Assembly: GCF_030028105.1 (NCBI RefSeq)
Contig: NC_092399.1
Location: forward strand, 15,830,881 to 15,894,880
Direction of reading: 5' to 3'
Source of the DNA: Mobula birostris
Taxonomy: Eukaryota
DNA length: 64,000 nucleotides
Shown: piece by piece, positions 1 to 64,000 of the stretch
How the letters are laid out: each line of letters begins with the position of its first letter
Position numbering within the stretch: position 1 is the first letter of the stretch
Program-made: the position numbers and the translations under genes
Notes under the pieces: model-generated
Told to the model about the DNA's origin: nothing
Seen by the model: the letters and a program-made list of their open reading frames with translations, nothing else
The model's database searches: none

Positions 1-363
1 TGAACGCTGAAAGCCCTTTATAGAGTGGATATGGGGAGGATGTTTCCTGTGGTGGGAGAGTCCAAGACCAGAGGAAATAGCCTCAGAATAGAGGGGTGTC
101 CTTTTAGAAAGGAGATGAGGAGGGTTATTTTTTTAGCCAGAGTGGTGAATCTGTGGAATTCTGTGCCACAGACAGTTGTGAAAGCCAAGTTTTTATGTAT
201 ATTTAAAGCAGAGGTTGGTAGGTTCTTGATTGGTCAGGGCATGAAGGGCTATGGGGAGAAGGCAGGAGATTGGGACTGAGAGGAATATTTAGATCAGCCG
301 TGATGAAATGGCGGAGCAGACTCGATGGGCCAAAGGATCTAATTCCGCTCCTATGGTCTTATG
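1..363 (+). mobile_element. CR1 3' end
   Basis: TRG..L, RVVNLWNS.P motifs and a CR1-type 3'UTR. Confidence 0.8.
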
Positions 364-1218
364 GCCCCCTGTGACGCTGCTAGTGCCAAACTGTATCAGT
401 CTCTGCCATTCCTTTAGGTGGAGAGGGGGAGCTTGCTCTCCATATTATATTGTCCAGGCTTGCGTATCTAGGCAGCTGGGATGCAACATCCACGGTTGAC
501 TCTGACTGACGGAGGCCTCACTCATAAGCAACACCTCATAAATATATTTACATTGTGACTAAACTATAAATACTTTGAAATAAATACCTCAAACAGACAA
601 ATAGATAAAACTTAAATCTTAGATGTTATGATGCATAGTATCTGATGAAAGGTAAACTTGAGGTAAAAGAATGGTCATCCCCTATGTGATGTCCAAAACC
701 TTGACATAGTTCTACTTCATTCTTTGTTGCAGTTACATTCGCTCTTCTTCAGCCCTCCCTTCCCCCAATCAGGAATAAGATACAAAATCCTGAAAGCATG
801 TACCAACAAACTCAAGGACAGCTCCTACTCCACTGTTATAAGACTATTGAATGGTTTCCTTGTATGATACAATGGACTCTTAATCTCACAATCTACTTTG
901 TTATGATCTTACACCTTATAGTCTACCTGTTATACTTTTTCTGTAGCTGTTACACTTTGTTCTGCAATCTGTTATTGTTTTAACTTGTTCAACTCAATGC
1001 ACTGTGCAATGAATTGATCAATAAGAGCAGTATGCAAGACAAGCGTTTCACTGTACTTTGACACATAAACCAATTCCATTCATATGATGTCACTGAAAAC
1101 ATGAGTTTTCTTACTCTGTTGTAGAGATATTTTATGCAATTCAGTCTGATGTGAATTTTTCAAGAGAGGGTCTGGGTCCACTACTTCAATTTCAGTAAAA
1201 CTACTTCAACTTGTATTA

Positions 1219-1398
1219 AAGTTGCTGGTGAACGCAGCAGGCCAAGCAGCATCTGTAGGAAGAGGTCAGTCCTGACGAAGGGTCTCGGCCTGAAACGTCG
1301 ACTGCACCTCTTCCTACAGATGCTGCTTGGCCTGCTGCATTCACCAGCAACTTTGATGTGTGTTGCTTGAATTTCCAGCATCTGCGGAATTCCTGTTG
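1219..1398 (+). mobile_element. Fold-back mini-Penelope insertion carrying a hammerhead motif
   Basis: About 48-bp inverted arms around the ribozyme motif; 13-bp TSD tcaacttgtatta (1206-1218 and 1399-1411). Confidence 0.85.
1267..1304 (+). ncRNA. Minimal type I hammerhead ribozyme motif (intact core)
   Basis: cagtc-CTGACGA-agg(gtctcgg)cct-GAAA-C-G-TC^gactg; stem I cagtc/gactg; loop-less stem III (ACGT palindrome). Confidence 0.8.
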
Positions 1399-1521
1399 TC
1401 AACTTGTATTAGTTAGGTTAATATTTTTTGTATATTTGGTTCGTAAAACCACCACACTTTGTCAAAAAAACCCTATGCAAGAACAAACAAATGCAATGAC
1501 AACACAAAATTGAGATGATTT

Positions 1522-1924
1522 CAAACATGAGAAAGTTTGCAGATGCTGGAAATCCAAAGCAACACACGCAAAACACTGGAGGAACTCAGCAGGTCAAGCA
1601 GCATCTATGGAAATGAATAATTCCTCAGGTTTGAGAAGGAAGGAGGAAGATGCCAGAATATAAAGGTGGGGGGGAGGGGAAAGAGGCTAGCTGTAAGGTG
1701 ATTGGTGAAGCCAGATGGGTGGGAAAGGTCAAGGGCTGGAGAGGAAGGAATCTGATAGGAGAGGAGAGTGGACTATAGAAGAAAGGGAAGGAGGGGGCCT
1801 GAGGGAAGTAATGGGTAGGTGAGAAGTGAAAGGTCAGTGGGGAATAGAGGAGGGTACACCTACAGGATTAAATTGCTCACTGGAAGATGCCATCAGGTTG
1901 GAGGGTACCTAGCTGAAATGGAAA
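1522..1924 (-). mobile_element. Penelope-like pLTR fragment
   Basis: Same gcagatgctggaaatcc / purine-rich / gccatcaggttggag layout as the 52-53 kb element; TSD gagatgattt. Confidence 0.7.
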
Positions 1925-2919
1925 GAGATGATTTAAATTTTTTGATGCATTCTATTTTCCTCTGTTACTATCCACTTGTTTGATTCATACAGGAATTCAC
2001 ATATGAATGGAGGCTGAGGTGATTGACCTAAACCTATTGAACTATAGAAGAATGAAAGCTGATCTAATACACCTATGATTCTGAGGGGGAATTGATGGGC
2101 TGGATACTAAGTGGATGTTTCCCTTTACTGAGATAACTAGAAGTAGAGAGCATCACTTCAGATTAAAGGATCCTTCATTTCAGCTGAAAATGATGAGTTT
2201 CTTTTCTCAGAGGGGTCTGAATCTTTTGCAGTCTATACCCCAGATCAATGGAGACAGTCATCGAATACTTTAAGGCCAAATTTAACAAGCCATTTAAAAT
2301 AGAGTGGAGTCAAGTGGTATGCAAAGAGGCTGGCTAAATATATTAGTGAACTGGTAAATATATCTACATTGTACCTAATCTGTAAACACTTAGAAATAAA
2401 TATCACAAGCAGTCAAATGTATAAATTTTAAATCTTGGTCCAGTGACATACCGTTCATTGAATAGCGGGACAGGCAGCGCCAACTAGCCGGCTCTTGATC
2501 CCAATGTGTTAAATAAACCTGCCAATAAGAAAATAATGAAGGCCCTTCCAGCTTTTAAGTTACTAGTTAGCCCAGGTTAATTGACCATACACAGCTGTAT
2601 AGAGTGGAATGCAACTTCTCAACACAAAAGGGGTTTGGACACCAACGCGTTGGGAGGCAGGGTATTGCTGTCGCTGGTACAATCACCAGAACAACACCCA
2701 GCACACTAAAAGAGGGCGCAACTGCAGGACCGCTGGTGAATTTGGCGCATTCGCAGCCTTCAGGAGGAATGACAATCCAGGACCGCGCTGAATGGGACCA
2801 AGGAGGAGGGTCGCTTCTGTCAGTCCTCGTTCCCTCCAAAGCACACTGCATTAGCTGACCCTGTCAGGTGAAAATTAGGCCAGTCGCCCTGCTTAACATC
2901 AATGAACAGAACGGAAACC

Positions 2920-3290
2920 ATCAACGGACGCCGGCCACTTGTCATTCCATTGACGTGGACCGGGGGGGGGGATTTGGCGCACGGAACCCTGGGAACTGTA
3001 GTTCCCGTTACACCGTTTAACCCCGGCAACTAATCTGGAGGAAACTCCAACTCCCAAATATAGAATTATGCGCACGCGCGTAGACCTTCAACCAGTGTAA
3101 CCTAACTTGGCAGCTCAATTATCCCGCCCACTATCTTGTTTTCCATTCGCTACGGTACTAGACCTGGCTTCTAAGTGGTGTGTGCGAATGTCAATCAATA
3201 TGTACGCCGCGATTTCCGGTGTAAAATTAGGTTGGCAGGACGTGTGGGCATCGGTTTGATCTCTGCCTTGACTAAAAGGTGGAAAGGTAA
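2920..3290. promoter_or_regulatory. Probable ZBTB8B promoter and non-coding first exon
   Basis: Locally CpG-rich. TGACGT at 2951, E2F-like TTTGGCGC at 2973, ZNF143/THAP11-type GGGAACTGTAGT at 2991 plus a variant ACTCCAACTCCCA at 3044, NRF1-like TGCGCACGCG at 3069, candidate donor AAG|GTAAAT at 3287. Confidence 0.6.
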
Positions 3291-4538
3291 ATACAGAAAG
3301 AAATAGGTAATTCTGGGTTTTAACGATTTTATGATATTACAATTGAGTTTTGAGGGATGTCCGTTAAACAGAATTAGACATTGTAACCCTAAGCTCTGAC
3401 CTCTTGGTGTATTCATTGGGAACTGTGTTGCAGCAGAACAGTTATAACCACTGAAATGGTTCAACGTCTAATTCTTGGCACAATTTATTTTTGTGTCTGT
3501 TATTTTATAGGAAGTTTATTTTTTTTGAAGGTTTCTTCTTGGCTTAAAAGCAATCTGTGACGTCATAAAAAAGAGCCTTGAACCAATTATTTTTTTGGGA
3601 AAAAAATTAGTCTATCAGAACAGAACCTGAAACAATAGCCTAGTTGAGCTTCCTGAGTACTGCTAATGAATAGTATTCAAAATTTAGACCTTCATTTGCT
3701 AAACAGTATTCAGCTATTGTTAATGCCTGATATTTTCTATCAGCTTTTAATGTGAAACTGGGGTAAAGAGTTAATGGAACCCAATAGCAACTTAAAAAAA
3801 AACAATGCAGCTTTTCTTTATGATGGCAATTCATTGCCTGAAAGCATTTTTTATGCAAGATGTGTATTTATGAATGAAAATATTACTATTTAAAATAGTG
3901 GTGCTACCTAATGTTATGAGTCACTTTGTTTTTGTCAGCAATGCATACTGCGGCTACATGATAACAATCAGTTTTTTAAAAAAATCGGTTTGCTCAAATA
4001 TTTGATGCAATTTAAATCTTTTATCTGGAGTTACAGGAGTTGATTTATTTTACTCTTACCTAAAGTGCAGGTCAAGCACTTTAAAATGAAAGTTTCTCTG
4101 GTGCTAATTGGGCCTTTGTGGGTCTCTTGACCTGAATTATAACTTAAACGTTGCAGTTTCCTTCAGAGTGTTTAGGTTTTATTTAGCTTCTAGTAAGTAG
4201 TTAGTGAACTGTCACTCTAATGCAGGAGCTGTATAGAAAGCTGAAGTGGAATGCTCTCTTTTATAATGGTTTAAGTGCATTTTTGCGGCTAGATAAATAA
4301 ACTTTGTTTACCTCCTGGTTATTTGATATCTAAGGGCTTTTCCACCATTGGTAAATTATTCTGGGGGAAAAAAAAGGAGAGCTTGGTCTGTGATTTATTG
4401 TTGACACCAAGGGCCAAGTGGGTAATTCTTTCTGTTGCTGCTTTATTGTGGAACCCACTGTTTATTTTTGAAAGCTCTTGACTTTTGTTTCTTCTACAGG
4501 TAAAGAAATACCTTTTGACAAAGTCCTGCTCATGAAAG

Positions 4539-5472
4539 ATGGAGATCACATCGTATTATACTAAACTTCTGGGAGAATTAAATGAGCAGCGTAAGCAGGA
4601 CTTCTTCTGTGACTGCAGCATAATTGTGGAGGGAAGAATTTTCAAAGCTCACCGGAACATTCTATTTGCTAACAGCGGCTACTTCAGGGCCTTGTTAATT
4701 CACTATATCCACGATAGTGGACGCCCTAGCACAGCCTCGTTGGACATTGTCACATCTGAGGCCTTTTCAATTATTCTGGACTTCCTTTATTCTGGAAAGT
4801 TGAACCTTTGCAGTAAAAATGTTATTGAAGTAATGTCGGCTGCTAGTTATCTACAGATGACGGATGTGGTCAGCTTTTGCAAGTTGTATATTAGATCTTC
4901 TCTTGACATCTGTGTGAAAGATGAAAAGGATGATGATTGCAGTCATGTGGAGAATGGAAATAATATAAATGCCTTTGGAGATGCCGTGTCCTTCTGTCGG
5001 AATCAATGTCCAAACCCTGTTCCGACAGTTCAACAACAGAAAGAGGCAAGCCCGGAGAATAATAAAGGACTTAACTGGAATGAATGCAGTACTTATCATC
5101 CCATAGATCTTGCACAAAAGGATCAAGATAATCTTTCTCCAGAGAAAGTGCATCCTCCATCGCTACCCAAGCTTCCAGAACCGAAGGTTGAATTCGACGA
5201 GGATGAAGTGGGATCGGTTGAGCGGTTCCGACAGTTTACACCGTCTGCCACAGATCAGACTGAGGAGCGGCTGCAGTCTGCCCCAGCCATGGAGATAGCT
5301 TATGAGAATTACCAGATGAAACAATTCCTGGAAGTTTTATTGAGGACAGGAAATGTCCAACGGAAAGATGACATCATGCAGCACTTTTCCCGTGGGGGGC
5401 GTCCGGAGGATGGAGGGGGCACCTTCTCGAATATGATGGATGTCCAGAGCGATTGGTATGGGGAAGATGCAG
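4539..5472 (+). CDS. ZBTB8B: ZBTB8B first coding exon (BTB/POZ domain plus linker)
   Basis: [52 protein letters not shown] is a ZBTB8B-type BTB domain. Acceptor ttcttctacAG at 4498-4499; donor AG|GTGAGA after 5472 (phase 1). Confidence 0.95.
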
Positions 5473-6200
5473 GTGAGATCACTGCAACAGCATAACATAA
5501 CGCAGAACTTTCGTTAGAAACATTGCATCCTTTGATGCAATGCATAACTATCTTAGACAAATACTAAGATTCAGATTGGAAATTCTCCACAAAAAATCTG
5601 GGAGTAATTGACTATTTCGATAGCACCTACACCTTAGTGAAACTAATGTAATACTAAGATAAATGCTGGTATATTTCAAAACATCAGCCATGTTAGTTTT
5701 GGATTGTATAAGTGGCACCAGTTTTTCTTTGTGTGACAATCCACATATTCAAATTCAGGGTCTCGGCCTGCAACATTGATTGTTTCTTCCTCTCCATAGA
5801 TGCTGCCTAATCTGTTGAGTTCCTCCAGCATTCTGTGTTCGTAGCATAGGTTTTGCGTCACAATTTAAATTCCTCAGTGTCATCAAGGTTACTCTCTTGT
5901 GATGGTGTATGAGAGTGTCTGGTGCTTTGGGCGAATCAGTATTTCCCCACAAAATGTTATCTGGGCACCAGCCCACAAATTGAATACATTCTCAGCATTT
6001 CCCCAAATCAACAAGTGACAGCGTGACTACGATGGATGGAGAGTGGGTGGAGTTTTTTTCTGTTCTGCCAGAAGCAGTAATAGATTGTGCTGCCCCTTAA
6101 GTCTATCAGGCCATTCATTAAAATTATGGCTGGGTTTGTACCTCATCCACTTTGCCTCTATCCTTAATGTCTGAAGATCTATTGAATTTGGTTTTGACTA

Positions 6201-6977
6201 TACAATTGATTCTTGTTCATTGGGACACATGGGAGCAGTACATTTTGGCCCAATTAAGCAGTAGCCAAAGTTTCATAGAAATAGTTAGAAAGGTATTAAA
6301 AAAAAAAAGTGAGTGAACAACAAATTATGTATTTAAATGAACACCCCCAATAGTATGATAATATTATAAAACTGTTTATTAATTCTTCTTATCGACAGAG
6401 GAATTTATCCATGTTACATTCTTTTGACTGTAAATGAACCAAATCAACGCAGATATTGGACTGCCTTCATACAATGCTGTTGATGGTTGCATCCTCCTAA
6501 CACTCACTTTCATTTTAACATTCAAGATCTTACTTTCAAAGTAGGAAAGGTGCAGAATTCGATACCTTGAAATTTTTTTGTAGTTTCTAAGTTTTTGAAG
6601 TAGTGAAATCATTTCATTTTCACTCCCAGCTGTTTCTGGCATCTCCAAGCTGGAATGTTTGAAACTGCAGTGAACAAAACAGTTCTGAATTGTCTTGCTG
6701 CTTATTTCTTCCCAACTCAGTGACAAAACACATGCAACTAATGCTTTTTAAAAACAGTTTGCTGGAAGCATGGTGTTGTGGCTAATGGCTACAAAGTGCA
6801 TGTGACTAATGCTAGCTGGAAACTTTTCAGCAAGTTTCCTACCCCATAAACAGCGTGTCCCAAATAAACGAAGAGAACCCCAGCTATTTTCTTGATTAGT
6901 TTTCGTTCTTTAAGAGTGGTCTCAAATAAGTGGCTGCCCCGATTAACTCGTGGCCCAATTATCTGGAATCTACTGCA
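6201..6977 (-). mobile_element. Tigger/pogo-like DNA transposon remnant
   Basis: Imperfect TIRs (tacaattgattc.. and ..gaatctactgca); remnant LSWEEISSKTIQNCFVHCSF resembles the pogo/Tigger C-terminal W..TI.NCF motif. Confidence 0.65.
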
Positions 6978-8024
6978 CCTAAAGTACACCCACAACCCTC
7001 TGGAGTAGAAAATCACAAAGATTTAAAACTCTAAATTGAACACGTATTCCAGATGGGATGCAATTTGGAACTCAGTTCAGCTGTCATTCCTTGGTAATTC
7101 AAACTTGAAATAAAAGCCAAGATTCCACTAAACTTTATTTTTTAAAAGAACATAGTATGTTTTTGTTTCTTCTAAACGTGGGCTCCCAATTCTGATCGTT
7201 CATTTCTAACTACCAGCTGTTTAATAAATATTCCAAGCGATGCCAAATTCAAGTGATCTTGTATTCTCTCACATTGACCTCCATCTGCGACAATGTTAAG
7301 CTCTTCACTGAACCTCCAAAGTTCTTTGCAACTTTGTACTTTGCTCTACACTACATTATTCTCCAACAAACCCGGTGCCATTGATAATCGTAGATTTTCT
7401 AATATCTGTTCCTTCAGCTCGGTCACTTACTAATATAATGAAAAGCTGTAGCCCTTTCCAGATTCTGAGAACACTGTCAGTCACGTTTTGCCAATTTAAA
7501 AGTTCACTGGTTATCCCTACTCGGATTTGATTGAAAAATTGGAGGTCATTCAGCCCATCACAGCTGGTTCCTAAAACAGTTTCCTATCTAAAGCAATAGG
7601 TAGTACAATCCCACACTTCCATTTTCACCCCTCCTCCTCCACTCCAACCACCATTTCCTTTGTATGGGACAATACTGTCTGGAAGTCGAATTCACCATAT
7701 TATCAAAGTATGTATGCAGAATGCAGCTCTGAGCTTCGTCTTCTCCCGATAGGCACGAAACAAGAAAACTCATGGAAGTCATTGAAAGAAAAGACATCAA
7801 CCCCCCCCCCCCAACACACACAGACAGACAGATACAGACAAAGGTAAAACAAAAACTCTCAAAATCCAAATCCCCTACCCCCACCCTCACAAAAAAATGA
7901 ACAGATCGCCCACACAGAAAGTGACAACTAGAACATCAAACCCCAAGTCCCAAAACCCTCCTTCACAAAAAACGATCATATCGCCCACACGAGAAAAAAC
8001 TAACAACATCAAACCCCCAACCCC

Positions 8025-8051
8025 CTCTCTCTCTCTCTCTCTCTCTCTCTC
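8025..8051 (+). repeat. (CT)n microsatellite inside a low-complexity C/A-rich repeat (about 7780-8150)
   Basis: Read directly; aacatcaaacccc recurs in the surrounding sequence. Confidence 0.9.
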
Positions 8052-8822
8052 AAAAAACTAACAATGCCCACATGGGGGGGGGGGGAAAGAAAACACCAAC
8101 AGGAACATCAAACCCCAAATGCCCAACCCCTGACTTGCACAAAAAAAACTAACGTATGGCCCACTGGTAAACAGTCTTGTATCAAATATTAATACAATCC
8201 CAAGAAGGTTCCTTGGCCACTGTTAATTGTCACCTGTTTGTAACCAGCTATCAATTATAATAGCAACAATTCTCATTTTTTAGTTAGTTTAACAAAATAT
8301 CATCTGAACATGATACGACAAAGGGATATGTTAATGCAGATGACCAGAGGTTGATCAAAGTTGGTTATAAAGAACATCTTCAAGAGGTGATGACAGAGCA
8401 ATTAGTTTCAGGACTATTCAAGAGACCAGAAAATAGATGACGTATATTGATAGTACCGGGGCTGATTACAGCAAGAGAAGGGAGTGAGGCTGAGGAGGAA
8501 TTTATAAATCAAGATGAGAATTACATTCATAGACGCAAATATATATTGGTTATGATTATAATAAGCTTGAATTTTCCCAATTTAAAAAAAACCTAAGTAA
8601 TACACAGAAAACATTGGAGGAACTCAGCAGATCAGGCAACATCTATGGAAAAAAAGTAAACAGTCAATGTTTTGAGCCAAAACACTTCATCAGGAGTAAA
8701 AAAATACTAAACCTCAATATAGAAATGCTATTGTAATTTATAATCTCACACATCTTAGTGTGGTATTTTGAAACATTTCAGATCTTTTCATACACTGACA
8801 TTTTTTTAAATCTTCTAAGGTA

Positions 8823-10444
8823 CATTGGTATGCAAATGTTTGGGCACCCCTAGTCAAAATTTCTGTTGCTGTGAATAGCTAAATCAGTAAAAGATGACCT
8901 GATTTCCAAAAAGCATAAAGTTAAAGATGACACATTTCTTTAATATTTTAAGCAAGATTACTTTTTTTTATTTCCATCTTTTACAATTTCAAAATAACAA
9001 AAAAGGAAAAGGGCCCGAAGCAAATGTTTGGGCACCCTGCATGGTCAGTACTTAGTAACAGCTCCTTTGGCAAGTATCACAGTTTGTAAATGGTTTCTGT
9101 AGCCAGCTAAGAGTCTTTCAATTCTTGTTTGGGGGATTTTGGCCCATTCTTCCTTGCGAAAGGCTTCTAGTTTTGTGAGATTCTTGGGCTGTTTTGCATG
9201 CACTGCTCTTTTGAGGTCTATCCACAAATTTTCGATGATGTTTAGACCAGGGGATTGCGAGGGCCATGACAAAACCTTCAGCTTGCACTTCTTGAGGTAG
9301 TCCATTGTGGGTTTTGAGGTGTGTTTAGGATCATTATCCTGTTGCAGAAGCCATCCTCTATTTTTCTTCAGCTTTCTTATAGACGGTGTGATGTTTGCTT
9401 CCAGAATTTGCTGGTATTTAATCGAATTCATTTCTTCCCTCTACCAGTGAAATGTTCCCCGTGCCACTGACTGCAACACAAGTCTAAAGCATGATCGATC
9501 CACCCCCGTGCTTAACAGTTGGAGAGGTGTTCTTTTCATGAAATTCTGCACCCTTTTCCAAATATACCTTTGCTCATCGTGGCCAATAAGTTCTATTTTA
9601 ACTTAATCAGTCCACAGGACTTGTTTCCAAAATACATCAGGCTTGTTTAGATGTTCCTTTGCAAACTTTTGACGCTGAAGTTTGTGTTGAGGGCGCAGGA
9701 AAGATTTTCTTCTGATGACTCTTCCATGAAGGTCATATTTGTGTAGGTGTTGCTGCACAGTAGAACAGGGCACCACCACTCCAGAGTCTGCTAAATCTTT
9801 CTGAAGGTCTTTTGTAGTCAAACGGGGTTTTGATTTGCCTGTCTACCAATCCTATGAGCAGTTCTCTCGGAAAGTTTTCTTGGTCTTCCAGACCTCAACT
9901 TGACCTCCACCGTTCCTGTTAACTGCCATTTCTTAATGACATTATGAACTGAGGAAACAGCTACCTGAAAATGCTTTGCTATCTTCCTATAGCCTTCTCC
10001 TGCTTTGTGGGCATCATTTATTTTAATTTTCAGAGTGCTAGGCAGCTACTTAGAGGAGCCCATGGCTGCTGATAGTTGGGACAAGATTTGAGGAGTCAGG
10101 TATTTATAAAGCTTTGAAATTTGCATCACCTGGCCTTTCCTAACGATGACTGTGAACAAGCCATAGCCCTAACAAGCTAATTAAGGTCTGAGATCTTGGT
10201 AAAAGTTATCTGAGAGCTCAAATCTCTTGGGGTGCCCAAACCTTTGCATGGTGCTCCTTTCCTCTTTTTCCCCACTTTAAAATTGTACAAAACAAAAATA
10301 ATACACTAATCTTGCTTAAAATGTTGAAAAGAATGTTTCATCTTTAATTTTATGACTTTTGGAGATCAGTTCATCTTCTACTCACTTAACTATTCACAGT
10401 AACAGAAATTTTGACCGGGGTACCCAAACATTTGCTTGCCACTG
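8823..10444 (-). mobile_element. Full-length decayed Tc1/mariner DNA transposon (IR/DR type)
   Basis: About 210-bp TIRs, each with two direct repeats (gcaaatgtttgggcaccc at 8832 and 9020; complements at about 10229 and 10417); TA on both flanks. Frameshifted transposase about 10063-9045 with GRPRK, WTD, QQDNDPKH and SPGLNIIENLW motifs. Confidence 0.93.
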
Positions 10445-11714
10445 TAGGCATGAAAATAAGTGCAGTAGTGTAGTAAAGTCAAAAATTACTTTAAAAAGAA
10501 GTAAATTTCCATTAAAAGAAATGGGTTTTGATGGAAGTGTTTAGATTGCACCTGTTTGTATGCCCCTTAACTTGAAAGTCTTCCAAGTCTTTCATTCAGG
10601 TAATTTTTTTTTAATGATGCCAAACTAATGGTAGATTGCATGTGTCTTTCCAAAGTAGAAAAGGAACTAATTGTAGACCTTGGTCAGACAACAAGCATAT
10701 TACTGCACAGTTGAAGCCAGAATAACTGGGAAGACTGAAAAGCTGGATATAGTAGATGTTTGTGGAGTAAGTTATGACTTTAGTTCTATTGGTGAACGTA
10801 CCACAGACATGCAATGTTGCCTTTTGAACCTACCTTCCCACTGCCCATTGTACCGATGGCGATGAGGGCAGCAATGAAGGTCCTCCATTGCTGGCAGTGT
10901 TCATTATGTCAGTCGTGCAGGTTCCAGGTGGAGACTGAGGAACACAGCCGCACCCAGGTGTGGAGGATTCTTCATTGCTGTTTCTGTAACAGTTTTGGTT
11001 TACTAGTCAGGATTGTTAGCCCTGAGCTGAACCCTCAAACCTGGAAGACCAGTGAACCACTCTTAGTCTGATCTCTACCCTTTGACCTGTTTGGCATGAG
11101 TGACCCTACCATGAGCTGAAGCATAAAGTCCTGACTGCATGTCTCAAAATCCTATGACAAGATTGTGGTACTCTTGGAAGAGCCTTTTGAAGTGGTTTCT
11201 TAAAATTATGGAATTTAATTCATGTTAAGATTATGTCTGTGATCAGCAAGGACTATTTCTTTTTAAAGATCAAGTAGTGTAAATTGATTCAACAATTTAT
11301 ACCAATTTAAAATGTATGATCTATTTGATAAAGAAAATCTAATTAATGAAGTGCATATAATTCTTTAGGATGGATTAAACGTTTCCTTGTCTGATCATGC
11401 AGGCTGGTTTATCTGACAGTGGTAGTGAGATTGCAACAATCTGACTTGGAACCCCTGAGTTATTCAGTAACTCCTGTGGTAAAATTATATGCAATTTGAT
11501 GGAGGACAGCACTGATTCTCAAATAGGATCTATTTTGTTTTATAGTTGGTTGTTGAGGTTCATATCTAACTGATAACCACTTGACAATACAAAACAATGG
11601 ATGTCTTTGGAGTGATAACCAAGAGTTTGAAAAGGTTTCTCACTGATGCCATTTGATGATAGAAATGGACTCTGTTTTACAAGTCCTGACTGTAAATTGG
11701 TTGGAATCTTTTTA

Positions 11715-11943
11715 CAAACAAAGGAAAATCTGCAGATGCTGGAAATCCAAGCAGCACACACAAAATGCTGGAGGAACTGAGCAGGCCAGGCAGCATCTAC
11801 AGAAGAAAAGTACAGTCGACATTTCAGGCTGAGATCCTTCAACAGGATTCAGTCCTGCCGAAGGGTCTCGGGCACGAAATGTCGACTATACTTTTTACCT
11901 TAGAGGTTGCCTGGCCTGCTGAGTTCATCCAGCATCCTGTGTG
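11715..11943. mobile_element. Fold-back mini-Penelope with two oppositely oriented degenerate hammerheads
   Basis: Inverted arms; motifs at 11813-11849 (-) and 11850-11887 (+); TSD-like gttggaatc(t/c)tttta. Confidence 0.75.
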
Positions 11944-12161
11944 TTGGAATCCTTTTAAACTCTGTGATGTCATGAATATTTTAAACATAAGTGGGTTCTG
12001 AAATGCAGTGTCAATGGCAAAGAATCTATGAGATATAAATAGTCATTCAATCATTTTGTAATCTCACCTGTGGGCTACTGTCACATTTTCAGTTTGTATC
12101 TGGCTGGGAGAACTAGATTTGATCAGGTAGTTGATGCCAACCAAAATGAATTGACTCTGTG

Positions 12162-12720
12162 CACTCAGTAGCTACTTTTAGGTACACCTGTTTGTTAATG
12201 CGAATATCCAATCAGCCAGTTGTGTGGCAGCAACTCAATGCAAAAAAAAAAACATGCAGGTATGGTCAAGAGGCTCAGTTGTTGTTCAGATCAAACATTA
12301 GAATGGGGAAGAAATGTGATTGAAGTGACTTTGACAATGGATGTTTGTTGGTGCCAGACAGGGTGGTTTGAGTATCTCAGAAAATGTTGATCTCCTGGGA
12401 TTTTCATGCACTATAGGCTCCGGAGTTTACAGAGAATGGTGTTTTAAAAAAAATCCAGTGAGCTGTAGTTGTGTGGGCAAAAATACCTTGTTCATGAGAG
12501 AGGTCGAAGGAGAATGACCAGACTGGTTCAAGCTGACCAGAAAGAGACAGTAACTCAAATAACCATGTGTTATATACAGTGGTGTGCGTAAGAGCATCTT
12601 TAAATGCACAACATATTGAATGTTGAAGTGGATGGATTACTGCAACAGAAGACCACGAACATACACTCAGTGGCCACACTTTAGATACCTCCTGTACCTA
12701 ATGAAGTGATCACTGAGTGT
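12162..12720 (+). mobile_element. Non-autonomous Tc1-derived element
   Basis: Termini cactcagt...actgagtg. Internal decayed Tc1 N-terminal helix-turn-helix sequence (atggggaagaaatgtgat...ctcctgggattttca). Confidence 0.7.
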
Positions 12721-13122
12721 ATTTCTGTTTTATGGTTAATATAGTACCCAGATGCTTCAATAATATTGTATTAAGTTGTTCCATAATAACCCTGGCCATG
12801 AATTCCATAGTCACCTGTGTCTTTAATGCTTTTCTTGCTCTTTGCTCTAAATCTTTTGTTTAATCTCGTACCAAATCATCACTGTCTAATATTAAAGTAA
12901 CAGAGTAGAGTCTGGATTATGGGGATGAGCAGAGAGTTTTGAAAATTAACTTTTACAAGCATCAAGAAAGCAGATGCAGTTTCTCCTTGATCAGTGGCAT
13001 TGAACGTGCAATATACTAAATCGTGTGCTATATTCCACTTCGAATCCCGGGGCAAAATCCTAGGTGTTGTTTAGTGCTGCTAATCCAAGGCTGAATTTTT
13101 AAGTGAGTACCTTTGGGGAATG

Positions 13123-13274
13123 CAAACAACAGGAATTCTGCAGATGCTGGAAATTCAAGCAACACACATCAAAGTTGCTGGTGAATGTAGCAGGCCAGGC
13201 AGCATCTGTAGGAAGAGGTGCAGTCGACGTTTCAGGTTGAGACCCTTCGTCAGGACTAACTGAAGGCAGAGTGG
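13123..13274 (-). mobile_element. Short Penelope pLTR insertion with an intact hammerhead (13221-13258)
   Basis: 11-bp TSD tttggggaatg; reverse complement reads tagtcCTGACGAagg..cctGAAACGTCgactg. Confidence 0.82.
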
Positions 13275-14794
13275 TTTGGGGAATGGTCTACATTATCCAC
13301 CCTTCGTAATATTGACTATTTTATCAAATCACTTCATAATGTCCTCTGATCAAATGATAACAACACTAGTTCATTTTTGTCTTACACCAGAGGCTTTCCA
13401 TCAGGCCTATGCCAGGGTTTCTGCTCCGTGGGAGTGTTTCCTCTCCACCCTACCACATTAATACATCCTTCATTTTTTTCCCTCCCTTCTGAACTCATTG
13501 AACTTCCCATTGTGCTATTTGCATTAATTGCTTCACAAACTTGTGTTTTATGTGCTTACCACTGTTCCTCCCCCCCCCCCCCCTTCCTTTGATTCAGGCT
13601 GTATGCTAGTTCATCTGTTCAACCCTTAGATTAGTAGCATTAAATGCTATGTGTAGACGCATCTGGGCATGATACATTGTTCCTGGTATTTCTAAGATAA
13701 ATTGCAACATACACAAGCTTCCAACTTGCCACTAAACCCAGTTGGAAATTATCCATGTTGTATTTAATGTTCTGTGCATATGCATTCCTAAAACTTTTTT
13801 CCCTTCCTTATAGCCCACTTTTCTCTCCTCAAGACCATTTTGTTAAAACTAAAGTAGTATATAACAAATATGAGGTGGTATACATCTGCCATTTATTTTA
13901 CAACTCAACCATCTTGGCAGTATCTGCTTACAAATTCCTTTGCTCTTTGGTGTTGTTCAGGTTGTCTGTTATCCTAATATGATAGGCAAGTTCGATCATA
14001 GTTTCATTTAGGTGTAAATTACTGAAGTATATGAGCTATGGTTAATCACTTCTGTCTCATATGCAAAACCACCCTTCACTTCAACTTTCTGTATCCCCTC
14101 TCCCTATCAGTTTTCAATCCAGTTTGCTACAGTTCCCTTAATTTCAGTAATATTCTGTTTGGGACTTTGACAAATACTTTTAGAAGATTTTCCTTATATT
14201 TATTTCCCCCCCCATCTATAGTATCATTTCCTTGAAGGACCATTTCATGATTGTAAGCATTAATTTTGCTTTCAGAAATTCAGCTGCTTCTAATTTTTTT
14301 TCCCTTAAATAAGCAAATTCATCTTTAATGAAAGATTTCAAAAATGTTTCCTTCTGCAGCTGTTAAAATACGTGGGCTATAATTACATCATATGCCTTTC
14401 TGAAAAAGGATGTCACATTGGCAATAATTTGGTTCTCTTATAGCTGCAAATGATGTAAATATAATTGCTACTTAAAGATTTTTCCCATTTGCAGCTTCTG
14501 AAGCTAAGGTCATTTTTCATGCATTTCTATGAATCAGTGACCCAGACTGGGATTTATTGGGTGCATAATTTCACTGTTAGACTTCAAAATTCTGAAGTAG
14601 ATAATAGCAGACTGCTGTGTACAAATTGAGGACACTTAATAGAGTATTGGAAAAGCACAGTGAGCTGAACGACTTCTGTGCCACATCACTGCTCACTTTG
14701 AGTCAGAGAATGATGCAGTATCAAAAAAAAAAAAAGCAGTATCAACTAAATGGTCTAATTTATAGGGAATTCCAGATCAGGAAACTGGGGAATT

Positions 14795-16390
14795 ACCATA
14801 AGATATAGGAGCAATATTAGGTCATTTGGTCTGTCGAGTTTTCTCTGCCATTTAAAAACACAAACATGAGGAATTCTGCAGATGCTGGAAATTCAAGCAA
14901 CACACATCAAAGTTGCTGGTGAACACAGCAGGCCAGACAGCATCTCTGGGAAGAGGTACAGTCAACGTTTCAGGCCGAGACCCTTCGTCAGGACATACCT
15001 CTTCCTAGAGATGCTGCCTGGCCTGCTGCGTTTACCAGCAACTTTGTGTGTTGCTTTCTCTGCCATTTCATCATTTCAATTTTGCTTTTGGCCCTAATCT
15101 CCTGCTTTCTCCCTAGACCAGTCATGAATCTATCAACCTCTGCCTCAAATATACCAATGACTTAGCCTCGACAGCTGTCTGTGGCAAAGAATTCGATGGA
15201 TTCACCACTCTCTGGCTAAAAAAATGCCTCCTCATCTGTTCTAAAAGGACACCTCTATTCTGAGGCTGTGTCCTCTGGTCTTAGACTCCCTCACCATACG
15301 AAACATGCTTTCCTCATCCACTCTATCAAGGTCTTTCACCATTCAATAGATTTCAATGAGGTCACTCCCCATTCTTCTGAATTCTAGTGAGTACAGCTCC
15401 AGAGCCATCAAACACTTTTCATATAACAAGCCATTCAATCCTGGAATCATTTTCATGAACTTTCTTTGAGCCCTCTTCAGTTTCAGCACATCCTTAGAGG
15501 TAAGGGGCCCAAAACTGCTCACTATACTCCAAGTGAGGCCTCACCAGTGCTTTATAAAGTCTCAACATTACATCCTTGCTTTTTTATTCTAGTCTTCTTG
15601 AAACATACGCTTTAATTTTGCAAGTTAACCTTTAGGAAATCCTGCACAAGGACTCACAATTCCCTTTGCGCTTGTTTTTTATATTTTTTTCTCCATTGAG
15701 AAAATAGTTAACATTTTTATTTCTTCTAACATACACTTCCTGACACTGTATTCCATCTGCCCTTTCTTTACCCACCCTTCTAATCTGTCTAATCCTCTAC
15801 TTCCTGAAAACTACCTACCCCTTCACCTATCTTCATATAGTCTGCAAACTTTGCAACAAAGCTACCAATTCCATCAAACAAATCAGTGACATCTAACAAA
15901 CAAAAAAAAACAGTCCAACGTAGATCCCTGTGGAACAGCACTAGTCACCAGCAGCCAACCAGAAAAGGTTCCCTTTATTCCCACTCTTTGCCTCCTGCCA
16001 ATCAACCACTGCTTTATCCATGTGAGAATCTTTCCTGTACTACCATGGGCTCATAGCTTGTTAAGCAGCTTCTTCTGTGGCACCTTATCTAAAGCATCCT
16101 GAAAATCCAAGTACACAACTTCAACCGATTCTCCTTTGTCTATCCTGTTGTTTCTTCAAAGAATTCCAATAGATTTGTCAGGCCAGGACTTTTCCTCGAG
16201 GAAGCTATGGTAATTACAGATTATTTTATCATGTGCCTCCAAGTACCCTGAGACCTTATCCTTGATAATCGACCCCAACATCTTCCCAACCATTGGAGTC
16301 AGACAAACTGGCCTATAGTTTCCTTTCTTCAGCCTCACTCCAAGAAGGGATTGAAGTGACACTTGCAATTGTCCAGTCTTCCCAGAACCA
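14795..16390 (-). mobile_element. CR1 LINE fragment (decayed)
   Basis: NYRPVCLT..VGKML remnant and typical CR1 3' sequence. Confidence 0.8.
14854..15054 (-). mobile_element. Fold-back mini-Penelope with hammerhead (14959-14994), inserted in a CR1 3' end
   Basis: 14-bp TSD tttctctgccattt (14840-14853 and 15055-15068); inverted arms. Confidence 0.82.
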
Positions 16391-17456
16391 TTCCAGAATC
16401 TACACAAATAGTTGAAGTCTTTGGGAAAGGCTGAAATTGCCATTTCAAGATGCATAGCAGTTCAAGGGCATATGAGACAAGCTACAAAAGCAAGCTTCAG
16501 ATGTTTTCTTTCAACATGGACTTTAAACTCAGTTATGATTACTGCTGCTGTGTTGCTCACACATCAACCTTGTTTTGTTGTCCACAGCCTGATGTAGCAA
16601 AGCTCTTTCCCTCTGTTAGTTACTGCCTGTTACACCACTGGCATTTAGAGCAGCTTTTTTTTCCCGCTGTTTCCGTAATAATTTTTTTTTAACCTGTCAG
16701 GGTTGTTATCCCCAAGCTGAACCTGGAGGACCGGTGGACCACTCTTAGTCTAGCCTCTACCCTTTGACCTGTGTGGCATGGGTGACCCTACCCAAGAATC
16801 AAAGCACAAGGTCCTGACTCCAGCCAACATAGCTCCTCGGGTCATTGAGGCATGCAAGCTTCAAAACCCTATGATAAGTTTGTGGTCCTCTTGGAAGCGT
16901 CTGTATCCAAACAATGAATACCTGAAATTCAAAACAGTATTAATCTGCTTATTTGATGACTTACCTAAAAAAACCCTTTGCATTTTCTCATTCATTTAGT
17001 GATTTCTTGTTTTCCCTTTGAGTTCTGGAAGCCTTTGATAGATCAATCTTTCACAGTCGTATGGAAACTAAAGCCTCTTTTTGGCTTTATTTTTGGAATT
17101 ACTGGATTAAGTATTTACCAGATTAAATGGTTGAGGTCACAATCCAGTATTTAAAGAGCAGATATTTAAATGAATTTGTGCAGGTTTCTTGCATTGAATT
17201 CTTGTCTATTGTGTTCAAGGGGAGTTAATATGATAGAAATTATTCTTGGTTGCCAGTGCAAAACAGAGTGAGATATCAGGTCTTTGTCACGTCTCTGATA
17301 CATTGGATGTGTGGAACCAAGGAAAGTAGTGTGTTGGATTTATTCTTGTGCTTTATATTCAATATCTCTTTTGACTACAGTATTTATCTTTATTTCTGAC
17401 CCTAAGCTCCTTTGAGTTGTTCCATTGTTACAATATTTGATTATTTCTATTCCTAG

Positions 17457-17635
17457 GGAATGGGATAATTGTGCCAAAAAAGATCTACAAGTGTCCATTT
17501 TGCACCTACACAGCAAAGCAGAAAGGGATCCTGAAGCGACACATGCGTTCCCACACAGGAGAGCGCCCATACCCTTGTGAGACCTGTGGAAAGAGATTCA
17601 CCAGACTTGAGCATCTTCGAAGTCATGCTTTAAGT
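17457..17635 (+). CDS. ZBTB8B: ZBTB8B coding exon 2 (C2H2 zinc fingers)
   Basis: 179 nt, phase-compatible; encodes [49 protein letters not shown]. Acceptor ttcctAG, donor GTGAGT. Confidence 0.95.
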
Positions 17636-18504
17636 GTGAGTAAAGGTCTTATGATTGAACCAACTTCTTCCCACTTCCCAACAATTGTGCGGTTATGAAC
17701 CCATGATTTAAAACATCCATATTTTTGTAGTTAGTTTCTTGATGAAATCTAACAATGTAATTTATAACTTAGTGTACAAGAGCCACTTGGTGTCCATGGA
17801 TTTGGACGCTGTAGTGAGGGAATGCTGAACTGCTGGAAATGGTGACTTTATAAGTAGTTAGACCAAGGTTTATTAGCTCTCACAAGGAGATGAAGAACAT
17901 CCCATGCAGTACTTTGATAAAGAGTAAGAAAATTTTCCTTGCCAATATTTAGATTGAAGCAATACTTAAATGCAGTCTGGTTATTAGTGCACTGTTGCTT
18001 ATTGGATCTTCCTAAATGTAAGATGGCTACCTTGTTTTTTCTAATATAGTAATCAAGACTGTTCATTTATTAATTGTGTGGAAAGCTCTGAGACATCACA
18101 AAGTTCTGAAAGATGCCTTATAGAATATCACTGAGTTAGAGGTCTGTATGCAAAATGCTGGTGATATATATTTAAATAATGTGAGCAAATATCTTCACAA
18201 GATTACCTGTCAATTATTCAGATTTTCAGTCTTCATTGCCATCCCATTTTTAATATGTTCTCCCTTTCCTTGATTAACTAATTTTGATTAGGATCCTGTC
18301 ATGCTGCATCTTCAAATTCACGAACAAGATCAGAGTCTCAGAAGGGTTAAAGGAAACTTGGAATTTTGTTAACTAAAGAGACAAAGCAAAACAGTAGAAC
18401 TGAATTTATTGGATAACTCAGCCAGAACGTCACTAGGCAAGGATCAGGATGACCAAGCCGATGAGGGGTTAGCACTGCACTTTCTATCTGCACAGCTGAT
18501 AAAA

Positions 18505-18889
18505 TTACTTACGGTCCATTATGCCACTGGCATTTAGGGCAACAGTGAAGGTCCTCCATCTCTGGCTGTGTGCCTTCATGTCAGTAGTTTCCACTATTTT
18601 CACTGCTGTCAGTCATGCAAGTCCTGGTTAGAGACACTCAGATGTAGAAGGAATCTTCATTCCTGTTTCCATAATAATTGTTTTACTAGTCAGGGTTGTT
18701 ATCCCGGAGCTGAATTCCTGAACTTGGAAGACTGGTAGACCACTCTTAGTCTGTCCTCTACTCTTTGACCTCTTTGGCACGGGTGACCCTACCAAGAGCC
18801 AAAATACAAAGTCTTGACTCCAGCCAACATGGCTCACTGGGTCATTGAGGCACGCAAGCCTCCAAACCCTGACAAGGTTGTGATCCACT
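18505..18889 (-). mobile_element. RTE-related non-autonomous element inserted in the 3' LTR; related copies at about 10825-11180, 16610-16900 and 61610-62050
   Basis: Absent from the 5' LTR; TSD tgataaaa; shared core ccactcttagtctg.cctctaccctttgacct..ggcatgggtgaccctacc in all four copies. Confidence 0.7.
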
Positions 18890-21026
18890 TGATAAAACCC
18901 CAGACTAATTACAAGCTAACAATTAACTATTCTATTAAGAAACAAAAGTCCAAGGGAACTTAATTGGACACCTGAAAAATCTGAGAATTAATTGGAAGTA
19001 ATCAAGGACAATTGCAACTTAAATGTGGACTGGAGAAAACCTACCAATAATCCAAAAACTCGAAGTGCAACAACAGTTAAATATAATGAAACAATACAAA
19101 AAAACCAACAGCAAAAAACTTAGAACCCTCAGAATACCCTACCAATGACCCAAGGTTGTGACAGAACTACTCACCCCATGGCCAGCACATGACGGCCCAG
19201 GACTATCTGGATATAAAGTGGAATTCTGAAATAAGGTCAGGAGCCAAAATCTCTGGAAGGAACCCACAGTTCTTCTGGACCATATTCCTCCCAATATACC
19301 AAGTATTGTGGTTGTCCCCTTAATTTCCTTAAATTGAGCAGTTTTTGGACTTTGTAGACAGACCAAGCGGCTACAAAGTAAAGATTTCAATTTAGATACA
19401 TGAAAGGTGGGATGAATTTTCAGAACGTAGAAGTTGTAACACGTTACTGGGTTAATTTTCCTCTTGACTTTAAAGGGATTGATAAAGTGAGGGGCTAGTT
19501 TCCATGATTCTAGTTAGAGTGGAAGATCCTCAGTTGAAAGCCAGACCCACTGACTAGTATAGAAGGGGAGACCAGCTGCCTGTTTCTGCTGGCTTTGGCC
19601 TGTCACTTGGCTGACGTGTCTTCCAGAGTCTATTTCACCTTGAGCCACCTTTGTTTGCACCTCTCAGCAAGTTGTTCAGCTGAGGGGTCACCAACTTCTG
19701 CCTCCTGAGAGGAGGCCGAAACCAGAATTAACATTTGAAAGGGATCCTACCAAATGATGAATGCTTAAGGGTATTGTGGATGAACTCTGCCTAGATTAGT
19801 TGGTCAGTCCAATAGGATGGATTAACAGACACTAGGCAAAGGGTGCGCTCCAGTTCCTGTTTTGTCCTCTGTCTGTCCATTAGTCAGAGGATAGAACCCC
19901 TGAGGAAGACTAGAGTTGGCTCCAATCAGCTTGCAAAATGTTGCTTGAACTTGGAGCTGAATTGGAGACCCTTGTCCAAAACAATCAGTAGGAAAACCAT
20001 GTATAGGGAAAACCAGATGCATGAGTCTCGGGCTGATGCTAGCTTGTTAGAGGAATGAGTCAGCAAGCCTTGGAAAACCTATTGACTACAACTAAGATGG
20101 TGGTAAAGGAATGTGACTGGTAATAAAATCTAGAGAAAGCTGAGACCAGGGGAATGAAGGAACGGGTAGAGGTTTTACAAGGCCTTGGAGGGGAATTAGG
20201 ATGTTAGTAATGGCACAGCTGTCAAGCCTGCCCAAGTGGCTTAATGTCCTTATGTACTGGGCCACCAATATCTTTTAAAGAACTGTAGAGTCTGCAAGGT
20301 ACTGGGGTGACACCTTAGAAGTGTGACACTGTTTAAGAACCTCAGATTGCAACTCAGGTAGGACAAATAATTCACTGGGGGACGCACCTTCTGGAACCTG
20401 GTTATTCCCTTCTAGGGCTTGCCCGGCTTGTGTGTCTACATCTCATGAGACAGGGGAACTAATCTTTCACTGGTATAATGGGTTCCAACCTCTCCACCTT
20501 AGCTGGGGGCTTGAATTGTTTTGATAATACATCGGATTTCTGATTTTTAAACCAGGGACGATACGTTATAATACAATTTATAAAAAAAAAAAAAAAAAAA
20601 CAATGACCAGCAGGCTTGCCAGGCATTCAGTCTTTTCACATCCTGAATACAAGCCAAGTCCTTATTGTGTGATCAGACGATGAATGGGTGCCTGGCCCCC
20701 TCAAGCGAATGCCACCACACCTCTAGTGCCAACTTCACTGCCAAGAATTCTCTATTCCTGATGTTGTGGTTCACCTCAGCAGGTGACAGACATCTTGGGG
20801 AAAAAAAAAGGGCACAGGGATGCAACTTCTGGCCAGCAGTGGATCTGAGATGAAATGGCACCCATTCCATTAGAGTTATCTACCCCAACAATGAAGGGTC
20901 ACTCAGGATCAGATGGATGCAGAACTGGGGCAGTAATAACATGGCTCGAGCTCATTAAAAGATGTCTTAGCTTCTGGGGACCAATGGAAAACCCAATGTC
21001 ATTTTGGTCAGATTAGCTATTGAGCT

Positions 21027-21381
21027 TCCCTTCTTGCTTTTTTAACTGTTTTTAATGGAGGTCGGGTTTGAGGACGTGATTGTTTTAAGTTGTTTAAGTC
21101 TACTTGATACCTAGTTAGCCCATTGCTTTGCTTTGCTTTTTAGATTAGTTGCACGGTGGGTATTTTTTGGGGGGTTTTTTCTGGGGTTTTTTCTTCTCTT
21201 TATTGATATGTATGGAAAATTAGTAAACTATTATATTACCTTGTTGTTTTATATCTAAACTGCACTGTTTGTACTAACTTTTTTTTCTGTATTAATATCT
21301 CTTGCAAATTTATATTGCAACAGTGTATTAGTGTCTACATGGTTTACCTTTTGTGTACTAATTTAATAAAAAGATTTTAAA
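21027..21381 (+). mobile_element. 5'-truncated LINE 3'UTR (L1/Tx1-like) nested in the Gypsy element
   Basis: 17-bp TSD agattagctattgagct (21010-21026 and 21382-21398); T-rich body; AATAAA at 21365. Confidence 0.75.
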
Positions 21382-21919
21382 AGATTAGCTATTGAGCTAA
21401 AATTTCAAATAAACCTCCTGTAAAAATTTCTAAAAACCATTCAACTTGTTTAACAGTAGTAGGTGGAGGTCAATCTTGCACTGCATGGGTTTGTTCTTTT
21501 TTTTTGAGGGCCTATAAGTAGATTTCCTGGAAGGATGTCAAATCCCAGGAAAGATTTTCGGGATGTGGACCTCACTTTCCCAATTTCACAAACAGGCAAT
21601 TCTTTTACAGGCACTGAAGAACCTGCCCTGTGTATGTGTTACATGCTCAGGAGTTAGAAAAAAAATCAAAATGTCATCCAGGAGCACAAACATGAAATTG
21701 TTAAGCATTTCCCTCAGAATCTCATTAATAAATGTCGAAGCCACCTGGAGCACTGACCAGACCAAAGGGCATCACCAAGTATTCATAATGACTTGTCAGG
21801 GTATACAAGACCATCTTTCAGTCGTCCCTTCATGAATGCAAATTAAATTGTAAGTGTTCCTCTAGTCCAGTTTTGTGAAACATTTGCCCCCTTGTGACAG
21901 TTCAAACTGTTAATTAGGG

Positions 21920-22405
21920 GCAACACACATCAAAGTTGCTGGTGAACGCAGCAGGCCAGGCAGCATCTCTAGGAAGAGGTACAGTCGACGTTTCAGGCCG
22001 AGACCCTTTGTCAGGACTAACTGAAAGAGCTAGTAAAAGATTTGAGAGGAGGAGGGGGAGATCAAAATGATAGGAGAAGACAGGAGGGGGAGGGATGGAG
22101 CCAAGAGCTGGACAGTTGATTGGCAAAAGGGATATGAGAGGATCATGGGGCAGGAGGCCCGGGGAGAAGGAAAAGGGGGAGGGGGGAAAAACCCAGAGGA
22201 TGGGCAGGGGGTATAATGAGAGGGACAGAGGGAGAAAAAAAGAGAGAGAGAAAGAATGTGTGTATATAAATAAACGAATGGGGTATGAGGGGGAGGTGGG
22301 GCATTAGCGGAAGTTTGAGAAGTCAATGTTCATGCCATCAGGTTGGAGGCTACCCAGACGGAACATAAGGTGTTGTTCCTCCAACCTGAGTGTGGCTTTA
22401 TCTTT
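21920..22405 (-). mobile_element. Penelope pLTR plus GIY-YIG tail fragment nested in the Gypsy element
   Basis: Near-identical to the reverse complement of about 53420-53897. Confidence 0.85.
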
Positions 22406-24224
22406 CCTCCAACAAACCCATGTAGAATATCAGTAAAATATAACAGTGCAGAATATGCATGAATATAGTCCAGACCTCCCAGTCTCAACTAGCCCAGTCA
22501 CCTGCTAGGCAATACCATGGCTTAGAAGCCCAGTCCTTGCATATACAGGCAGAAAGAATATCAGTAAAAAACACAACCAGACCCCTCAGTCGACCACAAC
22601 TGCGCTCTGCTACCCCGGTAAAGCACGACGGCTCAAATGCCTCTCCTCCAGCGACTGAAAAGCAGGTGACCCTGCACCCTGCAGCTTGAGGCCCAAGTCC
22701 ATCCAGTGCTGCCAAAATCTGCAGTCAATCACAGAGCTTGTCTTCTGCCAGGTAAAAGCCTGGGAGAGCAGTGCCAACTCCATTCTGGACCTCTGGTAAG
22801 GTGCATCGGCTTTTTCTGAAAACTCCAGCGGCTGCAAACAGGTGAAACAGTGACTTCAGGCCTAGTACTCACCATGACCGAAGCCAGGGAGCCTCCATGC
22901 CATCTACCTGTTCTCATCCAATAAATCAGCTAATCAAACATGTGGCGTACCAGATTAGCAACGTCCAAAGGGGTCTTGCGATCGCAAGTAAAACGACTGT
23001 CAACTTGGGCAGCAGCAGGTTGGGCAGCTCCTTCATTATCTCCGCCAGCGTGCAACTCACTGATGGTGTAGACCTGCAGCACTGCAAGTTCTTAATGTAC
23101 AGCAGGATCTTGCAATCTTTCGAAGTTCAAGCAGAACTTTGTTCTTTTGTTGACACCGTAAAAGCAGCAGCGACCAGTCACACCGCCATCTTGCCGGAAT
23201 CTGAGGCAGATGCAGAAACACAGGTGACAGATTTGGGAACTCGGGAAGCTTCTAGGAGGTAGTCCTCAAGATAGCTGGAAGCTCAGCCCAGGATACTGCC
23301 ATTAGACCAGTCTATAACAGGGCCATGCTGCAATAACCATGGATACCCTAAGGTGAGGGGGACCCCAGGGAATAGACCAGGTGAAATCTGAAGCAAAGGG
23401 GCTCTGAAACATGAGACCTTTCCTTGCTCAGGTGGTCTACCATCAAGAGCGATGCCTGTCAAAGGATGATCAGGCCTTGAGATTGGGACTCCCGTCTGTC
23501 AGGCCACAACCAGATCTAAAAGAAATTACCGGTAGAGTTGGAGTCTAAATGCTTGAAGGGTCAGTTCCTTGCTGCCCCCGGCAAATAAAGAGGGCACATG
23601 TACCCCAGATGTAGTCGGTATCTTTGGGATAGTCACAGATACTGGATGGCCCTTGGGAGTTTCTGACCTCTGCACTAGTAGGTTGAAAGTGCCTTCTCTC
23701 CAACACAGGCACAGTCTCCCTCTCTCAATCTCCTGTCGCGCTTAGCGGGGGTGAGACGGGTTCTGCCCAGCTCCGACGCCTGCTCGGTTGTGGGTGGGGG
23801 ATCTTTGCGGTGAGGAGCTTGGATGATTAGAAAATGTGGGTGGAGAACGTGGAAAGGAGGAACCTGATCCGGGGAACTCACCGTGATGCTCCCTGTGGTG
23901 CTGAGACAACTATCATCGAGTTGGATAGCCAAGTTAATCAGTCCATTGAGGTCCTGAACCAGTTCACAGGCTGTCAGTTCATCCATGAGCTTTTCATTCA
24001 GTCCTCTGTAGAGCATGGCGACAAGGGCTACTCCAAGGTGTTGTGGGTAAGGAACTGTGTGGGTAGCCCACACTGGAGCCTTACCTGACAGGAGTGATAT
24101 ATATGCTATAGGATACTTACTTGGGCCCTTGGCTCCTACGTGGAGCATTGGCCATCAGTGACTTCCCATCTCCACTTGTCCTCTGAAGTCGAAAGGTTTC
24201 ATACCCGGCAAGTAAGTATCCTAT

Positions 24225-24722
24225 AGGATCACCAACTGTCTTGTATTAGCTGGGATATCCTGTATATTAGGCTAAATTGGTTTGTTCCATATGGGACTGC
24301 CCTTGTCCTGTATTTCCCCTGCTAAGGTAGAGCGTTCCTATGAAACCTTTCGTGCCGAAATGGCATAAAGCAAAGAAGCAATTACCATTAATTTATATGG
24401 GAAAAATTTTTGAGTGTTCCCAGACCCAAAAAATAACCTACCAAATAACACAAAACTTAAAATAACACTAACATATAGTAAAAGCAGGAATGATATGATA
24501 AATACACAGCCTATATAACGTAGAAATAATGTATGTACAGTGTAGTTTCAATGAACAGAATCGCCCAAACCGAGCTGTAGAAAAAAAAAATTGGCACACA
24601 TCACGCAGGTGCCCGCACAAGGCTTCATGATCATGGTAGTCTTTCTCAGGGTAAACACAAGGGTCCCGTATTTGATTGCTACTTTTCTCCCTTATTTGGG
24701 AGTGAGAAAGTTGGCAACCCTA
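24225..24722. mobile_element. hAT-like MITE nested in Gypsy gag
   Basis: Imperfect TIRs taggatcaccaac and gttggcaacccta; no clear TSD. Confidence 0.5.
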
Positions 24723-26777
24723 CTCACTGCCTGTCTCACCACTGAACTAGGGACACAGGCCTGTAGCATCTTACATTATCAGTGTCCAACAGGAAATTGA
24801 GATAGCAAAAAAAAAAAATCAAAAATAATCATCCAGTTACACAGCACAGTCTTCATGCACCAACTCCAATGCCTTTGAGTAGCAGCCAGCATGGTGGTCT
24901 GCACTCAGGCCCACCCCTCTACTGAGACATGCTGCCGGCTCCTCCAATCAACTCACTGATGTGGTGGAGCTGCTTACCCCATGTTCTTGGAGTCTAGTTT
25001 AGTCTTGCAATCTTAAAAAACACATTTAGCAAAGGAAAAAAAGCTCCTGTGGTTGGACCCTGAGAAGCCACCATGTCCAAACTCTTAACTATCTTACCAG
25101 ACTCAGGGATTCTTATCAAAGCACTTGATATTGGGCAACCTTTCAACACCATCTGGCTCGGTCAGGGATGTTCCTGACAGATTGGCTCCATGGATCACTG
25201 AGAAGGTCTTGATGGCTACCACCAACTCTTGCAGCATCTCTTTGTGCCAGCCAACTACCATATCTTGCAGTGCCAGGGCTAACCAAAATTCAAATCTTGC
25301 TAGATTCAGGGGTTGTTTAGTCATACTGTCATGCTGCATCTTCAGACCCACATGCCAAATCACACAGAGACTTAGAAGGTTAAACAAAACTAGGAATTTT
25401 ACTAACAAAAGGGACAAAGTAAAACTTACAAGGTCTTGGATAACACAGAATTACTTGGCCATAACTTCACTAGACAAGGATCAGGACAGCTAAACCAACA
25501 AGGAACTAGCACTGACCCTATAAATACACTCCAGAGCATGAAAGAATCTGTGAGCAGCTGATAAAACCCCAGACTAATTACAAGCTAACAAGTAACTATT
25601 CTAATAAGTAACTATTCTAGTAAGAGGTAAAAGTTCAAAGATACTTAACTGGACACCTGCAAAGTCTCAGAATTAACTGGGAGAAGTCAAGGACAATTGC
25701 AACTTAAATGTAAACTAGAGAAGACCTAACAATAATACATTAAAAAAATCACAAAATGCAATAATACAGATAGTTATAATTAATAAAATGAAGAGAATAC
25801 CAAAAAAAACACAACAGCAAAAAACTCAGAGCCCTCAGAATAAGTGACCTGAGGTCGTGACAGGATTCCAGTGGTGCTGGCTAACTTCCACTACTTCCAA
25901 GCAATCTTTGAACCATAGAAAATTACACCACAATAAAGGAGAATTGGACCAATGCTTTGCTTTGTTTCAACTTATGGATTCCTGTAAAAACAGAATTCAT
26001 TTCTTGGGGACAGTGGGGGGGGGGGGTGAGGGTGGGAAATAGATTTCTGTTCTTTGTGTTCCTATGCATTAAAGGAAAAACAGTTGGTCGTTATTTCCCA
26101 AATTGCTGTCCATTAGGAATTGTGCTAAATTGGGAAAGTACAGAAATGACTTTTTTTTTAAGAAGGGGCAGGAAGGGGGAAAAAATACAACTGAAGACCT
26201 ATCATTTACTTTGCCTGAAAGTTACTGGAATCTATCATCAAATTCCATGCTAACGTCCTTTTATTTTGTTGAATTGATTTTCTAAAGGTAATTTTAAAAC
26301 ACATTCTGTGAATTTTCTTCACTATTCTGTTACAATTTCAAAAAATTCCAAAAAGCTGTTTGAAATGTAAGCTGTCCTTTAGTGATCTATAGTTTAAGGT
26401 TTGAGTTCCTCCTGATCTACTCATGAATCTTGGAGTTTCTTCACACTGCTGCTTTTCTAAGCTCTACATTTACATGTGAAAATATTTCCTATTAATGTTT
26501 TACAGTTCTGTTCAATTTTGGCTAATAGTCTCATCCAGTTGTAGCTTGCTTCTTTCCGGTCAACACTGAACCTCGTTATAATGTGGCCATAGTTTATACT
26601 ATAACCAAGTCTGATCCTGCATGCCTCTTCAGTAGCAATTTATTGACAAAGGAAACTATCCTAGGCGCACTATTAAACAAAAAGCATCTGTTTTTACCAC
26701 AAACTTTAAAAAATTCTATCTACTTTTGAGAAAGATTAACTCGATAGTATTAACTTTGAGCAAACTGTTAGGTTTGT

Positions 26778-27075
26778 CTACAGATGCAGAGGTATCAACA
26801 GTGTAAACGCAAGCTGGCTTTTTTCACTGAGGTTGGGTGAGACTAGAACGAGGTTAAGGGTGAAAGGTGAAATAACTAAGGGGAACGTGAGGGGAAACTT
26901 TACGTGAGGGGAGGGTGGTGAGAGTGTGGAATGAACTGCCAGTGGAAGTGCTGGACGCAGGATTGATTTCAACACTAAAGAGAAATTTGGATATAAAGGG
27001 CTATGGTCCAGGTGCAAGTCTATGGGACTAGGCAGAATAATAGTTCAGTATGGGCCAAAGATGTTCCATGACTCT
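26778..27075 (+). mobile_element. CR1 3' end
   Basis: Similar to 36860-37160. Confidence 0.65.
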
Positions 27076-29128
27076 ATATTGCCATCAATTTATACTGATT
27101 GCTTAGCAATTTTTGCTGTACTGTCAGTAATGGTTTCTTGTTATCAATTCTGTTTGAACACACCATTTTTATAAAATGCTATGTGGTCATTGACTGGTAC
27201 ACCGAGAATCATTTCTGGCCCTGCAGTAGGTTTCAGTGGCGCTGAAGGTCCAAGGATTGGGGGATCAGTGATTAGCTGTTAAACAATCAGTCACATCAAT
27301 AAAGAACAGATTATGCATAGATGCTGGAAATTGATCTTTTAAGTCCATATATCTCCATCTTAAACTGCTTCTACCACTTGTCCAGGGCTGGGGGAGCCGG
27401 CAAAGGTATACAGAGATTCATTACCACTGAGTGAAGAAATTTCTATCCACCTTAGTTTTAACTGGCCCCTTGATTGTGACTCTCCTACTAGTGAGAAATC
27501 TACCTCGTCAACAAGCCCTACTTCTGTGTTTGAGTGAGATCACTCCAGGGGATACAAACTCTAATCATCTAGCCTGGGGGTTTCTGACCTTTTTTATGCC
27601 ATGAACCCTTACCATTAACTGAGGGGTCTGCGGTCCCTGGTTTGTGAACACCTAATGTAGCCTCTTGATAGGACAACCCTCTTGTTCTTTCCTGGTGTAT
27701 CTTTTTTCAGACTACCAGCAAATGTACTATATTCTTTTTAGGTAATCGGACCAAAACCGCACAATATTCCCAGGTGACCTCATGAGCACCCTGTACTAAC
27801 ATGACTTCCTTCTTATTAAATTTTACCCTCTTTGCTATTTTAGTCCGAAATGCCGCTTGTCGCCTTTAATACTTTTTGAACTTACGAACTTTTTGTAACT
27901 CGTGCAGCAGAAAACCTTGATCTTGTCAAGTTCCTCCAGTGATTTTATTTTGCTGTGGATCGCTGTGAACTTCTCTCATTTGCAGTCTCTCTGAATTTTG
28001 ATAATCTATTTTTTGATTTCTTGAGGCAAAGCTGTTATCAACTGATCCATGGCCAGCACTGCTCTTTACTGTCTGTAAATCAAAGACAGTTATTTGGTAT
28101 CATTTTGCTGAAATGCTTCCCTTGCCTTCCTTTGAATAAACTAGTCCATGTGAAAGACACAATACTCTCTCCTCAGATGCAGATAGTTCCTGTTGCTGTA
28201 TCAATGTATAATGCAATTGTAAAGTTATATATTGGGCTATTTGGATGTACAGCTGAATTTAACATATCTCGACCACCATTAAAGTGACTATTGTAATTTG
28301 TACACAAAAGAATATCTAAAATCTGGAACAACTTTTCTGCCAGTCCAGCTAAGATAAACCAATTTGATGTATCCAAATCTAGTTTATTGTGTCTGTTTTA
28401 TTATGGATCAGTATCTTTACCATCTGTGACATTCAGACGTTCTGTGCTTTCTCAAACAACGCTGCAAGTTTGGTCAATAATTACTTGTGCTAGACTTTAT
28501 TTGATGCAGCAGAGATCTTTGATATTTATTAATTAGATGTACTTGTACACTGTTTATTGATTGCAGTTTAGGTTCCAGTCAGTGATTGTTCCAGATACAT
28601 TGTAGCAATCCAGCATTTTTTCATTTCACCATTGTGATACAATCTAAAGGCTATCGAATAGCAAGAATAACAAAATTTAAGAGAATACCCTCCAGTTTAA
28701 GTTCTGATTTCTGAGAATCACAATAAATGGGAAAACAAAAGGCTGTGAGTTTTCCAATCTAAAGGCAGTGTCTGTTTCTAGCAGGATGTAATATTTTTAT
28801 TATTTGCCTGCCAGGTCATGCACGTGTAAGTAACATGGCATGGGAAAAAATATTTTCAGCTGGTTGGAAAAATTCACTGTAAAATTAGTGGCGAATGACA
28901 AGTTTAAAATACTTTGAAGTTTTAAAATGATGAAATGGAAAGTCAGATACCCATATTTACAGATGACACAAAGATAGAAGTAGTTTGTAAAGTATGAAAA
29001 AAATATTAAAGGACCATAGTGGGAGATGACTTATTTTAACTTTTTAAAATGCTAAAATATAATATTCAATCTGAGCATCTATGTTTGATCAAAGAATGAA
29101 GTATGCATGTTGACTTCACTTCCCTCAG

Positions 29129-29437
29129 GTGCACCGTTCTAACAGACCAATTGTCTGCAAAGGATGCAGGAGAACCTTTACCAGCAACTTGCAGCATGGA
29201 GCAAGGCGGCTTGGCCTCTGCGATAGCTGCACGTGTGTGATGACAACGAATGAGGAAGCATCTCCGGTCAATCTAAGCCAGACTGAACAGGGTTTGGAAA
29301 CCCAGGAGAAGGAGGACAAAGATGCTAACTGGCCTGTGTACATAGAATCAAGTGAAGAAAATGAGTCTGCTGGAGACAATGTGGATGACAAGCAACAGAT
29401 TCAGAGAAGTTTGACAGATAGTGAAGGATTTATTTAG
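29129..29437 (+). CDS. ZBTB8B: ZBTB8B last coding exon
   Basis: Acceptor ttccctcAG; VHRSNRPIVCKGCRRTFTS...GLCDSCTCV...WPVYIESSEENE resembles the ZBTB8B C-terminus; ends in TAG. Confidence 0.95.
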   Translation: MHRSNRPIVCKGCRRTFTSNLQHGARRLGLCDSCTCVMTTNEEASPVNLSQTEQGLETQEKEDKDANWPVYIESSEENESAGDNVDDKQQIQRSLTDSEGFI

Positions 29438-32400
29438 TGACACAGTTTATTCCCTCCACTCCAGATGGGTTGCAAATGTTCTTCCCTAAGCATCATGATA
29501 AGCAAGTGCAGTAATGTACCATTATAGTGTTGGAACCTTCAAGGCCAAAGAAACTCCAGCCAATATAGATCCCTTATTAATTTTCAAATGGGGTATCAAC
29601 AGTTGGAATGGACCTCTGCCCAAGGAATCCAATTAGAAGTTGGTAAACTGGACAGAAGAGTAATACAGAATGGTTGCCAACCTGAATGGAGGAAGCTGGG
29701 AAGCCTCTTTCTGTGACAATTCCTTAAATAGAAAGAGCCAAATATCTGCTGGTACAACCAAAGTAAAATCCAGAGCCAATTCCCTTTCAGCATTTGCTGA
29801 TTATTACTGCTTGAGAATATTTTTCCCAAAAGAAACTCCGCAAATACAATGGGACTGTGCTAATTCTACTTTAAGTGACTTGTTCAAAGCAAATACATTT
29901 TGGTTGACTATGCCATTGGCTAATCATTTAGTTCAAGATCAAACAACTTGTAATATTCTGCATTGAATAGATCTGTGGATAAACGTTTTATTTTAAAAAG
30001 CACTAAAGTGGTGGTGTTAGTGCATTCAGATCTTCACCTTTGAATTTTATGTGGATGTTTTCTAACTTGTACTTGGTGAACATTGTGTTGATGTTCCTTC
30101 GGTTGAGTAAAAAGTCAGTTCTCCAAGACTTTTATTTCGGGGCCAATAGCCAGACCAACTGGATAGCCCAGTCCTGGCTGCGATACTGAACATTCTTTAA
30201 TCACTATATGCCACAAATGAAGGCAGGCAAGTTGGACTTCAGACAACTGAAGAAATTTCTCCAGCACTTGATATATTTATGATAATTGTAACCATTCTCA
30301 TTATCGTCTTTTTCTGTTTATGTTTTTTTATTGTAAGGGGTGGGGGGGGGGGAATATGTCCCCAATCCTGGAAGCCCACAGGTTCAGTTAAACAGTAATG
30401 AACTGCTGTAATGCCGAGAGCTCGATGAACCCTATTCTTCACATTAGAAAATAAAATTCAAGGGCTAGAAAATAGTATTTAAACGCAACTTGGAAAAGAA
30501 GCTGAACCTTGTCCAATATAAAACACTGTTTTGATGTATCAGAACTGCTTTAAACTGCAATAATTTTTAATTCACATTTGACCTCTCAAAGGGAACAAGT
30601 AGAAGACTAAAATGCTTACCTGAAAGGTCTCCTCACCATTGTCTCTCTGACAGATTATATTGCTATTTGATAGCCCTACATCAATAAATTGTCAATGTTT
30701 GTGTGGTCCACATAATAACAGGGTGGAAGCAAAGACCCTGTGATTGATCCATCATTCCTTTGGTGTCAAAGATGTTTGCTGTTTTTAAGCTCATCTTTTT
30801 AATAACTGATTGGATGTGATTTTAATGTATGTGTGCATGTTATAAAGTTTGTTCTCAACTGTAATGAGTCTAATGTTCTTTGATTAGGTACAGAGAATCT
30901 TTTAATCATGCTGCACTAATCTTGGAATATGAAGAAAAAGAATGATAGTATGTTCCTTTGTCCCCCCAACCCCAATGCTATGGGTTCAAATATATTCTCA
31001 CCCCATAGTACATGTGCAAAAACCTGTTTTGTAAATTTTTACTTGTTATTTATGGACACAAATTTATTTGCAACACAAAATTGTTATTAATAAGGCTTTT
31101 GACGTACCAAAGGATCTCAGCAAGCTTCATAGTAATGTTAATGAACAAAATTTGACACCAGACTACATAATGAGATATTAGGTGAGGAAAATGAAAACTT
31201 GCTTGATACTTTTTCCTTGTTTGAGAAGGAAAGAAACAGAAGAATGGAGAGGTTTGAGGGTAGGATCCCAGAACTGAAGACATAATCCACATTTGTGGAC
31301 TGATTTTAGTATTTAATCTGCAGGCCACTTCAAGGGGTGTGGGGGAGGGCTGATAGTGTAGCTTGCTAGAAGCTTGAATGGTCTGGATGGACTCCAGTGA
31401 TTATAATAATAGATTCATTTAGTTTAACTGGCCTTTTTTTGGCCTGTTTTGCATTGAGAGGAAAATAGATCAAGTAAGTTGGTAATCTTTTAATTCTGAC
31501 ACCTGGATATTAAATCCAGCCGAGAGAAATGGAATTTATCTCTCACCTAACTGTTTCCATTGATAGTAAATGTGACTGTATGGCCAATAAATTATGGGTC
31601 ATTTGTGCAGTTTTATATGGGTACAGATGATGTGAGGGAAGTTGTGCTATTGAATAGGTGATCTAATCAAGTTTAGAATCACACCACCAACATATGCAAC
31701 CAATGAAATTGCCCACTCTGCTGGCAGAGTCAAGTGGAAACTTAAGTATGTGGATGAAAACAAATTTTTAATCTACACCTATATTTGTTATAATGATGTT
31801 ATCAGGGGAGCAAATAGGTGCATATTAGATTAGCTACTAGCAATCAGTTCAAAATGTAAGACTCCAGATCTGGAGAGAAATTTCCCTTGTGCTGGTGCAG
31901 AGTTAATGGATCTTTACTGGTAATGAACCCGTATGTTGTTCCATGTTTGACATGGTGTATCCAAGAAATTCCATTTGCACTTCGAATCAATACAATTTCA
32001 AAGCTTTCTGAAGAATTTTTATTAATTAAGCTTAATCATTCTAGAATTGTTCTTTATAACAAATTTCGATTTCCTGTACAATTTTCTACTATGTCTTCAG
32101 TTTCAAGTACAAATTGATGCATGATACCGTTCAGTAATGGTGCTGTTAAGCAGGCCGGTGCTGTAGTGACATCAGCACTGGACTTTGAGGCAAATGATCC
32201 CGAGTTTGAATCCGGCCGGCTCCTAGCAACTCTGCCTCGTAAAAAAACCCCATAAGGCAATGGCAAGAAATGCCGCCTGATGCGCCACAAGGCGTGAAAA
32301 GGAACAACTCCAACAGCATAGTGCTGTTGACGTGTCCATAACAAATGGATAATTCTTCCTGTGGTCAACTGTAAGGAATAAAGGATGAGTGGGGAGGATG

Positions 32401-35400
32401 GGCTGCCATCTTTAATAAGATTATTACTAACCTGATTGTAATCTTAATCCAGTCTCTCCTAATAAGAGGAAATATGCCATAGCATAAAAATACTTGTTTA
32501 TGAATAAAATTCCTTGCAGTGAAATCCATAAAAGTCAATAATGATTGTTGTGTTATGCATAAACATATGACCTGAGGAGCAGTATACTGTAAAGATGGGT
32601 ATTCTCGCCCATCGATCTGTGGTTATTGAGTAACATTGGCTCCCTGTTAAGCAATGCCTTAATTTTAAAAAAAATCTTGTGTTTTCAAATCTTTACAGTG
32701 TATGACCTTGTCTCTAATTCTTATAAACCTCTTCAGCTCTACAACCACTGAGAAATCTTTGTACCTCCACTTTTGACTTTTTGATCCTCAAATTGAAATA
32801 TCAAAACATTAATGGCTGTCTCACCAACAATGCTGCCAAAGTTCTAATTACTTGAATTCCAACTCTAAATCATCCAGATTTTCTTTATTCCTTAAAACTT
32901 ATGTTTTCAATTAAACTTTTACTCAAACACTGGTATCTCCTTTTGCGGCTTGGTGTCAAATTTTACCTTTGAGTATTTTGCTATGTTAAAGGTAATATAA
33001 CTACAAATTGTATTTGATCTTAATGTTTCAGTTGCTATGAATAGTACAATAAAAGAACACAGCCCCACTCCACAATTCAAGTACTCTCAATCTCATTGGA
33101 TAACGTCATAAAATTTAGAGATTAATATCCTTTTTGAATGCTCTTTGAATTTTAAGGTGTACTTTAACCTCCTCGCAAAAGAGGGCGCTGTCTTTAAAAA
33201 ATGATCAAAAGACCTTGTACAATTTGTATGGGCTCCAAGTGCAGAATTAATGCAAAGGCACATTTCGTAATAGCAGAATTGTTTTTGGAATTGCAAAATT
33301 TGTACTGACAACAAGTAGGAATATTTTTAAAAAACAGAAAGAATGGATTAGTTTTCCTCAACCTCCCATGTTAGAGTCTTCTGGAGAAGGAAAAGAATTT
33401 ATGCCTCTGATTACAGTCATTCTGAAAACTGTTAGCTCCTACACATGAGATTCGGAAACTTGGTAACTGATGTTTGTCTGAAAGGATTCTACTTTTGGTT
33501 CAATTATTGGCCACTTTTGAACCCTTTTTTCCCCACCTTAGGATTACTTACTTCAATATTTCATATTGTTTGACTAGAATATTCATTAGGCAACTTCCCA
33601 GCTTCTCTCTATAGTTGCTGTTCTATTGTAGCCACTAAGATATTTGCATGCACAACTTGAAATGCCCATTCTTTTTTATACTTTATCTCTTCCCCCAACA
33701 GTTCAGTAACTCCCTATCCCTCTGTTCTCTTTTGCAAAACTGTTCCACCCAAAATCCTGTGTCACTTCTCTGGTCAAGACTTTTCCCCTGAAAGGAAAAG
33801 TGCATTTAAATGGGATTACATTTTTAACTCCACACTGATTTAGAAAATTTGATGCCCACTGCAATCTTGCCTACACAAACAGTAATTCCACGTTGTACAT
33901 CTTAAGTTTGGAGTTTCTATCTGCTTTCAACTGCACATGACTCTTAAGGAGAAAAAGACTGATCCTGGTGGCAACTCTGCAATGTATAGGATAATAATGT
34001 GACTTGATGGCGACTTTTTTTTATGTGAACCTGTTTTTGAATGTGTTATCCTATTTCCTTAAAGAAGAGATCTTTTTCCACCCTTCACATCTTAATGAAC
34101 CATCTGTTTTTGGTGCTTCGGTGCTGAATTTCATAGATTGTGACCATGTGGACATTGTTGGCGTCAATGTGCCAGTAGGTGCAATGGAATTGTAAATTCA
34201 AGTATTTTACGATCATTCAACAATATGGCAGTTTCTAACTTTTTCTAAATTTAAATTTCTGTTGACTATTTCAAATGTCAGCTGGAAAAAAAACTGGTAT
34301 CTTTTGTGCAACGTGGACATCTTTAATTGTTTCCATAATCTAAATAACCAAAATAAATGTGACCTAGTGCTTAGAAGATTAGCTACATTGTAGCCATGTA
34401 CCTCTATTACAATGATTAAAATGCATTTTCATTCTGTATGTAGTTAAGATATTTTGTATTATTCAGACATGATGCAGCCAATTTTGGATCATGGGAAACT
34501 GAGGTAAACTCAATGGTGGCCATAATGAAACATCTCGAAAACAGCCCAACTGGTCCATGCCAACCAGGATTCCCATCTAAGCTAGTCCCATCTGGAGGTG
34601 GTAAGCAATTTTTTCTTCAACTTTTTGCTACACATTTTATAGCTTTGATCACTCTCAACTGGTTGGAGTACCTTGCCCATTTATCCACATGAATATCCAT
34701 GTAATCTGTCGATGTAACTAATCAAATCCATTGTGGTTTTCACTGGATATGATGTACTATATATCTGTCCTCATTCAAACTTTTCTAATTTAATTGCTAG
34801 ACTAAACTCTTTAGTGAGATGAATTTCAGACTGAATTGTTAAGCTGCTTTACTTTATAGATCCAAGTCAACTTTAAGCTTATTTTCTTTGCTCGACTTGT
34901 ATCCTTTAAAAATAAGGAAAAAAATAGGTTTTTTTTTTGAACAGACTGTTTGCTACATGCTTCTCACTAAATAATTAATTGCAGCAACTGACATGCAGGT
35001 TTCCCTTGTATTGTTTTTATATTTTAAACGATTTAGAACCTTTGAGCATCCTCATCTAGTATTCTTAAGAAATGGAAGAGCAGTGTTCTTTATAGATTTT
35101 CTAAAACGGGGATTTTCTGTTCAGTCTGGCAGCTAAACCTTCCCAAGAATATATCATCCCCAAAGCACTGACTGTTGGGCTTAAGGTTATAAATTACCTC
35201 ACCCACAAAAGGAATAGATGCTCTGTTTCTCCACTGAGAAGGGAAAAGAGATGACATCCACAGTTGTTACAGACAGATCCAAATTTCCTTCCAACCACCA
35301 CTATTTCTTCTGTCCCCGGCTCCATCAATGCCATTCTGAGAGGATATATTTGTTTTGTTTTAAAATTTGTTATATAATTATTATTCCTGGATACTGTAGA

Positions 35401-36095
35401 ATTTGCAGAAATGACCTTAACAATGGTCAAGAATGTTAATCTGTTGATCTTGCCTAACCTTTTAAGATCACTAATTCATGAATAATTTGGATAATTGGAC
35501 AATGCTGAAAACACATTGCAGCAGTAAGTAGTTATTGATTAGAATTTTGTATCTCGGATCAATTTTGCATCTGTCTGAAAATATAAATAGTGTGACAGAT
35601 GCTCTAATTGCTGTAAATACTGTAAGATACTAAAGAAAAAAAGGGCTGCGGTGTTTAACTGTTAACCTACTGAGTCATTTTAAAGCTGCTGCTCTGATTA
35701 ACCCTTTGGGGATATAATTTGAATAACTCCTAAGATACTTAAAATTTATCTGATAGGAGTTTCTCTCCTTGTTAACTCAAGGGTGTGGGAGTAAATGGAT
35801 TTCTTACTCTCTTACATCATAAAATTGCTCTGTTGTAATTTCAGTTATACAAAATATTAAAAATTTCACAGTTACATTAGATTGCATTTATCCATATTTA
35901 TATTTATCCATGTTGGGAAAGTAGCCAGATAATCATTTGAAAGGAGAAGAAATTGGAAAACCCTTCCAAAATATGGAAGTAATGATGAACATTGTGACAG
36001 ACTTGAAGAAAATTAGGAATTGTGGAAGGAGAAGCTAAGTATTGCATGGCAGAAGAATATAAACTACCTTACATGTGGTATAATAAATCTAAATT

Positions 36096-36150
36096 TGTCT
36101 GAGAATGAAGCCATTTACATAATAGTATAAAATGGCTTCATTCTCAGACA
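36096..36150. repeat. Perfect 21-bp inverted repeat with a 13-nt spacer
   Basis: tgtctgagaatgaagccattt-(acataatagtata)-aaatggcttcattctcagaca. Confidence 0.95.
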
Positions 36151-36239
36151 TGAAGTTAAAAGAAAGTTGTCATTGTCTTGCTGAAGCTTTCCCAATCAAA
36201 AGCAAATTTGTTGATGTGTGGATTTGTGAACAATAAATT

Positions 36240-37180
36240 TGAACACAAAAGTGGATAGTTTTGGATAACTTTTGGAAGCCCGTGTCTGGTGGTGTACCAC
36301 AGGGATTCGTACTGAGTCTAATTAATAAATCAGATGATATTGTGGTGAACTGGAACAGCAGATTTGCAGATGATACCAAGATTGAGGATGTCGTGGACAG
36401 CAAGGAAGGCCGTCAAAACTGAGAAAATGGCAGATGGAATTTAATGCAGACAATCATGAGGTGTTGCACTTTGGGAGGTCAAACCAGTGGATGACAGGGC
36501 AGTGAGGTATGTGGCAGAACAAAGCAATCTGGGAATACAAATCCATAATTCTTTGAAAGTGGTGTCATGGATCAATAGAGTGATAAAGGAAGCTTTTAGC
36601 ACTTTGGCCTTTATGAATCAGGGCATTGAGTACAGGACTTGGGATGTTATGTTGAGGTTGTATAAGATGTTAGTGAGGCTGAATTTAAAGTTTTCTGTGT
36701 GGCTCTGGGCACCTGCCTACAGGAAAGTTAACAAAAATCTTGAAGGAGTACAAAGAATGTTGCCAAGACTTGAGGCTGAGTTACTGGGAATGGTTGAATA
36801 GGGTTAGGAGCTTTACTCCCTGGAGTGCAGGAGAATGAGGGGAGATTTTATAGAGGTGTTTGGATAGATAGATTGCATGCATACATACTTTCCCCCCTCC
36901 GGTTGGGTGAGACTAGAACTGGAGATCAGGTCCAGGGTGAAACATTTGATGGGAATCTGAGGGGAAACTTCTTCACTCAGAGTGGTGTGAACGTGGAACG
37001 AGTTGCCAGTGAAAGTGGTGGATGCAGGTCCAATAGTTACATTTAAGGGAACTTTGGATAGCTATATAGATGAGAGAAGTATGGAGGGCTATGGTCCAGG
37101 TGCAGGTAGATAGGACTAGGCAGAAAACCCGACAGGCATGGACCAGATGGGGAGAAGGGCCTGTTTCTCTGTTGTAGTGT
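36240..37180 (+). mobile_element. CR1 fragment
   Basis: SGVPQG and FADDTK remnants; LYKMLVR. Confidence 0.8.
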
Positions 37181-37547
37181 TTTCTATTTTGCTTGTCCCA
37201 TTATAGTTAATCCTTAACTATATAACAGCAAAAAACTGATATCAACCATCGCAGCAATGTATTTTAATAGAACACAAAGACATGAACATGGCTTTGCTGT
37301 GTGGTATGACAGGAACTACAGTAGTATGGCAGCTCTAAGCACCCTGGCTTCAATCCTGACCTAAGTGGAGCTTGCATATTCTTCCTGTGATAGTGTGGAT
37401 TGCCGGCCAGTGATCAGGTGTCTTCCTACAACTCAGTCTTGTGCAAGATTTAAACTGACCACTGTAAATTGCCCCAGATATGCAGCTGACAGGTAGAACG
37501 TGAGAAGACGGTGATAGGAATGATTGGAAAACAAAATGGAAATGGCA

Positions 37548-37954
37548 ACACACATCAAAGTTGCTGGTGAATGCAGCAGGCCAGGCAGCATCTCTAGGAA
37601 GAGGTACAGTCGACGTTTTAGGCCGAGACCCTTCGTCAGGACTAACTGAAGGAAGAGTTAGTAAGAGATTTGAAAGTGGGAGGGGGAGGGGGAGATCCAA
37701 AATGATAAGAGGAGACAGGAGGGGGAGGGATGGAGCCAAGAGCTGGACAGGTGATTGGCAAAGGGGATATGAGAGCATCATGGGACAGGAGGTCTGGGGA
37801 GGAAGACAAGGGGGGGGGGGAATCCAGAGGATGGGCAAGGGGTATAGTCAGAGGGACAGAGGGAGAAAAAGAGTGAGAGAAAGAATGTGTGTATAAAAAT
37901 AAGTAACGGATGGGGTACGAGGGGGAGGTGGGGCATTAGCGGAAGTTAGGAAGT
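37548..37954 (-). mobile_element. Penelope pLTR fragment
   Basis: Near-identical to the 53.5-53.9 kb pLTR; 11-bp TSD tggaaatggca. Confidence 0.85.
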
Positions 37955-38869
37955 TGGAAATGGCAGTAGATTTGGTTTAATGAGTAACACACGTACAATG
38001 CCGAAGGAACTCAGCAGGTCAGACAGTATCTTTGGAAGGGAATAAACAGTTGATGTCTTGGGCTGAGGCCCTCCATAGTGGTATTGATTGCTAGTGTGAA
38101 CTTGATGAGATGAAGGGTCTTTTTTCAAGCTGTATGACTCTTGCCTCCCCCCCCCCCATCACAAAAGCTAGACTTTATTTAATTTTATTCACTCTCTGTA
38201 CTGCAGAGAAAGGGTCTGAGTACTGGTTATAGCAAAAGTTTGAGCTGTGACTATGAAACCGCTGAGCTCCGGCACCCCCACTAAACTCTTATATTACAGC
38301 AACAACACTGGGGAATTGGTGGGGTGCATCTGATTCACAAAGGATGGGCTGAGCAATAACTGCCTGAGCAGCCTACTCTCAAAGTGACAGAAGGCATGGA
38401 CGGTGTTAGTGAGCAGTTCACCTTAGGAGCACTTGACTCCACACCTCAGTACACACTTGGGCCAAGTGTAGATCAAAGTTGAACTGCCAAGGTAGGGGCA
38501 AGTAACTGCTGTTGACACGAAGACAGCACATGGTCTAATGCAAATTGGCAGCATGGCACTAGGGAGGGATGGTGTTGTTGCAAGAGAGACTGGAGAGATC
38601 ATGTCACCGCAGTATCTTTCCATCATCTGCAAGGCACAAGTCAGTGTGCGACCAGATGCCCTCTGCTTGCTCGGAGAGCGCAGCGCCAGCAAGACTCCTG
38701 CGTGTTTGGGACAAAGCAGCCTGCTTGACCGCTATCCAATAATGAGTGTAAGCCGTGTATGAACTGCCCAGAGCTTGTTCAGTGTTTGCCGCTCAGTCGT
38801 CTGTTACTTTGCAACCCTGCATGAGAGCACCAGTTATGTCAGAGGAAGAACCCACTTCCCTGCAATCTA

Positions 38870-39945
38870 AAGTGACCCCATATCTAAGAAAGGATGTGAT
38901 GCTGTTGGAGAGGATCCAGAGGGGGTTCATGAGAATGACCTCACGAATGAAAGGGTTAACATATGAGGAGCATTTGATGGGTCTGGGCCTGCACTCACTT
39001 GAGTTTATTAGAATGGTGGGGGGCATCTCATTGAAACTACCAGATATTGAAAGGCATAGATAGCGAACATGGAGATGATGTTTCCAAACACAGGCACAGC
39101 CTCAGGATACAAGGACGTACCTTCAGAACAGAGATAAGGAATAGGAACTTAAGAAATAGGAGCAGGAGTCGGCCATCTGACCTGTCGAGCCTGCTCCACC
39201 ATTCAATAAGATCATGGCTGATCTGACCATGAACTCATCTCCACCTACCTGCCTTTTCCCCACAACCCTTAATTCCTCTACTATGCAAAAGTCTATCCAA
39301 CCTTGTCTTAAATATATTTATTGAGGTAGTCTCCACTGGTTCTTTAATTTCTTTAGCCAGAGGGTGGCAAATTTGTGGAATTCATTGCCACAGAAGGCTG
39401 TGGGGGCCAAGCGACTGCGTATATTTAAAAATACGAAAAAGTCTGCAGATGCTGGAAATCCAAAGCAACACGCACAAAATGCTGGAGGAATTCAGTAGGT
39501 CAGGCAGCACCTATAGGAATGAATAGATAGTCTATGTTTTGGGCCGAGACCCTTCTTCCTGAATGGATTGGGGGGGGGGGGGAGATGCCAGAATTACAGA
39601 AGTGGGGGGAGGGGAAGGAGGCTAGCTGGATGGTGATAGTTGATGTCAGGTGGGTGGGAAAAGGTAAAGGACTAGAGAGGAAGGAATCTGATAGGAGAGG
39701 AGAGTGGACCATAGGAGAAAGGGAAGGCGGAGGAGACCCGGGGGGGGGGGGAAGGGGAGGTGAAATTCCTGGTACAATAAAAAGGTGGGAAGGTTAGCTG
39801 GAGGGTGATAGGTTCTTATTTGTAAAGGCGTCAAAGGTTACGGTGAGAAGGCAGGAGAATGAGACTGAGAGGGAAATATAAATCAGTCATGATCGAATGG
39901 TGGCTCAGACTCGACGGGCCGAACTTCCTGATTTTGCTGGTACGC
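38870..39945. mobile_element. Cluster of CR1 3' fragments in both orientations
   Basis: PYLRKDV.LLERIQR..RM remnant; inverted CR1 3'UTR at 39140-39340. Confidence 0.7.
39432..39790 (-). mobile_element. Penelope pLTR fragment (older subfamily) nested in CR1
   Basis: Similar to 1522-1860; splits a CR1 3' fragment. Confidence 0.7.
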
Positions 39946-39949
39946 CCTA

Positions 39950-41200
39950 TGGGTCCGCAGACGATGCTGGCTGATATTCCAAGAAAATGTTTTTTAAAAA
40001 ACCCGGGCAGTTGTAAAATACAGGTAAAAGCGCGATGAAAAAAATGCGCTTTGGTGGTTTGTTCTACTTCAGTTGTAAGTGCCTCCGGGTGTAAATCCGG
40101 GCGTTAAGAGCACGTCCGGGTCGAACCGGGTGGAGACCGACATTTATCCTGGGTAAGGGGGACTCGGGGTTTTATTTTTTGCTGAAATTGACTGTGACCG
40201 GCAAGGCTCCCTGGATGGCGGGATGAGCAGCGAACTCATTGAGGGCTGATAGGAAGGGAGACCGGGTGGCCGGGCGGATATCGCACTGGCGGTGCTGCCG
40301 CCCGCGTACGGTGCAAGCGACCCCCACCACCACGCACTGGGAAGGAGACGGGCACTTCTGTCAAACGGGCTTGGTCTGGTTCTTCGCCGCATCTTCGTCC
40401 TCCCGCTGCCTGCCTGCCTGCTCTCTTCCTCACCGTCCCCGTGGCTGCGCCCGGGCGTGCCCAGGTCCTGCGCTCGGGTGATTATTTACCCTCGCAGGGT
40501 GGATTAAATCCGGCCGTTCTCTCTTGCTACCCCCTCCCCCCCTTTTTATTTGACTAGCCGACCATTTGAACCGCGTGGAGAAATCGTGCGGAGTCTGGAG
40601 TCGCACAGGACAAAACACGTCTGCCTGTCCAAGTCTGCCATGCTCTGCTCGAGTTGCGATCGCGCTGCGTATCGAGGGTGTAATGTTTGGATATCAAATA
40701 AAAATCCTCTATCTCTCCACGTTACGGGCATCATTTGGAGTAAATAATGAGTAAATATCAAGGGAAATGTGGAGGCTGTTTCTTTAGCTAAGTACTCGCC
40801 CTACATTTTCCAGCCAAGATCAAAAGTTGCGGTTGGTAACTTGCAACCCATTGAAGTTGTCTCTAACCAGCCACTGTCTTTCTGCCCGTCACCCGTGCCC
40901 TGCTAGGCCAACAACAGCCTGCACTTTGTGTAGCAGCGTTCGCTCCGCTGAATGAACCAAGTGTGGTTCGCAGACCAGAGAACACCAAATCGCGTAAAAT
41001 GGTTTGATAAATTGAAAGTTTAAAAAAATATAACTGCGGATGTTGGAAACGGGCAATCCTGGACTTAGCGAGGCTGGCAGTGCCTGCTGAGGAAAATGTG
41101 ATTTCAAACTGTTTCTCTTTTGACGTGGCCTGTTTGAGTGTTTCCGTCATTTTTTTGTTTTTGTTTTGCGAATGCGTTGATTTGGCCAAAAAAAAGGTAA
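39950..41200 (+). promoter_or_regulatory. CpG island, probable ZBTB8A promoter and non-coding exon(s)
   Basis: High GC and CpG density 0.8-2 kb upstream of the ZBTB8A coding exon; candidate donors near 40153 (GG|GTAAGG) and 41197 (AG|GTAAGT). Confidence 0.65.
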
Positions 41201-41978
41201 GTTTTAAGTGGCAGAAAGTTGGCATTAACAGCAACCGGATGGTGAGGTTTTCAGAGAGAGCGTGTTCAAGACTGGTTAAGGTATGGTCACTCATGGAAAA
41301 GCAAAGAACAGTTCAAGTTTATTATCATAGGGAAAATGCTGTTTTAACGTACTCTTTTAAAGTTCCAAGTAATTTTTATTATTAAAGTACATGTATGTCA
41401 CCAAATACACCCCTGAAATTCATTTTCTTTGGACAGACACAGCCTCTTGAGCTTGCTGAGTCAGGAATTAAAATGGTCTGATTTGAACTTTGACCTTGGC
41501 TGTTTTCCCACCTAACACCACTCATCCCCAGTCTTAAATATTGCAATTCACCTCTTATTTATCTAAATTTGGGCTCATTTGTTCAATCTACAGCTACAAT
41601 CCCCCTCCCTCCACCTATAAACTTACAAATGTTTGGTCTTCAAATGAATGTTCAATTTCCATTTGAAACCTCTGTGAAATCTGATTTTGGGCAATGGTAT
41701 TCAGATTGTACTGTAGGGGTTGGAGTGAGTATGATCTCATTTGCACTTTGGTTGTTTTGATTTATATTTTATTAAATATATATCTTAAATTTGGATGGTC
41801 ATCCTGCATTAGTTGATTTTAAACTGAAAAAAACACACACACAAAGACCTTTTAATTGCTACTTTGACTTGTTTGAGATGAATTGATATATATTTGACGG
41901 GGATTATCCTCTGCTCTAAGCAAATTAATATTCTTCATGTCCTTTTCAGACTGATGTAACCCCCAGGCAGCTCTCAAG

Positions 41979-42882
41979 ATGGAGATCTCCTCACACCAAG
42001 CCCGTTTATTCCAACAGCTAAACGAACAGCGTAAGCAGGAAATGTTCTGTGACTGCAGCATCATTGTGGAGGGCAGAGTCTTTAAAGGTCACCGTAACAT
42101 CCTGTTTGCCAGCAGTGGCTACTTCCGTATGCTGCTGCTTCATAACGCCCAGGATGTGGGGCAGCCTGCCGTAGCCACATTCGACGTCTTCTCTGCAGAT
42201 GCATTTACAATTATTTTGGATTTCATCTACTCGGGGCGACTGTCCCTCACGAGCCAAAATGTGATTGATGTGATGTCAGCTGCCAGCTTCTTGCAAATGA
42301 CAGATGTAATTAATGTCTGCAAGAGCTTCATCAAATCATCCCTGGACATAAGTGAAAAAGAGAGATACTTAAGACATTCCAGTAATAGTGAAATTAAATG
42401 TGGGGAAGCACCTTCCTTGTACTCAGGCAGCCGTGGTGTAGAGATTAATGCTGGTCACGCTCAGAAGAACTCTGATTTGGGAGGTACTGTCGGACATTCC
42501 TGGAGAAATTTCAACTTTCATCAGGCAGTTTCAAACCTTCCCTGCCCCAGAGACCAATTGCCGATGTCTTTTGCCAATGACCAAGCGCCTCAGGAAGTTG
42601 CTGTTTACAAAGGCAACAGCTTGTGCAGTTTGGGTGCAAGAACGTCTGAACACATAAACACAGAACCCCAGGATCATGAGAAGAGAATAGCGGGTTCTGA
42701 GCCAATTGGTCCACTCGTGAATTATCATTTCAGGCATCAGGCAGATGCGCTGTCTCTGCCACAAAGGAACGCTGACACAGTGCAGCAACCTTCTCAAGGG
42801 AGAGATCGAAAGGCAGAAGATTGGTATCCTCCAGTGCCTACAATTGTGGAAGTTGTAGGTGACTGGAATGGAGAGAACACAG
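41979..42882 (+). CDS. ZBTB8A: ZBTB8A first coding exon (BTB/POZ domain plus linker)
   Basis: [53 protein letters not shown] is a ZBTB8A-type N-terminus. Acceptor ccttttcAG at 41948-41949; donor AG|GTAAGC (phase 1). Confidence 0.93.
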
Positions 42883-43013
42883 GTAAGCTTTCTTTAATGC
42901 CAAAGGTGCAGGCAAACCATTGAGATTTAGTGTCTGGGTATCTCATCATCTTACTGTAAATCTTTTAATTTGTTGCTTTACTAACCTGAGGCATTAAAAC
43001 AGTTCAAATGCAT

Positions 43014-43417
43014 ACATTCGTAAGGCCCATGATGTTGTGGGGATGGAACTGGACTCTCTGACGGTGGTGTCTGAAAAGAGGATGCTGTCCAAGTTGCATG
43101 CCATCTTGGACAGTGTCTCCCTTCCGCTACATAATGTACTGGTTGGGCACAGGAGTACATTCAGCCAGAGACTCATTCCACCGAGATGCAACACAGAGCG
43201 TCATAGGAGGTCATTCCTGCCTGTGGCCATCAAACTATACAACTCCTCCCTTGGAGGGTCAGGCACACTGAGCCAATAGGCTGGTCCTGGACTTATTTCC
43301 TGGCATAATTTACATATTACTATTTAACCTTTTATGGTTTTATTACTATTTAATTATTTATGGTGCAACTGTAACAAAAACCAATTTCCCCTGGGATCAA
43401 TAAAGTATGACTATGAC
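43014..43417 (+). mobile_element. Rex1/Babar-like LINE 3' end in a ZBTB8A intron
   Basis: CNTERHRRSFLPVAIKLYN C-terminal motif; gggatcAATAAAg followed by a (tatgac)n tail. Confidence 0.75.
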
Positions 43418-43592
43418 ATGTCTGGCTGTACATAGTCATTTGTTTGAAAGGCACTGTTGTCCATTACAATTGATTTTTGTTAACAGCTGCAACTGTTTCT
43501 ATTTGTATAGCATGTTTAACAAAAATTAACACATAGCCAGATTCCATGGCTTTTTACAGAGGTGTTACTTAATCAAATAAAATAGCTTTAAG

Positions 43593-43740
43593 AGCCGGCC
43601 AGTGGTGTAGAGGCATCAGCACCAGACTTCGAGGTGAATGGTCCTGGGTTTGAATCTGGCCAGCTCCCTGCACACTTTCAATCTGCGCTGGGTGGAGTGT
43701 CGAGCTAGCAACTCACTCAGCCTCGTAAAAATTAGACACG
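43593..43740 (+). mobile_element. tRNA-derived SINE; related copy at about 32150-32315
   Basis: tRNA-like head gtggtgtag..gcatcagcac..gacttcgagg..ggtttgaatc in both copies. Confidence 0.65.
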
Positions 43741-44074
43741 GCAAGGAGAGGAATAACATAACATGAGGACGGATTAGGAAATGAGGAGACATGAGGAAAT
43801 ATAAGCACTTGCCCAATACAATATTAAGCTTTAAGGAGGAACTGTACAGAAGGAAAACAGTAGTTTGCTACATACATTGATACATTTTGACAAGAATAAT
43901 GCTTTCAACGTCAGGTTTTTAGCTTCCCTAGATTTTCAACTGCTTAAAATCTATTACTAATGTTCTGTAGTCATAATTCACATATGTATTGCATTGTCTC
44001 ATCTGGATTAGTGCAGATTTAGAATTCCAAGTATTTTAAATGTTGTTTAAATATCTACATCTTTTTTTTCAAAG

Positions 44075-44253
44075 GAGACTGCAATATATTACCAAAGATG
44101 AGATTCAAGTGCCCTTTCTGTACACATACAGTGAAGCGGAAATCTGACTTGAAGCGACATCTTCGATCACATACAGGGGAGAGACCATTTCCTTGTGATT
44201 CCTGTGGAAAGAGATTCACACGACTCGAGCACCTCCGCAGTCACCACATGACC
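44075..44253 (+). CDS. ZBTB8A: ZBTB8A coding exon 2 (C2H2 zinc fingers)
   Basis: 179 nt; encodes [52 protein letters not shown]. Acceptor ttttcaaAG, donor GTGAGT. Confidence 0.93.
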
Positions 44254-44494
44254 GTGAGTGTGAAGTCTCAGTGTTTACTAAAGTTAACAATGATCATGGG
44301 AGACATGGGAGCTCAACCTCATGCGTATCCTGCATCTTAAATAAACAAACTATTGAATAATAACGTGAATATTATGGTGCACCTGGCAGAAACTTTAGCT
44401 GGCATTGTCACTTGGGTAACATCAATTATTAATGTGGAACTCTTAGCCTGCCTTACCTATTTTTGTGGTTTCTTCCTTGTTACTGATAACCACT

Positions 44495-44800
44495 TGCACG
44501 TGGCCAAGTGGTTAAGGCATTGGACTAGCGACCTGAAGGTCGTGAGTTCGAGCCCCAGCTGAGGGAACGTGTTGTGTCCTTGAGCAAGGCACTTAATCAC
44601 ATTGCTCTGCGACGACACTGGTGCCAACCTGTATGGGTCCTCATGCCCTTCCCTTGGACAACATCGGTGTCGTGGAGAGGGGAGACTTGCAGCATGGGCA
44701 ACTGCTGGTCTTCCATACAACCTTTCCCAGGCCTGCACCCTGGAGAGTGAAGACTTTCCAGGCGCAGATCCATGGTCTCGCAAGACTAATGCATGCCTTA
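44495..44800 (+). mobile_element. tRNA-derived SINE
   Basis: Box A TGGCCAAGTGG and box B GTTCGAGCC, followed by a body shared with about 360-520 and 60930-61090. Confidence 0.75.
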
Positions 44801-45350
44801 CTGATAAATTAAGAGGGAAGTTGTGTACTCTGATCTAATGTTAACATCCATTGATTTAATGGCAACTTATGACAAAAAAAATCTAAAACTATAAAAGTTC
44901 CGCCTTTCCTCAACCTTGATCTTCCTGCCATTGTGTGTCAGTCACAGTTGTGTTTCTATATACATTGCATATAGAAACATTCTGACTTACCACAAGTGTG
45001 GGTGAACTTGCATTACTAATGAGTCTTGATTTTGTTTGTTGGTGCTGTTTGCTTGCACTATAATATGGCTTTGTGTTAATCTTACTAAATTCATCATTTT
45101 ATTGTCCTTCGCAACATTGCTGACTTGTTTTATTAGCTCTGCAATTATCAAGAGCAATGACCTAGATGAAAGATCTTGACCCAAAATGTCGACGGTCCAT
45201 TTCCCTCCGCAGATGCTGCCTGACCCACTGAGTTCCTCCAGCAATTTACTTTTTAATCAAGGGCAATAAGTTCTATTTCAGTTAGTAACAGTATTGTGCC
45301 TTTCCATTTTTGTTCCATTCATGTCTTTGTGTTGTTTGGACTTTTTCCAG

Positions 45351-45680
45351 ATCCATGTGTCCAGAAAGGCTATTTGCAAAGTTTGCAGGAAATCACTTAC
45401 CGGCATTGCAGCCAAAATTGTACAATATGATGGCAGGTCATTTGGGTTGTGCAATAGCTGTACAAATCCAATGAATTCGGGTCACGATGATGAACCTATC
45501 GACTTGGATGCACACGCAGACAATGATACGGAATTTCAGGAAATTAACAAAGAATCTAGCTGGATTTCTGCAGAAACTCAGGGCGACACAGAAGTCCTGA
45601 GTTCAGGAGGAGAAGATCCAGGCAGCAACAAAGTTAATGTAGTAGAAGAAATTCTGGATGATTCAGATGAGCAAGTGTAA
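45351..45680 (+). CDS. ZBTB8A: ZBTB8A last coding exon
   Basis: Acceptor ctttttccAG; IHVSRKAICKVCRK...GLCNSC...PIDLDA followed by an acidic tail DDSDEQV*. Confidence 0.9.
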   Translation: MHVSRKAICKVCRKSLTGIAAKIVQYDGRSFGLCNSCTNPMNSGHDDEPIDLDAHADNDTEFQEINKESSWISAETQGDTEVLSSGGEDPGSNKVNVVEEILDDSDEQV

Positions 45681-48199
45681 GTTTATGATAAAACTGAGAA
45701 GAGAGCCTGAGGGGACATTCTATGCTGAAACCTTTTTATAAGGATAGAAAATTACAAATGTTACCCGAGGGGTTATAAAGAGAGGTTCCAACACCTTGTA
45801 CATATATTTGCCTTTTAAAATGTTACTAACAACTTGTTAGTTGTTTCTCATTTCTGCATATTAAAGGTGAGATGGTTTAAAGTATTGAGTTACTAATGGA
45901 AAGCATTGCTTTAAAGTGTTGCATGATGAATAGTGTATTTAAAACCACAAGGATTAGGTCATAGCCAAGAACCTTTTTGACAACATGTTAAAGAGAAGAT
46001 GGATTCTCAAGATTAGATTTGAAGAAACATATTGTTTTCTGTTGTAGAATAATGATTATACATAATGCTCAGATATTCACTGTCATGTTGCCCTGGTGGA
46101 GAGCTAGCATGGACATGATGTGTTAAGTGGCCTTCTGTATTGAAACCAATCTGTGATCCTGTTCATACAACATACTTCTACATACAACATTTTTACGCTC
46201 AGAAAGGACTTCAAATTGCATGCTTATAACCAGATGTCACAGATTCATACATGAACATAAATCTAGAGTCCATATGTTTGGATTGTTTTCAAAATGTTAA
46301 AAGTCTGTGATAAGACAAAGGACGATTTAATTTTCATGTTAATTCCAACTTGGGAAATAGTGCTGCAGGCAGAACCATTTTATTTATCCATCAATATTTT
46401 ACCTAATTTATTTTAAGACTTAAGTTATTTTTAGGTAATTTTCATTTCAGTTTTGTATTATTATCAAATCATCCTGTGTTTCTGGCATCCCCTCATCACC
46501 TGCTGGCATTTTTGCTTAGCATGATCAATATTTGTCTCTTGGTTAAGGAAATTGAAGTCTTGTGGTATTACCTGCTTTTGCACCTGAGTTTGTTATAGTA
46601 AATAATTTTCAGTCTTGGACAGATGGATCTTCAGTAAAGAAGCATGTCTGGAAATTGACAAAACTTTCTTTGAAAGAACAAATATAATGTTTATACCCAT
46701 ACCCTAATAACTTGCATTTAAACTCACAACATTGATATTCTGTTTTCCTTATTAATTACCGTACAGGTAGCCAATATTCCTGCTCATATAATTCATGTTC
46801 AAATTATTGACAGATCATACGGTATTTCCACCATCTCCTGCTCTAGGTGTGGAAGACTGTAACATGAGTGTTCAGTAAGGTGACGTTATGAGCGCACATC
46901 TTGAATGCCTGCTAACTCACTGGATGCCTCCCTGACCTTAAGGACTGATAGATATATGTTTTGTATTACATATTAAATATTCTTTGTACAAAGAGGATCC
47001 AATTCATTGAGCTTCATGGGAAAAGAGGATAAACAGATATGTTTTAAGTGATTTGTGGTTTTAAAACATCATGGTCAAGATGTATGATATTGCAATACAC
47101 AATTTTTATATACTGTATATTAATGTTTATTGGATTTTGATCTTGTGCCAGAACTGTTAAACTTGTTGTATTGTAACATTGTTTTTATACTCTGACTGCT
47201 CTGAGAATTGCTGTCAGCTAATTATTTCTTTTTTGGATTGGGTAATGTGTTCTAAGTGATTTTGATAATTGAACCTGTAACGCTTAAAACCAATCATGAT
47301 TTTAAATCATACCCAAATTGGATGCCCAGATTATTTTTATATATAAGTTTCCAAAAAAATACGCTGTCACTTAAAAAAGTGAGTAATTCTATGTTTAAAA
47401 AGTATATATTTTTTCTACAAAGTGCATCTGTTACTGGAACAATGTGTTTCATGGTGGTATATTAAATACAGCTGAGTTGACTATTGTGGATTGATCCATA
47501 CAACTTGTCTAAGATAAAGGTAACCTATTTTGAAGCTTCAATTCATTCTGTTAACCTTATCGTCTCCAAGAAGATGTCAAATTTTTGAATGCACAGTATT
47601 TAGTGCCGTAGAAGTATCCTAGGTTTTTAACAGATCTCATTCTTGTATGAATTTGATGTACGTTTTGATTCATAACTTCGTGTGCTTCTCCAGTCCTCTG
47701 AAAGGCGGCTGGAGCGATAAGACCCATTATAAATTGATAATCAATTATAAATAAGTTATTAAGCAATGAAATTTTACTGTAAGTATCACTGTATCTTATC
47801 TTTGAACCATCTTCAACTCATTTTGACCCCTCCTCAAGCGCTGCCTGGACATTTTGTTGCTCTGATTTCTTGGCATGTTTCTTGTCTTCATTTCTGTTCG
47901 CTGCACTATTATAACCTGAAAATAAATCTCCAAATTTTCTGGCATTTCCTTTCTTTTTGCTCCTCCACTTCCCGCGCTCACTAACTTTCTCCTTGAAGAT
48001 CCATTTGAAAATCTATTTCTTTGATCAAGTTAGCATTAATTGCACCTCTGAGAAATTCTTTTGAATTGTATAACATTGAAGATATTATGTAAGGACAAGT
48101 TTTAACAATGAAAATAACAAAAATGGCTGCTATATTTTCATTAGTGGGCCATCTGTACTCTTTTAACTAGAAGTCCTCATTGCCCCAGGCTTTATTGAG

Positions 48200-48990
48200 T
48201 CATAGTGTTGTACTGTACTGAAATGGGTCCTTCAGCCCAACTCATCCACACCAAACAAGTTGCCTATCTGAAACGGTCTTTTTTGCCGTATTTGGCCCGT
48301 GTCCCTCTGAACATTTCCCATCCATGTACCTGTTGAAATATCTTTTAAGCAGTGCTATTGTACCTGCCTCTACCACTTCTTCTTGTTCCACATACTCACC
48401 AGTTTCTTTGTGAAGAATTTGCTCCTTGGTTCCTGAAATTTCTCCCATCTCACCTTAAATCTATATTTAGCAGCCATTCACCTCATTCTTGCCTCTCATT
48501 AACTTTTATACCTCTGTAAGGTCACCCCTCAGTGTTCGACCCTCGAGGAAAAACACTGCAGTCGCTCCTCATAACTCAGGTTCTCCAGTTCTGGTAACAC
48601 ACTTGTGAATCTTTTCTGCATCCTTTCCAGCTTAATGACGTCCTTGTAGCTAGACAACCATAATTGCACAAACTATCCCATGTATGATCTCAGCGAAGTC
48701 TTGTACTGTTGTAACATGACATCCCAACTCTTTTACTCAGGGCCCTGGCTAATAAAGACAAGTGTGCCAAATGCCTTCCACACCAGCCTGTCTAGGGTAT
48801 GACTTTCAGGGAGCTATGAAGATATCTATTCCTAGGTCTCCCTATTCTACAACACTCTCCAGAGCCCTTCTATTTACTGTGCAAGCCCTGCACCGGTTTA
48901 GCTGACCAAAATTGCAACATCTATCACGTGTCCAAGTTAGCTTCCAGCTGCTGTTCCTTAGCCCACTTTCCCAGTTGATTTAGATCAGGC
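48200..48990 (-). mobile_element. CR1 3' fragment (decayed)
   Basis: Resembles 54715-55500. Confidence 0.7.
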
Positions 48991-49128
48991 TGTAATTTTA
49001 GATGATCGATTTCACCGCTAATTTACTAACAAATCAAAAAAAAAAAATACTTCGGGTAAAACAGCAAGGAATGGAACAATGTATTGGAACTGGATCTCGG
49101 TGCTCTTGATGAAGAAGCATAAAAGGAG

Positions 49129-50750
49129 GAATAAACTCTTGGGTTTCCAGCCAAGTATGAGTATCGATTTTTAACTGGCATTTCAAACTCTGTCCTCTTC
49201 ATCAGGGGTGATGCCTGGGCACGTCTAGTCTGGTGGTATTTATACCCCTGTTGTCCATTCCTCCTGATTGGTTAGTTCTTATCCAATCAGGTTTCTGCTG
49301 TTCCACCTTGTTTACAATCAAATTACATTTCTTACAGGAGCAAAACCTTCATCTTTGTTTAAATTCATCTTCTCTATTTTTATTTCAACAGTTTCTTTCA
49401 CCAGGCGGTTCCAAAAGCCATTGGTGTGGCACAGTAGTTTAGTGCTGTTGAAGTCAATCCTATGGCCATTGTAAATGCAATGTTCTGCTACCTCCGATTT
49501 CTCCGAGTAACCCAAACGGATTCACCAACTGTGCTCGACGTGGGTTTCCACTATGCGTCCCATCTGGCTGATATACACTGCTCCACATTCACAGAGAATC
49601 ACGTAAATGCCAGCCGCCCTGAGTCCCAGGTCATCTTGGACCCACATACACTGTGATTTGAGCTTCCTTGTGGGTTTGTGATGGTATTAATCTGGTATTT
49701 CTTCAGGATCCAGGTGATCCTTCCAGAAGCTATGGAAATATTGGGAAGACAGGCGGTAGCAATGGGTTCCTCCTTGTTAGGTTTCCTGGTTTTTCTATCA
49801 GCTCTTTTAAGGGCCCGATTGATTTCCTTCACCTGATAGCCATTCTGTAGGGACGTTGTGCATCTTATTTCTTCATGGAGATTCTCCTGGTCTGACATAG
49901 TTTTTGCACAGTTAAACAAAGTAGAAAGAACCACTCTACATTGGGAGGTGTGATGGTGGTGGTTTTGTGGAGGTATAAGTCCGTGTGAGTGGGTGTCCAA
50001 TAGATGCCATGTCCAAGGCTACCATCCAGTTTCCGTTGTATTAGAATGTCAGGAATGGGAAGCAACCATTCTCCATCTCCATCATAAATTGAATGTTTGG
50101 ATGTATACTGTTCAGATGGTCGTGGAACTGCTGGAAGTACCTAGAGTCCATGAGGCCACACTATGAAAGTGTCATCAATGTATCTGAAGAAGCATTTGGG
50201 GCATAAAGGTGATGAACTCAGAGCCCTCTCCTCAAAGTCCTCAATGTAGAAACTAACAATACTGGCAACAAGGGACACTCTGTTCATTTGTTCATAGTAG
50301 TTCCCCTTTAGAGGAAGTACATTGATGTAAACGTGTGTTCAAAAAGGTCAATGGTACCCTCATCAAACCTTGACCATAGGAGGACCAAGCTGTCCTTAAC
50401 ACACCGTGCCAATGGCTTTTGGGACCACCTGGAGAAGGAAGCCATTGAAGTAAAACCAGGGGAAAAGAATTTTAACAAAGACAAAAGATCTCATTCCTGG
50501 TAAAGACAGGAATTCGATTGTAAACAAGGTGGGATAGTGGAAACCTGATTTAACGAGGGCTAACCAATCAGGATGGATGGATGATGGAGGTATAAATACC
50601 ACCGGACTAGACATGCCCAGGCATTATCCCTGATGAAGATGGCAGAGTTGGTCATTGAAATGTCAGTTAAAATCAATATCTGTACCTGGCTGGAAACCCA
50701 AAAAGAGTTTATTGGTCATATACGCTGGGAAAGCACTAGATCCTTTTTCG
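49129..50750 (-). mobile_element. Second Penelope-like family (Poseidon-type), 5'-truncated, with inverted pseudo-LTR
   Basis: Minus-strand RYIDDTFIVWPHG, PTHTDLYL, a GIY..C.CG.VYI.Q GIY-YIG remnant and SEVAEHC. Segment about 49129-49465 is mirrored at 50398-50750; near-TSD agcataaaaggag / agcatataaggag. Confidence 0.85.
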
Positions 50751-51519
50751 AGCATATAAGGAGTTGAAAATGTTATTTTGATTCAGAAGATGGCAAGAGA
50801 GAGATGGGGAACAGAGTTTGTGGCAGGGACTAAAGATTTAGTATTTTCACAGAGTGATTTTTCTCAGCTAATAATAGATATCAAATGAACTGAGCAGAGC
50901 TACTGGGTTCACATTTTGATGCAGGTATTTATTTGTAAAATAAACATTAACTTTACAGTGTTCAGAAGAAAATCATCCCTCAGTGTTGGAAAATAACAGG
51001 TCAGGAATGACAATCACACACACAAAATGCTGGATGAACTTAGCAGGTCAGACAGTACGTGTGGAAAAAAAGTAGAGAGTCAATTTTTTGGGCGTGACCT
51101 ACTGAATTCCTCCAGCATTACTCTGGATTTCCAGCAGGTGCATAATCTCTTGTGTCTATAACTGACAGGACTAGTAGAAGGTGCAGACATGGGGTGGATT
51201 TTGTACTTTCTATGCAGATGTTTTTCATACATTAATTCAACAAATGAAACTATCTATAGAACATCTTTAACTTTTTAAGTTGTGTTGGTGTAAACAATAC
51301 TTGCAATTTAGGATCATAAACACCCCTAAAGAGTTTGTTGGCAATTGCTTTCATTGTTTGTCAATGTGCTCTGATAGATACATAGATTTAAAGGTCATTC
51401 AGTCATTGAACTAGTTCCACAATTCAATTCAATTAACTCTCGGTTCATGCAAGAATAGTATTTTACATTGCTGTGTAAATCCATAAAGAATTTGAGGATT
51501 TCTGCATAGAATATTTATT

Positions 51520-51803
51520 CAGTTTAAGAATAAGGGGTAGACAATTTAGAACGGAGTTAAGGAAGAACTTTTTCACACAGAGGGTTGTGGTTCTGTGGAA
51601 TGCTCTGCCTCAGAAGGCAGTGGAGGCCAATTCTCTGGATTCTTTCAAAAAAGAGTTAGATAGAGCTCTCAAAGATAGCGGAGTGAAGGAATATGGGGAG
51701 AAGGCAGGAACTGGATACTGATTGTGGATGATCAGCCGTGATCACAGTGAATGGTGGTGCTGGCTCAAAGGGCTGAATGGCCTACTTCTGCATCTATTGT
51801 CTA
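51520..51803 (+). mobile_element. CR1 3' end
   Basis: FFTQRVV.LWNALP motif and CR1-type 3'UTR. Confidence 0.75.
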
Positions 51804-52055
51804 AAAGAGAGATTCATATACTTTTAAAGAATGGATTTCCACTCATTTAAAGCAATTCAGATGTATATAGCTTTCAAAGGAAGTTGTGAAATTGCTTTGT
51901 TTCAGCATAGCTGTTTGCAAGCTTCTGCATTACAATCACTTGAATTTGAAGTACATTTAAGGAATTTATGAACTAATTGTTTTACAGAGTACCCTTAAAA
52001 TTGTGTGCAAGTAGCATGAAACAAGTTTTTAATGACACTAAAGGCTATTATTACT

Positions 52056-53897
52056 CAAACAACAGGAATTCTGCAGATGCTGGAAATTCAAGCAACACAC
52101 ATAAAAGTTGCTGGTGAATGCAGCAGGCCAGGCAGCATCTCTAGGAAGAGGTGCAGTCGACGTTTCAGGCCGAGACCCTTCGTCAGGACTAACTGAAGGA
52201 AGAGTGAGTAAGGGATTTGAAAGTTGGAGGGGGAGGGGGAGATCCAAAATGATGGGAGAAGACAGGAGGGGGAGGGATGGAGCCAAGAGCTGGGCAGGTG
52301 ATAGGCAGAAGGGATACAAGAGGATCATGGGACAGGAGGGGATGGCGTTTTTGCAAGAGACAGGGTGAGAAGAGGAATAGTCCAGATAGCTATCAATCTA
52401 TTACAATCTATGTTCCGTGCCTATTCTGGTATCTGTCCCCCACTTTTCCTTCGCTACATCGACGACTGCATTGGCGCTGCTTCCTGCACGCATGCAGAGC
52501 TCGTTGACTTTATTAACTTTGCCTCCAACTTTCACCCTGCCCTCAAGATTACCTGGTCCATTTCTGACACCTCCCTCCCCTTTCTAGATCTTTCTGTCTC
52601 TGTCTCTGGAGACAGCTTATCCACTGATGTCTACTATAAACCTACTGACTCTCACAGCTATTGGGACTATTCCTCTTCTTACCCTGTCTCTTGCAAAAAC
52701 GCTATCCCCTTCTCGCAATTCCTCCGTCTCCGCCGCATCTGCTCTCAGGATGAGGCTTTTCATTCTAGGACGAGGGAGATGTCTTTTTTTAAAGAAAGGG
52801 GCTTCCCTTCCCCCACTATCCTCTGCTCTTAAACGCATCTCCCCCATTTCACGTACATCTGCTCTCATTCCATCCTCCCGCCACCCCACTAGGAATAGGG
52901 TTCCCCTGGTCCTCACCTACCACCCCACCAGCCTCCGGGTCCAACATATTATTCTCCGTAACTTCCGCCACCTCCAACGGGATCCCACCACTAAGCACAT
53001 CTTTCCCTCCCCCCACTCTCTGCATTCCGCAGGGATCGCTCCCTGCGCGACTCCCTTGTCCATTCATCCCCCCCATCCCTCCCCACTGATCTTCCTCCTG
53101 GCACTTATCCGTGTAAGTGGAACAAGTGCTACACATGCCCTTACACTTCCTCCCTTACCACCATTCAAGGCCCCAAACAGTCCTTCCAGGTGAGGCAACA
53201 CTTCACCTGTGAGTCGGCTGGGGTGATGTACTGCGTCCGGTGCTCCCGATGTGGCCTATATATTGGCGAGACCCGACGCAGACTGGGAGACCGCTTTGCT
53301 GAACACCTACGCTCTGTCCGCCAGAGAAAGCAGGATCTCCCAGTGGCCGCACATTTTAATTCCACATCCCATTCCCATTCTGACATGTCTATCCACGGCC
53401 TCCTCTACTGTAAAGGTGAAGCCACACTCAGGTTGGAGGAACAACACCTTATATTCCGTCTGGGTAGCCTCCAACCTGATGGCATGAACATCGACTTCTC
53501 TAACTTCCGCTAATGCCCCACCTCCCCCTCGTACCCCATCTGTTACTTATTTTTATATACACATTCTTTCTCTCACTCTCCTTTTTCTCCCCCTGAATAT
53601 ACCCCCTGCCCATCCTCTGGGTCCCCCCCGCCCCCTTGTCTTTCTTCCCGGACCTCCTGTCCCATGATCCTCTCGTATCCCCTTTTGTCTATCACCTGTC
53701 CAGCTCTTGGCTCTATCCCTCCCCCTCCTGACTTCTCCTATCATTTTGGATCTCCCCCTCCCCCTCCTACTTTCAAATCCCTTACTCACTCTTCCTTCAG
53801 TTAGTCCTGACGAAGGGTCTCGACCTGAAACGTCGACTGCACCTCTTCCTAGAGATGCTGCCTGGCCTGCTGCGTTCACCAGCAACTTTTATGTGTG
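52056..53897 (+). mobile_element. Penelope-like element (Neptune-type), 5'-truncated, with inverted pseudo-LTR
   Basis: RT motif LRYIDDCIG, thumb-region motifs (LPFLD, YYKPTD, IPFSQFLRLRRICS) and GIY-YIG (VMYCVRCSRCGLYIGETRRRLGDRFAEH). pLTR 53514-53897 is mirrored by an inverted copy at 52056-52340; 14-bp TSD aggctattattact. Confidence 0.92.
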
Positions 53898-54714
53898 AGG
53901 CTATTATTACTGTTTGGACTCAAGTTTATCATCACTGACATATGTGAAATTTGTTGCTTTATGGTCTTTTTTCCTGTGTTTAGCCCATATCCCTCTGAAC
54001 ATTTCCCATCCGTGTTCTTGTTGAAATGTCTTTTAAGCAGTGGAATTGTACCTACCTCTACCACTTCTTCTTGTTCCACATACTCACCAGCTTCTTCGTG
54101 AAGAATTTGCTCCTTGGTCCGTGAAATTACTTCCATCTCACCTTAAATATATATTAAGCAACCATTCATTTCATTTTTTGCCTCTCATTAACTTTTATAT
54201 CCAATGCAAGATATTAAAAATACCACGTTGCAATTTTTTAAATGCAAAAGGGAAATAGTAAGGTAGTATTTTTGAATTCATGGACTGTTCAGAAATCTGT
54301 TGGGAGGATGGGACGAAGCTGTTCTAAAATGTTCAGGCTCCCTGTACCTCCTCCCTGATGGTAGTAATGAGAAGAGTGCATATCCCAGATGGCAAGGGTT
54401 CTTCATGATGGATGCTGCCTTCTTGAGTCATCACCTTTTGAAGGTTTCTCAATTGCCTTGGTGGGAGCTGTAGGCTTCCATTGAGACAGGAGATGCTGAG
54501 GTGGGGGTGGCGTGGGATGGATTTGTGAGTTGGCCTGCTCTTTTGGCCATTTACACAGGACTTCTCTATGCCCTGGACCCAAGGCTCTCAGTATCAACAA
54601 CAGTGGTCCTCCACTTTGGCCATGTGTGAGGGATTTTCTGGAGTCAGTGGGTATTGTTGGGCATCATTCGGGAGTTCTGACATTATTGATAGCATAATTA
54701 GCGATTAACTAAAA

Positions 54715-55640
54715 TTAGAACATAGAATAGTACAGCACAGTACAGGCCCTTTGGCCCACAATGTTGTGCTGACCCTCAAACCCTACCTCCCATATAAGCC
54801 CCCACCTTAAATTCCTCCATATACCTGTCTAGTAGTCTGTTAAACTTCACTAGTGTATCTGCCTCCACCACTGACTCAGGCAGTGCATTCCACGCACCAA
54901 CCACTCTCTGAGTAAAAAACCTTCCTCTAATAACCCCCTTGAACTTCCCACCCCTTACCTTAAAGCCATGTCCTCTTGTATTGAGCAGTGTTGCCCTGGG
55001 GAAGAGGCACTGGCTATCCACTCTATCTATTCCTCTTATTATCTTGTACACCTCTATCATGTCTCCTCTCATCCTCCTTCTCTCCAAAGAGTAAAGCCCT
55101 AGCTCCCTTAATCTCTGATCATAATGCATACTTTCTAAACCAGGCAGCATCCTGGTAAATCTCCTCTGTACCCTTTCCAATGCTTCCACATCCTTCCTAT
55201 AGTGAGGCGACCAGAACTGGACACAGTACTCCAAGTGTGGCCTAATCAGAGTTTTATAGAGCTGCATCATTACATTGCGACTCTTAAACTCTATCCCTCG
55301 ACTTATGAAAGCTAACACCCCATAAGCTTTCTTAACTACCCTATCCACCTGTGAGGCAACTTTCAGGGATCTGTGGACATGTATCCCCAGATCCCTCTGC
55401 TCCTCCACATTAGCAAGTATCCTGCCATTTACTTTGTACTCTGCCTTGGCGTTTTGTCTTTCCAAAGTGTACCACCTCACACTTCTCCGGGTTGAACTCC
55501 ATCTGCCACTTCTCAGTCCACTTCTGCATCCTATCAATGTCTCTCTGCAATCTTCGACAATCCTCTACACTATCTACAACACCACCAACCTTTGTGTCAT
55601 TTGTAATCTTGCCAACCCACCCTCCTACCCCCACATCCAG
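54715..55640 (-). mobile_element. CR1 LINE 3' fragment (young)
   Basis: Long open reading frame with EQRDLG, LYKTLIRPHLEYCVQFWSP, LERVQRRFTRM, TRGH and FFTQRVV.AWNALP motifs. Confidence 0.92.
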
Positions 55641-57399
55641 GTCATCCAGAACCAGTCTTCAGGAATTAAAACCTGTACACAATTTAACTTCCAACTGATG
55701 CTTTGTGGCTAGTGAAACCACTCTTTATGTAGGACATTCTTTGCGCCATTGAAACTACATAGGGAAACACAATTGATGATGTTTTATGCTGTTAGAACAT
55801 TATTAAAGCTGTATCCCTGCTAGCTAATACATAGTTCAGGACTGGTTTGTTTTGCTACTCAACCTTCTGGTTCGTCTTGCTTTTGTTTCAAGGAGACTTT
55901 GAATGCATTCTTATTTTTTTTTTTGAATTGTTGCCTGGTAATCTCTTCTCCCACAGAATTTAGGATAATTTGTTTCTTTTGGTGATGAAGTTTTTGAGGA
56001 TATTGGGGGTGCAGGGGTTAATGACCTTCAAGGACTTTGTACTCTTTCGGCATAAGTTGCATCCTTTTTCGCTTCGCGTGCTTGATTGTATTTCTGCAGT
56101 TGTGAGGTTGTGAAATCGCTAAACTACTTCTCTGTTTTAATCAAGGACAAAACTGTCTGATTCTGTAAAGTAACAGATGTGTGTGTGTCTGATTTAAAAA
56201 CTCCAAGGCTGATTACTCCTTTCTCTGCCCCTCTGTACCTTGTAGTCCCACAAGCTTTGTACAAAGAACCGGAAAACAATTCCATATATGGATAATGATG
56301 GTCTCTTTAAACTGTACAAATGTTGCTGTATGTAACCTGCTGATAGAGGTTCGACACGAGCCCCCAGAGGGAGAGGAAATCTGTCCCTCTGTTGTGTGTG
56401 CCTCTGAACTTCTCGCCGGCTGAGTTCAAAGAAATGAACTGGTGAAAAGGATAAAGTAAAGAACTGTTTGTGTTGTGGTTATTGGTCCGGCAAATTTAAG
56501 TTTACATTGGGAACCAGGTAGAAGGCATGCAGTGGACTGAAATGGCTATCATTAGGGTCTTAATACTGGGGAAGCAACTGCGATAGCTCTAAAAATTATG
56601 TACATATACTGAAGTTGCCTTGCAAAAATAGATGAGAATATTTCAAAACATAAATGATTTGAAAAGATTATTGTGATATTTCAGCTTAAAATTTCCCAGC
56701 CTTTGGCACACTTTGTAATGCTTAGAAATTTATTTAAAAATTGCTGATTTCTTGTCTGCGAGAATTCTTTAAATTCATTATGCATAGTATCATTAAGACT
56801 GAAGAACTCTTGAAATGACATCAATTAGTATTTGCAATGATCTTTTGTTATATTTTCTTTTCTCTATGCTAGGAAGAAAGCATCGTCATTGCTTGCAAAT
56901 TCTTGCACAGAGCTCATTTTGCAGAAGCCACCAATGAGGAATTTTGAAATTGGTGAAACTGGCATGACATATCATTTTGGGTTTTGAGTCCTGATGAAGG
57001 TTTTCGGCCCAAAACGTCAACTGTTTATTCGTCTTCATCGGTGCTGCCTGACCTGCTGAGCTCCTCCAGCCTTGTGTGCGCACTTGGGTGATTTAGTTTG
57101 GATTCAAGATTGTTTAATGTTATTTCCAGTACACAAGTGTGAAGGAGAATGACATAACTGCTACTCCGATTCTATGCAGCACAAAAAAACACATGAAATT
57201 GAACACAATAATAAAATACTATATATATGATAGCTTATATACAATGCACATATACATAGATTGCTTGATTGTATGTCCATAAAGTGATGTTGCCAAGGAA
57301 TGTCTGTATGTAAGGTGACTTACTGGAAGTACAGGAAAAGTGGTGGTTGAGGGTGTGGAAGAGTGAGTTAGTGCGCGCAGGTGTTGATCATCTTTACTA

Positions 57400-57467
57400 T
57401 TTGGCGAAAGTAACCAGTGACGTAACAGCGCTTCCACTTCCTGCTTTATTTGGTAAGGGTGAAGAGC
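57400..57467 (+). promoter_or_regulatory. FUCA1 proximal promoter / 5'UTR
   Basis: CRE/ATF-like TGACGTAA (57418-57425) and ETS-like ACTTCCTG (57436-57443) just upstream of the ATG, in CpG-rich sequence that extends into intron 1. Confidence 0.5.
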
Positions 57468-57823
57468 ATGGAGTGGAAGTGTTTCTTGAGTTTTATTTTC
57501 CTTACTGTGGGTTTAGGTACCGGAGAACCTTCCGTTCGCCGTTACCAACCGAATTGGAAGAGCCTTGACAGCAGGCCTTTACCCGGCTGGTACGACGAGA
57601 GCAAATTTGGGATTTTCATCCACTGGGGAGTATTTTCTGTGCCTAGTTTCGGGAGCGAATGGTTCTGGTGGAATTGGAAAGGGAGGCACTTACGTGAGTA
57701 TGCGGAGTTTATGACAAAGAACTACCCACCGGGATTCGAATACAGCGAGTTCGCTCCAGAATTTACAGCTAGCTTCTTTAATCCAGATCAATGGGCGGAA
57801 CTGTTCGAGGAATCCGGAGCTAG
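57468..57823 (+). CDS. FUCA1: Tissue alpha-L-fucosidase (GH29) exon 1
   Basis: Signal-peptide-like [19 protein letters not shown], then [44 protein letters not shown]; donor AG|GTACAG (phase 2). Confidence 0.93.
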
Positions 57824-58146
57824 GTACAGTAAAAATACGGTCAAACGTGAGCATTCATTGAGTGATTGAGGTGTTTATTTGCAAAAGGCAGATATTCAAA
57901 GTACTTTTTATCATCAAACTATGTATACATTATACAGCCGTGCGATTCGTCTCCTTACAGGCATCTACAAAACAGGAAACCCTTAAAAACCGACAAACAC
58001 CCCATGCGCAGAGAGAAAAAAGCCATAATAACGGAGTTATCAATATAAAGGCGACTTTGCTGCGCTTGAATCTGCTGGTGGAGTTTGGCGGGTGTAATTT
58101 ATTTCATTTGGCCCGGGAATACGGTCATTGCTGTTTTGCATTATAA

Positions 58147-58412
58147 AACCACATGAAATCCAGGTCACATGATGCACAATCGCGTGACAACCCCTTCGGG
58201 CGGGGCGACACCGGGGAGACTGCAGATGCCGAATGTGAAATCACATGACATCCAGGTTACGCGATGCATAACCACGTGACAACCCCCTTCGGGCTGGGCG
58301 ACTGCGGATGCTGAATATGAAATCACCTGACATCCAGATCACGTGATGCACAAAATCACATGACAACCCCTTCGGGCCGGGCGGCTCCGGGGAGAGTGCA
58401 GATGCTGTAAAT
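58147..58412 (+). repeat. Three-copy tandem repeat (about 82-93 bp unit) rich in E-boxes, FUCA1 intron 1
   Basis: Unit aaatCACATGAcatccaggtCACRTGAtgcacaa-CACRTGACaaccccttcggg...ctgcagatgc starts at about 58147, 58238 and 58320. Confidence 0.9.
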
Positions 58413-59976
58413 CTGGATTAGTGTACACGGAGCGATGCGTTGAACCAAAGTCGGCCCTGCAGACGCGCTCCTCCACCCCCAGGACTTTGTCGGACTTGAC
58501 ACCGACTGTTCGCGGCACCAGTTCCCTCTCCAAAAGACAGAAAGGGGGCGGCGCCGTCCCCTTTCCACGGGACTTGGGCCTCACGGCAGGTCCAAGTTAG
58601 ACCCTGTTGTGTTGTGTAACAGCGACCTATTAGATGGCGCATATATCATGACTCGACGCTTCATGCTCTGAAGGTGCCTTTATTTCACATTCTCCTTTCC
58701 ATGCTCCTTGATATCTCCTGTTGTTCTGTCCCAGACTGATGACAACATCACCGTAGCTGACTAGTGTCAAACTTACCATTTAACTACATGACAGAACCCA
58801 ACCTCTGATGCTGTCTGTGGATTCTGAGGTTCTCCCTATGATCCAAAGATGTGCAGATTAGTACATCTACAACTTAAAATGCGCTACTACTAGTGTTTCA
58901 GTGGGTGGTGGGATCTGGGTGAGTTAAGACAAGAATTTGGGGATAAAAGGGATGATTGTAGATGCCTGCTTAATGGCTGATTCAGTCTGCTTTGAAGGAT
59001 CTGATTTGGTGTTGTGTGACAGTATATTATAAATGACATCCAAGGTGGAACTTGAGTGAGTTCCGTGGGTGATTAGTAGACAATATTTATTGGTGGTGGA
59101 TGGGGCAGTACTCCCAGAGGATTCTTGGTTATGTGGCATTATTGCCATCTGAACCCAAAGATAAGGCTACATTTGTCTCTTCATAATCTTGGTATTTTAT
59201 ACATTATGAAGTCTATCATTAATGTTGCATCTTGATGGATAAAGTTTCCATTTAATTAATGTACTTAAACACTTTCCTCACTCCAAAGATAATTTGCAGT
59301 GGATTGTAGATAAATAGATTGCAGTGCTTCAGATATGATGATTGGCACTTACTGGTGAGGACTGGCTATGATGAGATTCTGCCTTTCATACCACTCTTTG
59401 TAAGACAAGCTGAGTAACTCGTAATCCAATATGGTAGCTTATTTATCTTAGTTTTATTGTTTCCAGATTTGTTCTGCTATTTCTGAATTCTACTTGTCCA
59501 TCCCTAAATACGAGTGAGAGGGAGATCTTTACAGGGTTTATAAATCAAACATCTCAGTTTAATTTATAGACACAGGAGACTGTGCAGAAGCATGAAGGCA
59601 CACACTCGGCGGTTCAGGAACAGCTTCTTCCCCTCTGCCATCCGATTTCTGAATGGACATTGAACCCATGAATATTGCCTCGCTTTTTAAAAGCAACGCA
59701 TACAAAATGCTGGAGGAACTCTCTAGGTCGGGAGTCTCGGTCTGAAATGTCGACTGCTCGTAGATGCTGCCTGACCAGCTGAGTTCCATCAGCATTTTGT
59801 GTATGTTATTCTAATTGACAGAACTCTTTTAAAATGCCAAGAACACAACTTGAGTTGTAGGCATTGGTCTGTGTTTTTTTTTCCTGAAATAAAGCTGATG
59901 CTTGGATATATTCAAAGAGCACTTTACAGTTGCATTTGATTGTAGTTAACTGTTTTCCTGTGGTATGTAATCTCAG

Positions 59977-60111
59977 GTACGTGGTGCTGACGTCAAAGCA
60001 CCATGAAGGATTCACGAACTGGGGATCTCCTGTGTCTTGGAACTGGAACTCGATTGAAACAGGTCCACATCGCGATCTTGTGGGTGATCTGGCAGCTGCA
60101 GTCCGTAAACG
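59977..60111 (+). CDS. FUCA1: FUCA1 exon 2
   Basis: 135 nt; [49 protein letters not shown] and GPHRDLVG are FUCA1-like rather than FUCA2-like. Confidence 0.93.
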
Positions 60112-60409
60112 GTCTGTTGTTAATTTTATGCATTTGCGAAATTCCTGATGGCTTTATTGTTCCCTTGGCGTTTGGCCTGTTGACATCATTCTGTGGTCAA
60201 TGGCTGTCCATCTCAAAAATGCCTTAAATATCCTTCTGTATTTCAGTGCTCCTGACACAGTTTTGATGTATTTTTGTGAATATGTTGTTGTCTTGGTGTG
60301 GTCCAGTTTGGCTGTATTGTCTCCTGTGCATTTGGCCAAGTATCCCATATTACCCTGCAGCCATGTTACCTGTCTTGCTTGTACACATTACCTATTGAGT
60401 TACAGCCAA

Positions 60410-60610
60410 CCCTTCGAGCCGCACCGATTTAATCCTAGCCTAATCACAAGACAATTTACAATGACCAATTAACCTACCAACCAATACATCTTTGCACTGG
60501 GAGGAAACCCAGGTGGTCACAGGGAGAACATACGAATTCTTTACAGGCAGTAACAGGAATTGAACCAGGGCTGCTGGTACTAAAAAGCGTTGTGCTAACC
60601 ACTGTGCTGT
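60410..60610 (-). mobile_element. tRNA-derived SINE fragment
   Basis: Reverse complement gives agcacagtggttagca...ggttcaattcc (A and B boxes). Confidence 0.6.
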
Positions 60611-60929
60611 TTTAGGTAGGGCTTTAAGTTACCTTTTTCTGATCAGTTAAAATTTTTTAACTTCAAGTTCTAGTTATCTATACCACATGGCGTTGTTAAC
60701 CTGCATTGGCTGGGTCTCCCTGCACTTTGACCATGGGATATTTTAGTTGCCCTGCTTTCAGGTGATTTAGGCCTAGGGCTTGAATCAACCTGTCATATTC
60801 AATTAGCAATAAGACTTGAAGCTCTCAGACTTCCCTGGCAAACAAAAAAGAACTTCAAAGTCAAGGTTTTCTCTATATGAGGTGGCAAGGAGGCCAGATA
60901 GTAAAAGGTTAACTGAAAATATATCTTGA

Positions 60930-61500
60930 GTCTGAGGCCTGTCGGTCAGAGTTTTCCATGGATGTTGCATCCCAGCTGTCTAGATACACAAGCCTAGGTA
61001 GTGTGATTGGAGAGCAAGATGTTGCCCATGTAGCAAGCTCCCTCTCTCCACGCAACTGATGAACCCAAAGGAACAGCAGAGACCGATACAGTTTGGTATC
61101 AGAAGTGACACAGGAGTTGCCAGTCAGCACTGAACTCAATGTAGGACCTCCTTGGGGACCACAGCTCTGGGTTTTTCCTCAGGTTTTACCCCTGAAGCCT
61201 TCCCCATGAGTGGGTATAGGCACAAGGCAGCGGAGGTTTGAGATCAGAGTTTTCCTTCTCCCAGGCGAGCTACCAATCATGGCTGACGAGCCCCATCTGC
61301 CGGAAGCGGTTGGTTTTAAGGGGGCAGTAACCCGCCTTTGCCCCTTCTCGTGTCAGTAGAAACAGTTCTGCCAGGCTTAGAAGCTAAGCCACACATGAAG
61401 CGCAGAAGCTGGACTGGTTGTCAGAGGCTATTTGAACCACACACCATTGGGAGCGTTTAATAGGTAGTGGGAGCTTGTCCCCATTACCACCCCTGGCAAG
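60930..61500 (-). mobile_element. RTE-related non-autonomous repeat
   Basis: 3' part matches about 360-520 in reverse orientation. Confidence 0.55.
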
Positions 61501-62908
61501 AACAATAATCCACTGTCTGTTTGGAACTCTTAATCATGTAAATTCCATCACGTGCACTGACAAATTTAGTATATTGTACTATTAAAAAGTAAATTAAGGG
61601 TACTTATTACCCATTAAGCCGCTGGTGTTTGGGGCAGCAATGAAGGTCTTCCCTCTCTGTCTGTCCTTGGCTATTTTGGTCTTGGTATTGGTGGTGTTCA
61701 AGGCTTCCTTCATTGTGCCGGTAGCTTCCTCTCTGTTTTCGCTACTGTCAGCTTGCAAGCCCAGGGATGAGACTGAGGAATACCGTCGTGCTCAGATGTA
61801 GAAGGATTCTTCATTGCTGTTTCCGTGACAGTTTTGTTAGATCAGCATTATTAGCCCTGAGTTGAACCCCCGAACCGGGAGGACCGGTGGACCGCTCTTA
61901 GTCTGGCCTCTACCCTTTGACCTGTTCAGCATGGGTGACCCTACCAAGAGCCAAAGCATCAGCTCCTGACTCCAGCAAACGGAGCTCTCCAGGTCACTGA
62001 GGCACAGAAGCCTCCAAACCACAAATCAGTTTTGGTCGTCTTGGAGGAAAGTAAGATATTGGATTATTAATTTGTAATATTTCTCTCCGCTGGAATAACT
62101 GACAGTCCAGTATCAACATAGCCCTGATACTCCCTGGTTAATGTGGTTTTACTGCAGGGTTTGAGAGCTCTGCTATATTTCCACTCTGCCCTCTAGGAAT
62201 CTATGTATGATTTCAATGTGATCTGTGCCAATTCAGTGGGGTTAGACTGGGGGTCTGTAACATCTACATAGAAATAGATTGAAAACCAGTGCCTTTGTAT
62301 TCATGAATTCCAGGTGATCTTTCTTTGCTGTTTCCTAACACACAGCCCCTAAAAAATAATTGATATGAGTTTTGTCGTTGAGGATTTGTGGGAAAAATAA
62401 ACTGTTAAATCCATTGAAACATTTTGAGGCTGTTCCTATCAGAATAGATAAATGATGCAGCTTATTTTGACGTTTAGAAGGTCTTTGATACGATGCAGAA
62501 AAAGCATTCAGGATTGGGGCTTGTCAAATTCATACAGCAAATCCATTCTGTTAATCAAAGGCTAAAATGTGCTGTGGGAAGTTAATGATTTTTTTGCTTA
62601 AGGACTGACCCTGAAGCTTATCCCTTGAAATGCATTGTTGAAGATAATTATTTGGAAATTTCTAAAGTAAGTTCACTTCACATTTATTTTTATTTCAGAA
62701 ATAAGTTTTCTTTAAAATACATACAGAATGCATCATATAAACAGTATGTCTTTCCATTCATATGAAAGATGTGAATACTATTTGCAAAGCACCAATGCCA
62801 CTTGTAGGCTCCTTGAGCTTTTTAACTACATATTAAAGTTATGCAAACGAAGTGGGCTGTCCAACTGAATTTAATATTAGTTTCAAACTTGATCTTCTGT
62901 TGCAACAG

Positions 62909-63046
62909 GCAGTTACATTATGGAGTGTACCATTCTCTCTTCGAGTGGTTTAACCCCCTCTACTTGTCTGATCAGCGAAACAAATTCAAGACCCAGAAAT
63001 TTGTTATGGAAAAAACATTACCAGAACTGTACGATCTGGTCTTAAG
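62909..63046 (+). CDS. FUCA1: FUCA1 exon 3 (gene continues beyond the window)
   Basis: 138 nt; [43 protein letters not shown]. Acceptor caacAG, donor AG|GTAATG. Confidence 0.93.
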
Positions 63047-63239
63047 GTAATGTAATATAACAGTTTTAATGATAGAGCCTTAAAATATCTGTAAATGTAT
63101 CTAATCACTAGTTAAAACATCACTAGTTAACTGGTTCTGTGACTTACAGAATCACTGTCAGGGATTCTTTTAAAACTCCTATTCTCAGTGTTATTATTTT
63201 TTTAATTTGCCCAGTTCTGTCAAACTAGGCTTTGTCTAG

Positions 63240-64000
63240 GCAACACACACAAAATGTTGGAGAAACCCAGCAGGCCAAGTAGCATCTATGGAAAAGAGTA
63301 TAGAGTCGACATTTCGGGCTGATTCTCTTCATCGGGACTGGATAAAAAGGAGAGATCAGAGTAAGAAGGTGGGGGGAGGGGAGGAAGAAGTACAAGGTGG
63401 TAGGTGAAACCGGGGGAGGGGGTGAAGTAAAGAGTTGGGAAGTTGATTGGTGAAAGAGATAGAGGGCTGGAAAAGGGGAAATCTGTTGAGAGAGAGTAGA
63501 AGACCATGGAAGAAAGGGAAGGGGGAGGAGCACCAGAGGGAGGTGATGGGTAGGTAAGGAGATAAGGTGAGAGAGGGGAATGGTGATGGTGGGGTGGGAA
63601 GGGCAATTACCGGAAGCTTGAGAAATTGATGCTCATCCCATCAGGTTGAAGGCTACCCGGACAAAATATTAGACTCTGCCCCTCCAACCTGAAGGTGGAC
63701 CCATTGCAGCAGTAGAGGAGGTGACAGACCAACATGTTGGAACAGGAGTGGTAAGCAGAATTGAAGTGGGTGGCCATCGGGAGATCCTGCTTGTTGTGGC
63801 AGACGGAGCGTAGATGCTCGGCGAAGCAGTCCCCCGGTCCACGTTGGGTCCCACTGACGCGCAGAAGGCCACACTGGGAGCAACAGATACAGTAGATGCT
63901 CCAACAGACCCACAGGTGAAGTGTCGCCTGACCTGGAAGGACTGTTAAGGGCCCTGAATAGGAGTGAGGGAGGAGGTGTGGGGGCAGTGTGGCACTTGTT
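63240..64000 (-). mobile_element. Penelope-like element (pLTR plus GIY-YIG), runs off the window end
   Basis: Reverse complement aligns by eye to about 53120-53897; degenerate hammerhead at 63304-63340. Confidence 0.85.

Follow-up and report, generated by a model that had tools for sequence, protein, structure and literature searches.

A 180-bp insertion near the start of the 64-kb window (the whole stretch of DNA analysed here) folds back on itself around a hammerhead ribozyme motif, which raises the question of whether such hairpins propagate as a family of their own or are left behind by a larger element. We found that the fold-backs are likely insertions that were dead on arrival, cut back to an extreme degree at the 5' end and derived from a Neptune-type Penelope-like retroelement of high copy number, each likely formed independently.

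Structure of the E1 insertion and its hammerhead

The initial annotation described this first insertion, E1, as 180 bp with a 13-bp target-site duplication (TSD) and reverse-complement arms around an intact hammerhead core, and our analysis confirmed this description. The insertion lies at 1219-1398, and its 13-bp TSD copies (1206-1218 and 1399-1411) match exactly, with a score of 13 versus a maximum of 10 among 60 random control pairs. The segments 1215-1266 and 1306-1357 are 96% complementary, and their element-derived portions, 1219-1266 and 1306-1353, form inverted arms of 48 bp about a minimal hammerhead core. Counting all arm and end coordinates from C3 of the hammerhead (position 1272 in E1), the inverted arm (1219-1266, minus strand) is a tailless pLTR tip running from +34 to about +81. 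The junction that follows (1267-1271, plus strand) forms the 5' strand of helix I in the hammerhead and has a 4-nt microhomology that can be read as either arm. A minimal type I hammerhead, comprising the core, helix II and a 4-nt palindrome replacing helix III, occupies 1272-1304 on the plus strand (motif definition from the available part of PMC4209133), and the direct arm (1305-1398, plus strand) consists of the pLTR tip plus a tail of ~35 nt starting at ~1363. Insertions of this kind had been proposed to give dsRNA hairpins if transcribed, and the predicted E1 RNA fold supports this (-120.1 kcal/mol, z -15; equal stability in 0 of 200 shuffles).

The E1 hammerhead, with its CUGACGA...GAAA core at 1272-1295, helix I strands at 1267-1271 and 1300-1304 and a predicted cut after 1299, is of the minimal PLE type without helix III. 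This call rests on the core motif and the published description of minimal hammerheads; an Rfam scan returned no hammerhead family among nine matches at E<=1. The miRNA families matched in that scan scored far below their gathering scores, reflect the long stem and were set aside. The stable helix III and open core of an active monomeric hammerhead are absent from the E1 prediction, in which the lowest-energy fold pairs the core internally and lies 4.0 kcal/mol below the open-core fold. According to the part of PMC4209133 available, a lone minimal PLE hammerhead motif did not cleave in vitro. Sequence 5' of the cut site is present in the tailed arms of E1, E2 and E3, and since this sequence was copied, the template was uncleaved. 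The hammerhead is likely to be a passenger, and we predict that the monomer does not cleave. A cleaved template was also considered and rejected, as an end at the cut site can be read only in the E1 inverted arm and the tailed arms reach 5' of the cut.

Further small fold-backs and the large element at 52-54 kb

Four other small fold-backs were located in the window. E2 (14854-15054, minus strand) was borne out as an independent fold-back with a TSD of its own, an exact 14-bp repeat at 14840-14853 and 15055-15068; its tailed arm runs from -3 to +137, its inverted arm from +33 to +94, and its hammerhead core is intact. E3 (11715-11942) belongs to an older subfamily, with arms starting at -2 and -5. 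It too has its own TSD (11700-11714 and 11943-11957; 15 bp with one mismatch), as had been claimed; the single hammerhead expected in its loop was replaced by two head-to-head hammerheads, both with mutated cores. The degraded copies flagged near 51015 and 59692 are indeed degraded fold-backs, E4 (about 51015-51155) and E5 (about 59690-59809). Their TSD search scores of 4 and 8 were not above chance in comparison with random control pairs, leaving E4 without a convincing TSD and E5 with one at chance level.

The element at 52-54 kb is itself a fold-back, with an inverted arm, a one-sided tail and a 14-bp TSD (52042-52055 and 53898-53911), and reproduces the layout of the small fold-backs at 1.8 kb. 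Its left arm (52056-52345, minus strand) is the 3' part of the pLTR with hammerhead and tail, 5'-truncated at about -155. Its right arm (52392-53897, plus strand) contains a 5'-truncated, frameshifted ORF, the 3' UTR and a hammerhead, with no tail; this hammerhead (53807-53839, core 53807-53830) lies downstream of the stop at 53513. Between the arms is a junction piece (52334-52391, minus strand), an inverted copy of the ORF segment 52656-52713, whose arrangement suggests that a template jump may have occurred during integration. This piece is 58 nt long and has short homology to the left arm.

The ORF, which ends at 53513, has the order RT (YIDD), linker (CX4CXXC) and GIY-YIG, and the YIDD and YIG motifs are visible in its translation. 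As it begins just before the YIDD motif and is broken over three frames, the element is truncated and frameshifted and is therefore a dead copy that cannot be the mobiliser, the role initially proposed for it. The window contains no full-length copy. The proposal that the small fold-backs belong to the same family, as minimal Penelope products made up of a pLTR tip and an inverted tip, did hold, as the E1 direct arm is 96% identical to the arm of the large element (5 of 132 sites differ). The window thus contains an RT with a C-terminal GIY-YIG and a pLTR hammerhead near the 3' end. The linker in ORF 52995-53513 agrees with the CX2-5CxxC motif between RT and EN that defines the Neptune clade (available part of PMC8557442), and Nematis shares a linker motif; the CX4CXXC sequence indicates that the parent element is probably a Neptune (or Nematis). 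Typically, a Penelope insertion includes an inverted, 5'-truncated copy and has a tail of 30-40 bp on one side (PMC8557442, Fig. 2 legend, from the part available), and an inverted 5'-truncated copy with a one-sided 30-40 nt tail and a TSD was found in E1, E2, E3 and the large element.

A Pfam scan of the ORF pieces in the window matched no family. When four relatives (51-90% identical) were scanned, GIY-YIG was found in three of the four at E<0.001 and RVT_1 in two of the four, these matches being mostly below or near the curated cut-off. The endonuclease piece had 17 protein matches, led by a Mobula hypostoma protein (90% identical) and followed by Hypanus and shark proteins, the latter 64-68% identical, which makes a ray the likely host. 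Ray proteins named ABHD14A, chitinase domain-containing 1 and mucin-2 isoforms include pieces of the element ORF, through either exonisation or annotation error.

Census of the family

The 64-kb window was searched by BLAST and nhmmer with the window copies, and then with a profile built from 14 arms. This yielded 23 arms at 17 loci of the Neptune-type Penelope family, made up of six fold-backs and 11 single arms. The initial annotation had listed none of these single arms and had not recognised the large element as a fold-back. The profile search of the window returned no more arms below E 0.05, with the next match at E 0.057 and a best E of 4.7 in the reversed-window control.

Six of the 11 single-arm loci are as short as the fold-backs. 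These mini copies comprise 13123-13274 (minus strand), which has a tail, a 5' end at -21 and an 11-bp TSD; 45159-45255 (plus strand), of the older subfamily, with a 5' end at about -3 and a 12-bp TSD with one mismatch; 5757-5862 (plus strand), with a 5' end at +7 and a 10-bp TSD with one mismatch and a chance-level score; 8591-8696 (minus strand), with a 5' end at about -3 and a weak, A-rich TSD; 56987-57095 (plus strand), with a 5' end at about -4 and no clear TSD; and 37984-38076 (minus strand), with a 5' end at about +7 and no TSD found. The longer copies are all on the minus strand. Those at 37548-37954 (11-bp TSD) and 21920-22405 are without a tail, while three belong to the older subfamily: 1525-1924, with a tail, a deleted hammerhead and a 13-bp TSD with one mismatch; 39436-39745, with a tail; and 63240-64000, a long copy running past the window edge.

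Outside the window, contigs of four public runs were aligned to 53300-53930, giving 101,904, 139,814, 51,118 and 6,645 aligned records and showing three organisms in which the family is very abundant. A hammerhead pattern scan of metagenome and viral contigs gave zero matches. The 32 metagenome loci matching a 20-nt tip pattern were attributed to chance, with element matches of <=29 nt among the best 40 BLAST rows.

Arm ends and the stop beside the hammerhead

The 3' ends of the arms fall into two classes, at +126 to +137 with a tail and at about +81 to +95 without, and one arm of each class is present in E1, E2, E3 and the large element. Of the 23 5' ends, seven fall at -5 to -2 and a single one at -21; seven more lie beyond -150, and the other eight are found from +7 to +55. 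Arm ends were set by hand, and the width of the test interval was picked after seeing the data. On this basis, clustering within 4 nt had P 0.0002 for the 16 short arms against a uniform null, P 0.002 for the nine TSD-bounded arms (two TSDs being weak) and P 0.004 for one arm per TSD-bounded locus (4/6); widening the interval to 8 nt raised P to 0.02-0.04 against the same null. The stop coordinate is shared by tailed and tailless arms, although these are unequal in length (length-permutation P<0.001), and the stop is therefore tied to sequence rather than to length.

This clustering could in principle be a detection or alignment artefact, in which homology fades upstream and truncation is random and short, an explanation that bears only on the hot spot and not on the identity of the element. 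Short old arms are hard to detect, the older copies at 8591, 37984 and 56987 are without a good TSD, and the references may omit the upstream sequence of their subfamily. Several observations argue against an artefact, which we consider unlikely. The 40 nt upstream of the stop are 78-88% pyrimidine in all five long copies measured versus 33-57% in 11 short arms, ends are fixed by TSDs and fold-back junctions independently of alignment, and both the coincidence of tailed and tailless stops and the lack of extra arms below the E 0.05 threshold of the profile search run counter to it.

The stop site coincides with the 5' strand of helix I and with a predicted splice acceptor, an AG at -4/-3 in both subfamilies. 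A third feature at this place is a sequence resembling an initiator, which spans about -10 to -6. In D. virilis Penelope, the 5' end of helix I marks where the intron ends (PMC4209133), though transcription starts well upstream (PMC2377424), as given in the available parts of these papers. Our results suggest that the stop at the hammerhead 5' edge is a programmed one, set by an RNA 5' end, a splice acceptor or a ribozyme helix. If the RNA begins at the stop site, cDNAs primed internally at the 5'-most tail and extended to run-off would have just the size seen here.

Some further observations concern this region. The copy at 37548-37954 has a branch-point-like heptamer at 37663-37657, a pyrimidine tract at 37640-37656 and an AG directly 5' of helix I (minus strand), and the same acceptor-like arrangement is seen in the 52186 and 63335 copies, i.e. 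in both subfamilies. A candidate splice donor lies in the ORF near 53188-53196. Copying of a spliced template was not supported, as the short arms have no common first exon upstream of -2. Two contig signals were set aside: organism C has 210 loose contig ends at 53803 (-4), whose consensus is rich in pyrimidines and of low agreement, so that subfamily divergence may be their cause, and summed contig depth rises over the hammerhead but is equally high over part of the ORF and is confounded by other subfamilies. The literature searches, which covered few subscription papers, listed no report of batoid Penelope fold-backs or of a hammerhead 5' stop.

Formation and joining of the arms

The pattern common to the fold-backs is a TSD of 13-15 bp around two head-to-head arms, one extending to +126-+137 with a tail and the other to ~+81-+94 without. 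We infer that the GIY-YIG endonuclease of the element would nick both target strands 13-15 nt apart, and that the RT would prime two cDNAs on one RNA at two internal start sites bounding the tail. Both cDNAs would stop early, preferentially at the hammerhead 5' edge, whether this edge is where the RNA begins, a splice-acceptor boundary or a barrier formed by helix I, and their 3' ends would then become joined. The complementary helix I strands could provide the microhomology that leads to the nearly identical junctions of E1 and E2. A point against this explanation is the outer end of the E1 inverted arm, which falls ~10 nt before the place where tailless arms usually end. In vitro, the anole element PAc has two RT start sites that bound the tail, both strands are nicked, hammerhead cleavage is not needed and hammerhead mutants still insert (available part of PMC11167929).

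Snap-back self-priming departs from the two-cDNA explanation only at the joining step: a cDNA stopping at helix I would fold onto the other helix-I strand and copy itself. The E1 junction lies inside helix I with 4 nt of complementarity and the E1 arms differ at 1 of 53 sites, both as this model would have it, and inverted Penelope junctions with palindromes and TSDs have been read as self-priming (PMC3846280, in the part available). We nevertheless consider snap-back very unlikely. The outer ends of the inverted arms of E2, E3, E4, E5 and the large element (~+87 to +95) match the 3' ends of tailless single-arm copies, and therefore fit a second RT start site; in addition, both E3 arms run through the hammerhead, and the large element is joined at a point remote from helix I.

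Independent insertions or a mobile hairpin family

Variants were compared among nine young arms. A private T at +55 is present in both E1 arms and absent from the other seven young arms, and a private T at +83 is present in both arms of the large element. Since the arms of one insertion have private variants in common, a single template likely gave rise to each insertion. E1 has C at +45 in common only with the single-arm copy 13123-13274, and T at +33 is common to E2 and the single-arm copies at 21920 and 37548. E1 and E2, the two youngest fold-backs, therefore side with different single-arm copies, which indicates independent formation rather than a retrozyme-like family; this sub-lineage argument uses three diagnostic sites, and conversion could homogenise the arms of a hairpin.

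Other features of E1 and E2 bear on the same point. The two differ at 11 of 130 sites. Their junctions have the same spacing, with two differing bases between the same flanks, and both fall one base short of a perfect helix-I join. A single substitution per copy would make the two compatible with a common junction, which counts against independent formation. The junctions of E3, E4, E5 and the large element differ from those of E1 and E2, and all five small fold-backs end differently; two of the five share a junction register, but neither ends nor diagnostic variants. On the breakpoints, the initial annotation had noted that its three clear copies partly suggest a unique one for each copy. This is so for the junctions of E3, E4 and E5, but the breakpoints are not random, as the equal spacing in E1 and E2 shows, a point in favour of the initial proposal.

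Head-to-tail tandem hammerhead units were not found: none of six TRF rows overlaps the fold-back loci, and the two hammerheads of E3 are on opposite strands. Fifteen of 256 contig joints and 12 of 208 between-letter rows were listed. Two of the 15 joints are strand-switch joints, -457/+49 and -31/+37, each in one contig, with depths of 28.7 and 79.1, and another, +32/-4 with three added bases, is from a related organism and of a kind not stated. There was no deep shared junction among the 15 joints listed, which also omit the E1 and E2 junctions.

These data can be set against the possibility of a self-propagating, non-autonomous hairpin-ribozyme family, in which a fold-back master would be transcribed and re-inserted by the Neptune protein. 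Such a family would account for the common junction register of E1 and E2 and could have left the single +32/-4 joint of unstated kind in a related organism. E1 and E2 also each keep the tail and the RT start region, which can mobilise sequence in trans (PMC3846280, in the part available). The initial suggestion of a retrozyme-like family of this sort was nevertheless not supported, and we judge it very unlikely, given the 11 of 130 differences between E1 and E2 and their different single-arm allies, the differing ends and the differing E3, E4 and E5 junctions, the lack of tandem units and, as a weaker point, strand-switch joints found in one contig each (two among the 15 of 256 listed). Independent formation at a hot spot stands well ahead of it.

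The narrower version, in which the helix-I-joined fold-backs are a mobile family in their own right, consisting of a 180-200 nt hairpin RNA with the ribozyme at its apex, is similarly a long shot. Helix I would here be locked by a 50-bp stem, and the Neptune RT/endonuclease would re-insert the RNA via the retained tail. If true, this family would mirror the retrozymes in head-to-head form and would place perfect dsRNA hairpins in the introns of rays.

Host context and neighbouring features

The window contains BTB exons at 4536-5495 and 41955-42923 (Pfam BTB) and zinc-finger motifs at 17540 and 44158. These outline a tandem pair of plus-strand BTB-zinc-finger genes, which we take to be ZBTB8-like, and CpG-island-like windows are present at 40.0-40.5 and 58.0-58.5 kb. 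E2 and E3 are positioned between the BTB exon and the zinc-finger exon of one gene and are likely intronic; E1, upstream of the first BTB exon, is possibly in the first intron. The first 40 kb contain eight single-arm copies, of which seven (those at 1525, 8591, 13123, 21920, 37548, 37984 and 39436) lie on the minus strand and so run against the BTB genes. This could be due to selection against splice acceptors in the sense direction.

Several neighbouring features were also noted. Hammerhead-core-like motifs at 49181-49205 (minus strand) and 50630-50660 (plus strand) face each other ~1.4 kb apart with a decayed ORF (49599-50018) between them, and possibly mark a second, unrelated Penelope family with inverted ends. 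On the minus strand, a 262-aa frame at 54776-55564 resembles the C-terminus of a CR1/L2-type LINE RT, a 131-aa frame at 9045-9440 resembles, in our estimation, the C-terminus of a Tc1-type transposase, and a 147-aa frame at 57426-57869 is assumed to resemble an alpha-L-fucosidase first exon. The last of these is near the CpG-rich 58.0-58.5 kb region, and an 82-bp tandem duplication lies at 58214-58390. A perfect 21-bp inverted repeat with a 13-nt loop (36096-36150) is unrelated to the Penelope tip.

Significance

How PLEs make inverted ends and what their hammerheads do are still open questions in the available parts of PMC8557442 and PMC11167929. As elements, the fold-backs are mostly ordinary Penelope debris; the unusual point is that many copies stop beside the ribozyme. 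Their value is as fossils of the Penelope integration mechanism. If the stop and the helix-I junction hold genome-wide, young ray copies would map the 5' boundary of the RNA template, and twin priming versus self-priming would become testable by counting alone. By analogy with inverted Alu pairs, intronic hairpins of 50-90 bp could also be ADAR or Dicer substrates.

Comparison with known systems

In L1 twin priming, two cDNAs are made from one RNA and joined through microhomology to give an inversion. The L1 segments do not overlap, whereas the arms of a fold-back both originate close to the 3' end, so that they overlap and make a hairpin.

The closest likeness is to complex insertions of EN+ Penelope elements (available parts of PMC8557442 and PMC3846280), which also have head-to-head arms, a one-sided tail of 30-40 nt, a TSD, strong 5' truncation and complementary sequence at the inverted junction. 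The present arms differ in being 50-140 nt long with no ORF left, so that the insert is one hairpin, and in the stop cluster at the hammerhead 5' edge, of which we found no description in those parts. With Neptune PLEs the large element has in common YIDD, the CX4CXXC linker, a GIY-YIG-like motif pair and a minimal pLTR hammerhead, the assignment being by motifs; compared with their RT, Zn-finger-like linker and C-terminal GIY-YIG, the window copy is without the N-terminal half of the RT.

The minimal type I PLE hammerheads described in the available part of PMC4209133 resemble that of E1 in their intact core, extra base at the helix II 5' end, short helix I and palindromic 4-mer replacing helix III. 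In E1, however, helix I is extended 48 bp further, and in the present copies the helix II closing pair is G-U or A-U, not G-C. According to the same part of that paper, metazoan PLE motifs are mostly single and tied to truncated PLEs, with some close opposite-strand pairs. PAc, a Poseidon element of Anolis, is similar in its 3' end classes ~35-40 nt apart, in two-strand priming and in the copying of an uncleaved hammerhead into DNA; it belongs to a different clade, and inverted junctions and 5' stops are not addressed in the available part of PMC11167929. Finally, non-LTR retrozymes (available part of bioRxiv 10.64898/2026.07.22.740005) are, like the fold-backs, non-coding, pLTR-derived and hammerhead-bearing, but they are head-to-tail tandem repeats with a hammerhead per unit, whereas the fold-backs are single head-to-head inserts with TSDs.

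Follow-up and report, generated by a model that had tools for sequence, protein, structure and literature searches.

Small variants of the hammerhead ribozyme reportedly cleave as dimers, as described by Lunse et al. Minimal hammerheads (min-HHR) were reported in the fish elements Xena, Poseidon and Neptune, and in an assay of the Schistosoma motif the monomer stayed uncleaved and cleavage of the dimer was low (PMC4209133). Cleavage of the Anolis motif required the protein of the element (PMC11167929), and the role of PLE hammerheads was called unclear (PMC8557442). A stretch of 64,000 nt from Mobula birostris (NC_092399.1, positions 15,830,881 to 15,894,880; the window) contains many motifs of this kind. 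They are very probably copies of a minimal hammerhead of type I that belongs to the terminal repeat of a single, highly abundant Neptune-like Penelope retrotransposon, left behind by 5'-truncated and inverted insertions that are likely inert. The motif, the host element and the dimer model are already published.

Hammerhead motifs in the window

An earlier, sequence-only reading had listed about a dozen dispersed motifs. All 12 coordinates indeed carry the motif on the strand given there, and its division into five intact and seven mutated cores was borne out (Table 1). The 13 scored positions (core and stem III) are unchanged in the intact cores, and each of the mutated cores has core changes. 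The total was too low, because the window contains further decayed cores at 5745, 8661, 39528 and 59719 as well as ends that are partial or lack a core, at about 1576, 38000 and 51030. CUGANGA, GAAA and UH are complete in 5 of the 16 scored cores. The motifs are not chance matches, as 14 of the 17 matches score at least 25 of 38 against the copy at 53802, while the maximum in 20 base-shuffled windows was 24. A profile search yielded 21 pieces in the window and none in reversed gene spans, which served as a decoy. An Rfam search of the window gave no match to a hammerhead family at E values up to 10, and the Rfam microRNA matches at 1234-1338 and 14925-15029 correspond to the palindromic insertions.

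It was verified that stem III is the bare palindrome ACGU without a loop. The stem II proposed earlier is better shifted by one base. The redrawn stem II has an unpaired A followed by GGGU/RCCY (4 bp) with a CUCG loop, and the shift enables G10.1 to pair with C or U at 11.1.

Table 1. Copies of the element in the window, with their hammerhead cores
Position	Strand	Feature	Details
1215..1399	+	Palindromic stub insertion, intact core 1267-1304	Sense copy with inverted tail arm fused to it at stem I; 13-bp target-site duplication; single long hairpin fold, z = -17
5745..5831	+	Old decayed copy	Not listed earlier
8615..8698	-	Old decayed copy	Not listed earlier; G12 and 16.2 changed
11715..11946	.	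Old head-to-head pair	Mutated cores 11813-11850 (-; changes at A6, 15.2) and 11850-11887 (+; A6 change and indel)
13119..13273	-	Young 5'-truncated pLTR end, long tail, intact core 13221-13258	Antisense, intron of first BTB-zinc-finger gene
14856..15056	-	Palindromic stub insertion, intact core 14959-14996 in which the triplet is GUU (H17 = U)	14-bp target-site duplication; core antisense, same intron as 13119..13273 copy
21920..22405	-	End of endonuclease frame and pLTR	Core 21982-22019, G8>A
37545..37954	-	pLTR	Core 37607-37644, G12>A
39439..39565	-	Old decayed copy	Not listed earlier
45158..45243	+	Old decayed copy, mutated core	Sense, intron of second BTB-zinc-finger gene
52053..52339	-	Intact core 52154-52191 in the inverted 5' pLTR arm of the largest insertion	Long tail
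52403..53897	+	Neptune-like Penelope body, truncated at its 5' end, with 3' pLTR and intact core 53802-53839	RT end, cysteine linker, GIY-YIG; frameshifted frame 52404-53510; predicted cut after 53834; 95% identity to natural long copy L045; corresponds to P0001 residues 587-958
56986..57070	+	Old copy	G12>A
59719..59795	+	Old decayed copy	Not listed earlier
63242..64000	-	Old-subfamily copy, mutated core 63303-63340 (changes at U4, 15.2)	pLTR; endonuclease remnant 63610-63986; extends past window edge

The host element and the ends of its copies

The proposal that the motif is a Penelope-associated minimal hammerhead was supported, as it lies within the pLTR of an element encoding RT and GIY-YIG and fits the min-HHR of PMC4209133. 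Long copies contain pairs of motifs on the same strand at distances of 3.0-3.7 kb, and both pLTRs bear the motif in the orientation of the ORF (L038, L045, L049, L050 and 52403-53897 in the window). The motif is situated upstream of the ORF start, and the ATG is found at +138 from the predicted cut. The segment 52053-53897 consists of a pLTR in inverted orientation, followed by a truncated RT/GIY-YIG frame and a further pLTR. The single ORF encodes first RT and then GIY-YIG at its C terminus, and the P0001 translation contains a CX4CXXC linker and a DKG motif. With Pfam, a 958-aa frame matched RVT_1 at an E value of 4e-05 and GIY-YIG at 0.005, with neither match reaching the curated cut-off, three further frames matched RVT_1 only, and the three short frames of the element in the window had no match. 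The insertions include partial tandems, inverted copies and a one-sided tail. The element is termed Neptune-like by its motifs, an assignment that does not separate Neptune from Nematis. No tandem array of at least two hammerhead units was found among the copies in the window, all of which are dispersed or head-to-head; a short array of four 67-nt units exists outside the window, at L047. That the short hairpins are a mobile family of their own is unlikely, because individual copies have different junctions and different target duplications.

Genome-wide, 38,249 exact matches to the intact-core pattern were counted, compared with none for the reversed control, and 69,291 downstream anchors were found. 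A literature search on Penelope hammerheads in sharks yielded no description of this family, which may be contained in the supplements of PMC4209133. The commonest letter is identical in young (n = 203) and old (n = 120) copies at every column of the core and stem III. Differences between the subfamilies are confined to N7, 11.1 and the outermost pair of stem I, with pairing there preserved as G-U; all changes in helices I and II are one-sided changes to G-U, and no two-sided change occurs among the commonest pairs. The 10.1/11.1 pair is G-C in 67 of 120 old copies, and in the young ones G-U in 157 and G-C in 39 of 203. The unpaired base after A9 is A in 99% of the young copies. C/G occupies positions 15.2/16.2 in 165 of the 203 young copies and in 51 of the 120 old ones, and the remainder are mostly CA or TG, the decay products of CpG.

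The ends of the copies lie at two constant positions, +65-69 and +100-105, and most short copies start at the front edge of the motif. From 83 young copies, 18 start at -34 to -30 and none within 2 nt of the cut, which rules out the cut site as the main class of 5' ends. These starts indicate that the templates were likely uncut, and most copies were likely made from uncut RNA. Joints exactly at the cut number 87, twice the 43 at a control position 2 nt off, and one of 30 ORF-start copies starts exactly there, so some cutting in vivo is possible. However, 10 of the 12 inspected cut-site joints are inversion joints, which can be explained by shared GAC or GTC triplets. The long copies (30 loci) showed no fixed start at -32 or 0, and the short copies inspected lack a common upstream sequence that would indicate a spliced upstream exon joined at the YAG. 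The family is very young and very large, and it offers many junctions for mapping the RNA start and any cleavage.

From this arrangement of ends, reverse transcription would have the two positions at which copies end as its start points inside the RNA, like that of the Anolis element, and would read through the uncut ribozyme, so that nearly every insertion, however short, has one motif. Judged from the class, stem III of a lone motif would not close and the RNA would adopt an inactive rod fold, and cutting would require a pair of motifs within the same long element RNA, and probably the element protein as well. Dimer-dependence of this motif would follow from what is known for its class. In the predicted monomer fold (-11.2 kcal/mol) GACG of the core is paired to CGUC on the palindrome side. 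For the swapped dimer the prediction is -11.9 versus -22.4 kcal/mol for two monomers, both being nearest-neighbour energies that leave out tertiary contacts, Mg2+ and protein. The active lineage would retain the motif, and scattered copies would decay largely at CpG sites irrespective of the host strand. The copies in the window are likely inert leftovers where they lie, although one gene span contains two intact sense cores 11.7 kb apart.

Strand in introns and possible roles of the ribozyme

It had been noted that the intact copies in introns are antisense to the gene, and selection against cleavable pre-mRNA had been suggested. The orientation is correct for 13221 and 14959, but only these two intact copies lie between coding exons of the first gene, and two of two in antisense has a chance probability of 1 in 4. 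If intact sense copies cleaved host pre-mRNA as dimers with other copies, selection should purge them from introns. The copies are dense enough for same-strand pairs to exist (249 matches in 1.17 Mb of gene spans), and tandem retrozymes are scarcer than expected in Xenopus introns, in a study that left the strand aside (10.64898/2026.07.22.740005). However, in 21 gene spans covering 1.17 Mb (Pfam exon matches on one strand, nested genes not screened out; stem I of at least 3 bp) the intact cores were 9 sense and 12 antisense (p = 0.66), and the mutated ones 75 and 85 (Fisher p = 0.82). The sense share of intact cores has a 95% interval of 0.22-0.66, and with only 21 of them a moderate strand bias remains compatible. 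Coreless copies were 36 sense and 32 antisense, young copies 26 and 26 and a CR1-like control 30 and 37, intact cores without an opposite-strand partner within 3 kb were 4 sense and 2 antisense, and an earlier count in 18 spans with stem I of at least 4 bp gave 6 and 7 for intact cores. In addition, the bare-motif dimer is predicted to be less stable than two monomer rods. A purge of intact cores from the sense strand of introns is therefore very improbable and was unsupported in 1.17 Mb. No earlier test of intron orientation bias was found in the literature on Penelope ribozymes.

Two other roles concern the element itself. The first base of stem I might be the start of the element RNA, with the ribozyme removing a capped leader of 32 nt from a minority of these RNAs, which would be a switch between translated and untranslated RNA. 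The initiator pattern is YYANWYY. The contexts TTAGTCC (young) and CCAGTCC (old) match it, the boundary at A(-32) is sharp, with the expected preceding base absent in 1,709 copies versus 544 one base further up, in the simple insertions L184 and L003 the target duplication is followed immediately by element sequence from -31 and -29, and the joint excess at the cut is twofold. On the other hand, a cap-derived extra G is unsupported (G 29, A 25, C 46 at -33 and G 22, A 20, C 58 at -34, first 100 rows each), those 14 of the 30 ORF-start copies that align at least 988 nt downstream start scattered, from beyond -521 to +105, shared triplets may account for most of the inspected cut-site joints, and a polymerase stop after stem I would yield an identical boundary. 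This role is rather unlikely. A similarly low probability is given to its extension, in which the ribozyme would be a built-in decapping switch: uncut RNA would be translated and copied, producing the pile-up of starts at -32, and protein-assisted or dimer cleavage would lead to the rare GUC joints. If true, the genome would hold a record of the start site as well as of in vivo cleavage in tens of thousands of its junctions; the papers cited here contain no such demonstration for a Penelope ribozyme. Alternatively, the motif might no longer cut even in the active element and have a structural role only, as part of a promoter, splice acceptor or protein-binding site. Anolis core mutants inserted normally in vitro and no RNA ends were seen at the cut site (PMC11167929), related elements without the motif still spread (PMC8557442), and a pyrimidine tract with YAG precedes or overlaps stem I in both subfamilies. 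A purely structural role is nevertheless quite unlikely, given that all catalytic positions are retained between the subfamilies while tolerated ones vary, and that the Anolis motif cuts when the protein is present.

Comparison with described elements

The motif resembles the min-HHR of Cervera and de la Pena (2014; PMC4209133) in being of type I without a helix III loop, in the palindromic 15.2-16.2, the helix I of 4-5 bp, the unpaired base between 9 and 10.1 and the G10.1-C11.1 pair. It is likewise present in both pLTRs, mostly as single dispersed copies with some close opposite-strand pairs. It differs in that most copies of the young subfamily have U at 11.1, and its helix II has 4 bp compared with 7-8 bp in the Schistosoma family. 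The 38,249 exact copies compare with about 4,000 reported for coelacanth and 9,000 for Xenopus (PMC4209133). With the non-LTR retrozymes of Li et al. (10.64898/2026.07.22.740005) it shares a type I hammerhead derived from PLE pLTRs, but the retrozymes form tandem arrays, whereas the copies in the window are dispersed ends. In PAc, a Poseidon of Anolis carolinensis (Frangieh et al. 2024, PMC11167929), two internal RT start points define the tail, as deduced here from copy ends; both target strands are extended and uncut RNA is the main template, again a likeness to the present element. In contrast, PAc belongs to the Poseidon clade and its ORF starts inside the hammerhead, while here the ATG follows 138 nt after the cut. 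The Neptune clade of endonuclease-positive PLEs (Craig et al. 2021, PMC8557442) shares the domain order of RT, CX2-5CxxC linker and GIY-YIG at the C terminus, and also partial tandems, an inverted 5'-truncated copy and a 30-40 bp tail at one end.

The hammerhead motif and its carrier element

All 12 positions named in the sequence-only reading were found to hold the 38-base hammerhead motif on the strands it gave, but its list was too short, as a profile yielded 21 window matches, including extra decayed copies, some of them coreless. Identity to the copy at 53802-53839 was at least 22 of 38 bases at 17 window positions and at least 25 of 38 at 14; the best score against this copy in 20 shuffled windows was 24. 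When 16 window cores were scored position by position, every core and stem III base was kept in five, the same that had been called intact: 1267(+), 13221(-), 14959(-, with GUU), 52154(-) and 53802(+). Stem III is indeed ACGU without a loop (A15.1, 15.2, 16.2, U16.1), but stem II had to be redrawn: GGGU/RCCY, which closes a loop of four bases, is preceded by an unpaired A. An Rfam search of the window did not detect the motif. Directly 5' of stem I the pLTR carries a pyrimidine tract and then YAG in both subfamilies of copies (e.g. 53775-53806), which resembles a splice acceptor. According to the accessible text of PMC4209133, the Penelope intron of Drosophila virilis terminates at helix I.

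The stretch 52053-53897 starts with an inverted pLTR arm, continues with coding sequence that is 5'-truncated and frameshifted, and closes with a pLTR; its identity to a natural long copy is 95%. In the 4.0 Gb genome the reverse transcriptase (RT) fragment of this element had 44,081 preliminary candidates, and among 150 that were scored some had frames of 880-958 residues. The 958-residue frame contains RVT_1 followed by GIY-YIG, both weak matches, and a CX4CXXC linker, a type described as a hallmark of Neptune and Nematis elements in the accessible part of PMC8557442. The location in a pLTR, the RT/GIY-YIG frame and the presence of all testable sequence features of minimal hammerheads support the proposed association with Penelope. 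Among 20 loci chosen for long frames or paired matches, same-strand motif pairs were spaced 3,514, 3,728 and 3,754 nt (L038, L045 and L049), and one locus (L050) had three same-strand motifs with a spacing of 3,027 nt. At another locus (L047, 6538-6905) a unit of 67 nt that includes a hammerhead core was present as four tandem copies next to a head-to-head pair, forming a retrozyme-like mini array. The exact intact-core pattern matched the genome 38,249 times (control pattern: 0) and an anchor 3' of the cut 69,291 times, versus only 250 matches of the ORF-start pattern, and therefore most copies are short ends.

The other features of the window are compiled in the table. The two zinc-finger genes are putatively ZBTB8B and ZBTB8A, and the LINE-like frame is probably CR1-like. 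The second inverted-repeat element (49186-50649), which is unrelated to the first, is likely another Penelope family.

Genes, repeats and further elements in the window
Feature	Position	Strand	Remarks
First BTB + C2H2 zinc-finger gene	4536-29332	+	coding exons 4536, 17456, 29129
DDE_3 transposase remnant	9045-9440	-	
Dispersed repeat family (D4, D9, D11, D18)	10840-11208, 16719-16870, 18511-18891, 61606-62043		
SNORD24-like match	14445-14493	+	intronic; weak, under gathering score
Second BTB + C2H2 zinc-finger gene	41955-45677	+	in tandem with first; coding exons 41955, 44074, 45351
Second inverted-repeat element, arms	49186-49335, 50500-50649	-, +	
Second inverted-repeat element, decayed hammerhead-like cores	49181-49205, 50630-50660		
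Second inverted-repeat element, frame	49599-50018	-	Pfam search without match
LINE-like frame end	54776-55564	-	strand control
Alpha-L-fucosidase exon	57426-57869	+	3' of both zinc-finger genes

Core conservation and predicted folding

From the genome 356 copies were gathered, of which 203 were young, 120 were old and 33 were omitted. The commonest letter was identical in young and old copies at all core and stem III columns, while differences between the subfamilies concerned N7, position 11.1, where G-C became G-U, and the outer stem I pair, where C-G became U-G. This pattern of letters suggests that the motif is constrained in the active lineage, but two-sided compensatory changes were absent from the comparison of the 203 young with the 120 old copies. 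Departures at 15.2/16.2 were mostly CA or TG, matching CpG decay.

The monomer was predicted to fold into a rod, in which the core is paired with the palindrome side (-11.2 kcal/mol, an unremarkable value with z = -1.2). A strand-swapped dimer was evaluated at -11.9 versus -22.4 for two rods, so that dimers of the bare motif are predicted to be unfavourable. For a Schistosoma motif the accessible text of PMC4209133 reports no cleavage of the monomer and low cleavage of the dimer, and for the Anolis motif that of PMC11167929 reports cleavage that depends on protein; the predicted instability of the bare dimer would fit these low activities.

Insertion ends and possible cutting in vivo

The 3' ends of copies lay at +65 to +69 and at +100 to +105 (nt from the predicted cut), two clusters that resemble the two internal start points forming the tail of the Anolis element. 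In addition, the ends of 9 of 30 copies with an ORF start (L253-L282) fell between +258 and +274, so that reverse transcription may also start internally in this region. The 5' ends were sampled with the anchor 3' of the cut. Most of 100 listed copies were covered (places 1-30 of the list plus 40 fetched stretches), which gave 86 rows with 83 distinct junctions. Eighteen of these started at -34 to -30, 18 at -29 to +21 and 11 at -100 to -35, some of the latter being alignment breaks in C-runs; none of the 83 started within 2 nt of the predicted cut. Genome-wide, the expected base was missing directly before A(-32) in 1,709 copies, compared with 544 one base further up. The window copies 1267 and 14959 belong to the class starting near -32, and both are single palindromic insertions joined at stem I, with target duplications of 13 and 14 bp. 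Judged from these junctions, reverse transcription usually seems to have traversed the uncut motif.

The stop at -32 could be structural, or it could mark the RNA start. The latter is disfavoured by the scattered points at which long copies begin and by the lack of an extra G at the boundary, where G 29 and A 25 were counted versus G 22 and A 20 one base further up (by eye, first 100 rows of each listing). The number of joints was 87 at the cut site and 43 at a control position 2 nt from it, which would be in line with occasional cutting of the motif, but 10 of 12 inspected cut-site joints were inversion joints explicable by shared triplets; of the other two, one was a double mutant and one was joined to flanking DNA. 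The boldest reading, in which the hammerhead is a decapping switch heading the element RNA, is rather improbable.

Intron strand test and comparison with known systems

It had been proposed that sense intact copies are selected against in introns. Both intact copies between the coding exons of the first zinc-finger gene are indeed antisense (2/2); a CpG-rich stretch (2501-3000) and the first coding exon of this gene both lie 3' of core 1267, and cores 52154 and 53802 lie between the last coding exon of the second zinc-finger gene and the fucosidase exon. The proposal was examined in 21 gene spans (15 myosin, 3 RYDR_ITPR and 3 spectrin-repeat; 1,173,900 bases), with the strand set by Pfam exon matches. 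The 249 matches comprised 120 sense and 129 antisense copies, and the LINE-like control yielded 30 and 37. Intact cores were 9 sense and 12 antisense (p = 0.66; 95% interval 0.22-0.66), mutated cores 75 and 85, and coreless copies 36 and 32; the strand split did not differ between intact and mutated cores (p = 0.82). Across the 21 spans there was no sign of such selection, although 9 versus 12 intact cores leave room for a moderate effect, and this novel inference is unsupported.

A literature search limited to main texts found no paper on the present family or on a strand bias of such motifs. A tandem retrozyme, as described in the accessible part of 10.64898/2026.07.22.740005, was rejected as the identity of the window motif. 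The motif family is real and of a known kind: all sequence features open to testing that the accessible text of PMC4209133 gives for the minimal hammerhead are present in the window motif, the same text names fish Neptune elements as carriers, and the insertion forms of Penelope elements in the accessible part of PMC8557442 match those found here.

Follow-up and report, generated by a model that had tools for sequence, protein, structure and literature searches.

A nested tandem array of E-boxes in intron 1 of a ray FUCA1 gene as a candidate CLEAR/M-box cluster

CLEAR/M-box elements of lysosomal genes are built on TCACGTGA and TCATGTG cores with T/A flanks, and occur in several copies near the start of lysosomal hydrolase genes. 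The T/A flanks favor MITF over MYC, and CATGTG is described as a MiT site (PMC6672050, PMC9363479); vertebrate CLEAR elements prefer a position approximately 200 bp upstream of the start (PMC8175148). Insect V-ATPase genes carry several CLEAR-type (dCLEAR) motifs in early introns; Vha16-1 has two in its first intron and six in its second, and the motifs show strong conservation of both sequence and position across 23 Drosophila species (PMC10452791). The TSER of TYMS is a true VNTR of functionally tested 28-bp units, which are near-identical, lie in the 5' UTR and hold one USF1 E-box each; a SNP within the unit removes a site, so that site number differs between alleles (PMC7712088). In homotypic clusters that arise by local duplication, neighboring sites have a common origin and then diverge by point mutation (PMC3188502; PMC8559717). 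E boxes, Sp1 sites and direct repeats are also found together in the 5' UTR promoters of CR1 LINEs (PMC2734521).

The tandem E-box array described here, which lies in the first intron of a ray orthologue of FUCA1, resembles each of these systems in part. It has the cores, flanks, multiple copies and gene neighborhood of the lysosomal elements, but differs from them in lacking a perfect GTCACGTGAC, in lying 0.7–0.9 kb 3' of the ATG, and in its nested duplication; its binding is predicted. It shares with the insect genes the presence of several motifs in an early intron, whereas the ray sites appear to erode almost neutrally within units that are still recognizable. Like the TSER it is a tandem repeat near a gene start, with bHLH-ZIP E-boxes in its units and a single-letter change that removes a site; unlike the TSER it has diverged units with three slots in each, and no change in copy number was observed. 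By analogy, the TYMS repeat would be the closest model for allelic site number. Compared with other homotypic clusters, the array is distinguished by two nested rounds of duplication (16 bp and approximately 90 bp) that can still be read, and compared with CR1 promoters, by its single copy and the lack of an ORF1 downstream. The kind of element is well known and the host gene is a housekeeping hydrolase; the array is a candidate regulatory element. No published description of this element was found in a literature search that mostly excluded subscription papers, and the main text of the bioRxiv manta genome preprint contains no occurrence of fucosidase, FUCA1 or lysosom*.

We analyzed a 64-kb stretch of DNA, referred to below as the window, and first consider the gene in which the array lies (Table 1). 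The product of exon 1, a GH29 alpha-L-fucosidase N-terminus, matched PF01120 (E 4e-40) as well as human tissue fucosidase 7PLS (E 3e-43), and was 100% identical over 120 amino acids to the Mobula birostris "tissue alpha-L-fucosidase-like" protein, with other rays and sharks next. A tree was made from 24 of 120 listed proteins, picked by name and without tetrapod FUCA2 among them. Six chondrichthyan rows formed a 100/100 clade among the vertebrate "tissue" rows, and a 100/100 branch split off the teleost "plasma" rows together with the invertebrates. Because the chondrichthyan rows cluster with the vertebrate "tissue" rows, apart from the "plasma" rows, the host gene is on this phylogenetic evidence FUCA1 rather than FUCA2. 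The earlier note on this DNA, which had been made from the letters alone, named the same lysosomal hydrolase, and the Pfam, structure, protein and tree results uphold it. Its placement of the array in intron 1 was likewise confirmed, by the GT..AG borders and by a contig of run X5, taken as RNA by guess, that joins exon 1 to exon 2. The distance of approximately 0.7–0.95 kb from the start codon was measured as 0.68–0.94 kb downstream of the ATG, and the CpG-rich surroundings were borne out by a CpG o/e of 0.88 in the array, compared with 0.15 in the downstream intron and with the island and window values in Table 1. Since it lies within the CpG island of the gene, the array region is presumably unmethylated in the germ line.

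Other features were observed around the gene. Upstream of the FUCA1 ATG, in the nearest 100 bp (57372–57445), there are three motifs, which we take to be NRF1-like, CRE-like and ETS-like. The single-copy tail of the island contains a perfectly abutting 13+13 bp inverted repeat (58540–58565; 92% complementary) with its GC box inside. Upstream of FUCA1 and on the same strand are two BTB-domain ORFs (4536–5495; 41955–42923 plus 45270–45680), which presumably resemble ZBTB8B and ZBTB8A, the second being preceded by a CpG island at 40001–41000.

Table 1. Positions of the E-box array, its host gene and the neighboring repeats in the window
Feature	Positions	Strand	Content or evidence
CpG island-like stretch (promoter, exon 1 and array)	57300..58650	.	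CpG o/e 0.90, GC 0.49; window o/e 0.33
First coding exon, tissue alpha-L-fucosidase (FUCA1 orthologue)	57468..57823	+	Pfam, structure match, protein match, tree
Intron 1 (GT..AG), with the array inside	57824..59976	+	Sequence; spliced contig of run X5, loose end maps to 59981
Very high-copy dispersed repeat fragment, upstream of the array and not part of it	57904..58047	.	Summed contig depth ~38,000–189,000 at 57904–57975 in 3 DNA runs; positive control
Unit 1	58138..58229	+	Slots CCACATGA 58149 (M-box on - strand), TCACATGA 58165, TCGCGTGA 58180 (broken in the window); GC box 58198
Unit 2 (11 bp shorter)	58230..58311	+	Slots TCACATGA 58241, TTACGCGA 58257 (broken), CCACGTGA 58272
Unit 3	58312..58405	+	Slots TCACCTGA 58323 (not MiT-type), TCACGTGA 58339, TCACATGA 58356; GC box 58379
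Single-copy CpG-rich tail of the island	58406..58620	.	GC box 58546; sequence, contig depth
Moderate-copy dispersed repeat fragment, downstream of the array and not part of it	58628..58773	.	Summed depth 459–4851; positive control
Exon 2 of FUCA1 (3' end approximate)	59977..60112	+	tblastn

The array consists of three head-to-tail units (92, 82 and 94 bp) spanning 58138–58405 (268 bp). Pairwise identities by alignment were 64/81, 77/92 and 68/81 (79–84%), and with a period of 82 and a score of 231 the array had the top score of the 33 TRF rows in the window. Three units with three E-box slots each had already been recognized by eye, and all nine motifs then listed were found where they had been placed. 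Every unit is made up of three sub-repeats of approximately 16 bp, each with an E-box core, followed by a C-run/GC-box segment. The GC-box-like segment ascribed to each unit proved to be an exact GGGCGG in two of the three (units 1 and 3). Judged from this organization, the array is a nested local duplication, in which the ~16-bp sub-repeats arose first and the ~90-bp units second; the origin by local tandem amplification proposed earlier is thus borne out by both the unit alignment and the sub-repeats. The slots are 15–17 bp apart, a spacing that is not fixed, with gaps of 9–11 bp between hexamers, and the non-core part of the units includes a nearly invariant 17-bp block.

Unit 3 retains information on the earlier round of duplication. 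Its first and third sub-repeats differ at one of eight flank letters, whereas the middle sub-repeat differs from each neighbor at five of eight flank letters but at only one of eight core letters. The ancestral unit would accordingly have held at least two sites, which either originated independently 16 bp apart or are old copies in which the core alone was retained. The chance of an independent second site within 30 bp is approximately 0.2–0.4%, a post hoc figure. Retention of the core in the middle sub-repeat is the best sequence argument, likewise post hoc, that the ancestral unit may have been functional.

The slots were then compared with published binding rules. CANNTG is kept in seven of the nine slots, a recount that agrees with the earlier one, and the TCA..TGA flanks that had been attributed to most slots are both present in five of nine; TCACRTGA is exact in four. 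We scored as MiT/TFE-compatible a CACGTG with T/A flank, or a TCATGTG on either strand (core with 5' T and/or 3' A). By these rules six of the nine slots are compatible in the window, and seven with the second-haplotype letter at 58182, which sustains the original assignment to a CLEAR/M-box-like class; of the remaining three, two are broken and one is CACCTG (58323). The asymmetric CATGTG type accounts for four of the six compatible slots in the window. The exact CLEAR 10-mer GTCACGTGAC is absent from the 64-kb window, its best match there being 8/10, compared with 9/10 in a related species (organism B) and on the second haplotype.

These sites are concentrated in the array. All four TCACRTGA 8-mers of the window fall within 200 bp of the array. 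TCAYRTGA occurs four times in the array where 0.055 is expected, and none of 20000 dinucleotide shuffles reached four, a figure that is inflated because it ignores that the units are mutual copies. Across the window as a whole there is no excess of TCAYRTGA (6 found and 5.9 expected), the two outside the array being TCATATGA. CAYRTG is absent from the remaining 1232 bp of the CpG island, and a single M-box-like site lies just upstream of the island at 57190. Among the CpG-rich 500-bp bins of the window, four of five have no MiT-compatible site, compared with six in the array bin. All of these chance figures are post hoc, the cluster having been chosen by eye out of a large scan. The array may well be a promoter-proximal CLEAR/M-box cluster with redundant sites, for which TFEB/TFE3 would compete with USF; this reading is supported by the lysosomal hydrolase gene in which the array lies and by the fact that such sites are concentrated nowhere else in that gene's CpG island.

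Contig depth in four public runs, at a likeness threshold of 80%, served as a stand-in for a genome-wide search of array copies; the DNA runs were X9 and X10 (one sample, both read whole) and X4 (84% read), the last of which may be the source sample. Across 58048–58623 the depth was that of one contig (5.1–5.4 in X9, 7.3–7.6 in X10, and 73.7–79.6 in X4, the last up to 58340). The array is a single-copy locus and not a dispersed repeat, because depth was single-copy in all three DNA runs while the two flanking repeats piled up (Table 1). Copies of the downstream repeat with 17–27 differences per 120–146 letters were picked up, so the test would have revealed a family with many members that is as old as the array; a handful of copies less than 80% alike would escape it. 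The common dispersed repeat that would have spoken against the earlier note was thus looked for by contig depth and not found. Searching the window with a unit profile returned the three units and nothing further, and the unit pattern had no match in metagenome contigs.

These results bear on the idea that the array is a relic of 5' UTR promoter repeats from an extinct CR1/L2-type LINE inserted in the intron. Vertebrate CR1 5' UTRs do feature E boxes, USF/Sp1 sites and direct repeats (PMC2734521), and the array is flanked by two dispersed repeats. The end of unit 3 (58389–58411) also agrees at 16 of 17 letters with the head of a dispersed element that occurs in seven or more copies in the window; with E 0.33 this likeness is not significant and no contig pile-up was seen there, although the element head is a possible origin of the unit junction. 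Set against this are the single-copy depth of 58048–58623 in all three DNA runs at a likeness at which neighbor-repeat copies 82–85% alike were detected, the restriction of the unit profile to the three units in the window, the absence of an ORF following the array, and the lack of a match in Rfam or metagenome contigs. We consider a LINE relic highly improbable. Separately, the upstream repeat (57904–58047) departs from its family majority toward G/C and CpG (57937, 57940, 57943), as expected in unmethylated or GC-biased DNA.

Several other readings of the array were rejected. Its folding was not that of a structured RNA (z -0.32, with 70 of 200 shuffles folding as well, and a repeated CUUCGG on a stem of just 2 bp), and Rfam gave no match in the 64-kb window. 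Human FUCA1 intron 1 contains an active p53 enhancer (PMC4968591); in the ray promoter and intron 1 the best match to a p53 response element (two RRRCWWGYYY half-sites) has six mismatches and lies outside the array. No cryptic GTRAG donor occurs in 58048–58623. The triple-E-box pattern occurred at six loci in viral contigs, all of them short 13–15-bp tandem repeats with unrelated spacers and without relation to the array. One of the IMG/VR viral contigs (L001:285–360) has a 15-bp tandem repeat whose unit includes the exact GTCACGTGAC 10-mer, and is unrelated to the ray array.

We also examined the age of the array and its variation between and within species. In organism B the whole 2151-bp stretch is found in one contig with three units and no joint, and differs from organism A, the source of the window, by 54 letters and 9 gap letters (2.5%). 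Between-unit distances of 0.16–0.22 (Jukes-Cantor) are 6.5–8.9 times the A–B distance, the latter, in which exon 1 is counted, being a rough yardstick. The triplication is old and looks frozen, because the units are far more diverged than A from B and because B also has three. The earlier suggestion of a minisatellite whose copy number could tune FUCA1 expression is not supported by these data, since the units are 15–19% diverged pairwise, B also has three units, and no joint that skips a unit was found in any of the four runs (three samples, possibly two animals; the second-haplotype contigs break inside the array, at 58340 in X4 and at 58305/58310 in X5). The note had suggested comparing unit number across individuals and species; no change was seen in these three samples from possibly two animals. 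Although the units are head-to-tail and within the 10–100 bp of a VNTR, they are not the near-identical units that can slip or cross over unequally, the longest exact run shared between them being 12–17 bp.

The variation that was observed consists of point changes at single sites, not of unit number. The second haplotype, seen in X4 and in one of the pair of X5 contigs that cover unit 1, has G, C and A at 58145, 58157 and 58182, respectively, and organism B has these three letters plus G at 58169. The window's letters at these four positions are derived, because the alternative letters match the majority state of the units. Position 58182 decides the third slot of unit 1: organism B and the second haplotype have the palindrome TCACGTGA here, and the slot is broken in the window; in organism B the second and third slots of unit 1 are both palindromic, each matching the CLEAR 10-mer at nine of ten letters. 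The broken allele is real and present in the living animal(s), because the other X5 contig is identical to the window and all sampled words are present in runs X1–X3. The two X5 contigs over unit 1 had depths of 7.2 and 5.8; since DNA may be present and contigs do not report expression level, these depths give no evidence on allelic expression. Between the two haplotypes of organism A there are at least ten differences in ~1.2 kb of the intron (58081, 58145, 58157, 58182, 58389, 58422, 58433, a 5-bp gap at 58605, 59187 and 59192). Of the four haplotype differences in a 941-bp X4 contig, three lie close together in a 38-bp part of unit 1, and several second-haplotype letters are common to organism B. 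Three of six A–B indel events fall inside the 268-bp array (p 0.03–0.05), shifting slot spacing by one base; substitutions in organism B were compared up to 58182, and its units 2 and 3 for indels only.

Constraint on the sites was assessed from the units themselves. Among the three units, 8 of 24 columns in the 8-mer cores are variable compared with 13 of 57 elsewhere (Fisher p 0.41, the trend being opposite to constraint), and with other unit-1 alleles the counts become 7/24 and 11/57 or 6/24 and 11/57. When nine intact slots were left to decay neutrally in simulations, at the rate of the non-core columns, 5.7–6.3 compatible slots remained, and 6–7 are observed. The units thus carry no apparent sign of selection on the nine sites since amplification, which would fit redundancy as well as lack of function, and individual sites seem to erode at about the neutral rate. 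The power of this test is low, with three units and 81 columns and a non-core part that may itself be constrained.

These results raise the alternative that the array is a neutral by-product, in which part of the unmethylated island, possibly containing a single bound E-box, underwent two duplications through mutational bias and then drifted, adding nothing to FUCA1 regulation today. Core columns as variable as others, a survivor count at the neutral expectation, a segregating haplotype that breaks a site, and frequent indels in the array are all consistent with such a history, and short insertions at germline-bound sites are reported often to duplicate and cluster the motif (PMC8559717). The alternative accounts less well for cores that were kept while the flanks of the middle sub-repeat diverged, and for the fact that the island of this lysosomal gene has no other accumulation of such sites. 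CpG retention also points to an unmethylated region, and the low-powered constraint test sets the cores against a part of the unit with its nearly invariant 17-bp block. On balance, we regard a neutral by-product as somewhat unlikely.

E-boxes of this type have several potential readers. BHLHE40/41, CLOCK:BMAL1, SREBP and MLX complexes also share the motif, and tandem E-boxes are spaced by 5 bp in the ChoRE and by 6–7 bp in clock elements. A functional cluster might therefore be read mainly by a bHLH factor other than MiT/TFE: by constitutive USF1/2, keeping the island active, by BHLHE40/41 repressors, or by one of the other complexes. The hexamer gaps of the array match neither the ChoRE nor the clock spacing, and the host gene is lysosomal. 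The USF2 motif is GTCACGTG, and USF2 occupies CLEAR motifs, competing with TFEB for a motif common to both (PMC11436898); the TYMS repeats act through USF1 (PMC7712088). In opposition to such a reader, the asymmetric CATGTG that makes up four of the six compatible slots is assigned to MiT/TFE "unlike other bHLH-zip" (PMC9363479). A main reader other than MiT/TFE is in our judgment improbable.

The CLEAR/M-box cluster that we favor would have formed and would act as follows. The ancestral unit would already have carried two or three functional sites, and its amplification would have made the sites redundant, leaving individual sites now free to erode by point change. Under starvation or lysosomal stress, nuclear TFEB/TFE3 (MITF) would occupy the cluster and FUCA1 transcription would rise; otherwise the cluster would be occupied by USF-type competitors such as USF2. 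Any allelic tuning would operate through the count of intact sites, as in TYMS 3RG/3RC, rather than through unit number. Against this reading, one haplotype of the living animal(s) has lost a perfect site, and the core columns are without extra constraint. The array is also not at the usual CLEAR position, being downstream of the ATG, from which (rather than from a mapped start site) its distance was taken, and still in the CpG island. The passage of one source that treats fucosidases as TFEB targets names FUCA2, not FUCA1 (PMC12427801).

A stronger proposal, which we consider rather improbable, is that in rays nested duplication produced a nine-slot CLEAR battery in intron 1, which took over the lysosomal-stress input of FUCA1 from the usual upstream CLEAR site, and that starvation-induced fucosidase expression differs measurably between the alleles owing to the haplotype without one perfect site. 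If this were true, ray haplotypes would offer a natural series in which the dose of TFEB sites can be read, and the naturally occurring six- and seven-site haplotypes make the question of site dose testable. If the array is functional, it would be an unusually legible case of the birth of a homotypic cluster, by 16-bp and then 90-bp duplication, and of its erosion under redundancy, and would provide the first pointer we have found to CLEAR-type control of a cartilaginous fish gene.
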